DNA from: an uncultured Chloroflexia bacterium | GTDB taxonomy: Bacteria > Chloroflexota > Anaerolineae > JAAYZQ01 | Direction of reading: 5' to 3' | Assembly (NCBI GenBank): GCA_963700285.1 | Contig: CAVOXA010000001.1 | Location: 928,001 to 992,000, forward strand | DNA length: 64,000 bases | Made by a program: the position numbers and the translations under genes | Part shown: positions 1 through 64,000 of the stretch, one piece after another | How positions within the stretch are numbered: position 1 is the stretch's first letter | Layout: each line of letters begins with the position of its first letter | Notes under the pieces: model-generated | Told to the model about the DNA's origin: nothing | The model's database searches: none | The model's input: the letters and a program-made list of their open reading frames with translations, nothing else

Positions 1-1686
1 AGCCGCGTCGGTGACTGTTGGGTCGTGCCCATTCCTGAGCACCTACGGTGTCCGCTCAGAGAGCGAGTACAAGCGCAGGCAAGCTGCTGAGGGAATACTC
101 ATGTTCCACGCGCAGTTCGGCTATCGCAGCCTGACCAAGAGCCGCCGGGCCTACGCCGAGATCTATGAGCGGCTGGCGCAGGCAGGCTACCGTGTGGACC
201 GCTACGGCATCTGCCTGGACTGGAGCATGGGCTACCCGGCCGGCCAGCGGGCAGATATGCCGCGCGGAACCGGCATGATTCTCCGCGGGCCCGAGGATTT
301 TGCCTCGCTGACCCAGTGGGCGCCGGTGGCCCCTCACTTTGGCGATTTCGTCATAGGCACCCCTGCTTCCGTCGAGAACACGGTGGCCGCGTTGGGCGCG
401 GGTGCAACCAGCATCGGCAACCTGGGCCAGTACTTTACCTTTCGCCTGCCCAGGTGGGATGATGACGTCAGGACGACCGCCGAGACGGTGAAGGCATTGG
501 CCCTGTGCGCTACCCAGCCGGTCGAGATCCTGGTCCATTCCAACCTGGATGACGGCTTTGCTGCCCTGTTTTGCGATCTGGCCTGTGGGATTGGCGCGGT
601 ATTGCTCGAACGCCACATCGTCAACGAACTTGTCGGAGGCAGCGTTTCTCACTGCTACGGCCATACCTTTTCCGAACCGCTGACCCGTCTTGCCTTTCAG
701 ATATCCCTGGCCCGGGTGACGGACATCCCTGGCAGCATGGTCTATGGCAACACGACCATCTATTGTGGCAGTGAAGTGGAAGACTATGCCAACTTGGCCA
801 GCTACCTGTTGGTGGATATCGTTGCCCAGCGCAGGAACCCGACCGGCCATGGATTGAACCCAGTACCGGTGACTGAGGCGCTGCGGATTCCCGAGATCGA
901 CGAGATCGTCGATGCTCACCTCTTTGCCAACCGCTTGGCTCTGCGGGCCGGCGGTTTTAATGACCTGTTTGACTGGGAAGCGGCCGAGGAGATCGCGGAT
1001 CGATTGGTCGAAGGCGGCCAGCGATTTAAGGACCGTGTCCTGAATGGGCTGGCAGGAGCTGGCGTTGATGTCAGGAATCCTTTCGAACTGCTGCTGGCCC
1101 TGCGCCGAGTCGGGGCAAAACGTCTCGAAGAGCTTTATGGGCCCGGCCAGCGCCGGGAAGAGATGCTGCGCCATCGCCTGCCGGTTGTGCGGGCGACGAC
1201 AGTCGCTGCGCTCGAGGCCCAGGGAGACGGGGTGGTGAGCCGTCTGAGCCATTCGGACCGGAACGCTATCCGCGAGGCCGGGTTTACGGCCTGCGTCACC
1301 AGCACCGACGTACACGAGTACGGCAAGATCCTTGTCGAGACCGTGCTGGAACAGCTGGGTGTCAAGGTGATTGACGCTGGAATCAGCGCTGATCCCGATA
1401 GGGTCGCCACCTGCGCGCAGAGGCAGGAGCCGATTTCATCGCCGTCAGTACCTACAACGGCGTAGCCCTGCACTATCTCCAGTCGCTGCGGGAAGAGATG
1501 CCCCGGGTTGAACTGGATGCCCCGGTCTTTGTCGGCGGCAAGCTGAACCAGATCCCAGACGATAGCGCATCGAGTCTGCCGGTTGACGTGTCGGCCGAGC
1601 TCGGTGATCTCGGGGCCATTGTCTGTCTCCGCGTCGAGGACATGTTGGAGGAATTGGTTGTGATAGCACGGGAGCAGGGCCATTGA
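1..1686 (+). CDS. Cobalamin-binding mutase-like enzyme (large N-terminal catalytic domain plus C-terminal B12-binding domain); 5' end probably outside the window; one frameshift at ~1420
   Basis: ORF 11..1465 has DVHEYG (DxHxxG base-off/His-on motif). Shifting frame at ~1420 gives EAGADFIAVSTYNG...EMPRVELDAPVFVGG, which joins ORF 1498..1686 and completes the B12-binding Rossmann motifs. Confidence 0.75.
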
Positions 1687-1735
1687 CCGAGCCATTCGTA
1701 GGACCGGCGCTGCTGACGGAGCTAGCAATGCTTGC

Positions 1736-2493
1736 GTCGGCGTCATTGGCGTGGGCCATTTGGCTAGCTACCTGGTTGAGGGTCTGAGACGCGCCAGTCC
1801 CGAGACGGAGATCATCCTCTCACCCCGCAATCTCGCGACCTCTGCACGATTGGCTGCGCGTTACGGCGCGACCGTGGCCGCCAACAACCAGGCTGTCGCT
1901 GATGCGGCGGACCTGGTCATCGTGGCCACTCGCCCGGCGGATGCTGTGCCGCGTGTCAGGCCATCGCCTTTCGGCCCGGCCAGACGGTCGTCTCGGTAGC
2001 GGCGGGTCTCGCCCTGCAGGTCCTTGTCCCGGCTGTAGCGCCGGCCAGGGTGGCCCGCGCGCTGCCCATCTCCTGCGCTGCTCTTGACGAGAGCCCGACC
2101 CTGCTTTACCCTGACTTGCCACAGGCCCATGCGCTCTTTGCCCTCCTGGGCCACGTGCACGTGCTGTCCGATGAAACCTGTTTCACCGCGGCCAGTGTGC
2201 TCTCGGCCTTCTACGGTTGGGTCTATGCCCTGCTGGATGAGACGGTTGCCTGGACTGTCCAGGCCGGCGTTCCACGGCAGACGGCCCGCAGCCTCGTTCT
2301 GGAAACAGTCCGGGGAGCAGTGAACATGGCGCTGGCCCAGCCAGAGGAAGATCTGGCGGCCATGTTGGATAGCCTGGCCACGCCCGGCGGCATCACGGCG
2401 TACGGTCTCAAAGTTCTGCGCCAAAAGGATGCGCTGGCCGCCTGGACCGAGGCGCTCGATGCGGTGCTTGAGCGTCTGGGCAGCCCGGGGTGA
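1736..2493 (+). CDS. proC: Pyrroline-5-carboxylate reductase-like protein (frameshift ~1950; start codon uncertain)
   Basis: VGVIGVGHLA Rossmann motif, ARALP, and C-terminal LATPGGITAYGL (ProC dimerisation-domain signature), split over ORFs 1751..1999 and 2050..2493. Confidence 0.75.
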
Positions 2494-2635
2494 AGCTCAA
2501 CTTGATGGGGGTGCCGGCGCATGTTATTGCGAGGCGCCGGGGCAGGGTTTTCGCAGGCAAAGGCCTGCCAGCGGCAGCACGAGGCGTCCCGCTGGCCGCT
2601 GGGGCTTGAACCAGGGGTGGACCCGGGATCCCGGG

Positions 2636-4899
2636 CTAATCCGATATCATGAGATTGGTCAGCGCGGCCCATAGGCGTTGCCCCAGGTTTGGCTGCAAGT
2701 CGTCGTGGATGGACAGGTCGTACTCATTATACGACACCGTCTGGCCATCGTGGCTCAGCCTGCAGGTCAGGCGCCAACTGCCTCCAGCAGGTAGCTGCCA
2801 GTCAAGATTATCTACGATCCTGGCAGAATTGGACTCGACATCTATGGTCAGTTCGGTACGACTCGCTGGCTGCCCGTCTCTATCCCACAGGCTTATCCCA
2901 AGGCGGCAATTGGCCAGTACGGCGGCCCTGTCATTGACGATCCACACGCTGGCATGAAACCGGTCACCGGATTGATAGGGCCGCAGCGGGTACTCGACGC
3001 TGACCAGTACGGGCTTGAACAGCCGCCTTACCGTTTCGTAGGCTGGCTTGGGTTGCCGGTGAAAGTCCAGGAGGGACCAGGAGATGGCAGGCCACGGCTC
3101 GTTGAGTTGCCAGATCAGGACACCGCCGCAGCCCTGGGCCTTGCGTCGCCGGTAGTGTTCGATGGCGATCTGCAGGCCTTGGGACTGGGCGCGTTGGCTG
3201 GCCTGAACAAAGCTTTCCAGCGAAGGTTTGCCCTGAGTGAGGTAAGGTTGGGCATAGCGTTTCAGTTTCTGCCAATCCAGCCCCGTGATAGGCCCACGAG
3301 GGCCCTGGCGGCCAGAGGTCCTCGTCGGGTATGAACTGCCGCAGGGCACTCACCTCAGGTGGGGCTTGCAGGCCCAACTCACTGGCAAAGGCAGCTTGGT
3401 CGCGGCAAAAGTGTGAGGGCGGGTACATGTCGTGCCAAACCTGCCAGTTATGGCTGTCGCCATCGCTCGGTGAGGCAAGCAGGAAAGGCCGGGTGGGATC
3501 CGCGTCCTGCAGGACCTGTCTCAGGGCCACCACAAGTTCCTCGTTGCGCTTTGGGCTGAATTCGTTGCCCCCACACCAGATGGCCAGGCAGGCGTGGTTG
3601 CGCAGATCACGGACGACGGCTCGGGCTTCGGACCGGACAAGCTGGAGGTAGCCCGGTGAGCGCGGAAATTGTGTCAAAAAGGCACAGGCAAAAGGGAACT
3701 CTTGCCACACCAGGATGCCAAGCCGATCACAGAGATCGTAGAAAGCACGCTTCTCTCGCAGCCCGCCGCCCCATACGCGCAGCAGGTTCATGTTGGCCCG
3801 GCGGGCGAGTGTCAGTAGGGCGCCATAGTCTGCGCCGGTGACGCGCCCAGGCAGGATATCTGCCGGAACCCAGTTGGCGCCCCGGGCGTAGACATGACGC
3901 CCGTTGATCTTTAGCGTCCAGCCATCCAGTTCTACTTTGCGAAGGCCCACCGTCAGGCTGGATGCATCCATCTGCCGGTCGCCGTCCCACACCTCCACGG
4001 TCAGCCGGTAGAGATGGGGATGGCCGTGATCCCAAGGCCACCATAGCTTAGGCTCTGGTATCACCAGCCTGAGCTTGTGCCGGCTTGAACCTGGCGGCAG
4101 TTCTACGGGCTGTTCAACAACCAAGGGATCTGATTCAAAAGTCTCCCCGGCCAGCGCGAGGCGCAGTCGCGCACGGCCGCCCCAGAGGCTATCAAGCTGT
4201 ATCTCGGCGGTGATACTAGCAGATGATTGAGCCACGTGCTGTTCAATGGCAATGTCCTCGATAAAGACCTCTTGGCTGGCGATCAGGTACACATCGTCCC
4301 AAATACCCATGGTCCGCAGGGGCGGGGCGAAATCCCAGCCAAAACTCATCTGGCACTTTAGCGTGTCGCGCCGGTGGGGGAAGCGGCCCGGCATGTTTCC
4401 CAGTGTGGCCTCTATCCGATTCCAGAGCTTCTCCCAAGGGCTGCTCCGGTCGCACGGCAGCCACCTGGAGCCCAGCAGCCGAACAGCCAGCTGGTTCTGG
4501 CTGCCAAGCAGCGTAGTGACGTCCCGAACTTGGGGCGAGAACATCCCTTCGTGGCGACCCAGATAATGCCCATTGAGAAACAGGTCCGCCGATATAGTCG
4601 ACACCGCGCAGGACGAGGTGCACTCGGCCACCGGCACTGGCAGGATGGGGGAAATCCCGGACCAGCCACCAGCAATGGTTGTCTACCCATTGGGCAGCCT
4701 CAGGACCAGTGGCATAGGCAAGTTCAGGCAGGCGGCCGGCGCGAACTAGGTCTGCCCGGACGTTGCCGGGGACTTGGGCGGGCAGCCACTCGACCACCCC
4801 TTCCATCTCCTGCCACGCGGCGCGCTCAGGCGCGGCATTGGCTGGCGCCTGGCCCAGGCGCCAGTCGTTGCCGTTTAACTCGACGATTCGACGGGGCAT
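2636..4899 (-). CDS. Glycoside hydrolase family 2, beta-mannosidase-like (two frameshifts, ~4590 and ~3270)
   Basis: Motifs LRGVDY, FGWDF, GANWVP, RVWGGG, WQEF, WCGGNE, SELG and WQLNEPWP are spread over ORFs 4243..5025, 2964..4637 and 2636..3349. ATG at 4899 (MPRRIVELNG). Confidence 0.85.
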
Positions 4900-5023
4900 T
4901 CTTGCTCCACAATGGCTGAAACGGTTCAGGGCGTCGCCATCTCGAGGAACGGGCAGGCTTTGGCCGCGCCCATGCCTGGAGAGCTGCCTGGCCTGTTGAT
5001 CTCTACCAGGAATCACACAGCCC

Positions 5024-5059
5024 AAACCAAAACCACCGGACCCAGTCGGATCCGGTGGT
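5024..5059 (-). terminator. Intrinsic terminator of the 6S RNA / aspS transcript
   Basis: 9-bp stem ACCACCGGA (5032-5040) / TCCGGTGGT (5051-5059), followed on the minus strand by a T-rich tail (TTTGGTTT). Confidence 0.8.
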
Positions 5060-5250
5060 CTTGTGGGCTAAACCCCCGCTGTGCCGTGTGTCTTGTTGGT
5101 GTTGAACCTGTTTTAACAGGTGGGTGTCTACCCATCGGTTACTGCCTTGCCCTCGATGGGGCTATCGCATCCCCTCTGGCGCCCGACTCCCTTTGTTCGG
5201 GTGTTGGCTCAACCCTCTCTACAGACATCACGTACACAGCAGGGTACTTT
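5060..5250 (-). ncRNA. ssrS: 6S RNA
   Basis: Minus strand reads CCCTGCTGTGTACGT...TTGAGCCAACA...GGGAGTC...GACACCCACCTG-TTAAAA-CAGGTTCAA...ACGGCACAGCGGGG. The 5' and 3' ends pair and the typical 6S blocks are present. It is ~190 nt, lies directly downstream of aspS (as B. subtilis 6S-1 does), and has its own promoter and terminator. Confidence 0.9.
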
Positions 5251-5258
5251 CTTTGTCC

Positions 5259-5287
5259 ATGATACCATAGATCCCAGAAATGCGCAA
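5259..5287 (-). promoter_or_regulatory. Sigma70-type promoter of the 6S RNA
   Basis: TTGCGC-17 bp-TATCAT with an extended TG, ending about 8 nt before the 6S 5' end. Confidence 0.75.
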
Positions 5288-5393
5288 GTTACCAAAACCT
5301 CACGCAAAAGTCACCGTAAGTACCCATCAGCAAATGCTCTAGCCCTCTTCTCGAGGGGCGGTGCATGCCCCGCGAAAGGTCCAAGGCTATGAG

Positions 5394-7163
5394 TCACTCG
5401 ACCAGGCGGATGTGCAGGTCCTGGAGCTGCGTTGTCCGCTACCGGCGAGGGTGCGCCCACCATCGGATCGGCGGCATTCTGGGTCTTGGGGAAGGCCATC
5501 ACCTCACGGATGTTGGGCTCGCCGGCCAGGAGCATCACCAGGCGGTCGATGCCAGGGGCGATGCCGCCGTGGGGCGGCGTGCCATATTCAAAAGCCTCCA
5601 GCATGTGACCAAACTGCTGCTTGGGCATCCTCCACGTCCAGGCCGATGAGTTCAAAGACTTTCTCCTGGATCTCCCGTTGGTGGATTCGGATGCTGCCAC
5701 CGCCGATCTCATAGTCGTTGCAGACCAGGTCGTACTGCTGCCCGCGAACCGCCCCGGGATCCGTGTCCAGCAGGGGCACGTCTTCGGGCATGGGCGCGGT
5801 AAAGAGGTGGTGGCTGGGATCCCAGCGTTGCTTCCTCGTCGTTCCAGCTCAAAGAGCGGAAAGTCGATGATCCAGACCAGGGCCAGTACGCGGTCGTCGC
5901 GCAAGCCCAGGCGGTCGCCCAGTTCGACCCGGAGGCGGCCGAGCGCCTCGGCGACGATGGCTCGGCTGGTCGGCGACAAACAGCAGCAGGTCTCCAGGCC
6001 GCCCTCCATCCGCTCGACGATGGCTGCCACCGTCTCCTCATCCAGGAACTTGGCAAAGGAGGAACGCACACCGTCTTCTTCGACCGCCAGCCAGGCCAAG
6101 CCCTTGGCCCCGTGTGTCTTGGACAAAGTCGGCCAGCTCGTCAATCTGCTTGCGGCTGTAGCTCGCCAAGCCCCTCGGCGCGGATGCCCTTGACCTGCCC
6201 CCCGCCGGCGACGGCCCGGCTGAACACGCCAAAGCCACTCGTCTGCTACCAGGTCGCCGATCGTCTACCAGCTCCATGCCAAAGCGCAGATCGGGATTGT
6301 CCTTGCCAAATCGCTCAATTGCCTCCCGATAGGTGAGTCGCGGGAAGGGTTTGAAGAGCAGTTTCTTGTCGCTTACCTCCTCAACCAGGCGGGTGTACAT
6401 CTCTTCGATGAGCTGCATGACATCTTCCCGCTCGACAAAACTCATCTCCAGGTCGAGTTGGGTGAACTCGGGTTGCCGGTCGCCGCGCAGGTCTTCGTCG
6501 CGAAAGCAGCGGGCGATCTGGAAATAGCGCTCAAACCCGGCAACCATGAGCAGCTGCTTGAGCTGCTGGGGTGATTGGGGCAGGGCATAGAAGCTGCCGG
6601 GATGGACGCGGCTGGGCACCAGATAGTCGCGGGCCCCCTCGGGAGTGCTCTTGGTCAGGATCGGGGTCTCGATCTCGATAAAGCCCTCTCTCATCCAGAA
6701 AATCGCGTATGAACTTGATGACGCGATGGCGCAGGATGCCATGTTGCGCTGCATGCGCTCGCGGCGCAGGTCCAGGTAGCGGTATTTGAGGCGTAGCGCT
6801 TCGGCCTCGCCCGCTTCGCGGTCGATGTAGAAGGGGGGCGTCTTGGACTGGTTGAGCACGGTCACCGCTCGGGCCGCAACCTCCACGCTGCCCGTGGGCA
6901 TATCAAGGTTCTCCGTGCCCGCCGGGCGTTGCTGGACGGTGCCCTGGATCTGAAGGACCCATTCGGCGCGGGCCTGTTCGGCGACGGCAAAGGCTTCGGG
7001 CGCGCTTCCTGGTCGAAGGTCACCTGGACAATGCCAGAGCGGTCGCGCAGGTTGACAAAGAGCACGCCGCCGTGGCTCCGGTAGCGGTGTACCCATCCGG
7101 CAAGAAGGACAGTCTGGCCGATATGCTCGTGTTCAGCTCGCCGCAGTTGTGGGTCTTGAGCAT
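5394..7163 (-). CDS. aspS: Aspartate--tRNA ligase (several frameshifts, probably sequencing errors)
   Basis: [10 protein letters not shown] start; [67 protein letters not shown] and FPKT motifs across ORFs 6038..7096, 5588..5791 and 5311..6144. Stop inferred after [10 protein letters not shown]. Confidence 0.95.
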
Positions 7164-7288
7164 GGTGTTGCCTCCGGTTCGCCAGATGCACTGGTCTGGA
7201 CAAGTTGTTCTCCTTCATCACGACCGTGGCCTGGCAGCTTGCCTGTGGACCAGTGGCGGCAGCCCGTGACCGGCCAAGATTGGGACGT

Positions 7289-7317
7289 ATGATACAATGG
7301 GCCAGGGAAAAAGTCAA
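7289..7317 (-). promoter_or_regulatory. Sigma70-type promoter of aspS
   Basis: TTGACT-17 bp-TATCAT, about 125 nt upstream of the aspS ATG. Confidence 0.65.
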
Positions 7318-7516
7318 GCCCTTGTGTTCCTGGCCCATCATGCGTCCCCGGTGAAACAATGACCGAAAGTACACTTGTTGGGTTGCCCATGGATCAGACC
7401 CCCGGGATGGAGAATCCTTAGAAAGCGGCGCAAGGAGATCGGGGTTGCCCGGCACTGGAACGGGCATTCAGAACCTTCGAGGGTATGCCTGTTGAATAGG
7501 GTTGATGCCAGCCCCG

Positions 7517-8311
7517 CTAGTACCTGAAATAGTCTACCAGCCTGCCCTGCGTATCGCGCAGGTATGCCGAGTCGCCGTCGTTATTCCACACGGCGTCTTC
7601 GGTCAGGCCCCAGTACAATGTTCCACTGCCATCACGCCCCATGCCACTGTGTAATTTCAGCAGATCGCCGGGTGCCAGGTTTACGGATGGGAAAGTATAG
7701 ATGTGGTTGGCCCCGTCCTTCAGCGAAAAGCCAGCGAGGTCGATGGGCTCCGAGCCCTCATTTTCAAATACGATCCACTCGCCATTGGGATTCTGGTGGT
7801 CCGGGCCCGGGGCGTCGTAAGAGATCTCGCGGATTTTAACAGGGACATCGGCCAATGCCCAAAGCCCCACCTCGTCCTTCCGGGCTCTCTGCTCGGCAGC
7901 CAGGATCTCTTTGCTGTACCGCACGTTGGGTGGCTCTGTGTAGGCATTGGCATAGCCCTGGCCGACCAGTTCCAGGTTGACAAAGTGACCCCCGACCCAC
8001 AAGTAGGCCAGTGTCCGGCCGAAGCGGTCGGTAGGCTGGCTGTCCAGGACCATCCACGCCGACTGGCCCTCGGTCAGACGGCGGTTCGCCGCAGTTGCCT
8101 CTTCGTAGAAGGGCTGGCCGCGTTCTGGTGTGTTGATGCCCAGGTAGCGAACCCGGCGCCCATCGGCCAGTTCCACGGTATCGCCGTCCAGCACATGGGC
8201 GATCTTGACTTGCTGGCCGTCGCTCGGTGTGGGAGATGCGGGCGCACCGTCGCAGCCCAGGCTCAGGGAGACAAGGATGCACAGGGCCGCGATGCCGCGC
8301 AGGCTTCCCAT
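7517..8311 (-). CDS. Lipoprotein with thermonuclease (SNase) domain and C-terminal lamin-tail domain
   Basis: Lipobox-like SLGC; SNase motifs DGDT, VRYLGINTPE, DRFGRTLAY; lamin-tail motifs EWIVFEN and VWNNDGDSAYLRD. Confidence 0.85.
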   Translation of the reverse strand: MGSLRGIAALCILVSLSLGCDGAPASPTPSDGQQVKIAHVLDGDTVELADGRRVRYLGINTPERGQPFYEEATAANRRLTEGQSAWMVLDSQPTDRFGRTLAYLWVGGHFVNLELVGQGYANAYTEPPNVRYSKEILAAEQRARKDEVGLWALADVPVKIREISYDAPGPDHQNPNGEWIVFENEGSEPIDLAGFSLKDGANHIYTFPSVNLAPGDLLKLHSGMGRDGSGTLYWGLTEDAVWNNDGDSAYLRDTQGRLVDYFRY

Positions 8312-8319
8312 CAGAATGA

Positions 8320-9318
8320 CTAAATCTCTATGGGTGCTGCCAGGACAGCCAGCAGCAACTTGGCCGCATTCTCGACGTCATCCATGTCGACCATCTCGGA
8401 TTGGGTGTGGACGTGGCGGCAGGCGATAGACACGCAGGTGGATGGCACGCCGCTACGGGCCAGTTGCATGGCCGCCGCGTCCGTGGTACCTCCGACGAGG
8501 ACTTCTAACTGGTAAGGAATGTCCTGCGCTTCGGCAATCTCAATCAGGCGGTCATTGAGTTCAGGATGGGACAGCATGCCCGAATCCATGATCTTGATGC
8601 AAGGTCCATCGCCCAGTCTCATGGCCAGTTTGGCCGCCTCGGGGGTATCTGCGGCGATGGTGACGTCCAGGGCGATGCCGAGGTCCGGGTCGAGTTCGTA
8701 GGCACTGGTACGGGCTCCCCGCAGGCCCACTTCTTCCTGCACGCTGAAAACAAAAAAGATGTCGTGGGGCGAATCGCCTATCTGCCGCAGTACCTCTACC
8801 AGCACAGCGCAACCAATGCGGTCGTCAAGGGCCTTGGCCACGATCCTTTTGCCCAGATCGGCGAAAGGGCGCACAAAGCCCACCGCCTGGCCCAGGCGTG
8901 CCTGAACCTCCTCGCGGTGGGTGGCGCCCATGTCCAAAAAAAGCTTGGCCAACTCTGGCTTGTCGCTGAATTCGCGCCGGCTCTCGGGGGCAATCACGCC
9001 CTGCGCCCCGTCGGAAAACTGTACGCGACCGCCGACCAAAGTCATGGGATTGATGCCACCGACGGGTTGGAAGCGCAGAAACCCCTTTTCATCCACGTAG
9101 CTGATGATCAGACCGATTTCGTCCATGTGGGCGGCGAGCATAATCTTCTTGCCCTGGCCGTTGCCCTTCTTGAACGCGATCAGGTTACCCAGAGTGTCCA
9201 CGCGCAGTTCGTCGGCATGGGGTTGCACTTCGCCGCGGATGATCTCGCGGATCTGTTCTTCATTGCCGGAAGGTCCGTAGGCCTCGGTCAAGCGCTTAAT
9301 CAGCTCTTTCATGTTCAT
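8320..9318 (-). CDS. M42 family metallo-aminopeptidase (TET/FrvX-like), paralog 3
   Basis: GPSGNE, AHMDEIG, KALDDR, QEEVGLRGA, ALDVT, GGTTDA, RHVHT. Confidence 0.92.
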   Translation of the reverse strand: MNMKELIKRLTEAYGPSGNEEQIREIIRGEVQPHADELRVDTLGNLIAFKKGNGQGKKIMLAAHMDEIGLIISYVDEKGFLRFQPVGGINPMTLVGGRVQFSDGAQGVIAPESRREFSDKPELAKLFLDMGATHREEVQARLGQAVGFVRPFADLGKRIVAKALDDRIGCAVLVEVLRQIGDSPHDIFFVFSVQEEVGLRGARTSAYELDPDLGIALDVTIAADTPEAAKLAMRLGDGPCIKIMDSGMLSHPELNDRLIEIAEAQDIPYQLEVLVGGTTDAAAMQLARSGVPSTCVSIACRHVHTQSEMVDMDDVENAAKLLLAVLAAPIEI

Positions 9319-9330
9319 CTCCTCACAGCA

Positions 9331-10380
9331 TCATCCATCGCTCGCCAATACCCATCTCTCAGGCAAGGCGTGCAGGGTGGCTTTCATCAGGCTCACCAGA
9401 TTGTCATAATCGTTCAAGCTCAGAATGCCCACCGGGGTATGGATGTAGCGGCACGGGACCGCCACGGTCACCGAGGGCACGCCGGATTTGGTCAAGTGAA
9501 TGGCGCCGGCATCGGTGGCACCAACGCCGGGTTGCTTGAACTGGTACGGGATCCCCTTCGCCTCGGCCGTATCGACCAGAAGACGGACCAGCCGCTTGTC
9601 AGCAAAGAAGGACCGATCCATCATGGTAATCGCCGGTCCCTTGCCCAGCTCCGTAGTAGGGCTGGTGTCCCCTTTCTTTGGTGTGTCGTCGCAGACTGTC
9701 CCCTCCAAGGCAAAAGCTACGTCCGGATCGATGCGGTAGGCGGCCACCCGTGCGCCGCGCAGCCCAACTTCCTCCTGGACACTGAAGGCGAGGTAGAGGT
9801 CAACTTCGTAGGCATCGTCGGCAAGGGCCGCGGCCACGGCGCATCCTGCGCGATCATCGAAGGCTTTGCCCTTGACCGCGCGCAGACCGTCCTCGGCGAG
9901 TACCTGGAACCGCGTGTCAAACGCCACATAGTCGCCCAACTTGACCAGCTTTTTCGCCTCGTCCTCGCTGGGCGCGCCGATGTCTATGGTCAGTTGATCG
10001 ATGTCGATCACCTGCTCGAGCTGGCTGGCTTTCGTCAGATGGATGGGCGGTGCCGTGATGACGCCGGGCAGTCGTTTCTCGCCGACGACCACGCCCTTGG
10101 CCAGCAGAAGCCGGGCGCCAATGCCGCCCACTGGTTGAAAGCCCAACAGTCCGTTCTTGTCGATACGCGTGATCATGAGGCCGACTTCGTCGGTGTGGGC
10201 ATCGACCATGACCTTCAGGCGGGGCGTGGCGCCGCTGCCCTTTTTGAAGGCAATCAGGTTGCCCAGGGCATCGGTACTGAGTTCATCGACTTTGTCCTTC
10301 AGGGTGCGGGCCAGTATGCGGCGCACCTCGTCTTCGTTTCCGGAAGGACCAAAGGCATTGGACAGTTCTTCTAGCAGCAA
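9331..10380 (-). CDS. M42 family metallo-aminopeptidase, paralog 2
   Basis: AHTDEVG, KAFDDR, QEEVGLRGA, ALEGT, GATDAG, RYIHT. Confidence 0.92.
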   Translation of the reverse strand: MLLEELSNAFGPSGNEDEVRRILARTLKDKVDELSTDALGNLIAFKKGSGATPRLKVMVDAHTDEVGLMITRIDKNGLLGFQPVGGIGARLLLAKGVVVGEKRLPGVITAPPIHLTKASQLEQVIDIDQLTIDIGAPSEDEAKKLVKLGDYVAFDTRFQVLAEDGLRAVKGKAFDDRAGCAVAAALADDAYEVDLYLAFSVQEEVGLRGARVAAYRIDPDVAFALEGTVCDDTPKKGDTSPTTELGKGPAITMMDRSFFADKRLVRLLVDTAEAKGIPYQFKQPGVGATDAGAIHLTKSGVPSVTVAVPCRYIHTPVGILSLNDYDNLVSLMKATLHALPERWVLASDG

Positions 10381-10389
10381 AGTGGCCTC

Positions 10390-11466
10390 CTACGATTTCT
10401 CGTCATCCAACCCCAGATCCCAGGTGAGACTATCCAGAAATCCCCCGTCCAGGCGAGCAATAAACGCGGCCAGCAGCCTGCCTGTGCGCTCTACATCTTT
10501 GATTGATACCGTCTCAACCGGTGTATGCATGTTGCGCTGGGGGATACCCAGCAGTGCGGTGGGGATGCCCTCTCGAGCGATCTGGATGGCGTAGGCGTCG
10601 GTACCGCCCGGACGGGTGGAAGGTTCGATGTGGTAATTCATCTCCAGGGCCTGGGCCGTTTCAACCAGGGCCTGCTGGAGTTTGGGGTGAAAATTGGGCC
10701 CGCAAGGAATGGTCGGCCCCTTGCCTAGCTCAAAGGTATACTCGTCGGCAGTTCCGGGCTGTTTGGCCCATGTCACGTCGATGGCGATACCCACGTCCGG
10801 CTTAAGCCCGTAAGTGCTGGTGATGGCACCCTGGTAGCCTACCTCTTCCTGTACGGTGGCAACAGCATAGACGTCCCACTCGTGGCGCATCCGGACGAGT
10901 TCCTCCAGGCAGACTGCGGCGGCGGCGACGGATACCCGGTTGTCCAGGGCCTTGCCCGACACGAGCCCGCCCTGCAGTTCGACCAATTGCCGATTCATCG
11001 TGATCAGATCGCCGACGCGCACGAGACTGGGCAACTCCTCCGGCATCCGACCCACGTCAATGAGCAGCTTGTCAGAGGGAACGGGCTTGTCCTGCTCGCT
11101 TCTCGGCAGGACGTGGGGAGGGCGCGCGCCAATGACACCGGGCAGGTCCTGGCGCCCATGTACCACAACTTCCTGGCCCAGGAGTACCCGGTCATCGTAG
11201 CCGCCTACCTGTTGAAAGTGGATGAAGCCTTTCTCGATCTGGGACACGATGAGACCGATTTCGTCCATGTGGGTGGCCAGCATGATGGTCTGTCGTGGCT
11301 GCGGCCCGGTGCCATCTTTCCGGGCGATGACGTTGCCAAGGCGGTCTATCCGCACCATGTCGGAATGGCAGCCAAATACCTCCTTGACAACCTGTCGAAC
11401 CTCATGTTCGTAGCCCGATACACCGCGGGCCTCCGACAGGCGCTTCAACAACGGCACAATGTCCAC
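10390..11466 (-). CDS. M42 family metallo-aminopeptidase, paralog 1
   Basis: GVSGYE, THMDEIG, KALDNR, QEEVG, AIDVT, GGTDA, RNMHT. Confidence 0.92.
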   Translation of the reverse strand: MDIVPLLKRLSEARGVSGYEHEVRQVVKEVFGCHSDMVRIDRLGNVIARKDGTGPQPRQTIMLATHMDEIGLIVSQIEKGFIHFQQVGGYDDRVLLGQEVVVHGRQDLPGVIGARPPHVLPRSEQDKPVPSDKLLIDVGRMPEELPSLVRVGDLITMNRQLVELQGGLVSGKALDNRVSVAAAAVCLEELVRMRHEWDVYAVATVQEEVGYQGAITSTYGLKPDVGIAIDVTWAKQPGTADEYTFELGKGPTIPCGPNFHPKLQQALVETAQALEMNYHIEPSTRPGGTDAYAIQIAREGIPTALLGIPQRNMHTPVETVSIKDVERTGRLLAAFIARLDGGFLDSLTWDLGLDDEKS

Positions 11467-11512
11467 GAGGTCTTCCTCACTCTCTTTGCACGGGATGGTG
11501 TAGAGCGGAGCG

Positions 11513-11541
11513 ATTATAGCGGCGAATCAAGGCCTTGTCAA
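11513..11541 (-). promoter_or_regulatory. Consensus sigma70 promoter of the M42 operon
   Basis: Perfect TTGACA-17 bp-TATAAT on the minus strand, 47 nt upstream of the GTG at 11466. Confidence 0.85.
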
Positions 11542-11645
11542 ACGCATCCACGCTCAATGGCCGGGCAATCGCTTTCGAGTCAAAGTGTACAACTCGTCGC
11601 TCCGGTCCCCGACGTGATAGCCCCAGAGCCCCGCAACTGTACCCC

Positions 11646-11674
11646 TTGACTTTTGGCGCCTTTCCCAGTAGAAT
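11646..11674 (+). promoter_or_regulatory. Sigma70-type promoter of the transglutaminase-like gene (divergent)
   Basis: TTGACT-17 bp-TAGAAT. Confidence 0.7.
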
Positions 11675-11856
11675 GAACCCGACACGCACGTTGGGCGTTA
11701 TTCGTATGTACTCTGGATGGTCACCAAAAAGGCCAGTTTGGGCTGGTCCTCCGGTTGACCTTCCTACGGTGGAGGACCAATAGTCCCGCGTACAACTCGC
11801 CATGGCGAGATCCGGGCGACGGCTCTATCCTGCCCTCGTCCCTAGAAAGCAAAGAT

Positions 11857-14205
11857 ATGTTTCCTGAACTGGAACTGAAGGAAGGTTGGGCAACCGTTGC
11901 CCTATTGTTGATCATCCTGTTCTTCGTTGCCTGGTCGATCCAGACAGCGGGCTGGACGGGAGGGCTCTCTATTCTGCAAGCCATCGTGTTGGTCGGTGGT
12001 GTGATCGGCATCGTGCTGGCCAAGAGTCGAGTACCGAGCATCACGGCCCACCTGTTGTCCATCCTGGCGGCCTTTACCTGGACCGCCTTTCTGGCTAGCA
12101 GGGTTTTGGGCAATGCTTTGGATCTGCCGGTAGAGGCTGCTGTCATCGAACTGGATCGGCTGCTTGTGGCTTGGATCACGGACGTGTTCAATGGCGGAAC
12201 GAGTCCCGGGAACTACCCATTTCTTTTGCTCCTTGGGATTCTCCTATGGTTTGTTGCCTATGTCAGTGCCTGGGCGATATTCCGGTGGCAGCGCGTTTGG
12301 TTGGCCGTGATCCTGTGTGGCGTGGCCTTGATGGTGAATATCACATACGCACCCAAGAACCTGACCGGTTACCTCATCGCCTTTGTCATGTTTGCCCTGC
12401 TTCTGGTAGTGCGCACGAGCCTCGCCCTTTACCAGCATGAGTGGCGTGTGGCCAAGGTTGGCTATAGTCCAGAATTGGTCTATGCTTTCTTTCGTGCCGG
12501 TTTGACCGTCACTGTGGTGGCGATTCTCCTCGCCTGGGTGGCTCCCGCTGCCCTGGCCAGCCGTCCCATGCAGGAGGTCTGGGACAAAGTCACGCAGCCC
12601 TGGCAGCAGTTGAAGGACGAGTCCACCCGCCTGTTTCAGGATCTTAACTACCAAAACAAACCTGCCACAGTCTATTTTGCCCGGGCAATGAAGTTTGGTG
12701 GAGCGGTAGAATTGACGGACGCGCCGGTGCTGGACATAAGGGCCAGTACGGGACGGTACTGGCGGGTCATGGCCTTCCACGAGTACATGGGTGATGGCTG
12801 GAACAATACAGACTATAGCACGATTCTGATCGAAGAGAACGATCCGAGGCTCGTCGGTCCCGAGTTCGAGTTGCGGCGAGAGGTGACACAAACCATTACT
12901 CTGCACCAGAACTTTGGGACTCAGGGCCCCATCGCCGCTGCCAGTCAGCCCTTGCGATCGGGACTCCCATTGCAGGCCGTGGTGAGCTATGTGGCGCTGG
13001 AGGAAGAAGCGGATGAAGCAGCGGATGAAGCAGCCGGCCTGGTGCCCCCGTCTCCTGTCCCCAGTGACGCCTCTGTGCTCTATTCGCGCATCCCGCTCAA
13101 CGCGGGCGATTCTTACCAGGTGGTTTCCTCCCTTTCCCGGGCCGATATGGAATCTCTGGGAGAAGCTGAAGTAGAGTATCCGGACTGGGTGGTGCCCCGC
13201 TACCTGCAGTTACCCGCTTCGATGCCTGAGCGCATTGTAGACCTGGCGGAAGAGGTCACGGCCGGGAGCGAGACACCCTACGAAAAGGCCCAGGCCATCG
13301 AAGCTTATCTGCGCAAGATCCCGTACAATGAGCAGATCGAGGGACCGGCAGAAGACCAGGATGGTGTTGATTACTTTCTCTTTGAGGCCCGGGAGGGATA
13401 CTGCGACTACTATGCTTCGTCCATGGTTGTCATGCTCCGGTCGGTGGGCGTCCCGGCGCGCTACGTTCGGGGCTATAGTCAGGGGACAAAGCAGGACGGC
13501 GTCTATCACGTCCTGGAATTGGATGGCCATGCCTGGCCCGAGGTCTTTTTCCCTGGCTATGGCTGGGTCGAATTTGAGCCTACCGCCGGGGAGCCGGTTC
13601 TCGTTCGCCCCAGATCACAGGATTCCGCGGCCGGTAGTCAGAATGCTGCGAACAGTCCTGGGCCTGACCGCGATGAACGAATGGAAGCCATGTTCGAGGA
13701 CGAGGGCTTTGCGCCGATGTCCGGACCCGCGCCTGCGACTTTGCTCCAGAAGGTCACACGCTGGGGAGGTTTGGTGCTGGTGGTGCTTGGTCTGAGCCTG
13801 CTGGCAGCGGCCTTGCTCACGGCTCGTCGCCGTCGCCGTGTCGGTGGGCTCAGCGCAGCGGAGCGTGTTTACCTGGATCTCGTCGACTGGGTTGCCCGTT
13901 TGCTCAAGTTGAGCCCGCGGGCTCACCAGACTCCTCACGAGTATGGTTCGGCTGTTGTCGCGCTTGTGCCCGCGGGCCAGCGACCAGTGCGGCGCATCGT
14001 CGATACCTACGTAGGTTACCGGTTTGGGGGCCGGCCTGGAGATGGCGAGCAGGTTGAGCAAGCCTGGAGGGATACCCAGAAAGTCCTGTGGCGCGGCTGG
14101 CTGGAACGAAAGACCGCCAAACTTCTGGCTCTTCCGCGCCGCCTGTTTTCGACTCGATCATCCGAGGCTATGTGGCAGGAGCCGGCTGCCCCCAAGAGGG
14201 AGTGA
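11857..14205 (+). CDS. TgpA-like membrane protein with transglutaminase-like domain
   Basis: Multiple N-terminal TM segments; GYCDYYAS (catalytic Cys), PARYVRGY, HAWPEVFFPGYGWVEFEPT; C-terminal TPHEY motif. The called ORF starts at 11755; the ATG at 11857 is more likely. Confidence 0.88.
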   Translation: MFPELELKEGWATVALLLIILFFVAWSIQTAGWTGGLSILQAIVLVGGVIGIVLAKSRVPSITAHLLSILAAFTWTAFLASRVLGNALDLPVEAAVIELDRLLVAWITDVFNGGTSPGNYPFLLLLGILLWFVAYVSAWAIFRWQRVWLAVILCGVALMVNITYAPKNLTGYLIAFVMFALLLVVRTSLALYQHEWRVAKVGYSPELVYAFFRAGLTVTVVAILLAWVAPAALASRPMQEVWDKVTQPWQQLKDESTRLFQDLNYQNKPATVYFARAMKFGGAVELTDAPVLDIRASTGRYWRVMAFHEYMGDGWNNTDYSTILIEENDPRLVGPEFELRREVTQTITLHQNFGTQGPIAAASQPLRSGLPLQAVVSYVALEEEADEAADEAAGLVPPSPVPSDASVLYSRIPLNAGDSYQVVSSLSRADMESLGEAEVEYPDWVVPRYLQLPASMPERIVDLAEEVTAGSETPYEKAQAIEAYLRKIPYNEQIEGPAEDQDGVDYFLFEAREGYCDYYASSMVVMLRSVGVPARYVRGYSQGTKQDGVYHVLELDGHAWPEVFFPGYGWVEFEPTAGEPVLVRPRSQDSAAGSQNAANSPGPDRDERMEAMFEDEGFAPMSGPAPATLLQKVTRWGGLVLVVLGLSLLAAALLTARRRRRVGGLSAAERVYLDLVDWVARLLKLSPRAHQTPHEYGSAVVALVPAGQRPVRRIVDTYVGYRFGGRPGDGEQVEQAWRDTQKVLWRGWLERKTAKLLALPRRLFSTRSSEAMWQEPAAPKRE

Positions 14206-14223
14206 CGCTGTCCGATCAGAAGG

Positions 14224-14505
14224 TCAGAAGGTTTGCGACAAAAGACCGACAAGGATCCGGCGTACAATCTCCAGGATGATGAGCGCGACGATGGGGCTGA
14301 TATCGACCGTGCCGCCCACCGGAGGGATCAACCGCTGGAGGGGTTTCAGCACCGGGTCGGTGACCCGGTACAGGAGCTGGATAACAGGATGAGCGATCCT
14401 GGGCTGGTAGGGATTCGTATTCACCCAGGAAAGCAGTACGCGGATCAGGATCAGAAAAACGTACAACTGAAAGATGAATGAGACGATAGAAGCCAGGCTC
14501 GGCAT
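14224..14505 (-). CDS. yggT: YggT/YlmG family membrane protein
   Basis: IRVLLSW...VTDPVLKPLQRLIPP...DISPIVA; lies directly after yggS. Confidence 0.92.
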   Translation of the reverse strand: MPSLASIVSFIFQLYVFLILIRVLLSWVNTNPYQPRIAHPVIQLLYRVTDPVLKPLQRLIPPVGGTVDISPIVALIILEIVRRILVGLLSQTF

Positions 14506-14536
14506 ATTCGGGTGAACCCTCCTCGCAGAGTCGTTC

Positions 14537-15271
14537 TCAGCCCTTGCGCCATGGCGTTACCTGAGGCGCAAAGATGGCGCGCCCCACGCGGACAAGGGTA
14601 GCACCCTCTTCGACGGCAACTTCAAAATCGTCGGTCATGCCCATCGACAGGTGGCGCCAGGCCAGATGTGGAAAAGCGGCTCGCAGAGCATCGCGCAGCT
14701 TCCGGAGACGGATGAAAACAGGTCGCGCCTCTTCTTCGCTGGAGATGATGGGCGCCATAGTCATGAGGCCGTCAACCTGGAGGTGGGGCAGGGCGACGAT
14801 TTCCTCCATCTCGGCCATCAGCGTCTCTGGGACTGGATCCCCCTCGGCCCAGCGGTCAGCGGCAAAACCATACTTGCTGGCCTCACCGGAGACGTTGAAT
14901 TCTAGCAGCACTGGCAGGGGCGCTGGCAGGTCTACACACAGCCTGTCCAGTCGACGGGCCAACGTGACGCTGTCCATCGAGTGGATGAGATCAAAGCGGG
15001 GTACAACCCGCCTGGCTTTACGGCCCTGTACGTGGCCGATCATGTGCCATACGATCTCAGCCGGGAGACCTTCCATTTTTTCTTCAGCTTCCTCGATCCG
15101 ATTCTCGCCAAAATGACGCAATCCCAGGTTATAGGCCGCGCGTATCACCTCGGGCGGTTGGGTCTTGGTCACGGCCACGAGGGTGATCTCGGCGGGATCG
15201 CGTCCGGCTCGTGCTGCGGCCGCGACGATCCGGGCCTGGACGGCCAGCAGGTTGGCCTCCAGTTGGGTCAT
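14537..15271 (-). CDS. yggS: PLP homeostasis protein YggS
   Basis: LVAVTK, FGENR, WHMIGHVQ, GLMTM, LSMGMTDDF, VRVGRAIF. Confidence 0.95.
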   Translation of the reverse strand: MTQLEANLLAVQARIVAAAARAGRDPAEITLVAVTKTQPPEVIRAAYNLGLRHFGENRIEEAEEKMEGLPAEIVWHMIGHVQGRKARRVVPRFDLIHSMDSVTLARRLDRLCVDLPAPLPVLLEFNVSGEASKYGFAADRWAEGDPVPETLMAEMEEIVALPHLQVDGLMTMAPIISSEEEARPVFIRLRKLRDALRAAFPHLAWRHLSMGMTDDFEVAVEEGATLVRVGRAIFAPQVTPWRKG

Positions 15272-16179
15272 GGGTTGTCTCCTGAAAACTCCTGGAAGGA
15301 AGGAAGCCCTGGTGGGTGGAGCGATTTGGGCTGTGTCGTATCCTCTGGTTCCAATCCTGCTTTGGATACCTGGCTGCTCCCACTAGCCTCGTCAGAAAGG
15401 CGCACCCTTAGATAGGCTACGACGGCAAATCGCCCGGTCCGGCCTGCGTCGGCGCGGTGTGAAAAAAAGATGTCGTTGTGACAGGCTGTGCACAGATGGG
15501 CCTGCTCTATCTTGGGAACGCCGGCCGCAGCAAGCTGTTGGGCATTGGCCGCGGATAGGTCGAGGTGCCATCCATCCTCTTCCTGGCGCATTGCCTGGTG
15601 CCAATCGGGCAGCACATAGCCCATCGCCGAGGCAACGTTGTGTCCAACGGTATAACAACAGGGACCGATGGCCGGACCCAGGCCGGCGATCAGGTCCTGT
15701 GGACGCGATCCAAAGGTCTCCTGCATCGTCTCGACCGCGCGGCGGGCGATGGCCTGAGCCACCCCGCGCCAGCCGGCGTGGATGAGCCCCAGGGCGTGCA
15801 CCACCGGATCGTAGAGAAGGATGGGCTGGCAGTCGGCAAAGCGGAGCAAGAGCGCGACGCCGGGAATGTTGGTGACGAGCCCGTCGGTATTGGGCAGTTC
15901 CGTACCCACATCCTCCACAGTGACTGCTGCCACCCGGCTGCTGTGGACCTGGACTGGCGTAGCCACCTGGTCCGCGCCCAGCGACAGATGGGCGTAGATG
16001 CGGGCGTGGTTCGTGGCCACTGCTCCCGGCTCGTCGCCTACGCCATGCCCAACGTTCAGCGTGTCGAAAGGCGGAGAACTGATACCCCCCAGCCTGGTGA
16101 ATACCGCGTGAACCAGGCCGTCTAGGGCCAGAGTCTCAAAATGATAGGTTGTGAGACTTGTACCATTCTGACGTAGCAA
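15268..16179 (-). CDS. pgeF: Peptidoglycan editing factor PgeF / YfiH (purine nucleoside phosphorylase-like)
   Basis: FTRLGG, QVH, DGLVT, ADCQPILL, HAGWRG, GPAIGPCCY, FFSHR. Confidence 0.92.
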   Translation of the reverse strand: MLRQNGTSLTTYHFETLALDGLVHAVFTRLGGISSPPFDTLNVGHGVGDEPGAVATNHARIYAHLSLGADQVATPVQVHSSRVAAVTVEDVGTELPNTDGLVTNIPGVALLLRFADCQPILLYDPVVHALGLIHAGWRGVAQAIARRAVETMQETFGSRPQDLIAGLGPAIGPCCYTVGHNVASAMGYVLPDWHQAMRQEEDGWHLDLSAANAQQLAAAGVPKIEQAHLCTACHNDIFFSHRADAGRTGRFAVVAYLRVRLSDEASGSSQVSKAGLEPEDTTQPKSLHPPGLPSFQEFSGDNP

Positions 16180-16519
16180 AGCCCTAGTCCTCTCTACAGG
16201 GGGCCAGTTTCGCAGGTGGTCTGCCAGCAGGCAATCCCTTACTCTACCCTGACCCCCTGGATTATACTATAGAAGCTGGCGGATCCCAAAAAGGGGAGGC
16301 AGGCGTGTGGTGTGAGATACCCTGTCCCCGTGAGCCCTCCTTCCGCTGGGGACACTTGACTGCGCAGAGCCCAAAAGCCGAGCAAAAAAGGGCAGCCCAG
16401 GACCAGGAGCATCTGCTCAAGATCCTGGCTGGACGAACGAGATCACCCTACCGACGGAGTCGGAGGGACGTTGATAGGGCTGCTGCATTGTCCCTTGACA
16501 TGCACTGCCAGTCAGATCT

Positions 16520-16599
16520 GTCATTGCGAGGCGCGCTGTTTGCGTCGTGGCAATCCCCAGGGCACAAGTGGAGATCGCTTCGCTGACTCTCGCGATGAC
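16520..16599. repeat. GTCATTGCGAG-type palindromic (REP/RPE-like) element
   Basis: GTCATTGCGAG...GCAATC...GAGATCGCTTCG...CTCGCGATGAC; the termini are inverted repeats. Confidence 0.65.
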
Positions 16600-16636
16600 G
16601 ACTTTGCAACAGCCGTAGGGACGTTGACGGGCAACC

Positions 16637-16665
16637 TTGACAAACTACAGCGATCGTAGTACAAT
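16637..16665 (+). promoter_or_regulatory. Sigma70 promoter of the MFS pair (start of the island)
   Basis: TTGACA-17 bp-TACAAT. Confidence 0.8.
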
Positions 16666-16668
16666 AGA

Positions 16669-16688
16669 AATGAAATACGTATTTCATT
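16669..16688. promoter_or_regulatory. Operator copy 1 (probable IclR-family site)
   Basis: Perfect 20-bp palindrome AATGAAATACGTATTTCATT overlapping the predicted +1. Confidence 0.75.
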
Positions 16689-16718
16689 AAGCAAAACACC
16701 TTATGCTCTTGCCGTGGA

Positions 16719-16729
16719 AGGTCTGACCA
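16719..16729. promoter_or_regulatory. Candidate FadR-subfamily GntR operator
   Basis: AGGTCTGACCA, 10/11 identical to TGGTCTGACCA upstream of the GntR gene. Confidence 0.5.
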
Positions 16730-16907
16730 TCTGATCATTTCCCTCCATCGGGCCTCAAGAGATCGGGATAGACGCTCGCAGGGCGCAGGTAGAGATGTTT
16801 CCGTGACCGGCATTCTGGCTAGCCTGAGACTTGATCGCGCAGTAGATAACCACTAGGTGGCGATGGCTGCAAGCATCGAGGATGGCGCTTGCGAAAGAGG
16901 GCCCAAG

Positions 16908-18141
16908 ATGAGACTCAGCCTGACAGACAGGGCATCCGGCGCCGCAAGAGAGAATCAAGGGATACTCAGCTATGGGCTGTTCGTCATGGCCCTGACGCAC
17001 ATGCTCACAGACGTATTTACCCGCATCCACACGACGCTATTCCCCGTTCTTCAGACCGAATTCAGCCTGTCCCTCCAACAATTGGGCCTCATCGCTGCCA
17101 TTCCTGCTCTCTGCCAGGCACTCTTCTCTATCCCCACAGGTCTGCTGGCCGATAGGTTGGGTTCCAGGCTGATGATCATCATCGCGCTTGTGGTCGCCAC
17201 CAGTGGTACCCTTCTTGGCCAGCCAGGCTCTCACCCCCGTCATGTTGATCGTCGCCGTTAGCCTCGTATACATCAATACCACCGTGTACCACCCTGCGGC
17301 CTATAGCTTTGTCACCAGGCTCTTTGAACCCAGGACCAGGGTCAAGGCGTTGGGCATCCATGGTGCAGGCGGGTCTTTGGGGGTGGCGCTTGGCCCCATT
17401 TCCATCACCATCTTGATGGGGGTTTTTGCCTTCGGTTGGCGGCAGGTGTACCTCTTTTGGAGCCTGCCCCTCCTCCTGGGTATCGTCGCCGTGCTGTTCC
17501 TCCGATCCGCGCCAGGAGATGACGTGGGGGTGAGCCCAGCTGCTGTCGTTGATGACGGGCGTAGGCCGGGAATCTCCTCGCTGCTTACCCATAGCATGAT
17601 CATGTTCCTGGTCTATGTCGCCGTGCAGTCGATGGCCAACTCGATGAGCCAGTCGTTCATGGCCCTGTACCTCGTTGATAACAGGGGGTTCTCCGGACCT
17701 GCGACCAGTACGCTCATTGGGCTCCATACATTGATGGGAATCGCTGGCGCTGTGTGGGGCGGCTTTCTCGCCGTCCGGTATGGAGAGAAAAGATGGCTAC
17801 TCACCATCCTGTCACTGTCCTACGTCTGCTATGGTCTGGCCATCCTTATCCCCAGCAACACCGCTTTTGTAGTTCTGTACCTGAGCTATGGCTTCTTGAC
17901 CTTCTTGGGCATGGCGGCCACTGCGGCCATTCTGGCCAAGCTATCACCGGGCCGACAGCGGGGGCTGGCCTTCGCCCTGTTCTTCCTGCCGGTCAGTATC
18001 ATGGGTGCCGTGGCGCCCCTCGCGGCGGCATCCATTGGCAACGCCTTGGGGTTGGTCTCTATCTTTTACGCAGCTACATTCTTTTTCTTCCTGAGCCTGG
18101 GTGTGCTGAAGTTTGGCGTCAGACTGAGGCCGTCAGACTGA
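16908..18141 (+). CDS. MFS transporter, paralog 1 (frameshift at ~17215)
   Basis: GLLADRLGSR motif A; collinear with paralog 2. An extra T in CTTCTTGGCC, versus CTTCTGGCC in the paralog, explains the split ORFs. Confidence 0.88.
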
Positions 18142-18175
18142 GCATCGTGAACGACGGTCGCAGAGGAGACCCGGG

Positions 18176-19399
18176 ATGAAGCTCGACGTGGCAGACAGGA
18201 CAGTAGGCACTGTGAAGACGAATCGGTCGATATTCAACTATGGCCTGTACGTCATGACCTTCACGAACATGCTCACCAATGTGTTTGCCTACGTGCATAC
18301 GACCCTATTCCCTGTCCTTCAGGACGAGTTCAGCCTGTCCCTCCAACAGTTGGGCCTCATCGCTGCTATCCCCGCCCTCTGCCAGGCACTCCTGTCTATC
18401 CCAGCGGGGTTGCTGTCCGATCGGTTGGGTTCCAGGCTGATGATCGTGTTCGCACTCGCGGTCGCCACCGGCGGCGCCCTTCTGGCCAGCCAAGTTCTCA
18501 GCCCGGTCATGTTGATTGTCGCCGTCAGTCTCATCTACGTCAACACAACCGTGTACCGCCCCGCCTCTTATAGCTTTGTTACGAGGCTCTTTGAACCCAG
18601 GACCAGGCTCAAGGCATTGGGCATCTTTGGCGCCGGTGGGACCTTGGGCATGGCGCTTGGTCCGATTTCCATCACCATCTTGATGGGGGTCTTTGCTGTC
18701 GGTTGGCGGCAGGTGTACCTCTACTGGTGTCTGCCCCTCCTACTGGGCATTGTCTCTGTGCTGTTCCTGCGCTCGGCGCCAAAGGATGATGTGGTGGTGG
18801 GATCCGCTGCGGGTGGGTATGGGGCAGCAGCCACCACACTGCTCACCTCCAACATGCTCCTGTTCCTGGTCTACCGGGCTATGCGGCTGATGGCGTACTC
18901 GATGAGCCGGACCTTCATGGCTCTGTATCTGGTCGACAGCAGGGGATTTTCCGAATCTGCGACCAGTACTTTGATTGGGCTCAGTACCCTGGTGGGCATC
19001 GCCGGGGCTGTGTTGGGCGGCTTTTTTGCCGTCCGGTACGGAGAGAAGCGGTGGCTTTTCAGCACGCTGTCGCTGGCCTACGTGTGCTTCAGCCTGGCTA
19101 TTCTCGTCCCCAACAAGACGGCCTTTGCCCTCTTTTATCTGGGCTACGGCTTGCTGAGAACTTTGGGCATGGCGGCCAATGCGGCCATCATGGCCCAGCT
19201 GTCACCGGGCAAACAGCGGGGCATGGCCTATGCCCTGTTCTTCCTGCCGGGCAGCATCATGGGCGCCGTGGCGCCCAACATCGCAGCATCCATTGGGGAT
19301 GCTTTTGGGCTGGTAGCCGTCTTTTACGCGACCATCGTCCTGTCCTTCCTGACCCTGGGTGTGCTACAATTCGGTGTCAGGCTCCAGCCATCCGCCTGA
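18176..19399 (+). CDS. MFS transporter, paralog 2
   Basis: GLLSDRLGSR motif A; ~12 hydrophobic segments; 407 aa. Confidence 0.92.
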   Translation: MKLDVADRTVGTVKTNRSIFNYGLYVMTFTNMLTNVFAYVHTTLFPVLQDEFSLSLQQLGLIAAIPALCQALLSIPAGLLSDRLGSRLMIVFALAVATGGALLASQVLSPVMLIVAVSLIYVNTTVYRPASYSFVTRLFEPRTRLKALGIFGAGGTLGMALGPISITILMGVFAVGWRQVYLYWCLPLLLGIVSVLFLRSAPKDDVVVGSAAGGYGAAATTLLTSNMLLFLVYRAMRLMAYSMSRTFMALYLVDSRGFSESATSTLIGLSTLVGIAGAVLGGFFAVRYGEKRWLFSTLSLAYVCFSLAILVPNKTAFALFYLGYGLLRTLGMAANAAIMAQLSPGKQRGMAYALFFLPGSIMGAVAPNIAASIGDAFGLVAVFYATIVLSFLTLGVLQFGVRLQPSA

Positions 19400-19553
19400 G
19401 TACCAGGATCTGAAGACCTGACAGGGCGGAAGCTGCGCTCCCATCTCAGATCGTCGGCGTGACGCGGGTGTATCATCCTTGGATGGTACACGTCCCACAG
19501 GGAAGCCAAAACTCGTCACGTCTGAAAGATTGAAAATTGGCCAAATTGGGGTC

Positions 19554-19582
19554 TTGACAAGTTCAAGCAAATGTGGTATAGT
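19554..19582 (+). promoter_or_regulatory. Sigma70 promoter of the IclR gene
   Basis: TTGACA-17 bp-TATAGT with an extended TG. Confidence 0.8.
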
Positions 19583-19585
19583 GGA

Positions 19586-19605
19586 AATGAAACAGTTGTT
19601 TCATT
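19586..19605. promoter_or_regulatory. Operator copy 2 (probable IclR autoregulatory site)
   Basis: AATGAAACAGTTGTTTCATT: 9-bp inverted arms, at the same offset from the -10 box as copy 1. Confidence 0.75.
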
Positions 19606-19629
19606 AGATGAGCCACCACAAGGGATACG

Positions 19630-20406
19630 ATGTCAAAGCAGGACTATCGAATAGCCGCGGTGGATAAAACGCTCGACATTCTCGAGTTCCTAGCACAGCA
19701 GCGAAAAAAGATGGCGCTGCCAGAACTCAGCGTGGCCTTGGGCATGCCCAAGGCCACGCTGTTTCGTTATATGGTCACCCTCGAGGGCCGGGGCTACGTC
19801 CGAAAAGGCCCCGATGATGACAACTATGCCCTGGGCTTCAAGGTGCTGGAACTTGGCAGCAATATTCTCGCGAATCTGACCCTGCACGAACTCGCCTTGC
19901 CTTACATGAAAGAGCTCCAGACAGAGTTCCACGAGACGGTGAACCTGGGCGTTCTGGATGGGTGTGAGATCGTCTACATCGAGATCCTCGAGAGCCGCAG
20001 AACCTTCAAGATGTCCTCCCGTGTCGGTGGACGGGATATGCCCCACGCCACTTCCCTGGGCAAAGCCATGCTGGCTTTCCTGCCCGAAGAGGAGGTGGAG
20101 AGAATCGCCCTGGCCTGCAACCTGCCAAAGCGTACTGCCAAGACGATCACTTCCCTATCTCAGCTCAAGCACGAGTTGGAGACAATACGGCAGCGTGGCT
20201 TTGCCATAGACGATGGAGAGAACGAGGAAGGGGCCCGCTGCATCGGCGCCCCCATCTTTGAGCGCCGGGGCAACGTGGTCGCCGCGCTTAGCATAGCTGG
20301 TCCCGCCTTCCGTTCACCCGCTACGGGGATCGACGACATGGGAACCGCGCTGATGGCTGCCGCACTGCAGATCTCGCGGGAAATGGGCTATGAGCGTGAG
20401 CCTTGA
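19630..20406 (+). CDS. IclR family transcriptional regulator
   Basis: AVDKTLDILE, HTH MPKATLFRY, ETVNLG, HATSLGKA, GFAIDDGE, IGAPIF. Confidence 0.95.
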   Translation: MSKQDYRIAAVDKTLDILEFLAQQRKKMALPELSVALGMPKATLFRYMVTLEGRGYVRKGPDDDNYALGFKVLELGSNILANLTLHELALPYMKELQTEFHETVNLGVLDGCEIVYIEILESRRTFKMSSRVGGRDMPHATSLGKAMLAFLPEEEVERIALACNLPKRTAKTITSLSQLKHELETIRQRGFAIDDGENEEGARCIGAPIFERRGNVVAALSIAGPAFRSPATGIDDMGTALMAAALQISREMGYEREP

Positions 20407-20451
20407 GCCTTTGGCCCTTTGCACGCCAAATCTCTTTTTTTGTGTTGGGAA

Positions 20452-20462
20452 TGGTCTGACCA
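20452..20462. promoter_or_regulatory. Candidate FadR-subfamily operator upstream of the GntR gene
   Basis: TGGTCTGACCA matches the TGGTCnGACCA pattern typical of FadR-subfamily sites. Confidence 0.6.
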
Positions 20463-20511
20463 ATTGACCATTTCTGCCCCTGGGGCGCCAGGAGACCGGG
20501 AGGGAAATAGA

Positions 20512-21279
20512 ATGGCTGACAGAACTCCGGTAGACTTTGGTATGTTCGAGAGAAGCGCCCTCGCCGAGCAGATCTGTGCCAGGGTTCTTTCGCTCATAGA
20601 AGAGGGGCATCTACGCCCCGGGGACAAGCTGCCCCCCGAGCGGGAGTTGGCCGCAACCATGCAGGTCAGCCGTCCTTCCCTGCGTGAGGCCCTGCGCGCG
20701 CTGTCGGTAATCAACGTCGTCGAGATGCGCCAGGGGGATGGTACCTACGTGACCTCCCTGGAGCCCTCCCTGCTGGTAGAGCACCTGGATTTTGTGTTTT
20801 CGTTGGACGATTCGACTTTTCTTCAATTGCTGGAAGCGCGAAAGGCCCTGGAGCCGGGCATTGCCGCGGCGGCTGCCCGGCGGATTTCTGATAACGAGAT
20901 TGCTGAGCTGGAGGCCTGCCTGGAACGGACCCTGGCCAGTATGGAGGAACCGGTAGCCTTTTTGCAAGCAGACGTGGAGTTGCATTCCAGGATCGCCGCT
21001 GCGGCGCAGAACCCGATCCTGAGCAGGTTCATGGCTACCCTCAGCAGGCTTGGCGAAGCCAGCCGGCAGCGGACGGTAGAGATAGCCGGTATCCGCCAAC
21101 AAACGGTCGCCGATCACCAGGCTGTTGTCTCGGCGCTCAAGGCGCGCGATCCTGCCGGCGCGCACTTGGCCATGTTGCAGCACCTGGACCACGTTCAGCA
21201 GCAGCTCGCAGTAGTATCTGCGGGAACAGATAGGCAACCTGGCCTGATCGGCGAGCGGAGCGGCAACGACAGCGGATAG
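20512..21279 (+). CDS. GntR/FadR family transcriptional regulator (FCD domain)
   Basis: PGDKLPPERELA, VSRPSLREAL, QGDGTYV, ADVELH, NP, DH. ATG at 20512 follows GAGGGA. Confidence 0.93.
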   Translation: MADRTPVDFGMFERSALAEQICARVLSLIEEGHLRPGDKLPPERELAATMQVSRPSLREALRALSVINVVEMRQGDGTYVTSLEPSLLVEHLDFVFSLDDSTFLQLLEARKALEPGIAAAAARRISDNEIAELEACLERTLASMEEPVAFLQADVELHSRIAAAAQNPILSRFMATLSRLGEASRQRTVEIAGIRQQTVADHQAVVSALKARDPAGAHLAMLQHLDHVQQQLAVVSAGTDRQPGLIGERSGNDSG

Positions 21280-21483
21280 GAGCCGCTGACGGGCGATGGG
21301 ATTGAATGAGGGAGACTGGCTTGAAGGGTTTCCAGGTTTGGGGAAGGGGGTGAGGCTAGCGCAAGTGAGACAGGATGTGGATGGGGGGGAGAAGTGCAAG
21401 GCTACGCAGATCCCAGGCCCAAACGTGGACCCCAGGTCATGTAGCCTAATTGAGAGTCAGTCTTATGAAAGGAGCACAAAGAA

Positions 21484-23223
21484 ATGCGAAGGAAGATAGG
21501 GATTCTGTTGTTGCTCGTTGCCATGGTTGCCAGTTCTCTGCTCATGGCCTGTGGTGCCGCGGAGCCAGAAGTTGTCGAAGTGGAGAAGGAAGTGACCTCC
21601 ATCGTCAAAGAGATGGTCAAGGAAACCGTGATCGTCGAGGGTACGCCTCAGATTGTGGAGAAAGAGGTAACCAAGATTGTCGAGGGTACGCCCCAGGTTG
21701 TGGAGAAAGAGGTGACCAAGGTCGTCTTTGTCACCGCGGAGGCACCCTCAAGCGGCGAGCCCAAGCGCGGGGGGACGCTCTACATCGGCCAGGACTTTGG
21801 TCCCCAGCACTTTGACCCGCACAAGACCACGGCCTGGGCTTCGCAGAACATCTATGAGCACATCTACGAAGGCCTGATCCAGTGGAACGAAGACGAGACC
21901 GAGATCATGCCCAATCTGGCCGAAAGCTGGGAGATCTCGGACGACGGGCTGGTCTACACCTTCAAGATCCGCGAAGGGGTCAAGTTCCACAACGGTCGAG
22001 AAATGACCCCGGAGGACGTCAAGTTCTCCCTGGATCGCATACGCGACCCCGATTCGGGCAGCCTCCAGGCCTCCACGCTCGACCTGGTCGAATCGGTGGA
22101 GGTCACGGACGACGGAATGGTTCAGGTTACCCTGAGCGCGCCCTCGGCCACCTTTTTGATCTCTCTGAATGATGAGCTGGGGATCGTGCCCCCGGAGGCG
22201 GTCGATGAGTTGGAGACCAAGCCGGTCGGCACCGGCCCGTTCATGCTGGACGAGTATGTGCTGGATCAGTACGTCAGACTGGTGCGCAACCCCTTCTACT
22301 ACGAGGAGGGCCTGCCCTATCTCGACCGGGTGGAGTTCAAGATCCTGGGCGACGAGGCCTCGAAAGAGGCCGCCATGCGCTCCGGGAGCGTGGATATGAC
22401 CTGGTTCCGCGACCCCCGCCAGGCGACGGCCTTGGCCGAGAACGTGGAGGGCCTGATCTCTGCGCCCGGCATTCCCAGCCGCTACATTCCCATCCGATTC
22501 AGCCTCTGCGATGAGCCGTTTAACGACGTGCGAGTCCGGCGGGCATTCAGCCTGGCCATGGATCGGGAGCAACTGGTAGATGTGGTGATCCCCTCCAAGT
22601 ATGGCGGTGGTGTCAGCGGAGTCCTGGCGCCATCCAGCCCCTACTTCTGGCAGGGGGATCCCATGGACATGCCCTACTACAGGCGCGACGTTGAGAAGGC
22701 TAAAGAACTGCTGGCTGAGGCCGGGTACCCCGACGGGATCACCATCGACGAGTACAAGGTCGTGGCTGCCAACCAGCTTGATGTGGACGGCGCACAGGTG
22801 TTGAAGGAGCAGTGGGCCGAGGCGGGCATCGATGTCAACATCGTGCCCATGGAAGTGGGCCAGATCCTCGATGACTTTACCAAGGGGAACGGCAACATGA
22901 TCCAGGTTGGGTATGTGTGGTCTCCTGACCCTGACCTACGGCTCTATCAATACTTCCACCCCTCCGCCGATCCGGCCAAGGCCTACTGTATCGACGATCC
23001 GATACTGGGTGATCTGCTCGACCGGGGCCGCACATCGGTCGAGCCCGCGGAGCGCCAGGAGATCTACCAGGAAGTCCAAAGGCACATCGCGGACGAGGCG
23101 TACTGGCTCGTCAACTATGGCTACCCGCTGCGCTGGGAGATGTGGCAGGACTATGTAAAGGGCTACCAGAACCGTCCTTCCAACAGCCGCTGGGCGCTGC
23201 GGACGACCTGGTTGGACAAATAG
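21484..23223 (+). CDS. ABC transporter family-5 (DppA/OppA-like) solute-binding lipoprotein
   Basis: Lipobox LMAC, GGTL, PNLAESWEIS, VKFHNG, VGTGPF, VRRA, AKELLAEAG. Confidence 0.93.
   Translation: MRRKIGILLLLVAMVASSLLMACGAAEPEVVEVEKEVTSIVKEMVKETVIVEGTPQIVEKEVTKIVEGTPQVVEKEVTKVVFVTAEAPSSGEPKRGGTLYIGQDFGPQHFDPHKTTAWASQNIYEHIYEGLIQWNEDETEIMPNLAESWEISDDGLVYTFKIREGVKFHNGREMTPEDVKFSLDRIRDPDSGSLQASTLDLVESVEVTDDGMVQVTLSAPSATFLISLNDELGIVPPEAVDELETKPVGTGPFMLDEYVLDQYVRLVRNPFYYEEGLPYLDRVEFKILGDEASKEAAMRSGSVDMTWFRDPRQATALAENVEGLISAPGIPSRYIPIRFSLCDEPFNDVRVRRAFSLAMDREQLVDVVIPSKYGGGVSGVLAPSSPYFWQGDPMDMPYYRRDVEKAKELLAEAGYPDGITIDEYKVVAANQLDVDGAQVLKEQWAEAGIDVNIVPMEVGQILDDFTKGNGNMIQVGYVWSPDPDLRLYQYFHPSADPAKAYCIDDPILGDLLDRGRTSVEPAERQEIYQEVQRHIADEAYWLVNYGYPLRWEMWQDYVKGYQNRPSNSRWALRTTWLDK
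21631..21720 (+). repeat. Tandem 45-bp coding repeat in the SBP stalk
   Basis: IVEGTPQIVEKEVTK / IVEGTPQVVEKEVTK, two near-identical copies. Confidence 0.85.
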
Positions 23224-23241
23224 GACAGGGAGCATAACCTC

Positions 23242-23275
23242 GGCCGGCGGGCCGAGATCCAACAGCCCGCCGGCC
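23242..23275 (+). other. Intercistronic stem-loop after the SBP gene (probable mRNA stabiliser or attenuator)
   Basis: 11-bp stem GGCCGGCGGGC / GCCCGCCGGCC with no strong U-tract. Confidence 0.65.
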
Positions 23276-23295
23276 TTGCACTTGAAGGAGATCAC

Positions 23296-24249
23296 TTGAG
23301 CCAATACATCCTTCGCCGGCTGTTCCTGCTAGTGCCTGTGATTATTGGGATTACTCTACTCAGTTTCATCGTGATCAAGATACTGCCCGGCGACTTGGCC
23401 GTGGCCATGATGGGGCAAGAGGCCCTAGACCGGATGTCTCCCGAGCTGTTGGCCCAGATCCGGGCCGACCTGGGCCTGGACCGTCCCCTCCACATACAGT
23501 ACCTTTCTTGGCTCTGGGATGTGCTACGGGGGGATTTGGGTACGTCTCTCGTCCTCAAGATCGAGGTTCTGCCCGAGATCCTCCGCCGTGTGGCCGTGAC
23601 GGGGGAGTTGGCGATCCTTTCCGTGGCCTTTGGGCTAATCTTTGGAGCGCCCATCGGCATCCTGGCCGCAACGCAAGGAGGGGTCTGGGATTGGGTCAGT
23701 CGTTTCCTGACCTCGGTGGGCGTTGCCATACCCAGCTTTTTCGTTGCCACACTGCTGCTGCTCTTCGTGGCGCCTGTGACGCCCTGGATCCCGGTCTTTA
23801 CCTATGTACCCTTCCGAGAAGATCCCATAACCAACCTGCTGATCATGATCTTCCCGGTGATCGCCCTGGGCAGCGGCATGGCCATGGTCATCGCCGAGAA
23901 CACGCGCTCCGCCGTGCTGGATGTGCTGGCCCAGGACTATGTCATCGTCGCCCGGGCAAAGGGGCTCCAGGAAAAGGCCGTCATCTGGGGGCACGTGCTC
24001 AAGAACGCCTCCATCCCCATCATCTCCGTCCTGGGCCTGCAGACCAGTTTTCTCTTTAGCGGGACGATCATCATCGAGACAATCTTTAGCCTGCCGGGCA
24101 TGGGCAAACTGGTGATCAACGGCATCTACCTGCGCGACTATGTTGTCGTCCAGGGTGTGCTGCTGTTCACAGCCGTCGCAGTCGTGCTGATCAATCTGAT
24201 CACCGATATCCTCTATGCCTACGTCGATCCTCGCATCCGGTACGACTAG
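23296..24249 (+). CDS. Peptide ABC transporter permease (DppB-like)
   Basis: YILRRL, GLDRPL, GDLGTS, ARAKGL, IETIFSLPGMG, DPRI. Confidence 0.93.
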   Translation: MSQYILRRLFLLVPVIIGITLLSFIVIKILPGDLAVAMMGQEALDRMSPELLAQIRADLGLDRPLHIQYLSWLWDVLRGDLGTSLVLKIEVLPEILRRVAVTGELAILSVAFGLIFGAPIGILAATQGGVWDWVSRFLTSVGVAIPSFFVATLLLLFVAPVTPWIPVFTYVPFREDPITNLLIMIFPVIALGSGMAMVIAENTRSAVLDVLAQDYVIVARAKGLQEKAVIWGHVLKNASIPIISVLGLQTSFLFSGTIIIETIFSLPGMGKLVINGIYLRDYVVVQGVLLFTAVAVVLINLITDILYAYVDPRIRYD

Positions 24250-24269
24250 GAGAACCGAAGGGGTCAAGC

Positions 24270-25172
24270 ATGACGAACGTGTCCTCGTTGCGCAGTACAA
24301 ACTCACTTGAGGAACAGGATGCAAAAGCCGGGCGATCCGCCTATCACATGCGGTCCATTCGAGCCCTGTTCCGGAACAAGATGCTGATGGTCGGCGCGAC
24401 CATGGTCAGCGTGCTGTTCTTGCTGGCCATCCTGGCCCCTGTGGTGGCGCCCTACAGCCCCTATGCGATTGGGGTTGGGGAATCGATGGCCGGTCCCTCC
24501 GCAGAGCACATCATGGGCACCGACAAGCTGGGACGAGATCTCTTTTCTCGCATCATCTATGGCTCCCGCACCACGCTGCTGGTGGCCATCCCGTCCATCG
24601 CCCTGGCACTGGTCCTCGGGCTGGCCCTGGGTCTGACCTCCGGCTATCTGGGCGGGAGAACGGACCAGTTCATCATGCGCATCCTGGACATCTTTATGGC
24701 TTTTCCCGGGCTGCTGCTAGCCATTGCCATCGTGGCCATACTTGGCCCTAGCATCCGTAACCTGCTGATCACCATCGGCCTGCTCTACACCCCCAGCCTG
24801 GCGCGTGTCGTGCGCGCGCCCGTTCTTTCGGTCAAAGAGCAAGAGTTCGTGGAGGCGGCCCGGCTCTGCGGGGCCAAAAGCGAGCGCATTGTGCGGCGGC
24901 ACATCTTTCCCAACGTCACTTCGCCCGTCATTGTCCTCGTTACGCTGGCCGTTGCCCAGGCCATTCTGACGGAAGCCGCCCTGTCCTACTTGGGCCTGGG
25001 CGCGCCGCCGCCCAGTCCGAGCTGGGGCGAGATGCTCAGCACAAGCCGCTGGTTCCTGACCTCGGCGCCCTGGTACGCCATCTTTCCGGGCTTGGCCATT
25101 GTCTTTGCCGCATCGGCTTTCATCATCATGGGCAACGGGCTGCGCGACTGGATCGATCCGCGACGGCGGTAG
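24270..25172 (+). CDS. Peptide ABC transporter permease (DppC-like)
   Basis: GTDKLGRD, FVEAARLCGA, EAALSYLGLG, PSWG, GLRDWIDP. Confidence 0.93.
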   Translation: MTNVSSLRSTNSLEEQDAKAGRSAYHMRSIRALFRNKMLMVGATMVSVLFLLAILAPVVAPYSPYAIGVGESMAGPSAEHIMGTDKLGRDLFSRIIYGSRTTLLVAIPSIALALVLGLALGLTSGYLGGRTDQFIMRILDIFMAFPGLLLAIAIVAILGPSIRNLLITIGLLYTPSLARVVRAPVLSVKEQEFVEAARLCGAKSERIVRRHIFPNVTSPVIVLVTLAVAQAILTEAALSYLGLGAPPPSPSWGEMLSTSRWFLTSAPWYAIFPGLAIVFAASAFIIMGNGLRDWIDPRRR

Positions 25173-25279
25173 TCTATCCGGTGGGCATATGCCCCTGTGC
25201 CAGCATCCGTGTGGAGAACGAACAACAGGTTGGTGGCTGACAAGCTTCACCACTGTACCATCTTTGATGAGGAAAAACC

Positions 25280-26833
25280 ATGAAGAGGATCGCAGTTATC
25301 GGTCTTATGCATGAGGCCAATACTTTCGCTCTAGAAATAAACGACAAGCCCGATGCCCCTGTTCTCCTGGGGGATGATGTACTGACCGACGAGCATCCCA
25401 TGAGTTGGCCGCAATTCATCTGGATCCGCGGCTTTGTGGACGCGTCCGCCAGACGGCCCGATGTAGAGCTGGTTCCCATCGCCGCCGTGAACTTTGTGCT
25501 GCACAACAGGGGTATTGTCTATGCGTCCGTGTATGAGCATTACCAGGACATCATCCTCTGCAAGCTCCGGGAGGCAGGACCAGTGGATGGGATCTACTTT
25601 GCCCTGCACGGGGCGCTGGCCGTAGAAGCACCCTATACCGACGCGGAGGACTGTCTCGTCCGGGCCGTCCGGGATCTACTGGGTTACGACATGCCCATGG
25701 TCGGCACCTATGACTATCACGGCATCTATACCGACTGGGAGGTGGAGGAGGGGCTGGTGCCTTTCCCCATGGACACCAACCCGCATATCGACGGTTACGA
25801 GAGGGGAGTAGAAGCGGCCGAGTGCCTGTTTGCCATGCTGGACGGTAAGGTTAATCCGGTGACAAAGCGCATCTTTGTACCCATCATCGGTCCCAACATC
25901 GGCCAGAGCACCTGGTCGCAGATCCCGGAGGACGAGGAGAAGCTTCCTGTCTACCAGTTGAACCTGCTGCGCGAGGAACTGGAAAAGACTCCCGGCGTCA
26001 TCAACCTGACCATCCAGGGTGGCTATGGCTACGCCGACACGCCCGACACCGGCATGTGCGTGATGGCTACCACCGATGGCGACCCAGAGCTGGCCAACAG
26101 GCTGGCCAAACAGCTAGCCCAAGCGCTGTGGGATCGCCGGGAAGAGATCCTGACGGTCCGGCCGATACTGCATGTTGACGAAGGGGTCAAGAAAGCCATG
26201 GCCATGGAGGGCCTGGTCAACCTGGTGGACCTGGGCGATGATCCGGGCAGCTCCACCCCGGGCGACAGCCCGGTGGTTCTGGAAAGCCTGATCCGCAACG
26301 GAGCCCGGGACTGTGCCCTAAGTATTCGCGACCCGGAGGTGGTGCGCGCCGGACTGGAAGCGGGGGTTGGTGCGACACTGACCATGAAAGTCGGGGCCAA
26401 GATCGACCAGCGCTTCTACAAACCCATCGAGATCACCGGCAAGGTCAAGCGCATCGACGACGGCAATTACGTCATCACCGGCCCGACCCATGCCGGTACC
26501 GGGAGGACCATCACCAGGGACTCTTTCCAAGAGCGAAATGTTGGCCCCCGTGTGGTACTGCGCATCGGCGACAAGATCGACGTCATCTTTAGCGAGCGCC
26601 ACACCGGCTCAGAACGTGACTTTTTCAAGAGCGCGGGCATCGTCTTTGAGGAGAAAAAGATCGTGGTCGTCAAGTCAAACCAGGCGCATCGTGCTTCCTT
26701 CGACCCTATCGTCGACGCGACCATCGATCTGCGTTCGCCAGGCATCAGCACGGTGGATTACGAGAGCCTGCCCTTCAAGCTCATTCCCAGACCCATCTAT
26801 CCGATAGACATGGATATGGAGTGGAGTCCCTAA
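25280..26833 (+). CDS. M81 family metallopeptidase (MlrC-like), paralog 1
   Basis: HEANTF, LHGA, DYHG, PHID, DDPG, IVVVKS, PRPIYPID. Confidence 0.88.
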   Translation: MKRIAVIGLMHEANTFALEINDKPDAPVLLGDDVLTDEHPMSWPQFIWIRGFVDASARRPDVELVPIAAVNFVLHNRGIVYASVYEHYQDIILCKLREAGPVDGIYFALHGALAVEAPYTDAEDCLVRAVRDLLGYDMPMVGTYDYHGIYTDWEVEEGLVPFPMDTNPHIDGYERGVEAAECLFAMLDGKVNPVTKRIFVPIIGPNIGQSTWSQIPEDEEKLPVYQLNLLREELEKTPGVINLTIQGGYGYADTPDTGMCVMATTDGDPELANRLAKQLAQALWDRREEILTVRPILHVDEGVKKAMAMEGLVNLVDLGDDPGSSTPGDSPVVLESLIRNGARDCALSIRDPEVVRAGLEAGVGATLTMKVGAKIDQRFYKPIEITGKVKRIDDGNYVITGPTHAGTGRTITRDSFQERNVGPRVVLRIGDKIDVIFSERHTGSERDFFKSAGIVFEEKKIVVVKSNQAHRASFDPIVDATIDLRSPGISTVDYESLPFKLIPRPIYPIDMDMEWSP

Positions 26834-26906
26834 TCTACTTGACCACTGTGACGCAGAGAATTTTGGCGCATCAAAGAAAACTATCAATATATTGGAGGCG
26901 ACAGTC

Positions 26907-28448
26907 ATGAGAATCGCAGTCGTAGGCATGTACCACGAGACCAACACGTTCGCCCTCGAAGAACACGACAAGCCCGACGCGCCGACTCATTACGGTGAAG
27001 AGGTGCTGGCCCATGCGCACCCCAGGAGCTACATCGGCGGCTTCATGGAAGCCAGCGCAAGGCGTCCCGAGGTCGAGCTGGTACCCACGCTGGAGGTAAG
27101 CTTTTTCCAGAGCGCGGGCGGCATGGTACACGCGGGGGTCTTTGAGCACTATCGAGACGATATCCTGAAGAGCCTGGAGGAAGCGGGGCCGCTGGATGGG
27201 GTGTACTTTGCCTTGCACGGGGCGATGGCGGTGGAGGCGCCTTACACCGACGCGGAGGACTGCCTCATCCGGTCCGTCCGCGACCTGCTGGGCTACGACA
27301 TGCCCATGGTCGGCACCTACGACTTTCACGGCATCTACACCGACTGGGAGGTGGAGGAGGGGTTGGTCGCGTTTCCGCTCAACACGAATCCCCACATCGA
27401 TGCCTATGAGCGGGGCATCGAGGCGGCCGAGTGCCTGTTTGCCATGCTGGACGGCAAGGTCAATCCGGTGACAAAACGGGTCTACGTACCCATCATGGGT
27501 CCCAACATCGGCCAGAGCACCTGGTCGCACATTCCCGAGCAAGAGGAAAAGCTACCGCTCTACCAGTTGAACCTGCTGCGTGAAGAGTTGGAAAAGGTCC
27601 CCGGGGTGATGAACATCACCATCCAGGGTGGGTATGGCTACGCGGACACGCCGGACACCGGCATGTGCGTGATGGCCACGACCGACGGCGACCCGGAGTT
27701 GGCCGACGAGATGGCGGAGCGGATGGCCGGAGAGCTGTGGGCGAAACGGGAGGAGATCCGGATGGTACGCCCCATCCTGGAGATCGACGAAGGGGTAAAG
27801 AAGGCCATGGAGATGGAAGGCCTGATCTGCCTGGTCGACCTGGGCGATGATCCGGGCAGCTCCTGTCCGGCCGACAGCCCGGCGGTGCTGGAGAGCCTGA
27901 TCCGGAACGGGGCGCGGGACTGCGCGGTGACGATCCGAGACCCGGAGGCGGTGCGTGCCGGCTTTGAGGCGGGAGTGGGCGCCACATTGACGCTGAAAGT
28001 GGGGGCCAAGATCGACGATCGGTTCTACAAGCCGATCGAGGTGACGGGCAAGGTCCGGTCGCTCGACGATGGGAACTATATGATCGTGGGTCCGACGCAC
28101 GGCGGTTGGAGCCGGGACGTAGCCAAGGAGTCGTTCCGCGAGGCAGAGGTAGGTCCGCGGGTAGTGCTGCGCATCGGGGACAAGATCGATGTCATCTTTA
28201 GCAACGACAAGACGGGGAAGGACCGCGACTTTTTCAAGAGCGCGGGCATCGTCTTTGAGGAGAAAAAGATCGTGGTGGTGAAATCAAACCAGGCGCACCG
28301 CGCTTCGTTCGACCCCATCGTGGATGCGACCATCGACTTGAACACACCGGGGCTGAGCACGGTGGACTATGGGAGTCTGCCCTTCAAGCTGCTGCCTCGG
28401 CCCATCTATCCCATCGATCTGGACATGGAGTGGAGTCCGTCAGACTAA
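26907..28448 (+). CDS. M81 family metallopeptidase (MlrC-like), paralog 2
   Basis: HETNTF, LHGAM, DFHG, PHID; collinear with paralog 1. ATG at 26907 follows GGAGG. Confidence 0.88.
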   Translation: MRIAVVGMYHETNTFALEEHDKPDAPTHYGEEVLAHAHPRSYIGGFMEASARRPEVELVPTLEVSFFQSAGGMVHAGVFEHYRDDILKSLEEAGPLDGVYFALHGAMAVEAPYTDAEDCLIRSVRDLLGYDMPMVGTYDFHGIYTDWEVEEGLVAFPLNTNPHIDAYERGIEAAECLFAMLDGKVNPVTKRVYVPIMGPNIGQSTWSHIPEQEEKLPLYQLNLLREELEKVPGVMNITIQGGYGYADTPDTGMCVMATTDGDPELADEMAERMAGELWAKREEIRMVRPILEIDEGVKKAMEMEGLICLVDLGDDPGSSCPADSPAVLESLIRNGARDCAVTIRDPEAVRAGFEAGVGATLTLKVGAKIDDRFYKPIEVTGKVRSLDDGNYMIVGPTHGGWSRDVAKESFREAEVGPRVVLRIGDKIDVIFSNDKTGKDRDFFKSAGIVFEEKKIVVVKSNQAHRASFDPIVDATIDLNTPGLSTVDYGSLPFKLLPRPIYPIDLDMEWSPSD

Positions 28449-28542
28449 CATCGATCCCAGGCCATCCTTGCGACGGTCAGGCAGTGCGCACCACTGCCAC
28501 CTTCGCAAGGAGCGGCGCAGGAGGGAAGAGGAGGAATCTTCC

Positions 28543-29844
28543 GTGAATAGTAGAACGCAATCCGAAAAGCTGTACGCTAGGTCATGCCAGTCCCTGGCCG
28601 GTGGTGTGAGCAGTAACGTACGTGCCGGGAAACTACCGCCGCCCATGTTCTTTGAGCGCGGCGCCGGTTCGCAGATCTATGACGCTGATGGCAACCAATA
28701 CGTCGATTATGTTCTGGGACAGGGCCCCCTGATCCTGGGCCATTCGCCAGCGCCCGTCCTGCAGGCTGTGGCTCAGGCCTCGGAGCAGGGGCAACTATTC
28801 GCCGGCCAGCTCGAGATGGAAATCACCCTCTCGGAAAAGCTGGTGGAGTTGATCCCCTGCGCGGAACTGGTCCGCTTTAGCAACTCTGGTTCCGAGATCG
28901 TGCAGGCCGCGCTGCGCCTTGCCCGGGCCTATACCGGCAGGGAGAAGGTGATCAAGTTCGAAGGGCAGTATCACGGCTGGTTCGACAACGTGCTCATCAG
29001 CGTGGCCCCTCCGCTGGATCTGGCCGGGCCTCGCGAAGTACCCAACGCAGTCCCGACGACCGCCGGCCAGGCCGCCAGCGCCCTGGAGGATGTGATCGTC
29101 CTACCCTGGAATGACCTGGATCTACTGGAGGCAACCGTGCGGCGGAGGGCCGATGAAATTGCCGCCGTGATCATGGAGCCCATTATGTGCAACACCGGCT
29201 GCATCCTGCCCAAGGAAGGATACCTGGCCGGTGTCCAACGGGTCTGCCAGAAGTATGGCATCGTGTTCATCCTGGACGAAATCATCACCGGCTTTCGGGT
29301 TGGCTTGTCCGGCGCCCAAGGCTACTTTGGCGTCACGCCCGACTTGGCCACTTTTGGCAAGGCCATGGCTGGAGGTTTTCCGGTAAGCTGCCTGGCCGGG
29401 AAGCGTGAGCTGATGAACCTGATCGCGGACGGGACCGTCAATCACTCCGGTACTTTCAATAGCAACGTGATGGCCATGGCGGCGTCACTGGCCACGCTGT
29501 CGGCCCTGGAAGGCGATGGCGTCTATGAGCGCCTGACCACCCACGGCGAGCGCCTGAAGGCGGGCCTGAAGCAGGCGGCGGATGACTTGGGCGTCCCGGT
29601 CCAAGTTAGTGGTCCGGGCCCCATGGTACACCTGGCCTTTGCCGGCCCTGAGCCGATCTATGACTACCGCTCCTTCGTGCAGAACAACGATATGGGCCGC
29701 TGCCAGCGCTTTGCCGATCTCCTCTTGGATCAGGGCGTTCGCTATATCCCGCGGGGCATGTGGTACCTGTCTACGGCGCATAGCGACGAGGATGTCGATG
29801 TCGCGCTGGAGGCGGCCAAGCTGGCTTTCTCAAAGATGGACTAG
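28543..29844 (+). CDS. Class III PLP aminotransferase, GSA-aminomutase (HemL)-like
   Basis: GGVSSNVR, ILGH, NSGSE, KFEGQYHG, DEIITGFR, FGKAMAGG, SGTFN. The catabolic context suggests it is not the haem pathway enzyme. Confidence 0.85.
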   Translation: MNSRTQSEKLYARSCQSLAGGVSSNVRAGKLPPPMFFERGAGSQIYDADGNQYVDYVLGQGPLILGHSPAPVLQAVAQASEQGQLFAGQLEMEITLSEKLVELIPCAELVRFSNSGSEIVQAALRLARAYTGREKVIKFEGQYHGWFDNVLISVAPPLDLAGPREVPNAVPTTAGQAASALEDVIVLPWNDLDLLEATVRRRADEIAAVIMEPIMCNTGCILPKEGYLAGVQRVCQKYGIVFILDEIITGFRVGLSGAQGYFGVTPDLATFGKAMAGGFPVSCLAGKRELMNLIADGTVNHSGTFNSNVMAMAASLATLSALEGDGVYERLTTHGERLKAGLKQAADDLGVPVQVSGPGPMVHLAFAGPEPIYDYRSFVQNNDMGRCQRFADLLLDQGVRYIPRGMWYLSTAHSDEDVDVALEAAKLAFSKMD

Positions 29845-29854
29845 GCCCAGCAGG

Positions 29855-29890
29855 CTAGTCGGGCGCGGACACGCATCCGCGCCCGATTAG
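29855..29890 (+). other. Intercistronic stem-loop
   Basis: CTAGTCGGGCGCGGA-CACGCA-TCCGCGCCCGATTAG (15-bp stem with one G-U pair). Confidence 0.65.
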
Positions 29891-29917
29891 AGGCAACAGC
29901 AAAGGAACCGATCAACT

Positions 29918-31039
29918 GTGGACATCTATGAGCAACTAGGGGTCAAAAAACTGATCAACGCCGGCGGGCCGCAGACCATCTATGGTGGCTCGTTGATGCC
30001 GCCCGAAGTGATCGAAGCCATGGCCGAGGCCAACCGGGCCTTTGTCAATATGAACGAACTCCAGGCCAGGGCCGGAGCTCGGATCGCCCAACTCCTGGGC
30101 GTGGAGGCGGCCCTGGTCAGCGCCGGTGCCGCGGCCGGGATGACGGTCTCCGCCGCGGCCTGTATTGCCGGCACGGATCCGAGCCTGGCAAAGCAGCTTC
30201 CCGACACCCGGGGACTGAAGGACGAGGTCGTCATTCTGCGCCGCCACCGCATCCACTACGATCAGGCGATCCGCCTCTCGGGCGCGCGCCTGGTCGATGC
30301 TGGATTCAGTGATGGGTCGTCGGCTATCGAGGATGTGGCGCCATGCATCAACCAGCAGACGGCGGCCATCCTGTACGTGGCCAAGTTTGAAAAGGCCGCC
30401 GGTTCGGTGCCCCTGGCCGAGATCGTCGCCCTGGGCCGGGACAGGGGGGTGCCGGTCCTGGTCGACGCGGCCGACGAACTGCCGCCACTGTCCAACGCGC
30501 GGCACTTTCTCAAGGTGGGCGCCGATCTGGTCCTCTTTAGCGGGGGAAAGGACATCTGCGGCCCACAGGCTTCGGGACTCATTCTGGGAAAGAAGGAGCT
30601 GATTGAGGCCTGCGTCGTCAACAACTGCCCCAACTATGGGATCGGCCGGCCCATGAAGGTCTCCAAAGAGACCATCGCCGGCTTGACCAAGGCGGTAGAG
30701 TTGTACGTCGAGCAGGATTTTGAGGCGGAGTGGAAGGCATGGGAATCGCAGAGGGACTATGTAGTTGAGCAGCTTGCAAGCGTGCCCGGGGTGCGGGCAC
30801 GCAAGAAAAGGCCGCTCTACCCAGGCCTGCCGCGCTCCTGCTACCTGCCGGCCGTCTATATCGATCTGGACGAGGAGGTGCTTGGTCTGACGGCGGACGA
30901 GATCGTCCGGAGACTGCAAGAGGGTGAGCCGAGCATCGTCGTAGGTCGGTATCCATCGGGCCTGGCCCTGCGCATGCACATGGTTCAGGAAGGGGAAGAG
31001 AAGCTACTGGCTGCCCGGCTTGTGGAGATCCTTGGGTAG
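29918..31039 (+). CDS. SelA-like PLP enzyme (DgaE, D-glucosaminate-6-phosphate ammonia-lyase-like)
   Basis: INAGG..TIYGGS, VDAA, FSGGK (PLP Lys), GIGRPMKVSKE; shorter than true SelA. Confidence 0.8.
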   Translation: MDIYEQLGVKKLINAGGPQTIYGGSLMPPEVIEAMAEANRAFVNMNELQARAGARIAQLLGVEAALVSAGAAAGMTVSAAACIAGTDPSLAKQLPDTRGLKDEVVILRRHRIHYDQAIRLSGARLVDAGFSDGSSAIEDVAPCINQQTAAILYVAKFEKAAGSVPLAEIVALGRDRGVPVLVDAADELPPLSNARHFLKVGADLVLFSGGKDICGPQASGLILGKKELIEACVVNNCPNYGIGRPMKVSKETIAGLTKAVELYVEQDFEAEWKAWESQRDYVVEQLASVPGVRARKKRPLYPGLPRSCYLPAVYIDLDEEVLGLTADEIVRRLQEGEPSIVVGRYPSGLALRMHMVQEGEEKLLAARLVEILG

Positions 31040-31207
31040 CAGATTGAGCGGTCCTGGAGCTACTGGCGGGGTGTCAAGAATGCAATGAGACGGAAGAATG
31101 ACATAAAAATGCTCTCGTTGCAGATCCGTCCGACGCTCGAGGTGCGGGAGCTGTGAATCGTACATGAATGGCTAGGGTAGCAACCGAGGAAAGTGGGGCA
31201 GGTAGAC

Positions 31208-31816
31208 ATGAGGATCCTAATCATTGGTGGCAAAGGTACCATTGGCAGCAGGGTCAGCAAGCACTTTTCCAGGAAACACGAGGTCCTGATTGGCGGCAGG
31301 AATTCTGGCGATGTGCACGTGGATATTGCCCATACCGGATCCATTGAAGCCATGTTCAAATCGATTGGCAAAGTTGATGCGGTCATCTGCATCGCCGGCG
31401 AAGCCAAATGGGAAGCCTTTGATTCCATGACCGAGGAGGACTTTTACATTGGGTTGCGAAGCAAGCTGATGGGTCAGGTAAACCTGGTGAGGATCGGGCA
31501 GGCCTATGTGAAACCAGGAGGCTCCTTTACGCTGACTACCGGCATCCTCGCCGATCACCCTGTGATGCACACCACAAGCCCGGCGATGGTCAATGGCGGG
31601 ATCCACAGTTTTGTCCAGTCGGCAGCCTTGGAGATGAGAAACGGGATCCGGATCAATGTCGTGTCATCGGATCTTGTTGAGGACGCCGTGGATCGGTATG
31701 GGGCATATTTCCCGGGGCACAATCCCATACCCATGAAGAAGGTGATAAACGGGTACGTCAGAAGCGTGGAAGGATGGGGAACTGGTGAGATCATCAGGAT
31801 TTATGAGAGTTGTTAG
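31208..31816 (+). CDS. Atypical short-chain dehydrogenase
   Basis: IIGGKGTIG, SKLMGQVNLV, GSFTLTTG, IRINVVS. Confidence 0.85.
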   Translation: MRILIIGGKGTIGSRVSKHFSRKHEVLIGGRNSGDVHVDIAHTGSIEAMFKSIGKVDAVICIAGEAKWEAFDSMTEEDFYIGLRSKLMGQVNLVRIGQAYVKPGGSFTLTTGILADHPVMHTTSPAMVNGGIHSFVQSAALEMRNGIRINVVSSDLVEDAVDRYGAYFPGHNPIPMKKVINGYVRSVEGWGTGEIIRIYESC

Positions 31817-31858
31817 GCACGCGGGAGTCGGCGCAACGGGGTACCGTCTGAGGAAGTC

Positions 31859-32025
31859 AGTGTAACGATGGCTGTGGGTACTTTTGGTGGAGAACGCTCG
31901 GGCCCTTGCCAAAGTGTCATGCCCGCGCAGGTGGGCATCCATTTCAGCCAAGGTTAGATAGATTCCCGCCCCTCGCCGGAATGACGGGCAGGCCAGGCTG
32001 CCATTTCCACCGAAATCGATACACT
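31859..32025. repeat. MITE-like nested inverted repeat containing a GTCAT(G/T)CCCGC-type palindrome
   Basis: Outer arms AGTGTAACGAT / ATCGATACACT; inner arms TTTTGGTGGA / TCCACCGAAA; core GTCATGCCCGCGCAGGTGGGCATCCA...GATTCCCGCC...GGAATGAC (31916-31985). Confidence 0.55.
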
Positions 32026-32218
32026 ACCGTAGCGATGGTGATGATCGGGCGCTGCGGCGCGAGTCGCAACCGCTCCCAGCGCGCAAGCTGAGCTGCGACA
32101 GGCAGTTCTGTAGCGAAAGGGGTGATGGTATCGACATAATGATCCATGAGCTGCAGTATCTTTGGTCGATGTATGGTCTGTCACAAGACAGGCCATACCC
32201 CCAAGAAGGAGGAAGCAG

Positions 32219-32305
32219 ATGGTACGCGTAGGTTTGGCAATCACTCTAGTCTTGGTGGTATCCCTGGTGCTCGCTGCCTGTGGCAGAATACTTTGCGCAA
32301 CCTGA
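32219..32305 (+). pseudogene. Remnant of a solute-binding lipoprotein gene (signal peptide only)
   Basis: AAGGAGG RBS, then MVRVGLAITLVLVVSLVLAAC-G (lipobox LAAC), followed by a stop 7 codons later. Confidence 0.75.
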
Positions 32306-33114
32306 GAAAAAACCTGTTGGCCATTGTTGGCTTTGGCCTCCTGGCCACGGTGGTTTTCCTGGGCGTTTTTGCCCCGTGGGTGGCGCCCCACGACCCTTTG
32401 GAGATAAAACTTGAGAACAAGCTGCAGCCTCCCAGCAGGGAATACCTGCTCGGCACCGATGACATGGGCCGGGATCTGCTGTCGCGCTCCATCTATGGCT
32501 TCCGGATCTCGCTTCGCTCCGCGGTCATCGTGCTGCTCGTCGCTTGCGTCATTGGTATCATTTTGGGTGGGTCCGCGGGCTATCTGGGTGGCAAGACTGA
32601 CAACCTGCTGATGCGCCTGACCGACATGTTCCTGGCCTTCCCTGGCTACATCCTCGCCCTGGCCATTGCCGGAGCCCTGGGACCAAGCCTCCTGAACGCC
32701 GTCGTCGCCGTGGCCCTGGTTTGGTGGCCCTGGTACGCCCGATTGGTGCGAGGTCAAGTACTTGCCGTAAGGCAGAACCTGTATATTGAAGCGGCGAAAG
32801 GCATTGGCACTCCACACTGGCGCATCATGACCCGCCACATCCTGCCCAATGCTTTGACCCCGCTCTTGGTTCTGATAACTATGGATATCGGCATCGTCAT
32901 CTTGGTGCTGGCCAACCTCAGCTTTCTTGGCTTGGGCGCCCAGCCGCCCGAACCGGAACTGGGCTACATGATCGCCAGGGGCCGTCTCTACTTTATGAAC
33001 CAATGGTGGGTGGCCACCGTTCCAGGGCTGGCTATCTTTGTCATGGCCCTTGACACGAATCTGGTCGGTGACGCGTGGCGGGATATCCTCGATCCCAAGA
33101 CGCAGAGCCGGTAG
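32278..33114 (+). CDS. Second DppC-like permease, 5' end probably lost
   Basis: LGTDDMGRD, YIEAAKGIG, LSFLGLG, RDILDP. The in-frame sequence upstream of ~32278 (ORF called from 32146) does not resemble a permease. Confidence 0.8.
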   Translation: MWQNTLRNLRKNLLAIVGFGLLATVVFLGVFAPWVAPHDPLEIKLENKLQPPSREYLLGTDDMGRDLLSRSIYGFRISLRSAVIVLLVACVIGIILGGSAGYLGGKTDNLLMRLTDMFLAFPGYILALAIAGALGPSLLNAVVAVALVWWPWYARLVRGQVLAVRQNLYIEAAKGIGTPHWRIMTRHILPNALTPLLVLITMDIGIVILVLANLSFLGLGAQPPEPELGYMIARGRLYFMNQWWVATVPGLAIFVMALDTNLVGDAWRDILDPKTQSR

Positions 33115-33142
33115 GCCACAACACACTGGAGAGGGAGGAAAA

Positions 33143-34162
33143 ATGTCGACAAACGTCAATACTGCCGTAATCGGTCTGGGGATGTTTGGCGCCCTGCAGG
33201 CGCAGGTCTATGCCGAAAGCCCCTTGGCCAAACTGCAAGCGGTGGTCAGCCGCAGTTCCGAACGGGCGCGTGAGATTGGCGAGCGCTTTGGCGCCCGCTG
33301 GTACACCGACTACCGTGACATGTTGGAAAGAGAAGGGGATGTCCAGGCCGTCTCTATCGCCACCCGCGACGCGGAGCACAAAGAGTCGACGATCGCCTGC
33401 GCCCAGGCCGGGAAGGACATCTTTCTGGAAAAGCCGATGGCGCCCTCGTTGGAAGAGGCCGACGCGATGATCGCCGCCGTAGAAAAAGCCGGCGTGCGGA
33501 TGATGGTTGACTTTACGCTGCACTTTGACCCCACCTACCTGGCTGCCTACGAGCGCATCCAGGCCGGGGAAATTGGCGACGTGCTGACCATGTTCGCCCG
33601 GCGAAACGGAACGCAGTCGGCCGGTTACCCCGGACAGCCTGTGCCCTACTCGGAATGGACAGACATTCTCATCTCCACCGGCATCCATGAGCTGGAGCTC
33701 ATGACCTGGTACGCGGACGCGCCGGTGGTGCGGGTCTATGGCGAGTCAGTGAACCTGGCGGACCGCAGCGCAGTCGGGGACGATGGCTACATGGCCCTGC
33801 TGCGGTTCGAGAGTGGCGCCATCGGCAGCCTGGAATCCACAGCACTGCTGCCGGTCACCGAACCAGCCGGGATCAGCTCTCGCTTCGACATCGTCGGCAG
33901 TCGGGGCTGTATCTATATCGAGCACATCAACAGTACCCTCTTCATCTGCAACGAGGAGCGGTGCTACCATCCCGATATCACGCTGTGGCCGGTACTGAGC
34001 GGACAGGCAAAGGGCACACTGCGCGAGTCGATGCGCCATTTCTTGACCTGTCTCTTGGAGGACAAGGAGCCCAGTGTAGGTGCGGTGGAGGGCCGCCTGG
34101 CTCTGCAGTTGGTCCTGGCCATTCAGGAATCGTGCCGGAGGGGAACGCCGGTTGATTTGTAG
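33143..34162 (+). CDS. Gfo/Idh/MocA family NAD(P)-dependent oxidoreductase
   Basis: VIGLGMFG, LEKPMA, GIHE; GGAGG RBS. Confidence 0.92.
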   Translation: MSTNVNTAVIGLGMFGALQAQVYAESPLAKLQAVVSRSSERAREIGERFGARWYTDYRDMLEREGDVQAVSIATRDAEHKESTIACAQAGKDIFLEKPMAPSLEEADAMIAAVEKAGVRMMVDFTLHFDPTYLAAYERIQAGEIGDVLTMFARRNGTQSAGYPGQPVPYSEWTDILISTGIHELELMTWYADAPVVRVYGESVNLADRSAVGDDGYMALLRFESGAIGSLESTALLPVTEPAGISSRFDIVGSRGCIYIEHINSTLFICNEERCYHPDITLWPVLSGQAKGTLRESMRHFLTCLLEDKEPSVGAVEGRLALQLVLAIQESCRRGTPVDL

Positions 34163-34194
34163 CGTGCCGCAGAACGCGAGTCAGAGGTGAATCC

Positions 34195-35466
34195 ATGACC
34201 TGTCAGAAAAGAGAAGATGTCCTGCTGGCCTATCTGGACGCTCACGAACAGGAGATCATTGACTTTACCGGGGAACTTGTGGCAACATCCAGCGCCAATC
34301 CTCCGGGCAACGAACTGGAGGTGGCCGAGGTTGCCTTGTCCCGAATGGGCGATCTGGGACTAACGGGGGCAGAGGTGCTGGCCCGGGAGCCAGAGCGCCC
34401 CAACGTCGTCTATCGCCAAGCGGGGCAGAGTGGGTCACCGTGCTTGCTCCTCAACGGCCATCTGGACACCAAACCGGTGGGCGAGGCAGACCGCAAACTC
34501 TGGAACAGTGATCCCCTGGTGCCAACCATCATCGATGGCAAGCTCTTCGGGCTGGGATCGGCGGATATGAAAGGCGGCATCGCTGCTATCATCTATGCCG
34601 CCGCTGCACTGAATTCTCTGGAAGATGCTCCTGCCGGCGATCTGCTCCTCATCTTCACAGCCAACGAGGAGGCGCCAGGGGAGTATGGAGCCAACTGGGT
34701 GGTCAAGAATCACGAAATCCAGGCCGATTTCTGTCTGGTGGCGGACACGGCAGGCATCCGCAAAGACTTTGACATCCTGCACGTCACCGCCCGGAATACG
34801 GTGATCTTCAAGATCAAGGTCCATGGCACTCAGATGCACAGCAGCATGTCCGACCAGTTCGGGGCGGTGAACGCCAGCGTCAAGATGGGCTGGGTCCTGT
34901 GGCGGATGGCCAGGGACCTGAAGTTGCGCTTTGAACCCCACCCCTACTACCCCCAAGGCCCAACCATCAACCTTGGCGATCTGGTCCGCGGCGGGGTGGC
35001 CTATGGCACCTTCTGCGGCTATGCCGAGTTTGGCAGTGACATCCGTTTCCATCCAGGTATGACCCGCGAGCAGATCGTGGAGGATATCGAGGGTCTTTTG
35101 GCTGGTCTGCGACAGGAAGACCCGGACCTGCAGGTGGAATTGGAGGTGGCGGACACGGGCGAGGAGGTAGACTGGCAGTGGCTGCGGGGAGACGAACCCT
35201 TTGTGGACATCTTGCAGTCGGCCAGCGAGCGTGTGCTCGGCCGAAGGCCGCCGCTCGGGGGCTTCCCGGCCTTTACCGATGCCTTCTGGTTCCACTCCTA
35301 CGCCGGCATCCCGGCCATCCCGGCCTACGGGCCGGGCCTGCTGCCCCTGGCCCACGGTCCGAACGAGTATGTGTCCACCGAGGCTGTCGTCCAGGCCAGC
35401 AAGATCTATGCCTTGGCCGCACTGGAATACCTCGAAGCATCACCGAGCGCGGAGGGTAGTGGATGA
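34195..35466 (+). CDS. M20 family (ArgE/DapE-like) deacylase/peptidase
   Basis: NGHLDT, GSADMKGG, NEE, FTDA, GPG, AHGPNE. Confidence 0.9.
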   Translation: MTCQKREDVLLAYLDAHEQEIIDFTGELVATSSANPPGNELEVAEVALSRMGDLGLTGAEVLAREPERPNVVYRQAGQSGSPCLLLNGHLDTKPVGEADRKLWNSDPLVPTIIDGKLFGLGSADMKGGIAAIIYAAAALNSLEDAPAGDLLLIFTANEEAPGEYGANWVVKNHEIQADFCLVADTAGIRKDFDILHVTARNTVIFKIKVHGTQMHSSMSDQFGAVNASVKMGWVLWRMARDLKLRFEPHPYYPQGPTINLGDLVRGGVAYGTFCGYAEFGSDIRFHPGMTREQIVEDIEGLLAGLRQEDPDLQVELEVADTGEEVDWQWLRGDEPFVDILQSASERVLGRRPPLGGFPAFTDAFWFHSYAGIPAIPAYGPGLLPLAHGPNEYVSTEAVVQASKIYALAALEYLEASPSAEGSG

Positions 35467-36233
35467 TCCTGCAGGGAAAGGTAGCGATCGTAACCGGCTC
35501 CACGCAGGGCATCGGACAGGGCATCGCCCGGCGCTTTGCGACCGAGGGCGCGGACGTGGTCGTCGTCGGCAGAAACGAAAAGAATGGGTTTGCCGTCGTG
35601 GATGAGCTCCGCGACCTGGGCGCCAGAGCGTTCTGTGTCAAGACTGACATATCCCGTGCTGAGGATGTCGAGCGCATGGTCGAGCGCACACTGGATGCAT
35701 TTGGCCAGATCGACATCCTGGTGAACAACGCCGGCGGCAGCACGGTGGGCAGGGGAATACCGTTCTTTGAGCTGGCGATAGAGGACTGGCAGTACACCAT
35801 CGACGTCAACTTGACCGGACCCTTTCTGTGCGCGCGGGCGGCTGCCCGGAACATGGTCGAGCGGCAGCAGGGCACGATCATCAACGTCGCCTCTGTCTTT
35901 AGCTATGCCACGGCAACGGGCAACGCCTCCTACACGGCCGCCAAGGGAGGTGTCGTACAGCTGACGAAAGCCATGGCTGCCGATCTGGCGCCCCACCAGG
36001 TCCGCGTGAATTGCATCGCGCCGGGCGCCATCGTTTTCAAAGAGGGTTATCCAGTCCGGGGCACCTCGATGGGCGATTATCTCCTGGTCGAGCGCTGGGG
36101 GACCGCGCAGGACATTGCCGCCGCGGTACTGTTTCTGGCATCGGAAGAATCCAGCTACATTGATGGCCAGACCATCACCGTCGACGGCGGCCTGCTAGCG
36201 CTGATGCCCGGCAAACCGTTGGGGCAGCTGTAA
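35463..36233 (+). CDS. Classical SDR oxidoreductase
   Basis: TGSTQGIG, NNAG, YTAAK, VNCIAPG. Confidence 0.93.
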   Translation: MILQGKVAIVTGSTQGIGQGIARRFATEGADVVVVGRNEKNGFAVVDELRDLGARAFCVKTDISRAEDVERMVERTLDAFGQIDILVNNAGGSTVGRGIPFFELAIEDWQYTIDVNLTGPFLCARAAARNMVERQQGTIINVASVFSYATATGNASYTAAKGGVVQLTKAMAADLAPHQVRVNCIAPGAIVFKEGYPVRGTSMGDYLLVERWGTAQDIAAAVLFLASEESSYIDGQTITVDGGLLALMPGKPLGQL

Positions 36234-36270
36234 GGCTTGGACGGCGCTACGGAAGCGGAGTATCCATGGA

Positions 36271-36465
36271 TTGGGCAGAACGCAGGAACAGGTCTATATC
36301 GGAAAGGCGATTGCGGCGCTTGTGGACCATATCTCTGAGGGCAGGATAGCCTCGAAGGAGACTGTGGTCTTTGTGCGTACGGGCGGTTTTCCTGCCCTGT
36401 TTGCCTACGGGCACGAACTCTGCGATGCCTTGGATCTGGCAGTACGATTGAAGACGGATCTATAA
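36271..36465 (+). pseudogene. C-terminal remnant of a D-cysteine desulfhydrase / ACC deaminase family gene
   Basis: QVYIGKAIAALVD...ETVVFVRTGGFPALFAY resembles the family C-terminus DPVYTGKA...VVFxHTGGxPALF. The N-terminal part with the PLP lysine is absent. Confidence 0.7.
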
Positions 36466-36534
36466 CAGGGCCAAGCTGTCACGATTCATCAACGCCAGAG
36501 GCGCCTTGCTGGAGTGTAGTCCGCCCTGGCGAAA

Positions 36535-37731
36535 ATGGGAGGCACGAAAGTGTACGATCTCGTTCTAAAAGGTGGAAAGGTGGTCGATCCTGCCCAGGAG
36601 ATCCACGAGAACCTGGACGTAGCTATCCAAGACGGCGCCATCGCGGCCTTGCAGCCTGATATCGCTGCCGACCAGGCCCGTGAGGTATTGGACGTAAGCG
36701 GCAAAGTAGTGACCCCTGGCATCGTAGATCTGCATACCCACGTCTACTGGGGCGGCACCGGCCTGGGCGTACTGCCAGATCGGGTTTCCAGCGAGAGTGG
36801 CGTCACCACGTTTGTGGATGTGGGCAGCGCCGGCGCCGGCAATTTTCTGGGGTTCAAGGAGCACGTCATCGAGCGCTCCCGGGCTCGGATCTATGCCTTC
36901 CTACATATCGCCTATCCGGGTCTCACGGCCGCGGTCTATGCTCCCGAGAGTTTTGCCATCGTAGGCGAGACCTTTGACCTCCGCCAAGCGATGCTTCTGC
37001 CCGCCATTGAGGTGGGTCAGGCATTTCCCGATCTCATCCGGGGCATCAAGGTCCGGCTGAGCGTCGAATCCAGCGGGGACCAGGGCCTGAAGCCGCTCCG
37101 GCTGGCGTTGCAGGTCGCAGAGGTTCTGGGGTTGCCGGTCATGGCCCACGTGGGCGTGCCCCCACCCTCCATGACCGAGGTTCTGGGCCTGCTGCGCGAG
37201 GGCGACATCCTGACCCACGTGTTCCGGGGAGAGCCCAACAGCGCACTGGATCGCAAGGGTAAGATCCGCCCCGAACTGGTAGAGGCCCGGGCCCGGGGCG
37301 TCATCATGGACGTGGGTCACGGGGGCGGCAGCTTTGCCTGGTCTGTGGCCGAGAGAGCGCTTGTACAGGGTTTTCTGCCGGATGTCATCAGCAGCGACAT
37401 CCACCGCGGACTCAAGGTCAAGACAACTCGTTGGTCTGGGATGCCGGCCCAGAACCAACCGACCACCATGTCCAAGTTTCTGAGCCTGGGCCTGAGCCTG
37501 GACGACGTTGTCCGGGCCTCAACGGTGAACCCAGCACGCGTGATCGGCTGCGAAGACCAGATCGGCAGCTTGTGTGAGGGGGCTGCCGCTGACCTTGCTG
37601 TGTTCCAGGTCGAGGACGGCGAATTCGAGTATTCCGACTACTATGACGGCATAACGATCGGGAACAAGAGGCTCTTGCCGCTCTTGACGCTCATAGGGGG
37701 CGAGGTACTGCCTCGGGAGGGGACGGCGTGA
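36535..37731 (+). CDS. Amidohydrolase/deacetylase, dihydroorotase-like (EF_0837 type)
   Basis: PGIVDLHTH, DVGSAG, GIKVR, MAH, LTH, DVGHG, ISSDIH. Confidence 0.88.
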   Translation: MGGTKVYDLVLKGGKVVDPAQEIHENLDVAIQDGAIAALQPDIAADQAREVLDVSGKVVTPGIVDLHTHVYWGGTGLGVLPDRVSSESGVTTFVDVGSAGAGNFLGFKEHVIERSRARIYAFLHIAYPGLTAAVYAPESFAIVGETFDLRQAMLLPAIEVGQAFPDLIRGIKVRLSVESSGDQGLKPLRLALQVAEVLGLPVMAHVGVPPPSMTEVLGLLREGDILTHVFRGEPNSALDRKGKIRPELVEARARGVIMDVGHGGGSFAWSVAERALVQGFLPDVISSDIHRGLKVKTTRWSGMPAQNQPTTMSKFLSLGLSLDDVVRASTVNPARVIGCEDQIGSLCEGAAADLAVFQVEDGEFEYSDYYDGITIGNKRLLPLLTLIGGEVLPREGTA

Positions 37732-38474
37732 GGCTAGCAGAGAGAGTGTACCTGGTGGGCAGCGGCGACTTTGGTGTGAGCCTGACGGATGCCTTTGACT
37801 GCCACGTGTATCTGTTGGACGGCGGCAGCGAATCCGCCCTCATCGACGCCGGAGGTGGCTGCAACAGTCGTGCCATACTGGACTGTGTCGAGGCTGATGG
37901 GATTCCTCTGGACCGGATCCGCTATCTGATTCTGACGCACGGGCACGGCGACCACGCGGCAGGAGCGGCCAAGCTCCGGGACAGCCTGAATCTTGAGGTC
38001 CTGGCAGCGCGAGACATTGCCGATTCGCTGCGGCAGGGGGATACGGGTGCCGATGGCATTGCCCTGGATCAGGCCAAGGAGGCAGGGCTCTACCCACCCG
38101 ATTTTGCTTTCCCGGCCTGTCCCGTGGATGGCGAACTCGAGGGCGGAGACCGGATCCAGGTCGGAGACTGCGATCTCCAGGTGGTAGGAACTCCCGGTCA
38201 CGCCCTCGGGCATCTTTCCTACCTAACTGAGGCCGGGGGCAAGCAGGTCTTTTTTGGTGGAGATGCGGTGTTCTTTGGGGGACGCATTGCCCTGTTGAAC
38301 TTGCCTGATTGTGATCTGCAGGCCTATGTGCACACCATCGAGAGGTTGTCGCGGCTCTCCGTGGATCTGTTTTTGCCCGGGCATGAGTGCTTCTCCCTGG
38401 CCAACGGGCAACGACATCTGGACGCAGCCGCAGAAGCGTTGAAGGCTTTGGTCTTACCGCCGAATCTGTTATAG
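37728..38474 (+). CDS. MBL-fold metallohydrolase
   Basis: THGHGDH, TPGH, GD, PGH. Confidence 0.9.
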   Translation: MRLAERVYLVGSGDFGVSLTDAFDCHVYLLDGGSESALIDAGGGCNSRAILDCVEADGIPLDRIRYLILTHGHGDHAAGAAKLRDSLNLEVLAARDIADSLRQGDTGADGIALDQAKEAGLYPPDFAFPACPVDGELEGGDRIQVGDCDLQVVGTPGHALGHLSYLTEAGGKQVFFGGDAVFFGGRIALLNLPDCDLQAYVHTIERLSRLSVDLFLPGHECFSLANGQRHLDAAAEALKALVLPPNLL

Positions 38475-38571
38475 GCTTGGACTGCCCATTGCCGGAGATA
38501 GTCTGCGCTCAGCGAGGAATAGGGCCCTGGCCCAGCTCACTGTATTCTGAACACAGGAGGCTACAATCAGA

Positions 38572-40479
38572 ATGGAAGCCCTTCTCAGTCCGATCAAGCT
38601 CGGTAGGGTTGTGGTGCCAAATCGGGTTGCCCTTGCCCCCATGGGCTTGGGCTTTGAGACCGCCGATGAAACCTGGCCGGAGAGATACTTTTCCTTTATC
38701 GAAGAACGGTGTCGCGGTGAGACAGGGCTCATCCTTACCCACTTTGCCAATGCGACTCCTCTGGCGACGGCACCCATCGTCGGCAGCTACGACGACCGTT
38801 TCATCGAGACACACAGACGGCTGGTCGAGGTGGTACACCGCTACGATTCCAAGGTTTTTCTCCAGATCGCGGCCATGGGTGGCAAGGGCGGCGATGCGGC
38901 CCCGTCGGCCATCGAGAGCCCCAACTACCTGGAGGTGCCCCGCGAGCTCACCGTCGAGGAGATCCAGACCATCGTCCGGCACTTTGCCCAGGCCGCGGCC
39001 CGAGCCCGACAAGCGGGATGCGACGGGGTCGAACTCCACGGCGGGCATACCTATCTCGTGGGCGCCTTTATCTCACCCCATACCAACCGGCGGGATGATG
39101 CATATGGCGGCGATTTCGAGCGCCGCATGCGCTTTCCGGTAGAGATCGTGCGGGCTATCAAGCAGGAGGCTGGGGAGGATTTTCCCATCGGTTTCAAGTT
39201 CAGTGCCTGGGAGGAGCTGGACGGCGGTGTGACTCCAGAGTTGGCCGTGCCCATCGCCCAGCGGATGGCTGAGGAAGGGGTATGCTACCTCCACGTCTCC
39301 GCCACCTCCGCGACGATAGGGGTCACCTCCAGGTACCCGTCACTGCCCACGATCTATGCGCCGCGCAATACCCTGCTGCCCCTGGTCAAAAGGGTGAAGG
39401 AGGCCGTCAAGGACGTGCCCGTGCTGGCAGCAGGAGCCATCGACGAACCAGCCGAAGCAGAGCAAATGATCGCTAGCGGGCAGTGCGACATGGTCGTCCT
39501 GGGCCGAGGTCTGTTGGCCGACCCCCACTGGGCTCGCAAGGTCCGGCTGGGACAGCGCGTCCGGCCCTGCATCCGCTGCAACGTATGCTATCAGCAGCTC
39601 TGGACGCCACACGCTTCTGTGGTTTGCACAGTGAATCCTTATCTCACCTTGGAGGTTCAGGAACCCCTACCGCCTGCCCCCAGAAAGAAGCGGCTGATGG
39701 TTGCTGGGGGTGGGCCAGGAGGCATCGTTGCCGCCCTGACTGCTGCCCAACGGGGCCACGCGGTGACGCTTTACGAGAAGGAGGACCGCCTGGGAGGGGA
39801 GCTGATCCCGGGTGGCAGACCCACCTTCAAGGCAGAGATCAGCCGGCTGCTCCAGTACTGGTGCAATGAGCTGGCTGACTCTGAAGTTGAGGTCAAACTG
39901 AATGCTGAGGCCACGCCCGAGCTGGTTCGCCAGGAAGAGCCCGATGCCCTGTTCGTGGCCATAGGCGCTGCTCCTGTGATGCCGCCCATCCCCGGCATCG
40001 ATGGTCCCAACGTCATGACGGCCATTGAGGCCTTCCTGAATCCTGACAGAGTCAAGGGCAGAAACGTCGTCGTGCTGGGCGGTGGCGACGTCGGGTGCGA
40101 GTGCGCACTGTTCTTGGCCCAGCACGATTGCCGTGTCACGATCGTGGAGATGATGGAAGGGTTGCTGCAGCTGGAGGAGGTACATAGTGTGCGGGTGGAT
40201 CTGCTCAAGATGATCGGTGATGCCGGCATCAAGGTTTGCACCGACGCTCGGGCCATCGCCATCGACGATGCGCGCGTGGTGGCGCAGTGCGGTCCGGAGG
40301 CCATGCGCATCTTGGAAACAGATTTTGTGGTAGTATCCGTGGGCATGCAGCCGCGCTCGCAGATGGCCCACCAACTGGCCGGTGAGTGCGCGGACGTGCG
40401 GATCATGGGCGACTGCCGGGAGCCAAGAAGGATCCGTGACGCGGTTGTTGAGGGCGACCTGGCGGGCAGGCTGATCTAG
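38572..40479 (+). CDS. Old-yellow-enzyme family FMN/FAD/[4Fe-4S] NADH:flavin oxidoreductase (enoate reductase / BaiCD-like)
   Basis: NRVALAPM, ELHGGHTYL, NRRDDAYGG, CIRCNVC...CTVNP, GGGPGG, GGGDVGCE. Confidence 0.9.
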   Translation: MEALLSPIKLGRVVVPNRVALAPMGLGFETADETWPERYFSFIEERCRGETGLILTHFANATPLATAPIVGSYDDRFIETHRRLVEVVHRYDSKVFLQIAAMGGKGGDAAPSAIESPNYLEVPRELTVEEIQTIVRHFAQAAARARQAGCDGVELHGGHTYLVGAFISPHTNRRDDAYGGDFERRMRFPVEIVRAIKQEAGEDFPIGFKFSAWEELDGGVTPELAVPIAQRMAEEGVCYLHVSATSATIGVTSRYPSLPTIYAPRNTLLPLVKRVKEAVKDVPVLAAGAIDEPAEAEQMIASGQCDMVVLGRGLLADPHWARKVRLGQRVRPCIRCNVCYQQLWTPHASVVCTVNPYLTLEVQEPLPPAPRKKRLMVAGGGPGGIVAALTAAQRGHAVTLYEKEDRLGGELIPGGRPTFKAEISRLLQYWCNELADSEVEVKLNAEATPELVRQEEPDALFVAIGAAPVMPPIPGIDGPNVMTAIEAFLNPDRVKGRNVVVLGGGDVGCECALFLAQHDCRVTIVEMMEGLLQLEEVHSVRVDLLKMIGDAGIKVCTDARAIAIDDARVVAQCGPEAMRILETDFVVVSVGMQPRSQMAHQLAGECADVRIMGDCREPRRIRDAVVEGDLAGRLI

Positions 40480-40538
40480 CCCACTGACGTCGCGAGCAGC
40501 CACAGCAGTTCTTGGACCAAGACAGCAAGGAGGCAACA

Positions 40539-41756
40539 ATGTCACCAATCGACGCGCTGGCACCGGGCAATCTCGAGATCTCACGGCGGGCGCAGGCGGT
40601 ACCCTGGTCGGGTATCCGGCACATGTTCGAGCTGGCGGCCAAGGTACCGGATGCCATCAGTCTCTCAGTTGGCCAGCCTGACTTTGACACGCCGGAACAC
40701 ATCGTTGACGCGGGCCAGAAGGCTCTGGCTGAGGGCTACACCCGCTATGCCCCTGCCCTAGGCCTGGCAGAGCTGCGGGAAGCCATCGCCGGCAAGGTCT
40801 GGCGGGATAACGGCATCGACATCGACCCCAAGAAGGGGGCGATCGTCACTGCCGGGGCCGTAGAGGGCCTGCTCCTGATCCTCATGGCCGTCCTGGATCC
40901 AGGCGCTGAGGTGATCTTGCCCGATCCCGGCTACACCAATTTTGAGGGGATCGTCCGCGTCATCAATGGCATGCCAGTGCGCGTGCCCGTCTACGAGGAG
41001 AACGGTTTCCGGCTGGAAGCCGTGGAGGTGGAGAAGGCCATCAGCGAGCGGACGCGGGTGATGATCGTCAACTCACCGGCCAACCCAACCGGCGCCGTGC
41101 TGCATCGGGCTGACCTGGAATCGTTGGCCGAGCTGGCGCTGCGCCACAATCTGTTGCTCATCTCGGACGAGGCCTACGAAGCCTTTCTTTATGATGATCT
41201 GGAGCACACCAGCATTGGATCTTTCCCCGGTGTGAAGGAACATGTGGCGTCGGTCTATACTCTGTCCAAGACCTATGCGATGACCGGCTGGCGCATCGCC
41301 TACGTGGTGGGCCCGCAGTGGCTGATCAATCAGATGCACAAGATGCAGGAAGACGTGGTATCGTGTGTGACGACCTTTGTGCAGCACGCCGCTGTTGCCG
41401 CCCTGGAGGGTCCCCAAGATTGCGTGCACCGCATGGTGGCTGAGTTTGACCGGCGGCGCAAGTTCATGGTTGAGGCTATCAACGAGATCGAAGGCATCCG
41501 CTGCCTAGAGCCCCAGGGGGCCTTCTACCTCTTCCCGAACATCTCTGCACTGGGGCGTTCCTCTTCTGATGTTGCGGTGTCCCTGCTGGAGACGAGCAAG
41601 GTTGTATGTGTGCCTGGGACCGCCTTTGGACCCCGGGGTGAAGGTTACCTGCGCATCTCCTACGGTGCTTCCATGGACGACCTGGAAGAGGGTGTCCGGC
41701 GCATCAGGGACGGAGTGAGACAGATTCAGTCGCTGGGTGCCACCGGGGGATCCTGA
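40539..41756 (+). CDS. Class I PLP aminotransferase (aspartate/aromatic type)
   Basis: GQPDF, NSPANPTG, SDEAY, SKTYAMTGWR, GAFY, LRISY. Confidence 0.92.
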   Translation: MSPIDALAPGNLEISRRAQAVPWSGIRHMFELAAKVPDAISLSVGQPDFDTPEHIVDAGQKALAEGYTRYAPALGLAELREAIAGKVWRDNGIDIDPKKGAIVTAGAVEGLLLILMAVLDPGAEVILPDPGYTNFEGIVRVINGMPVRVPVYEENGFRLEAVEVEKAISERTRVMIVNSPANPTGAVLHRADLESLAELALRHNLLLISDEAYEAFLYDDLEHTSIGSFPGVKEHVASVYTLSKTYAMTGWRIAYVVGPQWLINQMHKMQEDVVSCVTTFVQHAAVAALEGPQDCVHRMVAEFDRRRKFMVEAINEIEGIRCLEPQGAFYLFPNISALGRSSSDVAVSLLETSKVVCVPGTAFGPRGEGYLRISYGASMDDLEEGVRRIRDGVRQIQSLGATGGS

Positions 41757-43039
41757 TGGATAGAAAGACTACGATGACCGCTAAAGGCCCTGGCGATAGT
41801 TCTACGCGGGCCGTGGCCTCCATTCCCTGGCGGGCCTGGCACGGCGACGGGTGGCTGGAGTTGACCTTTCCGCGGGGCTGGCGTGTCCAGACCTACTGGC
41901 CGACCGGCGGGCCTGACATTGGGCAAGAGGGGATCGACAAGGCTTTCGATAATCCTATATCGACACCCAAGGTTGAGAAGTTGGTGCGGGGCAAAGACCG
42001 GATCTCGATCGCTGTGGATGATCTCTCTCGCCCGACGCCTGCCGCCCGCATCTTACCTACGCTTCTGCGCCGTTTGGAGGCGGGAGGCGCAAAGCTGGAC
42101 CGGATACACGTTGTACTCGCCATCGGCACACACCGCCCCATGTTGCGTGATGACATTGTCAAAAAGCTTGGGGCTGCCACAGTTGATCAGATTGAGGTAA
42201 GGAGCAACCATCCCTATGACAATCTTGTGGTGCTAGGTACCTCAGCCCGTGGAACGCCAGTCCATATCTGTCGCTACTTTGCTGAGGCAGATGTCAAGAT
42301 CGGTGTAGGTTCAATCGTACCGCACGGGGTGCCGGGCTTTGCGGGCGGGGCCAAGGTCGTAGCGCCTGGTGTTTGTGGTGTGGATACGATCGCGGCCCTG
42401 CACCAACCCGGTCGTCACAGGCTCGGGCTGGCAAAAATCGAGGACAACGACTTTCGCGCAGACATCGAACAGTTTGTTGGAGACCAGGTGGGACTGGACT
42501 GCATTGTCAATGCGGTACCCAACGCGACTCGCGAGATTGCCGGTCTCGTCGTGGGAGACATGATCGCTGCGCATCGCGCCGGGGTGGAACTCTCAAAGCG
42601 CGTCTGTGCAACCACCATGCCGCCCGAGCCGGTGGACGTTGCCATCTGCAACGCCTATCCCAAGGATTCTGACTTTCATCAGATTACGCACGCGCTCCAC
42701 GCGCTGCGCTCGTCGTCAGAACCGGTGGTCAAACCAGGGGGAACGGTCGTGCTCGTGAGCGCCAGTCCCGAGGGCTATGGATATCACGGCCTCTATGGCC
42801 CTGGCATGCGCTACGACCTCTCTCGCAAACGCGACAACCGGGCAAAGACACGGACACTGGGAGATGCCAGCCTTCTCTTCTTCTCACCTGGTCTCAGCCA
42901 AGTGGAGGCCCGAAAGACCTCGGCGGTCCGTAGTTGGGATCAGATCGTGGGACAGCTTCTAGAGCGACACAGTGGTCAAGCCACCGTGGCCGTATTCCCC
43001 TGTGGACCCATCCAGCTCGCAGAGGAGCGCCCGAAATGA
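41756..43039 (+). CDS. LarA-family nickel-pincer racemase/epimerase
   Basis: DDLSRPTP, GTHRP, PHGVPGFAGGAK, ALH, AYP. Confidence 0.85.
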   Translation: MDRKTTMTAKGPGDSSTRAVASIPWRAWHGDGWLELTFPRGWRVQTYWPTGGPDIGQEGIDKAFDNPISTPKVEKLVRGKDRISIAVDDLSRPTPAARILPTLLRRLEAGGAKLDRIHVVLAIGTHRPMLRDDIVKKLGAATVDQIEVRSNHPYDNLVVLGTSARGTPVHICRYFAEADVKIGVGSIVPHGVPGFAGGAKVVAPGVCGVDTIAALHQPGRHRLGLAKIEDNDFRADIEQFVGDQVGLDCIVNAVPNATREIAGLVVGDMIAAHRAGVELSKRVCATTMPPEPVDVAICNAYPKDSDFHQITHALHALRSSSEPVVKPGGTVVLVSASPEGYGYHGLYGPGMRYDLSRKRDNRAKTRTLGDASLLFFSPGLSQVEARKTSAVRSWDQIVGQLLERHSGQATVAVFPCGPIQLAEERPK

Positions 43040-43833
43040 GTACCATTCGCATTGGAGTGGCCCAGGTGCCACAGACACCAGACTTGGCGCGCAATCGCGA
43101 CAAGACGCTGGAGTATATGGACAAGGCAGTCGCGCAAGGAGTGGAACTGCTCTGTTTCCCGGAAACCCATCTGCCAGGTTATCGAGTAGGCATGCTTGCC
43201 GCCGGAGCTCCCTGCGATGAGTTGGGCCTGGCACAGGCCACAGAACAGATCGCGGCCACATGCCGGGAGTTCTCTATGGGTATGATCCTGGGTACCGAAA
43301 CGCCCAACCCTGGTGGGAAACCCTTCAACAGCGCCCTCGTTCTCGATCAGGATGGACAGCCCATCGCCCTCCATCACAAGTCCAAGCTGACGCCAAAGGA
43401 CACTTTCGCCTACTCGGCCGGCACATGCCCTACTTCTTTTCTCTTCAAGGGCATCGCTATGGGGCTGGTCATCTGCTACGAGGGTTTTCGCTTCCCCAGC
43501 ACGACACGGACGTTGGCCAAAGCCGGCGCTCAGATCGTGTTCCATCCCCAGTTCAACCATGTCCTGCCCGGGATGGCTTGGAAGCTACCGGTCCACGAAG
43601 CCTTGCTCGTGGCCCGCGCCGCAGAGAACACGCTCTATTTTGTCTCGGCCAACATGAGTCACCCGCGCAACAATTGCCGGTCCCTCATAGTTGCGCCCGA
43701 CGGTTTGATTCAGGAAGCTTCTGTCCTGGGGCAGGAGATGTTACTTGTCGCCGATCTGGATCCCGCACGGGCTACCCATGCCTTTCTTCACGACGACCCG
43801 GAGCAGACTGCAAAAGCCCTGGCAGAGATCTAG
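43036..43833 (+). CDS. Carbon-nitrogen hydrolase (nitrilase superfamily)
   Basis: Catalytic triad in FPE, HHK and ICYEG; RAAEN; ATGA overlap with the upstream gene. Confidence 0.9.
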   Translation: MSTIRIGVAQVPQTPDLARNRDKTLEYMDKAVAQGVELLCFPETHLPGYRVGMLAAGAPCDELGLAQATEQIAATCREFSMGMILGTETPNPGGKPFNSALVLDQDGQPIALHHKSKLTPKDTFAYSAGTCPTSFLFKGIAMGLVICYEGFRFPSTTRTLAKAGAQIVFHPQFNHVLPGMAWKLPVHEALLVARAAENTLYFVSANMSHPRNNCRSLIVAPDGLIQEASVLGQEMLLVADLDPARATHAFLHDDPEQTAKALAEI

Positions 43834-43900
43834 CATGTTGATGGCACACGCAAACTACCGCTGGCTTTGAGCCAAACAAAATAGCCCTCAGGAGGGCAGA

Positions 43901-45391
43901 ATGCGTATCGGAATTGGCAAAATCTCGCAAGAAACGAACACTTTTTCACCCGCCCTGACAGATCTGGATATGCTGCATGCGTTTGGCGTGTATCATGGCC
44001 AAGACGTTCTCGATGTCTCACACTGGAGCGAGTACATCCAGGGCTTCCTCGACGTGGTGGGTGATCAGGAACTGGTGGGCATTACCCACGTTACGGCACT
44101 ACCCTCGGGGCCTCTGACCGAGGCAGGCCTCGATGCGATTCTGGAGTGGTTTGACGAGGATCTGGAGAAGGCCCTTCCCCTGGACGGGCTCCTGCTTAGC
44201 ATGCATGGCGCCTTTGCCGCCCTTACTGATACAGATGTCGAAGGTTTGATTCTGCGGAAGGCGCGTGAGACCTTGGGACCTGGGGTGGCCATCGGAGTTG
44301 CTCTGGACCTCCATGCCAACATTTCCAGGCGCAAGATCGAGAATGCGGACGTGATCTATGGGCTGCACACGCATCCGCACATAGACAGCCGGGAGGTAGC
44401 ACAGAAGGTGGCGCGCGTGCTCCTTGCTGCGTTGCGCGGCGAGGTCAAACCGGTCATCAGTGCTGTCAAGATCCCACTCATCACGCCTGCTGAGACCCAA
44501 TTGAGCTACGAATCTCCCTTAAAGGATCTAATGGAAGCCACGCTGCGCCAGGAAGATGATGAACGGGTGCTCGCCTCTTCGGTATTCGCTGTGCAGCCCT
44601 GGATGGACATCCCGGAGATGGGCTGGTGCAGCGTCGTGGTGACCGATGGCGACCGGCTGCTTGCCGATCAGCTCGTCAGAGACCTAGCTGCCATGACCTG
44701 GGATCAGAGGGAAACCTACACGCGACCCTGCCCGACCTACCTTGAAGCCCTGGACGAAGCCTTTTCTACCGATCTTCAACCTGTGGTCATTTCGGACTTT
44801 GCCGACCTGATGACCGGTGGTGGTACAGGGGATTCTGTATGGTATCTGAAGGAGTTGCTGGCCCGTAATCCGTCGGAGCCCTGCTATATTACGATGGTCG
44901 ACGCTGAGGCGGCGCAACGCATGGCAGAGGCCGGCGCAGGAGCCGATGTCACGCTCATGCTGGGCGGAAAACTGGACAACATCTATTCCAGTCCTGTCCA
45001 GGTGCGGGGCACCATCCTGCGAGTGTTGCCCGTAGCGCCCGACCGAGCGCTGCCCAGCAGCATGGGTCTGACCTGCGTATTGAGAATTGGGAACATCTAT
45101 GTCGTCACTTTTGAGCGCCTGGGCATGGGCTCCGACCCAAGCATCTATGCCGATGCCGGTCTCGATCCCATGAAAGCCAAGATCGTCATTGCCAAATCTG
45201 TTGTCGATTGGCGTGAGGGCTACAAGGATGTGGGCAAGCTCTTTCTCCTGGGAGAGGCGCCCGGACTGGCACCGTCCAACTTGCGCTCGCTGGAGTGGAA
45301 AAAGGTCCCCCGACCCATCTTCCCCCTGGACCAGGGGATGGCTTGGGACAGCGCCAAGGCCGTGGCCTACCGAAGCGACCGGCGAGCTTGA
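43901..45391 (+). CDS. M81 family metallopeptidase (MlrC-like), paralog 3
   Basis: QETNTFS, MHGA, DLHAN, HPHID, QPWMD, PRPIFPLD. Confidence 0.88.
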   Translation: MRIGIGKISQETNTFSPALTDLDMLHAFGVYHGQDVLDVSHWSEYIQGFLDVVGDQELVGITHVTALPSGPLTEAGLDAILEWFDEDLEKALPLDGLLLSMHGAFAALTDTDVEGLILRKARETLGPGVAIGVALDLHANISRRKIENADVIYGLHTHPHIDSREVAQKVARVLLAALRGEVKPVISAVKIPLITPAETQLSYESPLKDLMEATLRQEDDERVLASSVFAVQPWMDIPEMGWCSVVVTDGDRLLADQLVRDLAAMTWDQRETYTRPCPTYLEALDEAFSTDLQPVVISDFADLMTGGGTGDSVWYLKELLARNPSEPCYITMVDAEAAQRMAEAGAGADVTLMLGGKLDNIYSSPVQVRGTILRVLPVAPDRALPSSMGLTCVLRIGNIYVVTFERLGMGSDPSIYADAGLDPMKAKIVIAKSVVDWREGYKDVGKLFLLGEAPGLAPSNLRSLEWKKVPRPIFPLDQGMAWDSAKAVAYRSDRRA

Positions 45392-45422
45392 AAGGCAACG
45401 GTCTATCAAAGGAGACTCGAGC

Positions 45423-46583
45423 ATGAAACAACGTGCGAAACTGATGATTCCCGGTCCGGTGGAAGTGGATCCACGCGTTCTCGAAGTGATGGGACGCCCC
45501 CTCGTGCCTCACTACGAGGCCGAGTTCGCCCAGATTCACGCCGAGACCATGGCCGCGGCAAAGGCTGTGTTTCGGACAACGGGCGATCTGTTCGTTCTCA
45601 TGGGCAGTGGGACCGCAGGACTGGAAGCCTGCCTGAGGGGGATCGCCGGAAATGGCGGGAAAATACTTGTCCTTGTCAATGGTGGCTTTGCCAGGCTGCT
45701 GTCCCGAATTGCAAGGACTTATACCGATCGGGTGGAGGAGGCAGAATTCCCAGACCGGGAACCGATCCCGCCCGAGGCGCTGGACCAGATTTTGGCAAAG
45801 GATCCGTCTGTGCGTTCTGTGGCCGTCGTGCACAGCGAGACGCACACCGGCCTGCTGAACCCAATCCAGGCTTACGGCGAGGTGTGTCGAGCCCACGATG
45901 CTATTCTCATGGTGGACGCCATCTCATCCTTGGGTGGAGCGCGCCTGGATATGGATGACTGGAAGATCGATCTCTGTGTTACGGCATCGCAGAAAGCACT
46001 CGGCGCCCCTCCGGGCTTCTGCCTCATTGCTGTGAATCCCCGCTGCTGGCCACTGATCGATGAGCGGAAGGGCGGCCCAGGGTACTACCTTAATCTCAGC
46101 GCGTGGCGCCAGAGGGCAGCCGAGTCGGCCGACTGGCACCCAACGCTTTCTACCGTCGCGGTCAGCAACTTTCTGGCCCTACGCGAGGCGCTAGAAATGG
46201 TCGCCGAGGAAGGCATGGAGAACCGACTGGTGCGCCATCAACGGGTGTCACTTCTCGTCAGACAGGCGATACGCAGCCTCGGGCTTGAGACGTACGTCGC
46301 CGACGCGTACGCCTCGCCTACACTTACGACGGTGATGCTGCCTGATGGGCTCAGTGCTCAAGATGCTCGCGACTATATCAAGGCCAAACATGGGATCATG
46401 GTTGGCGGTGCGTTTTTCGGAAGTGAGATGCAGGCGTTCCGCATCGGTCATATGGGGCCGCAGGCAACCGTGGAAAATGCTGTTGGCGTCCTCGTCGCAC
46501 TTGAAGGCTACCTCAGGCAGGCAGGCTGGAATGTCGAGGCCGGGCAATGCTTGGCCGGGGTCCAGCCGGAGCTACTGAGCTAG
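45423..46583 (+). CDS. Class V PLP aminotransferase (alanine/serine-glyoxylate, PucG-like)
   Basis: LMIPGP, GSGT, HSET, VDAISS, SQKALG, RIGHMG. Confidence 0.9.
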   Translation: MKQRAKLMIPGPVEVDPRVLEVMGRPLVPHYEAEFAQIHAETMAAAKAVFRTTGDLFVLMGSGTAGLEACLRGIAGNGGKILVLVNGGFARLLSRIARTYTDRVEEAEFPDREPIPPEALDQILAKDPSVRSVAVVHSETHTGLLNPIQAYGEVCRAHDAILMVDAISSLGGARLDMDDWKIDLCVTASQKALGAPPGFCLIAVNPRCWPLIDERKGGPGYYLNLSAWRQRAAESADWHPTLSTVAVSNFLALREALEMVAEEGMENRLVRHQRVSLLVRQAIRSLGLETYVADAYASPTLTTVMLPDGLSAQDARDYIKAKHGIMVGGAFFGSEMQAFRIGHMGPQATVENAVGVLVALEGYLRQAGWNVEAGQCLAGVQPELLS

Positions 46584-46673
46584 GTTGTGAAAACTGGCGC
46601 CATGGTGGGCCCTGCGCATCATGCGCGCTGACCCGGCTGAGGCTCGGGAAATGAGGATTGGCGGGAAGGATTT

Positions 46674-47909
46674 GTGACCGTGTCTAGACTGCGAACCAGC
46701 ATGTGGCTCTATCCCTGGGATGTGCAAGATGAGGGCATCGACTTTGTGCTGGGGAGTATTCAGGACCGCGCTGGCATCGGTGGCGTCAACCTGGCGGTGA
46801 GCTATCATTCTGGCATGTTCCTTCTGCCCCACAATCCCCGGCGCAAGGTCTACTACCCCCAGCCAGGTGTCTACTTTCAGCCGGACGCTGCGCGCTTTGC
46901 GGGCCTGGCCATGCAACCCATCGTTAACGATCTTGCCAGTACAGACCTGGTGGCGCGCCTGCGATGCGAGACGGCGCAGCGGGGTATGGCCCTCACTGCC
47001 TGGACAGTCTGCCTGCACAATACCGCTCTGGGCATTGCCTACCCCGAGAGCACCATGAAAAATGTCTTCGGCGATCGGCTTATTAGCCAGCTCTGTCCGG
47101 CAAATCCACACGCGCGAGCTTATGCCCTGGCCTTGTTGGGGGATCTGCTCAACCGCGAGCTGGAATCGGTGCTGGTCGAATCCCTGGAGTACATGTCGTT
47201 CCAACATGGCTATCATCACGAAGTGATCGGGGTGCCACTTACGCCCTTTATCTCCTGGCTGCTCGGGCTTTGCTTCTGTGAGCACTGCCAGCGAGGGGCG
47301 GAGGAATCTGGAGTTGATGTCAAAGCGGTGCTGGCCTTTGTCCGCCGGGAGATCGAATGGTTTTTCGCCGGGGGCTTGGAAGCTGGCCGCGAAGGGATTA
47401 CTTGGCCGGAGATCAGGGCCCTCGCGGGTGAGGAGCTGGGGGCCTTCCACCAGTTTCGCATCAGCACGGTGACCAGCCTCTACGGGGAGGTCCACGCCGC
47501 TAGGGCGCCTGGCGCCCGCACCTTGCTGGAAGTCTGTGACTTTGGCCCACTCTGGGGCCTGGGACCGGATGGTGCGGCCTGGGAGAGTGGCTTTGACATG
47601 GCAGCCACGGCCCGCTTTTTCAGTGGTCTGCATCCTTGTCCCTACTTTGTCGCGGTGGATCAGGTGAGAGACAAGATGGACGAGTACCGGTGCCTGGTAC
47701 CCAGGGGCATGCCGGTCTATCCTGCCATCCGGGCCATCCCTCCCCAGGTGGCAACCGCTGCGGATCTACAAGCCAAGATGGATGCCTGCCAGCCGCGGTC
47801 AGTAGCTGGGTTCAGCTTCTACAACTATGGCTTTGTGCGCTATAATGCGCTGGATTGGATCAAGGCAGCCCTGGCTGCACTGGAGGGCTTGACCGAACTC
47901 AAGATGTAG
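46674..47909 (+). CDS. Hypothetical protein, probable glycoside-hydrolase-like TIM barrel
   Basis: Intact 411-aa ORF in the operon; YPWD, SYH, PHNP, LCP, HGYHHE, CFCEHC, FYNYG. Confidence 0.55.
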   Translation: MTVSRLRTSMWLYPWDVQDEGIDFVLGSIQDRAGIGGVNLAVSYHSGMFLLPHNPRRKVYYPQPGVYFQPDAARFAGLAMQPIVNDLASTDLVARLRCETAQRGMALTAWTVCLHNTALGIAYPESTMKNVFGDRLISQLCPANPHARAYALALLGDLLNRELESVLVESLEYMSFQHGYHHEVIGVPLTPFISWLLGLCFCEHCQRGAEESGVDVKAVLAFVRREIEWFFAGGLEAGREGITWPEIRALAGEELGAFHQFRISTVTSLYGEVHAARAPGARTLLEVCDFGPLWGLGPDGAAWESGFDMAATARFFSGLHPCPYFVAVDQVRDKMDEYRCLVPRGMPVYPAIRAIPPQVATAADLQAKMDACQPRSVAGFSFYNYGFVRYNALDWIKAALAALEGLTELKM

Positions 47910-47958
47910 CCGGATGGTTGGCAGAGCCAACCACTACGAACCAGAAGGAGTCAAGAGT

Positions 47959-49977
47959 GTGAGAATCGAAGAGTATGGTTTTGACAGACCCCGCAGTGGG
48001 CTGGCTGTCACAGCTGATGAGGCAGCCAGCCTGGCCAGCCAGATCGGGTTCCCTGTCGCCCTAAAGATCATTTCGCCCGACATCCTGCACAAGACAGATA
48101 TGGGCGGGGTCGAGCTGGCGCTGGATTCTGAAGAGGCGGTGCGCGCTGCCTTTGGGCGCATCACAGCCCGTGCCAGCGAAGAGGCGCCAGAGGCTCAGAT
48201 CGAGGGTGTCGGCGTTGAGGAGATGATCCAGGAGGGTGTGGAGATCATTGTCGGGCTCATCAACGACCCCCAGTTCGGACCCACTATCATGTTCGGCCTG
48301 GGCGGGATCTTGACCGAGATCCTGGACGACGTCAGTTTTCGCGTCTTGCCCATCACGCCGGACGACGCGCGCAGTATGGTCAACGAGATCCAGGGCAAGC
48401 CCCTGCTTGACGGCTACCGGGGACAGGCGCCCGTGTCGGAGGACCTGCTGGTCGATTTGCTGATGAAGGCCAGCCGGATGGGGATGGATCTGGCTGGCAG
48501 GTTGGACTCTGTGGACCTGAACCCAATCGTCGTCTGGGGCGACCAGCACCGGGTTCTGGACGCCAAGGTACTGCTGGACGCTGGGGAGCGCTCCTACGAG
48601 GCCGCCAAGGCGAACACGGCCAATCTCGCGGCCTTTTTTCAGGCCAAGGCAGTCGCACTGGTCGGTGCCTCGTCCACGCCGGGCAAGATCGGCAACTCGG
48701 TACTGGACAGCCTGAGCCAACATGCGTACGAGGGCAATGTCTATCCTGTCAATCCGGTCCGAGACGAGATCATGGGCCTGCAGACCTATCCCAATCTGGC
48801 AGCGACGCCGGAGGATACCGAGTTGGTGGTGGCCGTCGTGGATCTTTTCCAGGTCCCGGTCCTGATCGAAGAGACCGCGGCCAAGGGCGTGCACAGCCTG
48901 GTGGTCGTCTCTGGCGGCGGAAAGGAACTGGGCGGTGAGCGGCAGGAGCTGGAAGCGCGTATCAAGGAACTCGCCACTCAGCTCGGCGTGCGGATCATCG
49001 GCCCAAATTGCATCGGTGTCTTTGACGGCGCGTCCCGGCTGGATACCTTCTTCCAGGTGCATGAGCGCATGGTCCGCCCCCCCAGCGGCAAGGTGGCCAT
49101 GACTACCCAGTCGGGAACGGTGGGCGCCGCCTTCCTGGAAGCGGCGACCTATGGCATGAGCAAGTTCGTCAGCTATGGCAACCGTGTCGATGTGGACGAG
49201 GCGGACCTGCTGGCCTACTTGGCCGACGACCCCAATACGGCCGTGATCGCCTGCTACGTCGAGGGCCTGGAACGGGGGCGCAAGTTCCTGGAGACGGCGC
49301 GCCAGGTAACGAAAAAGAAACCGGTGGTAATCTATAAGGCGGGGCGCAGCCAGCGGGGCGCTAGGGCTTCCATGTCTCACACCGGCTTTTTCGGCGGCAG
49401 CTACAAGGTCTGCCAGGGGGCCTTCCGGCAGGCAGGATTGATCGATGTAGATAGCCTGGAAGAGCTACAGGCCGCGGCCCAGGCCCTGGCCCTGCAGCCT
49501 GAGGCGCGGGGCCCGAGGCTGGCCATGATCTCCAACGGCGCGGGGACCATGGTCCAGGCTATGGACCTCATGAACGCGTACGGCCTGACAATGCACGATC
49601 TCGAGCCAGAGACGGTTGAGCGCCTGGAGGCGGTCTACCCCGGCTACTATATCGTGCAAAACCCGGTGGACGTCACCGGCTCGGCGACCAGCCAGGACTA
49701 CCGGCTGGGCATCGAAGCCCTCATCGAGGATCCCAACGTCGACGTCATCATGCCCTGGTTCGTCTTTCAGGACACGCCGCTGGATGAGGGGATCGTGGAA
49801 GCACTGGTGGAGCTGTCGGGCGCGAAACCAATCCTATGCGGAGCGATGGGAGGTCCCTATACGGTGAAAATGGGCCGGGAACTGGAGGCCCAGGGAGTGC
49901 CACTGGTGTATGGAGTGCGACCCTGGCTGGCTGCGGCCCGGGCAGTATCGTATCGAGCAAGCACACTAAACTTATAG
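47959..49977 (+). CDS. ADP-forming acyl-CoA ligase, single chain with ATP-grasp (beta) domain first and CoA-binding (alpha) domain second
   Basis: N-terminal GFPVALKI, HKTDMGGV, DLNP; C-terminal VGAS, GPNCIG, QSG, SHTG (phospho-His), NPVD. GTG at 47959 follows AAGGAG. Confidence 0.9.
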   Translation: MRIEEYGFDRPRSGLAVTADEAASLASQIGFPVALKIISPDILHKTDMGGVELALDSEEAVRAAFGRITARASEEAPEAQIEGVGVEEMIQEGVEIIVGLINDPQFGPTIMFGLGGILTEILDDVSFRVLPITPDDARSMVNEIQGKPLLDGYRGQAPVSEDLLVDLLMKASRMGMDLAGRLDSVDLNPIVVWGDQHRVLDAKVLLDAGERSYEAAKANTANLAAFFQAKAVALVGASSTPGKIGNSVLDSLSQHAYEGNVYPVNPVRDEIMGLQTYPNLAATPEDTELVVAVVDLFQVPVLIEETAAKGVHSLVVVSGGGKELGGERQELEARIKELATQLGVRIIGPNCIGVFDGASRLDTFFQVHERMVRPPSGKVAMTTQSGTVGAAFLEAATYGMSKFVSYGNRVDVDEADLLAYLADDPNTAVIACYVEGLERGRKFLETARQVTKKKPVVIYKAGRSQRGARASMSHTGFFGGSYKVCQGAFRQAGLIDVDSLEELQAAAQALALQPEARGPRLAMISNGAGTMVQAMDLMNAYGLTMHDLEPETVERLEAVYPGYYIVQNPVDVTGSATSQDYRLGIEALIEDPNVDVIMPWFVFQDTPLDEGIVEALVELSGAKPILCGAMGGPYTVKMGRELEAQGVPLVYGVRPWLAAARAVSYRASTLNL

Positions 49978-49990
49978 AGAGGAGACTATC

Positions 49991-51208
49991 ATGACCCAAC
50001 CATGGAAGACCGACAAGTGGTACGTAAGCCCCTGGAACTTTTTTGATGAGGTGACCGCAGGGTTCGATTTCGCGCCACAGATCAAGATCCACGACATGAC
50101 CCTGCGCGATGGCGAGCAGCAGGCCGGCCTGGAGCTGCGCAAGGACGACAAGGTCCGCATCGCCGAGGCTCTGGCCGAGGCAGGCGTCCACCGCATCGAG
50201 GCTGGCATGCCAGCCGTCTCGAAACAGGATGAGGACGCCATCCGTGAGATCGTCAAGCGCGACCTGGGGCCCGAGATCTTTGCCTTCTGCCGCTGCGTGG
50301 TGGACGATGTGAAGCTAGCAGCGGACTGTGGCGTCAGTGGCATCGTCATCGAGATCCCGGCTTCCGAACACATCATTCAGAACGCCTACCAGTGGCCCGT
50401 GGAGAAAGCTATCGATCTATCGATCAAGGCCACCAGCGTGGCCAAAGAGCTGGGATTGTACACGGCCTTCTTTACCATCGACGCCACACGCGCCGACATC
50501 AATTGGCTCCTGGACCTTCTGGAAAGGGTAGCCACCGAGGGCCACATGGATTCGCTGGTGCTGGTGGACACCATGGGTGGAGCCCATCCAGGTGCCATCC
50601 GCTACTTTGCCGGCAAAGTCAAGGAGCGCTTCTCGCAACCCCTTGAAGCACACTTTCACAACGACTTTGGACTGGCCGTGGCCAACACGCTGGAGGCACT
50701 GGCGGCCGGCGTTGAGGTAGCCCACGTCACGGTGGGTGGCATGAGCGAGCGCGCAGGAGCCGCGGCCTTGGAAGAGGTTGTTGTCGCGCTGCTGGCCATG
50801 TACGGCATCGACGTAGGGATGAAGTATGACAAGTTGTATGACCTGACCCAACTGGCGACGTCGCTGACGGGACACGTCCTGGCACCCAACAAGGCCATCG
50901 TGGGCGAGGACCTCTTTACCATCGAGTCTGGCATCCCCGCAGCCTGGACGCGGCGCTGTCAAGGTGATCTGATCACTGAGGTCTTTCCCCTACACTGGGA
51001 CCTGATGGGCCACCCGGGCCCGAACATTGTCCTGGGCAAAGGCTCCGGTGCGCCATCCGTGGAAATCTGGCTGGAAGAGATGGGCCAGGAGGCCAGCCCA
51101 GCGCAAGTAGAGGCCTTGACGGTCATGGTCAAGGAGAAATCACTGGAGAAAAAGGGCCTGGTCACCAAGGATGAATTCAGGGCCATGACCGATGAGGTCC
51201 TTACCTGA
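49991..51208 (+). CDS. DRE-TIM metallolyase (LeuA / homocitrate synthase-like, no regulatory domain)
   Basis: DMTLRDGEQ, IEAG, DTMG, HFHNDFG, ERAG, NKAIVG. Confidence 0.85.
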   Translation: MTQPWKTDKWYVSPWNFFDEVTAGFDFAPQIKIHDMTLRDGEQQAGLELRKDDKVRIAEALAEAGVHRIEAGMPAVSKQDEDAIREIVKRDLGPEIFAFCRCVVDDVKLAADCGVSGIVIEIPASEHIIQNAYQWPVEKAIDLSIKATSVAKELGLYTAFFTIDATRADINWLLDLLERVATEGHMDSLVLVDTMGGAHPGAIRYFAGKVKERFSQPLEAHFHNDFGLAVANTLEALAAGVEVAHVTVGGMSERAGAAALEEVVVALLAMYGIDVGMKYDKLYDLTQLATSLTGHVLAPNKAIVGEDLFTIESGIPAAWTRRCQGDLITEVFPLHWDLMGHPGPNIVLGKGSGAPSVEIWLEEMGQEASPAQVEALTVMVKEKSLEKKGLVTKDEFRAMTDEVLT

Positions 51209-51370
51209 TCCCGGTCTTGCCGCAACGTGAGCAGATCACTCCTTGTGAAAGTGGCAAGTCTGCGCCTTGCTTGAACCTTCGCAAGGATGATTCTATTGGA
51301 GTGATATCGCTTGCCTTGGGAATCAACCTGTGGTATACAGGGGGCAACCCAGTCGGAAATGGAAGACGAC

Positions 51371-52584
51371 ATGACGACAGACACGCGCGGACCTGATGTA
51401 GGTCTGCAGAGGATATCGGAAGACCAGTACCTGCCCTGCACCCGCTGTGGTTTGTGCTCCCATGCCTGCCCAAGCTACCGCGCCTACCGCACCCAGACCT
51501 ACTCGGCACGTGGCCGAGTGGCTCTGCTTCGCGCTGTTAGTCAGGGAGACATGGAAGTCGGCGAGACCTATGGAGACAGGTTCTACACCTGTACCCTGTG
51601 CGCCGCCTGTGACCAGGTCTGTCCCAGCGGGGTGAAGGTGGAAGAGCTTTTGCTCGCCGGCCGGGAAGAGATCGCCCTCCGTGACCAGCTACCGCCGAAC
51701 CTGACGAACCTCAGCCAGGCCATCCACGAGAGCCACAATATCCTGGGCGAGGACAATGTCGCGCGCCAGCTCTGGGCGGAGAACATGGAGCGTCCGCCTT
51801 CGGGCAGTGCCAAAGAGATCGCCGAGGTAGCCTTTTTCGTGGGTTGTGTGAGTTCGCTCTTTCCGCGTAGCTATGCGGTCCCACAAACATTCGTCCAGAT
51901 CCTCGATACTGCCCAGGTGGACTATACCTTGCTGGGGGGGAAGAGTGGTGTTGCGGCTACCCGCTGATGGTCAATGGCCTGCTACCGGAAGCAGGGGATA
52001 TGATCCGCCACAACATCGCCGCGGTACATGCCAGGGGCGTCCGGATGGTCGTGTTTACCTGCCCGTCTTGCTACCACGTTTGGAAGCATGTCTACCCCGA
52101 CATCGCTGGGGCAGAAATGGGCGACCTGGAACTGCTGCACGCCACCGAGTACCTGGCCCGGCTCCTTGACGATCCACCTGCCTCGGGAGCCACTGCCGGG
52201 GATGGACAGAGGCTGCCTCTGCATGAGCTGGACCTGAGGGTGGCCTATCACGACCCCTGCGATCTGGGGCGCAAGAGCGGCGTTTACGAGGCGCCCCGCC
52301 GCGTCCTGCGCAGCATTCCGGGCGTGACGCTGGTAGAAATGGTCGACAACCGGGAGAATGCGCTGTGCTGCGGAGGTGGGGGAAACGTCGAGACCTATGA
52401 CCCTGACTTGGTTGCCGCAATCTCCAGCCGGCGTCTGGCCCAAGCCCAGCAGGCCGGCGCCCAGGCCATTGTGTCAGCCTGCCAGCAGTGCGAGCGGACC
52501 CTGGCCGCTGCGGCCCGCCGGGATCGCGTGCGGCTGCGGGTCATGGATATCGCCGAGATCGTCTGGAAGGCAGTGGAGAAATGA
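51371..52584 (+). CDS. Fe-S / CCG-domain oxidoreductase subunit (GlcF/HdrD-like; frameshift in the G-run at ~51935-51945)
   Basis: CTRCGLC...CP, CTLCAAC...CP, FVGC, CPSC, YHDPC, CCGGGG, ACQQC. Confidence 0.85.
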
Positions 52585-53966
52585 TTGAGGACAAAACGAT
52601 CGAAAGACTCTGCAATCTGGTGGGCGCGGAAAACGTACATTCCGCCGGTGAGGATCTGCATTGCCATGCTTTCGATGGCACGATTGCGCACCATGAGCCT
52701 GACCTTGTCGTGACACCCAGAAGCACAGAGGATGCCAGCCAGGTGCTCCGTGTCGCCTCCGAACAAGGCATCCCTGTCGTGCCGCAGGGGATGGCCAGCG
52801 GTCTGGCTGGCGGTTGCGTGCCCACTTCAGGGGGCATCGCCCTCAGCCTGACGCGCATGGACCGTATCCTGGAGATCGACCGTGCGAACATGACGGCCAC
52901 GGCCGAGGCGGGCCTGATCACGGCCGTGTTGCAAGAAGAGGTGGAGGCGCTGGGGCTCTTTTACCCGCCTGATCCTGGTAGTCTCAAACACTCTACGCTG
53001 GGCGGCAACGTGGCCTGCAACGCTGGCGGACCCCGCTGTCTGAAATACGGGGTGACCGGTGACTATGTCATGGGCCTGACCGTCGTACTGGCCGATGGTC
53101 GCGTATTGCGGACGGGGGGCAAGGCCATCAAAAACGTCACCGGCTACAACTTGACTCAGCTCTTCGTGGGCTCCGAGGGTACTCTGGGGGTTATTACCGA
53201 GGTTCTGATTGGGCTAATCCCCAAGCCAACCTACGTGCAGACTCTCCTTGGTATCTTTCCCCGGCTGGACGACGCCAGCCGCGCGGTCAACAGCGTGTTG
53301 GCCGCTGGCGTGGTCCCGGCCACCCTGGAGCTTATGGACGAGACGGCCATCGCTTGCATTGAGGAGTTCATGCACCTGGGCTTGCCTCTGGACAAGGAAG
53401 CGATCCTGATCTTGGAGGCAGATGGGAATGACGAGGCGGCCGTATTGCGCGAGATCAAGACAATCGCCGACCTGTGCCGCGAGAGCGGCGCCTCTGAGGT
53501 CCAGATGGCACAAAGCGAGGCGGAGCGGCAGGACCTGTGGCAAGCCCGGCGCAGCCTGCTTCCCTCCTTGGCGCGCCGCGCACCGAATCAGCTACTGGAG
53601 GACGTGACCGTACCGAGGAGCGAGATTCCAGCTATGGTACGGCGCGTCAAGGAGATCAGCCGCCGGTACGATCTGCCCCTCGTCGTGTTTGGTCACGCCG
53701 GCGATGGCAACCTGCATCCCACCATCCTGTTTGATAATCGGGACGAAACACGGTGGCCCCTGGTCGAACGCGCGGCCCATGACACCTTCCTTGCCGCGCT
53801 AGAGCTTGGCGGTACGCTCTCCGGCGAACACGGGATCGGGATGCTCAAACGGGACTATATGGAGCGCGCCCTGGGGTCGGTGTCCATCGAGGTACATCGC
53901 AACCTCAAGCACGCCCTGGATCCCCAGGGCATCCTGAATCCGGGGAAGGTATTCCCGCCCAACTAG
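52581..53966 (+). CDS. FAD-linked 2-hydroxyacid dehydrogenase subunit (GlcD-like)
   Basis: YPPDPGS, GGNVACNAGG, KYGVT, GSEGTLG, GHAGDGNLH, GEHGIG, LNPGK; ATGA overlap with the Fe-S subunit gene. Confidence 0.9.
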   Translation: MIEDKTIERLCNLVGAENVHSAGEDLHCHAFDGTIAHHEPDLVVTPRSTEDASQVLRVASEQGIPVVPQGMASGLAGGCVPTSGGIALSLTRMDRILEIDRANMTATAEAGLITAVLQEEVEALGLFYPPDPGSLKHSTLGGNVACNAGGPRCLKYGVTGDYVMGLTVVLADGRVLRTGGKAIKNVTGYNLTQLFVGSEGTLGVITEVLIGLIPKPTYVQTLLGIFPRLDDASRAVNSVLAAGVVPATLELMDETAIACIEEFMHLGLPLDKEAILILEADGNDEAAVLREIKTIADLCRESGASEVQMAQSEAERQDLWQARRSLLPSLARRAPNQLLEDVTVPRSEIPAMVRRVKEISRRYDLPLVVFGHAGDGNLHPTILFDNRDETRWPLVERAAHDTFLAALELGGTLSGEHGIGMLKRDYMERALGSVSIEVHRNLKHALDPQGILNPGKVFPPN

Positions 53967-54052
53967 TCGGAGGTGGGGCGTTGCTCTCTGCGCTGGGGAA
54001 TAATCCAGGAGGGGCAAGATACCAGACAGTGGCTTGAACGTAGCCCTGACGG

Positions 54053-54907
54053 CTAAAGGTCCGGTCCGACCATCTCCAGCTGGAAGCATTCCGGCTGTGT
54101 CGTTGAATGCAGGTACCCGGCTGCAATCTCGGGATGGTGCTCGAAAACGAGCAGTACCTGGTTCTCGACGGCCCAACGCGCCAGACGCCGCTTGGTCTCA
54201 ATGCTAACCAGGGGTTGTACGTCGTAGGCAGCGACGCAGGCCAGCCACTCGATGTGGATGGGCCACGTAGCCACATCCCCCAAAAAGATCGCTGTCTGTC
54301 CGCGGCTTTCCACGACGACGCACTGGTGGCCTGGAGTGTGTCCTGGAGTGAGGATGACACAAACCTCGCTGGTTAACCGCGTGTCGCCCTGCAATATGCG
54401 CAACTGCCCCGATCGCTCCAGCGGTTCAAAGTTTGCTGCATGGTAGACGGCCCTGGTTCGCTCGTTGGGATACATTGCCTCAGAGATCTCCAGGCGCTGG
54501 ACGCAGTAGGTGGCGTGGGGAAAGACGGGCACAAGATTGCCGCTCTCGTCATAGTGTGTGTTGCCTCCACAGTGATCGCCGTGCAAGTGGGTGTTGATCA
54601 CCATGTCTATGTCCTGTGGCCGAATACCCAGTGCACCCAAACTGCACAGAAGACGCCGCTCACCTTCTAGATCGACAAAGGAACGTTCTTTGTCTGACAT
54701 CTTGTCACCGGAGCCGGTGTCTACCAGTATGCGTTGTCCGTCCGTCTCGATGAGCAAGCAGCGCTGCTCCAGGGGAACGCGGTTCGATTCATCTGGCTGT
54801 CTGATCAGCTGCCACTCTTCCTTGGGCATAGTCCCAAACAGGCCACCTCCGTCCGACCAATACAAACCATCAGAAACGAGGCGCAGATCCACGTTACCGA
54901 GACGCAT
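54053..54907 (-). CDS. MBL-fold hydrolase, YtnP-like
   Basis: DGGGLFG, VDTG, THLHGDHCGG, TPGHTPGH, AYD, FEH. Confidence 0.85.
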   Translation of the reverse strand: MRLGNVDLRLVSDGLYWSDGGGLFGTMPKEEWQLIRQPDESNRVPLEQRCLLIETDGQRILVDTGSGDKMSDKERSFVDLEGERRLLCSLGALGIRPQDIDMVINTHLHGDHCGGNTHYDESGNLVPVFPHATYCVQRLEISEAMYPNERTRAVYHAANFEPLERSGQLRILQGDTRLTSEVCVILTPGHTPGHQCVVVESRGQTAIFLGDVATWPIHIEWLACVAAYDVQPLVSIETKRRLARWAVENQVLLVFEHHPEIAAGYLHSTTQPECFQLEMVGPDL

Positions 54908-55081
54908 CGTTTATTCCCTCGGGTGAATTGAGCTGTCGATCACAGCCTGGTACCCGCATTCTAGCATCAAAGAGCGCAAAGACCAAACAAAGGACCGAAG
55001 CGTACGAAGGGAGAGTAGCAATCTTGATGGTGCCGGATGTCTTATGCCAACCGCGTCCCGTAGGCGGTCGTTCCTCGTTGC

Positions 55082-56715
55082 TCATCCGCCCGGCGTATGG
55101 GAGGGGGGCGGACCCGTCGCCCCGGCGCGGGCGGCCTCGCGGTCGAGATACCCGGGTGGGACAGTGCCCTCTATCATCGCCCAGGGGAGCGCCTCGTCAT
55201 CGGCTCGCTGGCCAAGTAGTTCTCCAGGGGACAGATCCGCCTCGGCCAGCGCCTCTCGCCAGGCTGCCGGTGTCAGGCGCTCGGTGGCCAGGATCGCCTT
55301 GGCCACGCGCCGGTCTCCCCGGGCCAGCGTGCCCTGAATCTCGGCCCAGGCCGGGCTCTCTGACTTGACAGCAATGTTGCGCTTGCGCAGAACTCTCTCG
55401 ACGTAACCTATTCTTCGCCTGACTGTCTTGGCTGGTGTCTGGGCCAAGCGTTGGAAGGGCGTGTGGGCCTTGGGCACAAAAGGCGTGAGGTTCACTGTTA
55501 CCAGCCGTGGAAAGCGACCCGCGCAGGCCAGCGCCAGGTCAACCAGAGCTTCCAGGTCGCTCTCATCTTCGGTGGGCAACCCTACCATGAAGTAGAGCTT
55601 GACCTGTTCAAAGCCGTACAGTGCAGCGAGTTCTGTGGCGCGCAGCACGTCGTCCTCGCTCTGGTCCTTGTTGACGACTGCCCGCAGTCGCTGCGAACCA
55701 GCCTCAGGGGCGATGGTCAGCGTCCGAGCGCCTGACTCCGCCAAAGCCCGGATCAGCGGTTCTGACACAGGATCCACGCGCATGGAGGAGACGCTGATCC
55801 GTGCGCCCAGCGCCCGCAGTTCTACAGCCAACTGGTCGATCTGTCGATGGTCGGAGACAGCTGCGCTGACCAGGCCGATGCGTTCGGTGTGGTTCAGCAG
55901 CTTGCGCGCCTGGTCCAGGATGCTCTCCACGGACCGCTGCCGGGCAGGGCGATAGGTATAGCCTGCCAGGCAGAAGCGGCAGCCGCGGCCGCAGCCCCGG
56001 GCAATCTCGATGAGGCCCATGTCCGCGAATTCGGTGTCGGGGGTGAGGATGACCGAATGGGTCGGGAAGGCGTCCAGATCTGGGAGGTACTGGCGGGCGA
56101 CAGGTTTTCGGGTTGCAGTTTCGGGCTCGGCGTTCGGCAGGTAGAGGCCAGGGATCTGCGAGAGGGCTTCCAGCGCCCTATCACGATCGTCGGTGACCAG
56201 GTGCAGGGCATCGGTGAGGGGGCCAAAGATAGGTTCCACTTCGCCGACAACGACGGCATCCAGCAGGGGAGCCAGAGGTTCAGGGTTGGCGGACAAGGCC
56301 GGCCCCCCTGCAATGATCAGGGGGTGGCTTTCGTCACGGTTGGCAGCCAGGGGTGGGATGCCTGCAGCCCGGAGCAAGAGCACCAGGTTAAAGTAGTCCA
56401 TCTCGTAGCTGAGGGAGAAGGCGATGACGGGAAAGTAGTCAAGCGGCGAGCCACTCTCCAGGGCAGACGGAGATACGGAGTTCTGTCCGGTCTGCGTTGC
56501 GATGCGCAGGCGGCACAAAGACGCGCTCGCACACGACGTCTTGCCGGGCATTCCACAGCCCGTATAGCGAGTGCAGGGCCAGGCTGGACATGCCCAGGTA
56601 GTAGGTGTTGGGGAAGGCGAGAGCGATGGGCAGCCTCCCGCCCCAGTCCTTCCGGACCGTGCCGCGTTCCTTATCCAGGACGCGATTTAGCTCAGCCGCT
56701 CTGTTGCCAGCTCAT
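55082..56715 (-). CDS. Radical SAM protein of the TIGR03960-related group (frameshifts near the 5' end)
   Basis: RGCGRGCRFC, TIAPE, KLYFMVGLP, FVPKAHTPFQ. An upstream frame gives RKDWGGRLPIALAFPNTYYLGMSSL. Confidence 0.85.
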
Positions 56716-56736
56716 ACTTGTGGGTGATGGACATGG

Positions 56737-57417
56737 CTAGTTGGCTCCCGATCCAGGTGTCTCCAGGGAACCATAGATCCAACGACTTAGTTGAATGGTC
56801 CAGTCGCGGGGTAAGCCCCAGCCCTCCAAGACAGTGGAGACGATGCCGACTGCTTCTCGGGCACTCAACCAGGCGCGGTTGGGCCAGGGAATGGCCGCCA
56901 GATCTGTGCTGGTCGGGCTGGGGTAGACGGTGACCCCCTGCCCCTCGAACAGAATGCGGGCGCGTTCCAGGTGAAGGGGGTGGCTTACCAGGATGGCTGT
57001 CTGCAGGCCATGATTGGCAAGCAGGTTGCGGGTGCTGATCGCGTCCTCCTGTGTGGTCATGGCCCCATCCGCCAGCAGTACTTTCTTGGCAGGCACTCCT
57101 TGGGAGACGGCCAAGTTGCAGGCCACCGATGCTGCGGATAGTTGATCGTCCTGATAGCCTCCGGTGCAGATCAGGTAGGGAGCCAGCCCCTGCTGAAAAA
57201 GGCGGACACCGTGCAAGGTACGCGAAGTCAAGTCGGGACCGGGCTGGCCGTCCGCTTCAACACGGGCACCCAAGACGACGATGGCGTCTGCTGGTTGGGA
57301 CTGGTCGCGGGCGCCTGTGCGGTTGATCTGCCAGGCGAGGGCCAGAAATGCTGCTATGCCTGCCAGTAGCAGCAGAGCCATCCCCATCACAATGGTGCGA
57401 ACAAGCTGGCGGAGCAT
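56737..57417 (-). CDS. YdcF/DUF218 family protein
   Basis: N-terminal TM helix, DAIVVLGA, TGG, VSHPLHLERA, REA. Confidence 0.88.
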   Translation of the reverse strand: MLRQLVRTIVMGMALLLLAGIAAFLALAWQINRTGARDQSQPADAIVVLGARVEADGQPGPDLTSRTLHGVRLFQQGLAPYLICTGGYQDDQLSAASVACNLAVSQGVPAKKVLLADGAMTTQEDAISTRNLLANHGLQTAILVSHPLHLERARILFEGQGVTVYPSPTSTDLAAIPWPNRAWLSAREAVGIVSTVLEGWGLPRDWTIQLSRWIYGSLETPGSGAN

Positions 57418-57423
57418 GGCGCA

Positions 57424-57432
57424 ATTATAGCA
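57424..57432 (-). promoter_or_regulatory. Extended -10 promoter, probably giving a leaderless ydcF mRNA
   Basis: TGCTATAAT-TGCGCC-ATG. Confidence 0.65.
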
Positions 57433-57510
57433 CAGATCTGAGGGTAGCGAAAGCAGTCGAGCGACTGCTGTTTCCTCCAGGAATCTGTGAACTCTGGAAG
57501 CCAGGACGGT

Positions 57511-59924
57511 CTAGCACTCACTGTAGCCGCAATTCAGGCACTTGCGGCAGCCCTCCATCGACACGTAAGATCCCTCGCCACAGTCGGGACACAGGTCCGC
57601 CTTGGTGCTGGGGATGGCAATTGGTAGAGCCAGTTGCTCTGGCGGCTGCTCGGAATCGACCACGGCAATGTGGCGGGCTAGTACCTGGGCAATGGCGTCG
57701 GGCAGGGATCGCACGCGATTGGGACCAAAGCCCAGCGGCCGCCGGCCGCCAATGCCGGAGAGTTGGTCGATGACCTCTGTCAGCCGCTCCTGGGCGGTGA
57801 GAGGGGAGGGCATGCGCAGCGCCAGACTGATCAGCCGGCCGATGGCTTCGGCCACAGCGGCGGTGTCGGAGCCGGCTTTGCCCACGTTGGCAAACACTTC
57901 GAAGGGATCTTTGTTGCCGTTCTGATTGATGGTGATGTAGGCGGTTCCCAGCGGCGTCGGCGTGCGGTAGGTGGTGCCAAGTAGGGTCATCGGCCGGGGT
58001 TTGCGTGATTCGGCCTGATAGTCTACCCGTTTTCTTGGCTGCCTTATCTCCTTGAAGCTCCAGCACCACCTTTTCTCGGGAACCTGTCACATAGACTGTC
58101 AGACCCCTGCAACCCAATCGCCACGCCAGGCGGTAGGCATGAGCGATGTCAGCCGGTGTGGCATCTTCTGGAAAGTTGATGGTTTTTGAGATGCTGTTGT
58201 CCACAAACGCCTGAATGGCAGCCTGCATTCGCACATGCTCCTCAGCAGGGATGTCATTGGCTACGACAAAGACATGGCGTATCTCGTCAGGCACTTTGGG
58301 GACATTCTGGCAACTGCCGGTCAAGGAAACCTGCTGGACGATGCGATTGCAGGCATCTTCATCCAGCCTGGCATCCTGGAGTGCACGCATGAACAGCGGG
58401 CTGGAGTAGGTCAGTTCAACGTCCGTGTCATGATCTTGAAATGGCGTATGTAGGCCAGGGCAAAGGCCGGTTCGCAGCCATAGGCCTCGCAGCCAGAGAC
58501 CGTGGCGATGGTGCCGGTGGGAGCGACGGTTGTCTGGGCGGCATTTCGGATGCCATGAGCCTTGATGCCCTGGACAATCTCGCTCCAGTCGAGGATAGGG
58601 CGGCCAAAATCGTGGATGTACGGCGAGAGAGGGGTGGGTGGGCGCCACTGAAGATTGGCCGGATCATAGATGCTGCCTTCAATGGTCGGAAAGCTACCCC
58701 TGGTTTTGGCCCGGTCGACACTGGTGCGCATGGTGTGGTAGCGGATGAACTCCATCACCTGAGCAGCCAACTCTTCACTCTCGGGGCTGCCATAGCGGAT
58801 GCCTACCCGGAACATGAGATCGCCGAGGCCCATGATCCCCAGCCCAATACGTCTGGCACGGTGGGCCGACTCTTCGATCTCTGGTACGGCAGGCACGTAC
58901 TTGTTGGCGTCTACCACATTGTCCAGAAATTGAGTAGCCAGCTCGACCGTCTCCTGAAGCTTGGCCCAGTCCACATTGTCCTTCTGGCGTCGTGTGCTGC
59001 GCCAGGTTGACCGAACCAAGACAGCAGTTCTCATAGGGTCCCAGCCACTGCTCCCCACATGGATTCGTGGCTTCCAGTTCGTACAGGTGCGGAACAGGGT
59101 TGCTGCGGTTTGCGACGTCCAGAAAGAGCACGCCTGGCTCGCCATTGCGGTGGGCGTGTGTGACAATCTCGTCAAAGACCTCTCGGGCGTTGAGCTGTTT
59201 CCACACGCTGCCATCCTGGGGGTTGACGAGTTCGTATTCCTCGTCTGCCTCCACGGCTCGCATGAAAGCGTCTGTGATCCCAACTGAGATGTTAAAGTTC
59301 GCAATGTCCCCTTCCTGGCCCTTGCAGCGTATGAAATCCAGGATGTCGGGATGATCCACGCGGAGCACAGCCATGTTGGCGCCCCGGCGCGTGCCGCCCT
59401 GGGCAATCTCGCCGAACGCTTTGTCATAGACCCGCAAAAACCCAACCGGGCCGGTTGCCACACCCTTGCTGGTGCTGACCTGGGCTCCCTTGGGACGCAA
59501 CCGTGAGAAGGAGAAGCCGTTGCCTCCGCCGGTCTGCTGGATCAGCGCCGCCACGCGCAGTGTGGAGAAAATGCCTGCCGGATCGCGCCCCATGTCGTCA
59601 TGAATGGGCAGGACAAAACAGGCAGCAAGCTGGCCGAGCGGCGTCCCCGCCCCGGTGAAGGTGGGGGAGTTGGGCATGAATCGGAAGGAGGTCAGCATCC
59701 TGTAGAAGGCACCTGCGGCGGCAGTGGTATCCTCTCCGTATTCAGCGCCTGGCGCCGCCACCACACTGGCCACTCGCCAGAACATCTGCGTTGGGAGTCT
59801 CTGCTGGCTCACCATCTGGTCCATGCCGCAGATAGCGTTTGTGCAGAACGGTCAGGGCGTTGTCGCTCAGCGGTATTTCCCCGTCCAACCAGGACGGGAT
59901 GTCGTCTGTAGGGTCTTGCATCAT
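57511..59924 (-). CDS. nrdJ: Class II adenosylcobalamin-dependent ribonucleotide reductase (several frameshifts)
   Basis: [46 protein letters not shown]-terminal zinc ribbon [14 protein letters not shown], across five called ORFs. Confidence 0.92.
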
Positions 59925-59975
59925 GACTTTGCTTTGCTCAGGCATTCTGCTTTCTCGCTTATGTTCAGCTTACGG

Positions 59976-60468
59976 CTACAGATCGAGTTTCATCTGAGCT
60001 TTGTGAATCGTCTCCTGCTGCCGGCGTTCAAGCAGGCTCTCAATCTCGTCAGCCAGGTCTTCAACGTCGGCAAAGCGGCGGTAGATCGTGGCGAATCGAA
60101 TGTAGGCTACCTCGTCCAGCTTGCGCAGGTTCTGCATCACCATCTCACCAATCTCGCGGCTTGTTACCTCGCGGCTGCCCCGGTGATAGAGTTCGCTTTC
60201 GATGCCGCTGACCAATTCCTCGATGCTGTCTGTGGCCACCGGTCGCTTGGCGCAAGCGATCTGAACTCCATCGACGATCTTGTCGCGGTCGAACGGTTCC
60301 CGCCGGCCATCTCGCTTGACGACCATCAGCCGCAGGGGCGCCACCCGCTCGTAGGTCGTGAACCGCCGCTGGCAGTCCTCACATTCCCGCCGCCGGCGAA
60401 TACCGCTCCTCGGCACTGCGCGTATCGATAACGCGAGAGTTTGTTGAAGCGCAAAACGGACACTTCAT
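59976..60468 (-). CDS. nrdR: Transcriptional repressor NrdR (frameshift ~60410)
   Basis: MKCPFC...VIDTR, then [19 protein letters not shown]-cone, VAYIRFA. Confidence 0.95.
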
Positions 60469-60585
60469 GATTCCACTCCGGTAGCAATCCTGGGCCGTTG
60501 GGAGACAAGATGGTCAGGTTGATCCCAAGGGGACCTGCGAAAACAATGGGAACGCTTCACCAGGAAGGTTTCCACACCGCTTTTG

Positions 60586-60633
60586 GCACTATATCTCGTG
60601 GGTATTGAGCACATGATCCACAAGATGTGGTAG
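60586..60633. promoter_or_regulatory. Tandem NrdR boxes
   Basis: GCACTATATCTCGTGG (60586-60601) and CCACAAGATGTGGTAG (60618-60633) match acaCwAtATaTwGtgt and are 32 bp apart. Confidence 0.85.
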
Positions 60634-60640
60634 CCAGACA

Positions 60641-60669
60641 ACTATACCACAAACTGGCCAAGACTGCAA
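60641..60669 (-). promoter_or_regulatory. Sigma70 promoter of nrdR-nrdJ
   Basis: TTGCAG-17 bp-TATAGT with an extended TG; the NrdR boxes lie just downstream. Confidence 0.75.
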
Positions 60670-60720
60670 GCGGCGGGCAGCCTTGCTTGGGTAATGTCCG
60701 CCTGGTTTTAACTTTGCGTT

Positions 60721-60759
60721 CAAACACAACTCGCCCCCTTTCGATGGAAAGGGGGCGAG
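60721..60759 (-). terminator. Probable intrinsic terminator of ftsQ-ftsA-ftsZ
   Basis: 13-bp perfect stem CTCGCCCCCTTTC / GAAAGGGGGCGAG followed on the minus strand by TTGTGTTTG. Confidence 0.7.
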
Positions 60760-60927
60760 AGGGATGCGATAGCCCCCTGAGGGCAAGGGGGTAGACGCCA
60801 ATCCTGCGGACATGCCCCTACGGCAAGGTCCGATAGGATGCCTTCTGGACATGCAGCACCAACTACCCCAGGGTCCATCCTGGGGCAGAGTATTCAGATG
60901 GCAACGCCAGCCCTGGCGGCTCTCTGG

Positions 60928-62036
60928 CTAGCGACGGCGCAAGAAGGACGGGATGTCCAGATTGTCGCTGTCCACCGTTCGGGCGGGAAAGTCGTCGATC
61001 GGTACAGCTCTGGGTGCAACCCTCGGCTGATTGCTCGCTGCGGTCGCAGTACGAACGGAGACTGGGCGCTGCTGGGTTGCTGCGTCGAAGCCGGTGGCGA
61101 TGACGGTGATGCGGATCTTGTCGCTCATGGTCTCGTCGAGCACCGCGCCAAAGATGATGTTGGCCTCCGGGTGCGCCGTCTTGCGGATGATCTCGGCGGC
61201 CTCGTTGACGTCGAACAGGGACAGGTCGGGGCCGCCGGTGACGTTGAACAGGATGCCCCGCGCGCCATCGATGGTCACGTCCAGCAGCGAGCTGGCAATG
61301 GCTTGCTCTGCGGCCTCAATGGCCTTGTTCTCGCCCTCGCCGTGGCCAATGGCCATCAACGCCGCACCACCCTCGGCCATGATGGACCGCACGTCGGCAA
61401 AGTCGAGGTTGATGAGGCCGGGCACCGTGATCAGCTCCGAGATGCCCTGAATGCCCTGCCGAAGCACGTCGTCGGCCACGCGGAATGCCTGTTGAATGCT
61501 GGCCTTCTTGTCCACGATCTCCAGCAGACGGTCGTTGGGGATGGCGATCAGGGTATCCACGTGGTCTTTGAGCTTCTCGATCCCGTCTTCGGCCACCTGC
61601 CGGCGCTTGATGCCCTCAAAGGTGAACGGCTTGGTCACAACGCCGATGGTCAGCGCTCCGGTCTCTTTGGCGAGTGCGGGCGATGACTGGCGCAGCGCCT
61701 GTGCCGGTGCCGCCGCCCATCCCGGCGGTGATGAACACCATGTCGGCGCCACCGATGACCTCGTACAGCTCATCGCTCGACTCCGTCGGCGGCTTTTTCA
61801 CCGATCTCCGCGTCGCCTCCGGAACCAAGCCCCTTGGTCAGCTTGTCGCCGATGCGTACACGGTTAGGTGCATCTGACAGCATCAGCGCCTGGGCATCGG
61901 TGTTGACGGCAACGAACTCGACGCCGCGCAGCCCCTCCTCGATCATGCGGTTGACGGCGTTGCTGCCGCCCCCGCCTACGCCCAGAACCTTGATCCGGGC
62001 AAAGTTCTCTACATCTGGAAGTGTTGGCTGTTGCAT
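60928..62036 (-). CDS. ftsZ: Cell division protein FtsZ (frameshifts ~61790 and ~61680)
   Basis: [54 protein letters not shown]. Confidence 0.97.
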
Positions 62037-62105
62037 GTCTCCCTCCTTAGACAGTATGTTCTGATGATGATCTGATTGTTCAGTCAGCATTTTGTACGCC
62101 TGCTC

Positions 62106-63349
62106 CTAGCCGGGCAAAAATGCCCGAAACCACTCTCTCAGTCGCTGCAAGACAGTATCCGATGGACCTGAATCTCGCCGCCTGCTCTCCAGCGTGCCCA
62201 CCTCGACGTGGTGCATGCCCCACAGGAGCAGGCCCACTGCTGTGGCATAGGCCGGGCTCTCCAGTACATCGGTCAGACCTTGCAGGTCCTGGGGACTGCC
62301 TACCCGCACGGGCAACTGCAGTATCTGCTGGGCCAGGTCCCTAAAGCCCGCAAGTTCAGCAGAGCCTCCACACAGAACCAGCCCCGCAGCCAGCAGGCCA
62401 TCGTAGCCCGATCGCTTGACCTCGCGCAGGATCAGCGTCAGGATCTCTTCGGCCCGCGCTTCGATCACCTCTGCCAGTTGCAGCCGTGAGACGGGCTGCC
62501 GAGCGCCGTCGCCGAAAGACGTGACCTCGATCAGTTCGTCGGTGGCCAGTGACGATGGGATGGCGTGCCCGTACTTGATCTTGAGTTCCTCGGCTGTGCT
62601 AAAGGGGGTTCGCAGTCCCACTGCCACGTCGCGGGTCAGGTGCTCGCCGCCAGTTCCGAGGATGACAGTATGCCAGATGCTGCCATCGATAAAGATGCCA
62701 ATGTCGGTGGTACCTCCTCCCACGTCGGCGAGTACTACCCCCATTTCCTGCTCGGTTCTTTGAGGACCGCCTCGCCAGAGGCCAGTGGCTGCAGGATCAG
62801 ATCGTCTATCTTTACCCCTGCTTCGCGCACGCACCGGACCAGGTTGCTCACCGACGTCGAAGCACCAGTGACGATGTGGGCTTCCACTTCCAGACGGATG
62901 CCCTGCATGCCGATGGGGTCTTTCACACCCTCCTGCCCATCCACCACGAAACCGCGGGGAATGGTGTGGATGATCTCTCGGTTGTGAGGGATGGCGATGG
63001 CTCGAGCAGCATCAAGTGCTCGTTCGATGTCGGACTCGCTGATGCCCCGGTCCCCTCGCGAGATGCCGACGACCCCGCGGCTGTTGATGGCCGATACATA
63101 TTGTCCACCCACACCCACGTAGGCGCTGACGATCTCGTAGCCCGAGAATCGCTCCGCCTTCTCAACCGAGGCCCGGATTGCCTCTGTCGCTTCTTGAACG
63201 TTGACCACAACGCCTTTGCGCAAGCCGCGCGAAGGGGTCACCCCAGCGCCAATGATGCGCAGTTGGCCATCTTCGTAGACTTCGCCCACCAGCGTGCATA
63301 TCTTGGTTGTGCCTACGTCAATGGCGACGATCGTTTTTGGATCTTCCAT
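62106..63349 (-). CDS. ftsA: Cell division protein FtsA (frameshift ~62750)
   Basis: IDVGTTKI, GLRKGVVVN, RLEVEAHIV, DVGGGTTD, AEELKIKYG, YATAVGL. Confidence 0.95.
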
Positions 63350-63356
63350 AATCGTC

Positions 63357-64000
63357 TCAGTTGCCCCTCATGCTGGCCTGCCGGTCTGGTTTGCCAAAGA
63401 CCGGGTAGTCTGCCCAGCGCACGTCCACATACGTGGGGCGCATCTTGTGCTCTACGAAATAGTCCGTCAAAGCCTGCAGGACCTGGATCTTGTGCGCTAG
63501 ATCACTGCTATCACCCACGTAAACGGGCCACGAGCCATGGGCTGTTTTCTGCATGAAGCTCAAGCCGCGATCAGGCTGGTAGTAAAAGAGGCTCACCTCG
63601 GGAAGCGAGGAGTCCAGTTGCCGGACTGAAGTCACGATGCCTTCTGGTTGGACTCGATCCCCTACATTGAGCATCTGCTGGCTAGAGTCTACCACAAAGA
63701 CCGTATCGCTTACAACTCCGTGGTAGGGCAGTACTACCCCTTCCTCGTCCAGCCACAGATCGCTGCCCTGAGCCTCGGCGCGCCATAATACAACGGGCTG
63801 GCGTTCTGTCACTTCGATGGTCACACGCGCAGGCAGTCTGCAACGCACACGCGCGGTTCTGATCCCATCGAGATAGACCACCGCCTCGGCCGCTTTGTTG
63901 GGCCGGATCCAGAAGATATTCTGCTCATGTATGCCGGATGCCTGGTAGATTGTATCGCTCTCGATGTGATGGCTGCCCACGACTTCCGCGCGAAAGACAT
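63357..64000 (-). CDS. ftsQ: FtsQ/DivIB family protein (5' end outside the window)
   Basis: POTRA-like segment, LPARVTIEVTER, LDEEG, YVDVR; lies directly upstream of ftsA. Confidence 0.8.
   Translation of the reverse strand, partial: VFRAEVVGSHHIESDTIYQASGIHEQNIFWIRPNKAAEAVVYLDGIRTARVRCRLPARVTIEVTERQPVVLWRAEAQGSDLWLDEEGVVLPYHGVVSDTVFVVDSSQQMLNVGDRVQPEGIVTSVRQLDSSLPEVSLFYYQPDRGLSFMQKTAHGSWPVYVGDSSDLAHKIQVLQALTDYFVEHKMRPTYVDVRWADYPVFGKPDRQASMRGN

Follow-up and report, generated by a model that had tools for sequence, protein, structure and literature searches.

A predicted composite catabolic supercluster with five or more modules on one strand of an uncultured Chloroflexota genome

Within the window, a 64,000-nucleotide stretch of DNA from an uncultured Chloroflexota genome, a same-strand run of about 38 kb is best explained, with a probability of roughly 55%, as a composite catabolic supercluster in which at least five separately conserved modules stand on one strand and are predicted to act as a funnel. 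The island comprises 29 genes in 31 open frames, all on the plus strand (positions 16857 to 53966). Module A holds two MFS transporters, an IclR regulator, a DgaE-like lyase, an M20 deacylase, an SDR and a PRK09237 amidohydrolase, and is all that a congener (G001) keeps; one palindromic predicted operator is common to its transporter promoter and its IclR promoter. Module B contains a GntR regulator, an ATPase-less Opp-type ABC importer, two M81 peptidases and a HemL-like aminotransferase, and module C a short SDR, an orphan permease and a Gfo oxidoreductase. Module D is formed by an MBL-fold hydrolase, a FadH-like reductase and the peptidase M81c, with two inserted blocks (class-I aminotransferase/LarA/nitrilase and class-V aminotransferase/GH-like), and module E by an ADP-forming CoA ligase, a LeuA-like enzyme and GlcF/GlcD. 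Module borders were drawn from two close comparators, G001 and a genome of the sister genus, G011.

Gene content of the island

Families were assigned by Pfam and NCBIfam profile searches (Table 1), confirming the gene families and the plus-strand run of the original prediction, with 29 genes in place of about 28. The end given there, 53966, was retained; the start, 16637, is that of a promoter-like site, the first gene beginning at 16857. All catalytic assignments below family level score under the curated NCBIfam cut-offs. In a crude whole-genome gene call the island was second in length among 1770 same-strand runs, with 30 frames against a mean of 3.0. Gene spacing is tight nearly everywhere. 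GC skew is positive throughout the region, and a possible gene remnant was observed at 36235-36462.

Table 1. Features of the island and its borders (positions in the window)
Feature	Position	Strand	Remarks
Promoter-like site 1, TTGACA-17-TACAAT, then palindrome AATGAAA-N6-TTTCATT (16669-16688)	16637-16688	+	Predicted IclR operator
GntR-type box GGTCTGACCA-N-CTGATCA in MFS1 leader	16719-16737	+	Matches box ahead of GntR gene
MFS transporter 1 (MFS1)	16857-18141	+	MFS_1 in both pieces; frameshift near 17190-17260
MFS transporter 2	18176-19399	+	Weak resemblance to acid-sugar and aromatic-acid symporters
Promoter-like site 2, TTGACA-17-TATAGT, with palindrome copy 2 (19586-19605)	19554-19605	+	IclR-type box
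IclR-family regulator	19630-20406	+	HTH_IclR and IclR_C; under cut-off of each named equivalog
GntR/FCD regulator	20419-21279	+	Pfam; orthologue (50-68% aa) in 8 other Chloroflexota loci
GntR-type operator TGGTCTGACCA-AT-TGACCA	20452-20469	+	About 60 nt ahead of likely GntR start
SBP_bac_5	21484-23223	+	Opp/Dpp-type ABC importer
OppB	23296-24249	+	Opp/Dpp-type ABC importer
OppC	24270-25172	+	Opp/Dpp-type ABC importer
Tandem M81 (MlrC-like) metallopeptidases, two	25280-26833, 26892-28448	+	DUF1485 and MlrC_C
Class-III (HemL/GSA-like) aminotransferase	28369-29844	+	NF000818 409.5 vs cut-off 398
SelA-like, DgaE-family PLP lyase	29918-31039	+	PDB 7lc0, E 7.8e-47
Short SDR, PRK07578 type, full length	31193-31816	+	NF005754 271.7 vs cut-off 167
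Orphan OppC/NikC-like permease	32146-33114	+	Pfam, NCBIfam
Gfo/Idh/MocA oxidoreductase	33038-34162	+	Pfam, NCBIfam
M20 ArgE/DapE-type deacylase	34195-35466	+	4-nt overlap with SDR
Classical SDR	35463-36233	+	Overlaps M20 by 4 nt
Amidohydrolase/deacetylase, PRK09237 family	36535-37731	+	NF006689 414.7 vs cut-off 371; PDB 2ogj
MBL-fold hydrolase	37728-38474	+	Pfam, NCBIfam
OYE and FAD/NAD reductase, FadH/BaiCD-like	38572-40479	+	Adjoins MBL in G011 too
Class-I aminotransferase	40512-41756	+	Block missing from G011
LarA homologue	41756-43039	+	Lar_N; block missing from G011
CN_hydrolase	42934-43833	+	Block missing from G011
Third M81 peptidase, M81c	43901-45391	+	DUF1485 and MlrC_C
Class-V aminotransferase	45189-46583	+	Block missing from G011
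GH-like TIM-barrel protein, no Pfam family	46674-47909	+	Block missing from G011
Fused ADP-forming acyl-CoA ligase	47914-49977	+	13 nt before LeuA-like gene
LeuA-like DRE-TIM protein (HMGL-like) without Claisen residues	49991-51208	+	Pfam, residue alignment
GlcF-like Fe-S/CCG protein (Fer4 and CCG)	51311-52584	+	Frameshift at G7 run 51934-51940
GlcD-like FAD oxidase	52488-53966	+	GlcD 491.8 vs cut-off 567.9
Converging MBL-fold gene	54053-54907	-	Past predicted end, within block 37744-55036 lacking in G001

MFS1 reads as two frames (16857-17261 and 17188-18141) with a frameshift between them and is unbroken in G001 (85-90% aa identity). GlcF, split at the G7 run into frames 51311-51967 and 51967-52584, is a single 395-aa frame in G011. 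Because the flanking housekeeping genes AspRS, RNR and FtsA are likewise split by frameshifts, both cases are probably assembly indels rather than pseudogenes.

Peptide-type ABC uptake had been proposed, and SBP, OppB and OppC genes are present, but no ABC ATPase gene was found anywhere in the island by Pfam search and the second permease stands alone, with no partner SBP or OppB. Its 80% orthologue in G011 sits behind SBP_bac_5 and OppB genes, remnants of which were sought near the orphan permease and not found. Genome-wide, about 18 oligo_HPY matches were counted against 23-29 permease matches. The hypothetical protein described earlier as GH-like keeps that description: AF2 models it, at pLDDT 94, as a TIM barrel whose nearest structures are PgaB-C, Cwp19 and GH42.

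Several enzymes recall known systems. The SelA-like protein belongs to the family of DgaE, the D-glucosaminate-6-phosphate ammonia lyase of the Salmonella dga locus (TIGR01437), although it scores below both cut-offs (235 vs 385.3; 219 vs 600). An acid-sugar-type MFS and a KdgR-like IclR fit an amino-sugar-acid theme. The dga operon includes a PTS and KDPG aldolase, whereas neither family was found in the island by Pfam search. Three island proteins share DUF1485 and MlrC_C with MlrC (peptidase family M81) of the mlr microcystin-degradation genes, and M81c matches PDB 7ylq over its full length (E 5e-44), yet the island proteins reach 89-159 bits against a cut-off of 999, and none of the Pfam matches of the island resembles MlrA, MlrB or MlrD. 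M81 paralogues number 8-9 per genome. The LarA homologue shares Lar_N with the nickel-pincer 2-hydroxyacid racemases/epimerases of the LarA superfamily (Mar2, PDB 6d6z; LarA, PDB 5huq) and keeps the equivalents of Arg75, His108, His174, Lys184 and His200; it lies under each subfamily cut-off (best 242 vs 500), and the gene is missing from the G011 version.

LarC and LarE genes are present in the genome. Two further genome sites bring together genes for Opp-type ABC systems, M81, class-III aminotransferase, Gfo, amidohydrolase, LarA and GntR, and a paralogous cluster holds an aldehyde:ferredoxin oxidoreductase. This enzyme, together with LarA and its LarC/LarE genes and the ADP-forming ligase, makes an anaerobic setting plausible.

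Conservation of the modules in other genomes

At the same locus of G001, the flanks are common at 84-96% aa identity and enclose a nine-gene core of the island, with both MFS transporters, the IclR regulator, the SelA-like enzyme, M20, two SDRs and the amidohydrolase. Two further genes survive there as remnants, GntR as a 189-nt piece and the class-III aminotransferase as its 3' end, which points to a deletion of window positions 21000-29161 in G001. Positions 31036-34178 and 37744-55036 are also missing; three large indels separate the congeners at this locus.

About 19 island genes are present in G011, in different order and at a different chromosomal site. A collinear run of SBP5-OppB-OppC2-M20-SDR-MBL-OYE-M81c-CoA ligase-LeuA-like-GlcF-GlcD shows 54-85% aa identity, and amidohydrolase-M81 and IclR-...-class-III aminotransferase-SelA-like groups occur elsewhere within the same 46 kb. 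Both inserted blocks of module D are absent, and an aldehyde dehydrogenase, an FAD_binding_2 flavoprotein and sugar-type ABC systems stand amid the common genes. M20 adjoins SDR in G001 and G011, and another locus (L009) has M20, SDR and MBL side by side.

In 12 of 80 loci, 11 of them labelled Chloroflexota and one Gemmatimonadota, the CoA ligase gene immediately precedes the LeuA-like gene; in the six whose spacing was measured (window, L008, L009, L012, L013 and L051), the two genes overlap by up to 4 nt or stand up to 52 nt apart. A GntR orthologue directly precedes the pair in eight of the 12. GlcD (at least 40% identity) follows it in four loci, and in four it is adjoined by GlcD/F, aminotransferases, M20, MBL, M81 or SelA-like genes. 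Homologues of the class-III aminotransferase, Gfo, GH-like, M20, MBL, SDR, SelA-like, M81 and class-I aminotransferase genes stand no more than 10 kb away in L008, L009 and L051. Since the pair recurs in this way with related neighbours, the island is probably not a random accretion. The predicted theme, in which amide or amine groups are removed and hydroxy/oxo-acid and CoA chemistry follows, recurs around the pair in other genomes of two phyla; these genes do co-occur elsewhere.

It is unlikely, however, that all 29 genes form one pathway, dedicated to one complex substrate of nitrogenous or amide-linked kind, of which pathway the G001 and G011 versions would be degraded or rearranged forms. 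Tight spacing, the rank of the run, terminator signals not above shuffled background, the deletion scars in G001 and the joint recurrence of many families near the pair in two phyla are in accordance with it. The single pathway of the original prediction is nevertheless at odds with the nine-gene core of G001, the reordered G011 version with other genes in place among the common ones, and eight Chloroflexota loci that carry GntR-CoA ligase-LeuA-like alone; in L012 this unit is accompanied by a Mo-hydroxylase set. The presence of three different uptake systems besides the orphan permease, two regulators with separate predicted operators, and an M81c orthologue in only one (G011) of the 22 other genomes searched within the order also speak against it.

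Quite improbable, too, is an accretion without functional link, by which unrelated small catabolic operons accumulated on the leading strand, within an indel-prone, gene-rich region of a 7-Mb scavenger genome. The genome is rich in such genes (24 SBP5, 8 M81, 7 LarA and 17 class-III aminotransferase matches), the locus differs between the congeners by the three large indels, the orphan permease and the possible remnant point to turnover, and the positive GC skew suits a leading strand. Against this stand the re-association of the same families in different orders in G011, L008, L009 and L051, the length rank of the run, and a GntR-type box in the leader of another module's MFS operon.

Predicted operators and transcription

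Transcription units and co-regulation were inferred from sequence alone. The promoter-like site at 16637 matches at 11 of 12 positions. At no more than one mismatch, the IclR-type palindrome has two occurrences in the 7.05-Mb genome, both at island promoters; the boxes are kept in G001 at the MFS1 promoter and the second promoter, and a related box (three mismatches) precedes the transporter-IclR operon of G011. Orthologous GntR genes have tandem GntR-type boxes downstream of promoter-like hexamers, and the palindrome is found with at most two mismatches in six of eight orthologous loci, half-sites alone being visible in L018 and L022. The box in the MFS1 leader is degenerate in G001, where GntR is lost. 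A GntR box near the CoA ligase gene of the window was sought and not found. Two conserved predicted operators would tie the transporters to the IclR and GntR regulators.

A simple scan of the island gave no terminators above shuffled background, and past 19.6 kb the sole internal promoter-like site is a weak one at 47818; hence the island may be transcribed into a single very long transcript or a pair of them, and would then be one functional unit.

Terminal module and predicted funnel

The LeuA-like protein shares fold and length class with the LeuA-type Claisen synthases (IPMS, homocitrate synthase, citramalate synthase and MAMS), as well as LRDGEQ, the HxH metal ligands and the DT.G threonine; its best PDB matches, among 6ktq, 3rmj and 6e1j, have E values from 1e-41 to 2e-32. 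It differs in scoring under all curated cut-offs (299 vs 484.75 for TIGR02090) and in having a CoA ligase as gene partner rather than leu or lys genes. Ile163, Pro316 and, roughly, Ile328 occupy the positions of Glu227, His388 and Tyr399 of MAMS. None of 77 family members has Glu or His at the Claisen positions, and all 77 keep LRDGEQ and HxH. The available part of PMC11532901 describes the MAMS mutants H388A/D/E, E227A/D and Y399S as inactive. Since the metal/2-oxoacid site is kept and the acetyl-CoA-enolising residues, with roles taken from plant MAMS and bacterial IPMS, i.e. from outside the LeuA-like subfamily, are missing, the enzyme is probably a lyase, which would break a C-C bond and not make one. 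The originally named DRE-TIM family holds for this protein, which is not an ordinary synthase.

The CoA ligase has the fused order ATP-grasp, CoA-binding, ligase-CoA of the thaumarchaeal 3-hydroxypropionate-CoA ligase [ADP-forming] (PDB 9y43; NF045492), which it matches over its full length (E 4.4e-208); it differs in its score (861 bits vs cut-off 1300), bacterial host and catabolic context. Two directions are possible, acid activation or ATP harvest from a CoA ester, and the substrate-level phosphorylation proposed earlier is one of them. The E. coli glc locus comprises the GntR/FCD regulator GlcC, the glycolate oxidase GlcDEF and malate synthase G. Likewise, the island has a GntR/FCD regulator and GlcD-like and GlcF-like proteins next to an acyl-CoA/2-oxoacid enzyme, but it lacks GlcE, the partner enzyme lacks the condensing residues, and 26.6 kb now separate module E from the regulator upstream.

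A role of module E in central metabolism, with the LeuA-like protein as Re-citrate synthase or other Claisen synthase and acetyl-CoA from an acetate-activating ligase, is highly improbable: Re-citrate synthases are HCS/IPMS relatives, often misannotated, that occur in Chloroflexota, Firmicutes and Thermodesulfobacteriota (available part of PMC12016533), the LeuA-like subfamily is similarly spread over anaerobe phyla and malate synthase (PF01274) was not found in the 89%-complete genome, but all 77 members lack the His that serves as general base, together with its Glu/Tyr partners (roles as in the available part of PMC11532901), the genome has a canonical citrate synthase gene and three ordinary LeuA-like genes in a separate cluster, and the neighbourhoods of the LeuA-like genes are variable and catabolic.

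In the composite supercluster, organic acids that bear amide or amino groups, perhaps compounds of peptide-like or amino-sugar-acid type, would be imported, and their acyl and amino groups would be stripped by the hydrolases and PLP enzymes. The resulting hydroxy/oxo acids would pass to the conserved terminal module, where the LeuA-like enzyme would cleave a C-C bond and the ligase would activate an acid or gain ATP from a CoA ester. GntR would be the ancestral regulator of module E and may still control that module, and its box in the MFS1 leader would tie uptake to module E.

Composition and integrity of the island

The gene content of the island was determined by ORF listing and by Pfam and NCBIfam searches, which bore out both the families and the single-strand array of the original prediction. 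In a whole-genome gene call, crude as it is, the array ranked second longest of 1770 same-strand runs, with a mean run of 3.0 genes, and its co-orientation is thus exceptional for the source genome. The closest named relatives of the window genes carried Chloroflexota or Anaerolineae labels. Only four island proteins passed a curated NCBIfam cut-off: the HemL-like class-III aminotransferase (a subfamily model), the short SDR, the PRK09237 amidohydrolase, and an orphan OppC/NikC-like permease (Opp2C nickel-permease model, 302.2 versus a cut-off of 300). The remaining proteins are family-level assignments. Coordinates are collected in the table.

The source assembly (7.05 Mb, 22 contigs, 89% complete), in which the window spans G000:C1:928001-992000, splits two island genes, the first MFS gene (MFS1) and the GlcF-like gene. 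These splits are read as probable assembly indels, not as gene decay, because flank genes are split likewise, the GlcF-like break falls in a run of seven G, its counterpart in the sister genus is a single 395-aa frame and MFS1 is unbroken in the congener. The flank splits suggest an indel-prone assembly, and gene integrity across this genome needs caution. A 76-codon frame between the SDR and amidohydrolase genes gave no Pfam match; its end (...VVFVRTGGFPALFAYGHEL) resembles D-cysteine desulfhydrase/ACC deaminase enzymes at their C-terminus, and it may be a gene remnant. In the congener, this position is taken by a second SDR copy.

Coordinates of the island, its flanks and loci compared with it (window positions unless a contig or locus is named)
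Feature	Position	Strand	Observation
GH2 gene, flank	2964-5025		Frameshift-split, 2 pieces
Aspartyl-tRNA synthetase, flank	5311-7467		Frameshift-split, 3 pieces
Staphylococcal-nuclease and lamin-tail domain protein	7517-8311		264 aa, after the M42 trio
Three tandem M42 glutamyl-aminopeptidase genes	8320-11466	-	Just upstream of the island; kept in the congener
Promoter-like sites	16637, 19554		Each with 11/12 positions matched
GntR-type box, MFS1 leader	16719		Reads GGTCTGACCATCTGATCA
Catabolic island	16857-53966	+	29 genes, 31 open frames
Perfect 34-nt palindrome	19728-19761		Within HTH-coding part of the IclR gene; encodes SVALGMPKATL; present in the congener with 3 changes
GntR-type box ahead of the GntR gene	20452	+	
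11-nt palindrome CCTTCGCAAGG	28500, 51276		Closely precede the class-III aminotransferase and the GlcF-like gene, respectively; only two window copies
Stretches missing from the congener	31036-34178, 37744-55036		
76-codon frame	36235-36462		In the 301-nt SDR/amidohydrolase gap
GH-like protein	46674-47909	+	
ADP-forming CoA ligase	47914-49977	+	
LeuA-like DRE-TIM protein	49991-51208	+	
G7 run in the GlcF-like gene	51934-51940		
MBL gene	54053-54907	-	Within the second stretch missing from the congener
Ribonucleotide reductase, flank	57518-59824		Frameshift-split, 2 pieces
FtsA, flank	62106-63349		Frameshift-split, 2 pieces
Only full LarC of the source genome	G000:C1:1833764-1834899		In pieces, one internal TGA
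Paralogous sites (L088-L092)	G000:C14:903001-950000, G000:C10:855001-870000		
LeuA-like locus, Armatimonadota MAG	L021:11181-14338		
Integrase-like gene, sister genus	L003:11073-12257		Phage_int_M, SAM_3; about 5 kb past the end of the sister-genus version, after FtsK and SbcC-like genes

Modular make-up in related genomes

The make-up of the island was modular and variable. Both flanks were common to the congener at 84-96% amino acid identity (three M42 peptidases, TgpA, YggS and Cu-oxidase_4 on the left; radical SAM, DUF218, RNR and FtsA on the right), and between them, besides remnants, the congener held only two MFS genes, IclR, SelA-like, M20, the two SDR copies and the amidohydrolase. 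There, a 189-nt GntR piece was joined to the 3' end of the class-III aminotransferase gene (window 20815-20999 to 29162), a junction that appears to be the scar of an 8.2-kb deletion. A mobile genomic island is not indicated, since no tRNA was found in the window and no integrase or transposase family in the flanks, and both flanks are shared with the congener.

The sister genus carried, at a different chromosomal site flanked on one side by FtsK, SbcC and an integrase-like gene, a run collinear with the window at 54-85% amino acid identity: SBP_bac_5-OppB-OppC2-M20-SDR-MBL-OYE-M81c-CoA ligase-LeuA-like-GlcF-GlcD. Further along the same 46 kb were a Gfo/Idh/MocA oxidoreductase (Gfo), a second GlcD/F-like set, a class-III aminotransferase followed by a SelA-like gene, IclR behind a sugar-type ABC system, an M81 gene and an amidohydrolase. 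Within the 54 kb fetched, the AT-I/LarA/nitrilase block (AT-I, class-I aminotransferase), the AT-V/GH-like block (AT-V, class-V aminotransferase), GntR and the MFS genes were not found. Of 22 further genomes of the order that were searched, only this sister genus had an orthologue of the third M81 peptidase, M81c (66%), the M81 genes of the congener being 33-35% paralogues only. As SBP_bac_5, OppB and OppC2 stand together in the sister-genus run, the orphan permease of the window looks like the leftover of a formerly complete second Opp system. Remnants of the sister-genus SBP5, OppB, aldehyde dehydrogenase and flavoprotein genes were sought in the window gaps and none was found, the sole matches being intact paralogues at 21.7-24.3 kb.

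Members of these families recurred throughout the source genome, with tblastn matches numbering 24 for SBP5, 23 for OppB, 27-29 for OppC, 8 for M81, 7 for LarA and 17 for class-III aminotransferases. Only 18 oligo_HPY matches were obtained, several of them fragments, so that ATPase-less Opp operons are the rule in this genome. The theme of Opp, M81, class-III aminotransferase, Gfo, amidohydrolase, LarA, GntR and MBL was repeated at two other sites, which also hold M81 pairs, several amidohydrolases and URO-D-like, transaldolase-like, sulfatase and TPP enzyme genes, with an aldehyde:ferredoxin oxidoreductase at the C10 site.

The conserved CoA ligase and LeuA-like pair and its predicted regulator

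With the LeuA-like protein as query and one genome per species, 80 loci from many phyla were obtained at 44-85% identity, and in 79 of them the tblastn match spanned 60% or more of the gene length. The CoA ligase gene lay directly upstream in 12 of the 80 loci (11 Chloroflexota, 1 Gemmatimonadota). In the six loci examined for spacing (the window, L008, L009, L012, L013 and L051), the two genes overlapped by 4 nt at one extreme and were 52 nt apart at the other. Eight of the 12 loci had an orthologue of the window GntR (50-68%) directly upstream of the ligase. The surrounding genes varied. L008 reads GH-like, creatininase-family, class-III aminotransferase, Gfo, AMP-ligase, CoA ligase, LeuA-like, GlcD, GlcF; L009 reads MalK-like ATPase, SDR, MBL, M20, SelA-like, M81, CoA ligase, LeuA-like, ETF, GlcD-like; L051 reads AT-I, class-III aminotransferase, amino-acid ABC, CoA ligase, LeuA-like, GlcD, GlcF; and in L012 the GntR-ligase-LeuA-like triad precedes a Mo-hydroxylase set. 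Since different gene sets surround the pair or the LeuA-like gene in different loci, the pair would seem to behave as a lower module to which varied upper pathways attach. In other phyla, the neighbours of the LeuA-like gene were not leu or lys genes; it adjoined D-2-hydroxyacid dehydrogenases, MFS genes, or a CitE-like lyase with SucCD-like genes. In the Armatimonadota locus L021, a CitE/HpcH-like lyase gene and SucC/SucD-like thiokinase genes come after the LeuA-like subfamily gene, which gives the family a second, distinct type of association with a CoA ligase.

The ligase combines ATP-grasp_5, CoA_binding_2 and Succ_CoA_lig in one chain and aligned with PDB 9y43 over residues 12-678 (E 4.4e-208). 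In domains and full-length likeness it agreed with NDP-forming acyl-CoA synthetases of the 3-hydroxypropionate-CoA ligase type, but it missed the NF045492 equivalog cut-off (861.4 versus 1300).

The LeuA-like protein retains the DRE-TIM metal and 2-oxoacid site, with LRDGEQ at residues 38-43 and H221/H223, and LRDGEQ and HxH were kept in 77 of 77 members of an alignment of the window protein and 76 homologues from the LeuA-like loci. PMC11532901 describes His388 of MAMS as the likely general base, mutants H388A/D/E, E227A/D and Y399S as inactive, and the His388/Glu227/Tyr399 arrangement as conserved in IPMS. Whereas Claisen synthases (LeuA/HCS/CimA/MAMS) carry this general-base His, in a 'GIH' motif, and its Glu/Tyr partners, the window protein lacks them: against PDB 6e1j, 6ktq and 3rmj, Ile163 stands at Glu227, Pro316 at His388 and, by approximate correspondence, Ile328 at Tyr399 (MAMS numbering). 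Neither Glu nor His occurred at those columns in any of the 77 members. Scores were also below the curated cut-offs (TIGR02090, 299.4 versus 484.75; TIGR02660, 272.1 versus 462.9). Judged by these residues, the enzyme is predicted not to be a normal synthase. The idea of a malate synthase, by which glycolate would yield glyoxylate and, with acetyl-CoA, D-malate for LarA, was dropped because the condensing residues are absent. The source genome encodes a canonical citrate synthase, and three LeuA-type genes of the ordinary kind lie outside the island; malate synthase was not found in this 89% complete genome.

Two box types are predicted operators. AATGAAA-N6-TTTCATT directly follows each promoter-like site; the source genome has only these two copies at no more than one mismatch, both conserved in the congener, and the sister genus has a related IclR-type box (3 mismatches) after the promoter of its ABC-IclR operon. 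Some 60 nt separate the second motif, TGGTCTGACCA followed by TGACCA, from the likely start of GntR; the motif recurs as the GntR-type box of the MFS1 leader, a copy that is degenerate in the congener, where GntR is lost. A related box follows promoter-like hexamers in 8 orthologous GntR-CoA ligase-LeuA-like loci, as a palindrome with at most 2 mismatches in six and as half-sites only in L018 and L022. No GntR-type box was found near the CoA ligase gene of the window, and a look-alike at C1:822557 was discarded as it sits within a coding frame. A 10-mer scan of 21 intergenic gaps gave only these two box types and an 11-nt palindrome. In a search of sequencing runs for the window, no RNA run was listed, and the DNA runs contained at most 0.15 of the words sampled.

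Comparison with known systems and proposed route

An Opp/Dpp-type importer has SBP_bac_5, two permeases and two oligo_HPY ATPases per operon, whereas the island has an Opp-type SBP gene at 21484-23223 and two permeases with no ABC_tran or oligo_HPY gene by Pfam; all oligo_HPY matches of the source genome lay elsewhere, and these ATPases are also missing from the sister-genus version. Of the predicted peptide-type ABC uptake, the binding protein and permeases were therefore found and the ATPase genes were not. The LarA assignment held, as Arg75, His108, His174, Lys184 and His200, catalytic or cofactor residues, aligned identically with 6c1w/5huq (L. plantarum LarA numbering, checked by counting in the alignment); no cut-off of a substrate subfamily (malate, lactate, LarAH10) was reached (best 242.2 versus 500). 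Of the cofactor biosynthesis genes, LarC and LarE were found in the source genome; its only full LarC is broken although there are seven LarA matches, which is probably another assembly error. The 'GH-like' label also seems fair: the protein, whose family comprises 1690 representative sequences, is predicted to form a TIM barrel (pLDDT 94) closest to PgaB-C, Cwp19 and GH42/GH35 enzymes (TM about 0.55-0.65, 9-16% identity). Its family shows no variation at Glu169 and almost none at Cys141, Cys200, Cys202 and Cys205; the Cys cluster resembles the zinc site of GH42.

Other known systems differed as well. The M81 proteins scored 89.3, 97.6 and 158.9 bits against a cut-off of 999 for MlrC microcystinase (NF041767), and no mlrA/B/D-type family was among the island Pfam matches. 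The SelA-like enzyme fell short of DgaE D-glucosaminate-6-phosphate ammonia lyase (235.3 versus 385.3; 218.7 versus 600), with no PTS or KDPG-aldolase Pfam family in the island. The GlcD-like protein was below the cut-off for the glycolate oxidase GlcDEF (491.8 versus 567.9, TIGR00387), and the GlcE model matched only the GlcD-like gene itself in the island. No known pathway was found onto which the island maps, as originally suspected, and no description of the cluster was found in literature on M81/MlrC with ABC transporters, LarA gene context, or DRE-TIM enzymes with glyoxylate/acetyl-CoA. The island is made wholly of known families, and a catabolic supercluster is a familiar locus type; the terminal pair is its most interesting part.

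In the proposed scheme, substrates would be imported by the MFS and Opp systems, deacylated by the M81, M20, amidohydrolase, MBL and nitrilase-family proteins, deaminated by the four PLP enzymes, and subjected to redox and epimerisation by the SDR, Gfo, FadH-like reductase and LarA. The ligase and the LeuA-derived lyase would then handle the acid, and a 2-hydroxyacid product would be oxidised by GlcD/F. Tentatively, with a probability of roughly 0.3, the GntR-controlled ligase and Claisen-less LeuA-derived enzyme may form the last module of a widespread anaerobic route that has yet to be described. Many different nitrogenous substrates would release a 2-oxo-acid or 3-hydroxy-acid, free or as the CoA ester, which would be split at a C-C bond in a step coupled to CoA/ATP chemistry; of the upper-pathway sets known to join that module, the one in the island (M81, M20, MBL, amidohydrolase, DgaE-like, HemL-like, LarA, GH-like) would be the largest.

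Anaerolineae abound as degraders in sediments and digesters, but most are uncultured and their diet is poorly known. To our knowledge, microcystinase C is the only characterised M81 peptidase. The island offers two predicted operator/regulator pairs testable with ligands, M81 genes repeatedly associated with HemL-like aminotransferases and ATPase-less Opp systems, and a conserved three-gene unit of GntR, ADP-forming CoA ligase and a rewired LeuA-like protein routinely misnamed isopropylmalate or homocitrate synthase. If the terminal pair were solved, many annotations would be corrected, and nitrogenous organic acids could be assigned a new lower pathway.

Follow-up and report, generated by a model that had tools for sequence, protein, structure and literature searches.

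The gene P0001 (47959..49977, + strand) encodes a fused ADP-forming acyl-CoA synthetase (ACD), as identified by Pfam, NCBIfam and PDB matches in the window, i.e. the whole stretch of 64,000 nucleotides that was analysed and to which all nucleotide positions refer. Judging from its sequence and gene surroundings, the enzyme is likely to have a degradative role in which it activates a small organic acid. The whole proposal, in which it would act as an ADP-forming acyl-CoA ligase together with a DRE-TIM neighbour and a GlcD/GlcF dehydrogenase, is given a probability of about 0.55. P0001 is not an equivalog of the archaeal 3-hydroxypropionate--CoA ligase. Nor is it rare, being one among thousands of such bacterial genes; 6401 homologs were scored, many of which carry the JGI label "3-hydroxypropionyl-CoA synthetase", and the NCBI name of the homologs is 'acetate--CoA ligase family protein'.

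Gene start and domain organization of P0001

The open frame of P0001 runs from an ATG at 47914 to 49977 on the + strand, corresponding to 687 aa. An in-frame GTG at 47959, with the sequence AAGGAG 8 nt upstream, yields a protein of 672 aa. This length lies within the range of the homologs (667-674 aa), so that the GTG is the likelier start and the ATG the alternative. Four Pfam domains were found, all with scores at or above the gathering scores, and the domain set of the ACD superfamily is complete. An ATP-grasp domain (subdomains 3-4; PF13549, ATP-grasp_5, 222.7 bits) comprises residues 18-220 (47965..48573, + strand) and is followed on the same strand by a CoA-binding Rossmann domain (subdomain 1; PF13380, CoA_binding_2, 77.3 bits) at residues 245-369 (48646..49020), a Succ_CoA_lig flavodoxin domain (subdomain 2; PF13607, 165.5 bits) at residues 392-525 (49087..49488) and a Ligase-CoA subdomain 5 at residues ~539-679 (49528..49950). 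In the latter, PF19045 (Ligase_CoA_2, 23.7 bits) covers residues 539-613, and the alignment with the model NF045492 reaches residue 679.

The five subdomains are arranged in the order 3-4-1-2-5, with the beta part (ATP-grasp) ahead of the alpha part (CoA-binding), as had been stated in the initial annotation. That this order is the reverse of most fused forms was confirmed in our sample; among the best 150 representatives (50% identity), manual reading of the match stretches gave 119 alpha-first proteins with two stretches, 27 beta-first and four partial ones. The Archaeoglobus acetate-CoA ligase model NF045494 aligned with P0001 in one stretch, indicating that the Archaeoglobus-type fused ACD is also beta-first and that, as read from this alignment, the order is present outside the P0001 clade as well. 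The five stretches previously quoted as distinctive were all recovered in the translation, with VSGGGKELGGER at residue 332, RLDTFFQVHERMVR at 375, SNGAG at 540, MPWFVFQDTPL at ~613 and GGPYTVKM at 646. Clade-specific motifs in subdomain 5 are SNGAG (540), NPVDV (583), FVFQD (616) and GGPYT (646). SNGAG and FVFQD are common to P0001 and the archaeal enzyme and distinguish their clade from the more distant beta-first ACDs.

An alpha-first fused relative in the PDB matched P0001 in two stretches (350 bits); it belongs to the same superfamily and has the same catalytic parts, but is much more distant. The ACD of Candidatus Korarchaeum cryptofilum (PDB 4xyl) shares the chemistry and the two-histidine relay, but is a heterotetramer of separate subunits, of which alpha and beta match residues 238-660 and 18-221 of P0001 (274 and 188 bits, respectively). 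Pyrococcus-type ACDs also consist of separate subunits, unlike the fused P0001; they and the fused Archaeoglobus ACD likewise have this chemistry and relay. The ACD family can reportedly exceed acetate chemistry, DddX being said to act as an ATP-dependent DMSP lyase in bacterial catabolism. DddX (PDB 7cm9) is alpha-first, unlike P0001, and gave a match of 231 bits; P0001 is not implied to be a lyase as well.

Gene neighbourhood and recurrence of the ACD/HMGL pair

Located 14 nt past the stop codon of P0001 is P0123 (49991..51208, + strand), an HMGL-like (DRE-TIM) gene of 405 aa. It is followed by a GlcF-like iron-sulfur protein in two ORFs in different frames (51311..52584, + strand; Fer4 half 51311-51967, CCG half 51967-52584), the orthologs of which are single proteins of 381-397 aa. 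A GlcD-type FAD-linked 2-hydroxyacid dehydrogenase (52488..53966, + strand) was recognised by Pfam and scored 491.8 bits with TIGR00387, the cut-off of which is 567.9; its true start lies probably after 52584. The ORF upstream of the ACD, P0122 (46674..47909, + strand; 411 aa), belongs to no named family and was not found beside the ACD in other loci. The ESM Atlas returned generic names alone for P0122 and P0123. Also on the + strand are an M81 (MlrC-like) peptidase (43901-45391) and a class-V aminotransferase (45189-46583), both identified by Pfam/NCBIfam; the peptidase recurs beside the ACD/HMGL pair in the loci L006, L016 and L034, the last of which also has the aminotransferase there (62% identity).

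Between 23 and 54 kb, the + strand carries Opp-type permeases, three M81 and one M20 peptidase, three aminotransferases (classes I, III and V), a DgaE-type lyase, an amidohydrolase and a CN-hydrolase. From this gene content the array is predicted to be catabolic, in agreement with the catabolic role assigned in the initial annotation. Genes of the 3HP/4HB cycle were not found in the neighbourhood of P0001 by domain/family scan. A promoter/terminator scan of the region 43000-55500 gave one promoter-like and six terminator-like sites, numbers at or below the shuffled expectation, and no operon boundary could be drawn in this region.

Of 33 bacterial loci, 12 had an HMGL-like gene directly beside the ACD, compared with none of 47 archaeal loci; such a gene was also observed in this position in G076. 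The 12 paired loci carry the labels Chloroflexota, Gemmatimonadota, Aminicenantota and Thermotogota, and both gene orders occur. Pairwise distances of the ACD and the HMGL-like protein in ten shared loci were strongly correlated (Spearman 0.93, reached by 0 of 5000 permutations), with the same nearest neighbours, although any two genes sharing genomes are expected to show correlated distances. A 2-hydroxyacid dehydrogenase was present in seven of the 12 paired loci, i.e. GlcD with or without FeS/CCG or ETF in six and 2-Hacid_dh in one, and GntR/FCD regulators were located upstream in four. The pairing is optional on both sides, since the ACD had no HMGL-like neighbour in 21 of the 33 bacterial loci, some of which have short flanks, and since an ACD was present at only one of 11 P0123-like loci in the 401-genome phylum sample.

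ACDs commonly serve substrate-level phosphorylation in fermenters. P0001 might accordingly be a general acetyl-CoA (short acyl-CoA) synthetase working in the ATP-forming direction, and the adjacency of the HMGL-like gene would then be mechanistically meaningless. The 21 unpaired loci, the inconsistent contexts seen elsewhere (rubrerythrins, ArgJ and others) and the NCBI name of the homologs all speak for such a role. Moreover, comparison of 12 linked with 11 unlinked ACDs yielded no residue distinguishing the two groups at 80% conservation within each, and the linked ACD of L021 is 82% identical to the unlinked ACD of L030, which points to a common metabolite, e.g. acetate, rather than a pathway-specific acid. 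However, the adjacency recurs across four phylum labels and in both orders, and the relationships among the ACDs match those among the HMGL-like proteins. The same genome contains two acetate kinases and a second ACD elsewhere, together with an AcsA-like gene and a haem-copper oxidase, which makes a role of P0001 beyond plain acetate formation plausible. The acetate models also remained below both the 3-hydroxypropionate model and their own cut-offs, with 502.5 bits (cut-off 1200) for NF045494 and 394.8 bits (cut-off 567.15) for the acetate--CoA ligase model TIGR02717; the 4-hydroxybutyrate-CoA ligase model gave 443 bits. A function in general acetyl-CoA metabolism is considered unlikely.

Relationship to the archaeal 3-hydroxypropionate--CoA ligases

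The best NCBIfam model for P0001 was NF045492 (3-hydroxypropionate--CoA ligase), which aligned in one stretch, with residues 14-679 covering positions 25-694 of the 700-position profile, and matched the subdomain order 3-4-1-2-5, including the linker that joins the ATP-grasp to the CoA-binding part. The score was 861.4 bits, below the cut-off of 1300. Archaeal control loci scored 1329.5, 1246.4, 1354.9 and 1364.1 bits, three of the four passing the cut-off, and six bacterial control loci scored 800-926 bits, so that a gap of ~320-560 bits separates the archaeal enzymes from every bacterial one tested. The best solved relative was Nmar_1309 (PDB 9y43; 696 bits, E 4e-208), which has the same order 3-4-1-2-5 and aligned end to end in one stretch over residues 12-678, bearing out the resemblance proposed initially. 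A Nitrosopumilaceae ortholog is ~49% identical to P0001. Unlike Nmar_1309, P0001 is located in a predicted catabolic array and lacks the setting of a carbon-fixing organism.

P0001 was placed in a bacterial, Chloroflexota-dominated clade, sister to a group of Desulfobacterota-like sequences and ammonia-oxidising archaea, in all four tree analyses (quick LG+G4 with 75 rows, quick PMSF with 51 rows, IQ-TREE LG+F+G4 with UFBoot, and careful PMSF). UFBoot values in the IQ-TREE LG+F+G4 analysis were 100 for the archaea, 100 for the archaea plus the Desulfobacterota-like group and 97 for the P0001 clade; the careful PMSF analysis gave 100/100, 100/95 and 99/98 (UFBoot/SH-aLRT), respectively. The wider Nmar_1309-like clade that includes P0001 comprised 41 rows with a support of 100/100. 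The characterised archaeal enzymes formed a clade that excluded P0001, and the AU test gave a borderline result for the alternative grouping (p 0.0455). The initial assignment to the Nmar_1309 clade thus held for the wider clade, in line with the NF045492 and 9y43 matches, but not for the archaeal clade itself, as is also seen from 861 bits versus the cut-off of 1300. P0001 is likely a bacterial member, as had been claimed, the nearest contigs being labelled Chloroflexota or Anaerolineae. The Desulfobacterota-like group was nearer to the archaeal enzymes than P0001 and contained their nearest sampled relatives; Bathyarchaeia were the next outgroups, outside the Chloroflexota-dominated clade.

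The two-histidine relay of the ACD superfamily is kept in P0001, with both histidines and the active-site Glu and Asp. His59 (codon 48088-48090, in the ATP-grasp domain) aligns with H69 of Nmar_1309, and His489 (codon 49378-49380, motif SHTG), the predicted phosphohistidine on the swinging loop, aligns with H503; E450 and D586 align with E462 and D602. His489 was invariant in 75 of 75 alignment rows, and His59, E450 and D586 were likewise invariant in the alignments. According to the report on the Nmar_1309 crystal structure (bioRxiv 10.1101/2025.09.22.677778), N376, S411-G412-T413, N555, A557, G558, D602 and D636 are positioned around 3-hydroxypropionate/phosphate. Mapping by hand from the 9y43 alignment assigned these to N365 (in GPNCIG), S400-G401-T402, N541, A543, G544, D586 and D620 of P0001, all of which are kept; the equivalents of N541/A543/G544 and D620 are described there as contacting 3-hydroxypropionate, phosphate and water (bioRxiv 10.1101/2025.09.22.677778). 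For V434, which is also named there, no counterpart could be assigned, the chain having G at 434. The mapped catalytic and ligand residues were invariant or near-invariant across the homolog alignments. Positions neighbouring the ligand residues differ, with F379, F492, T621, Q582 and V369 in P0001 versus A, S, D, G and M in the archaeal enzymes; these positions are fixed in the latter and different in the bacterial clade.

P0001 could alternatively be a true 3-hydroxypropionyl-CoA synthetase that assimilates 3-hydroxypropionate into acryloyl-CoA and propionyl-CoA; the 3-hydroxypropionate would derive, via malonate semialdehyde, from e.g. beta-alanine, pyrimidines or acrylate. Among curated models and solved structures alike, the best match is a 3-hydroxypropionate-CoA ligase, and the 3-hydroxypropionate contact residues named in the structural report are kept. 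The array also contains class-III aminotransferases, SDRs, the amidohydrolase, the CN-hydrolase and an OYE/FadH-type enoate/enoyl-CoA reductase, and an enoyl-CoA hydratase is present in L033. These points are outweighed by a score far under the 1300 bits passed by three of the four archaeal controls and by the substitutions at the archaeal-fixed positions (A/F379, S/F492, D/T621, G/Q582 and M/V369). In addition, the class-III aminotransferases are HemL-like and not of the beta-alanine type (NCBIfam), and the malonate-semialdehyde step was not identified, leaving this explanation quite improbable.

The DRE-TIM neighbour P0123

P0123 has an HMGL-like TIM barrel, with homocitrate synthase 6ktq (147 bits) and IPMS 3rmj (141 bits) as best PDB matches, and scored below the NCBIfam cut-offs (299 versus 485 bits). 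The metal and 2-oxoacid ligands R39, D40, T194, H221 and H223 (LRDGxQ, DT, HxH) were kept in 123 of 123 family rows and are equivalent to R89, D90, T257, H288 and H290 of BjMAMS. Mutation of the general base H388 or of E227 abolishes or strongly lowers the activity of BjMAMS (JBC 2024, PMC11532901), and these residues correspond to P316 and I163 of P0123. The Claisen Glu/His positions of P0123 hold I163, I311 and P316, and His or Glu is absent from the Claisen catalytic positions in all 123 proteins of the family. Position 316 is occupied by P (68 rows), V (39), I (13), A (2) or L (1), position 163 by I (119) or V (4) and position 311 by I (80), V (29), L (12) or Y (2). P0123 shares the fold and the ligands with the Claisen DRE-TIM enzymes (isopropylmalate, homocitrate, citramalate and methylthioalkylmalate synthases), but not their enolisation residues.

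Identification of P0123 as a Re-citrate synthase was rejected, because a normal citrate synthase is encoded in the genome and P0123 is without the Claisen catalytic residues; the lack of these residues also demoted P0123 as a malate synthase stand-in in a glc-like operon. The 89%-complete genome gave no match to malate synthase (PF01274). A search for fusions of the P0123 family with the ligase among longer proteins returned one 831-aa LeuA-like protein alone, which is weak evidence. Extended open frames over the P0123-like genes in L096 and L091 showed no sign of a fused domain and were judged to be upstream read-through.

P0001 might alternatively activate a hydroxy-dicarboxylate (malate, citramalate or similar), the CoA ester of which would be cleaved by P0123 to acetyl-CoA and glyoxylate or pyruvate, as modelled on malate thiokinase and malyl-CoA lyase. 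An NDP-forming ligase adjoining a metal-dependent C-C lyase-type fold, the GntR/FCD regulators upstream in four paired loci, the missing malate synthase and the 2-oxo/2-hydroxy acid accessory genes (GlcD, 2-Hacid_dh, class-V aminotransferase and a LarA-like gene with malate racemase as best model, 242 bits versus a cut-off of 500) would fit, but the acyl-pocket residues match a small-monocarboxylate enzyme, the HMGL-like family is mostly without any CoA ligase and most of the known malyl- and citramalyl-CoA lyases have other folds, so that this route is very doubtful.

Proposed function

In the literature searched, no substrate assay or biochemistry on bacterial members of the beta-first clade was found. 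The favoured reading, a ligase for a small organic acid, would have P0001 partner with the adjacent DRE-TIM protein and the GlcD/GlcF-type 2-hydroxyacid dehydrogenase, as suggested by gene order. Following the mechanism published for the homolog Nmar_1309, ATP would phosphorylate H59 and the phosphate would pass to H489, the loop of which would swing into a site made up of subdomains 1, 2 and 5 of the dimer. The next intermediate would be an acyl-phosphate, to be attacked by CoA in a reversible reaction. Acid activation is slightly favoured over the reverse reaction, the direction not being readable from the sequence. Candidate acids would be acetate, propionate, 3-hydroxypropionate, lactate and glycolate. 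P0123 may still bind a metal-chelated 2-oxoacid, but would have lost the canonical enolisation of acetyl-CoA, and the ligase would handle the acyl fragment that is produced or consumed together with this 2-oxoacid.

A more far-reaching version, tentative and on the whole unlikely, is that the ligase and the DRE-TIM protein constitute a self-contained CoA-cycling module. P0123 would be a descendant of Claisen synthases that has lost acetyl-CoA enolisation. It would hold a metal-bound 2-oxoacid (pyruvate-type enolate) and cleave or form the C-C bond linking it to a short acyl unit, with CoA as acceptor, and the ligase would couple the acyl-CoA to ATP.

The trees narrow the question of the origin of the archaeal enzyme, with the Desulfobacterota-like group nearest, followed by the Chloroflexota-dominated clade, and Bathyarchaeia outside. 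The calibration of NF045492 exposes a score gap between archaeal and bacterial enzymes and fixed differences next to the active site. The recurrent pairing of an altered DRE-TIM enzyme with 2-hydroxyacid dehydrogenases marks an unstudied catabolic step, and P0123, an unstudied enzyme beside the ACD, may be a more interesting find than the ligase. If the CoA-cycling module is true and works by cleavage, it would be a new route of substrate-level phosphorylation, replacing hydrolytic C-C cleavage in the breakdown of peptides, amino acids or sugar acids, and the DRE-TIM partner would represent a new reaction class within its superfamily.

Gene structure and domain order of the ligase

The ORF for P0001, the fused ADP-forming acyl-CoA synthetase (ligase), extends on the plus strand from an ATG at position 47914 to position 49977 (687 aa). 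This ATG lies 5 nt past the upstream stop and no AAGGAG-like site was found in front of it, whereas the in-frame GTG at 47959 is preceded by AAGGAG with 8-nt spacing. As the product starting at the GTG (672 aa) matches the length of the homologs (667-674 aa), GTG 47959, the start given in the initial annotation, is likelier than the ATG. Pfam analysis placed ATP-grasp_5 (residues 18-220) ahead of CoA_binding_2 (residues 245-369), Succ_CoA_lig (residues 392-525) and Ligase_CoA_2 (residues 539-613), bearing out the annotated beta-alpha order, and all five peptide stretches quoted in that annotation were present in the translation. The sequence shows P0001 to be an ADP-forming acyl-CoA synthetase. 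Among the best 150 50%-identity representatives, read by eye, 119 were alpha-first (aligning in two stretches), 27 beta-first and 4 partial, indicating that beta-first is the minority order and that P0001 is indeed reversed relative to most fused forms in this sample. The beta-first order is also common to the Archaeoglobus-type model NF045494, which aligned with P0001 in a single stretch.

Nearest relatives and active-site residues

The top NCBIfam model for P0001 was NF045492, 3-hydroxypropionate--CoA ligase (861.4 bits, residues 14-679), followed by the Archaeoglobus acetate-CoA ligase (502.5 bits) and the alpha-first 4-hydroxybutyrate-CoA ligase (443.4 bits); none of the three reached its cut-off. 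The closest solved structure by sequence was 9y43, the archaeal 3-hydroxypropionate-CoA ligase Nmar_1309 (696 bits, E 4e-208, one stretch), in agreement with the likeness proposed earlier. In the structure paper (bioRxiv 10.1101/2025.09.22.677778), H69 and H503 are the relay histidines, and N376, S411, G412, T413, E462, N555, A557, G558, D602 and D636 surround bound 3-hydroxypropionate, phosphate and waters. Hand mapping of the 9y43 alignment assigned the histidines to H59 and H489 of P0001 and the other residues to N365, S400, G401, T402, E450, N541, A543, G544, D586 and D620, respectively; all 12 are conserved in the alignments of P0001, while V434 of the same source had no match in the mapping. 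N541, A543 and D620 were invariant throughout the rows of the Nmar_1309-like clade and variable in more distant beta-first synthetases, so that the motifs called distinctive in the initial annotation are clade markers.

NF045492 (cut-off 1300 bits) was calibrated on four archaeal and six bacterial ligases from related loci. The archaeal proteins scored 1329.5, 1246.4, 1354.9 and 1364.1 bits (three of four above the cut-off) and the bacterial ones 800-926 bits; P0001 (861 bits) falls clearly on the bacterial side. It is 49% identical to a Nitrosopumilaceae ortholog over 686 aligned columns. Twenty-three positions were fixed differently in archaeal (>=90%) and Chloroflexota-dominated rows (>=85%), several of them adjoining active-site motifs. 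In P0001 numbering, the Chloroflexota-dominated clade has F379, F492 (immediately after the phosphohistidine motif), T621, Q582 and V369 where ammonia-oxidising archaea have A, S, D, G and M, respectively; F379 is shared by the Desulfobacterota-like and Thermotogota groups. Those near the active site may reflect a change in specificity along the archaeal branch.

Phylogeny of the ligase

Of 7995 scored candidates, 6401 were homologs of P0001, the best 120 being 62-85% identical; in an even sample of the window's phylum, with two candidates scored per genome, matches at E <= 1e-150 occurred in 4 of 401 genomes. The 80 related loci, 33 labelled bacterial and 47 archaeal (Nitrososphaerota or Thermoproteota), and the trees sample only what the peptide patterns of P0001 retrieved. 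Quick LG+G4 (75 rows) and PMSF (51 rows) trees, an IQ-TREE LG+F+G4 tree (1000 ultrafast bootstraps, 51 rows, 697 columns) and a careful PMSF LG+C20+F+G4 tree all agreed. Support is given as UFBoot/SH-aLRT of the careful PMSF tree, then IQ-TREE UFBoot. P0001 belongs to the same 41-row clade as Nmar_1309 (100/100; 95), as had been expected, but stands apart from the archaeal sequences, which were monophyletic (100/100; 100). The archaea grouped with four 'Deltaproteobacteria'/Thermodesulfobacteriota MAG proteins (100/95; 100), and the window's clade (99/98; 97) comprised Chloroflexota, Gemmatimonadota, Aminicenantota, Thermotogota, two unlabelled representatives and one same-class genome. A constraint joining the archaea to the window's clade, with the Desulfobacterota-like group outside (a group defined after the tree had been seen), cost 9.57 log-likelihood units (p-AU 0.0455, borderline). 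The next outgroups, P0130 and P0131, were Candidatus Bathyarchaeia MAG proteins. Since each direction would require two transfers, the tree favours the archaea neither as recipient nor as donor. In the literature, one reconstruction has the archaeal gene 'possibly acquired from Euryarchaeota' (bioRxiv 10.1101/2020.06.28.176255), and structure papers on the archaeal ligase mention bacterial intermediates and a possible transfer involving Chloroflexota.

Gene content of the array

Between about 23 and 54 kb, the window carries a single plus-strand array. It contains Opp-type permeases, a HemL-like class-III aminotransferase, class-I and class-V aminotransferases, a GFO/IDH/MocA dehydrogenase, an ArgE/DapE-like M20 enzyme, an SDR, an MBL hydrolase, an OYE/FadH-type flavoenzyme, a CN-hydrolase and a GlcD-type FAD dehydrogenase. 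A DgaE-family PLP ammonia-lyase (29918-31039) and an amidohydrolase/deacetylase (36535-37731; PRK09237, 415 bits, above the NCBIfam cut-off of 371) have relatives in other loci, namely a SelA-like PLP enzyme with RidA in locus L006 and a member of the same amidohydrolase family in L033 (428 bits). The compounds degraded may thus be of the D-amino-acid or amino-sugar-acid type. Three M81 (MlrC-like) peptidase genes (25280-26833, 26892-28448 and 43901-45391) are paralogs; in L006, L016 and L034, too, the ligase and its HMGL-like partner have an M81 gene nearby. A LarA-like gene (41756-43039) was matched best by the model for the nickel-dependent malate racemase LarAH6 (242 bits against a cut-off of 500), and L026 and L035 likewise have LarA-like ORFs.

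Directly upstream of the ligase lies P0122 (46674-47909, 411 aa), which had no Pfam or NCBIfam match and was absent from other ligase loci; its ESM Atlas neighbours were large unnamed clusters, GHL10-like leads being distant. P0123, an HMGL-like (DRE-TIM) protein (49991-51208), begins 14 nt past the ligase stop and is followed by a GlcF-like FeS/CCG protein (51311-52584), whose Fer4 and CCG halves lie in different frames, unlike its single-protein orthologs. Stops or frame changes also interrupt an AcsA-like gene, a COX1 gene and the second ACD in the same assembly (C5:272764-274594, C1:476805-478057 and C9:285671-287774), which makes assembly indels a likely cause of the GlcF-like split. A 376-aa minus-strand ORF (57518-58648) matched only the last ~110 positions of a ribonucleotide reductase barrel domain (NrdJ-like) and reads as a fragment or split gene.

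Pairing of the ligase with the HMGL-like gene

An HMGL-like gene (blastp E <= 1e-10 with half of the query or more aligned; Pfam also used) directly adjoined the ligase in 12 of 33 bacterial and none of 47 archaeal loci, lying downstream in 10 and upstream in the two Thermotogota loci. A further adjacent pair was found in genome G076. The paired loci also held a GlcD-type dehydrogenase (6/12; four of these with FeS/CCG, three with ETF), a D-2-hydroxyacid dehydrogenase (1/12), CoxG, a cyclase and a CoxMSL-type molybdenum dehydrogenase (3/12), and a GntR/FCD regulator directly upstream (4/12). In ten shared loci, the nearest neighbours of the ligases and of the HMGL-like proteins coincided, even between loci with different phylum labels, and their distances were correlated (Spearman 0.93, reached by 0 of 5000 permutations), which fits joint inheritance or transfer of the pair, although some correlation is expected for any two genes of the same genome. 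At least 19 of the HMGL homologs listed have the same 'longest contig' length as a listed ligase homolog, which suggests that the two may lie on shared contigs. A literature search found no paper on the pairing.

The HMGL-like gene was lacking in 21 of 33 bacterial ligase loci, some with short flanks, and their gene contexts were inconsistent. Conversely, P0123-like genes (E <= 1e-60) occurred in 12 of 401 phylum genomes, and only one of the 11 loci examined from this sample had the ligase. Recurrent partners in the other ten were D-2-hydroxyacid dehydrogenases, Amidohydro_2, M24/M20 peptidases, GntR/FCD and TctABC; a molybdenum dehydrogenase set was seen once. No group-specific residues separated linked (12) from unlinked (11) ligases, and those of L021 and L030 are 82% identical. 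The ligase is thus an optional partner, probably not tailored to the HMGL-like pathway. In L087, a PPDK_N/PEP-utilizers protein (6123-7856, plus strand; an ATP-grasp joined to a phosphohistidine swivel domain, the customary PEP/pyruvate barrel being absent) takes the ligase's place directly upstream of the P0123-like gene (7933-9177). In L030 (10188-11668, minus strand), a bAvd-like protein and a reverse transcriptase, a pair typical of a diversity-generating retroelement, lie side by side downstream of an unlinked ligase.

Catalytic residues of P0123

The closest solved relatives of P0123 were homocitrate synthase 6ktq (147 bits) and IPMS 3rmj (141 bits), and its top NCBIfam model was LEU1_arch (299, cut-off 485); database names for its family were generic only. 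Residues were mapped by alignment to 6e1j and from a methylthioalkylmalate synthase mutational study (PMC11532901). The metal and 2-oxoacid ligands R89, D90, T257, H288 and H290 of that synthase correspond to R39, D40, T194, H221 and H223 of P0123. However, its general base H388, of which the A, D, E and Q mutants are inactive, is replaced by P316, and E227, inactive as E227A and E227D, by I163. Among 123 family rows, position 163 was I in 119 and V in 4, and position 316 was P, V, I, A or L. All 123 members examined thus lack the Glu and His used in catalysis by Claisen synthases. The family has invariants of its own (H34, R68, E121, H127, Y133, W135, H185, H245, E312 and K350), at which the canonical LeuA of the same genome differs. 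This family-wide replacement places P0123 outside the canonical acetyl-CoA-enolising synthases.

Proposed function

The best reading is that the ligase would act together with the DRE-TIM enzyme P0123 and the 2-hydroxyacid dehydrogenase, activating a small C2-C3 acid that arises in the catabolic array; we infer both substrate and direction. Plain ATP-forming acetyl-CoA turnover is unlikely: the genome also carries two acetate kinases, an AcsA-like gene, a second ACD and a haem-copper oxidase, indicating that the ligase is not needed for acetate formation. True 3-hydroxypropionate assimilation, the role of the nearest solved relative, is somewhat less likely still, P0001 scoring with the bacterial ligases. 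That the adjoining genes encode a thiokinase/lyase pair acting on a hydroxy-dicarboxylate is improbable, the HMGL-like gene mostly occurring without a ligase. The ligase itself is ordinary and its family already known; the experimental interest lies in the altered DRE-TIM partner P0123 and its recurrent company.
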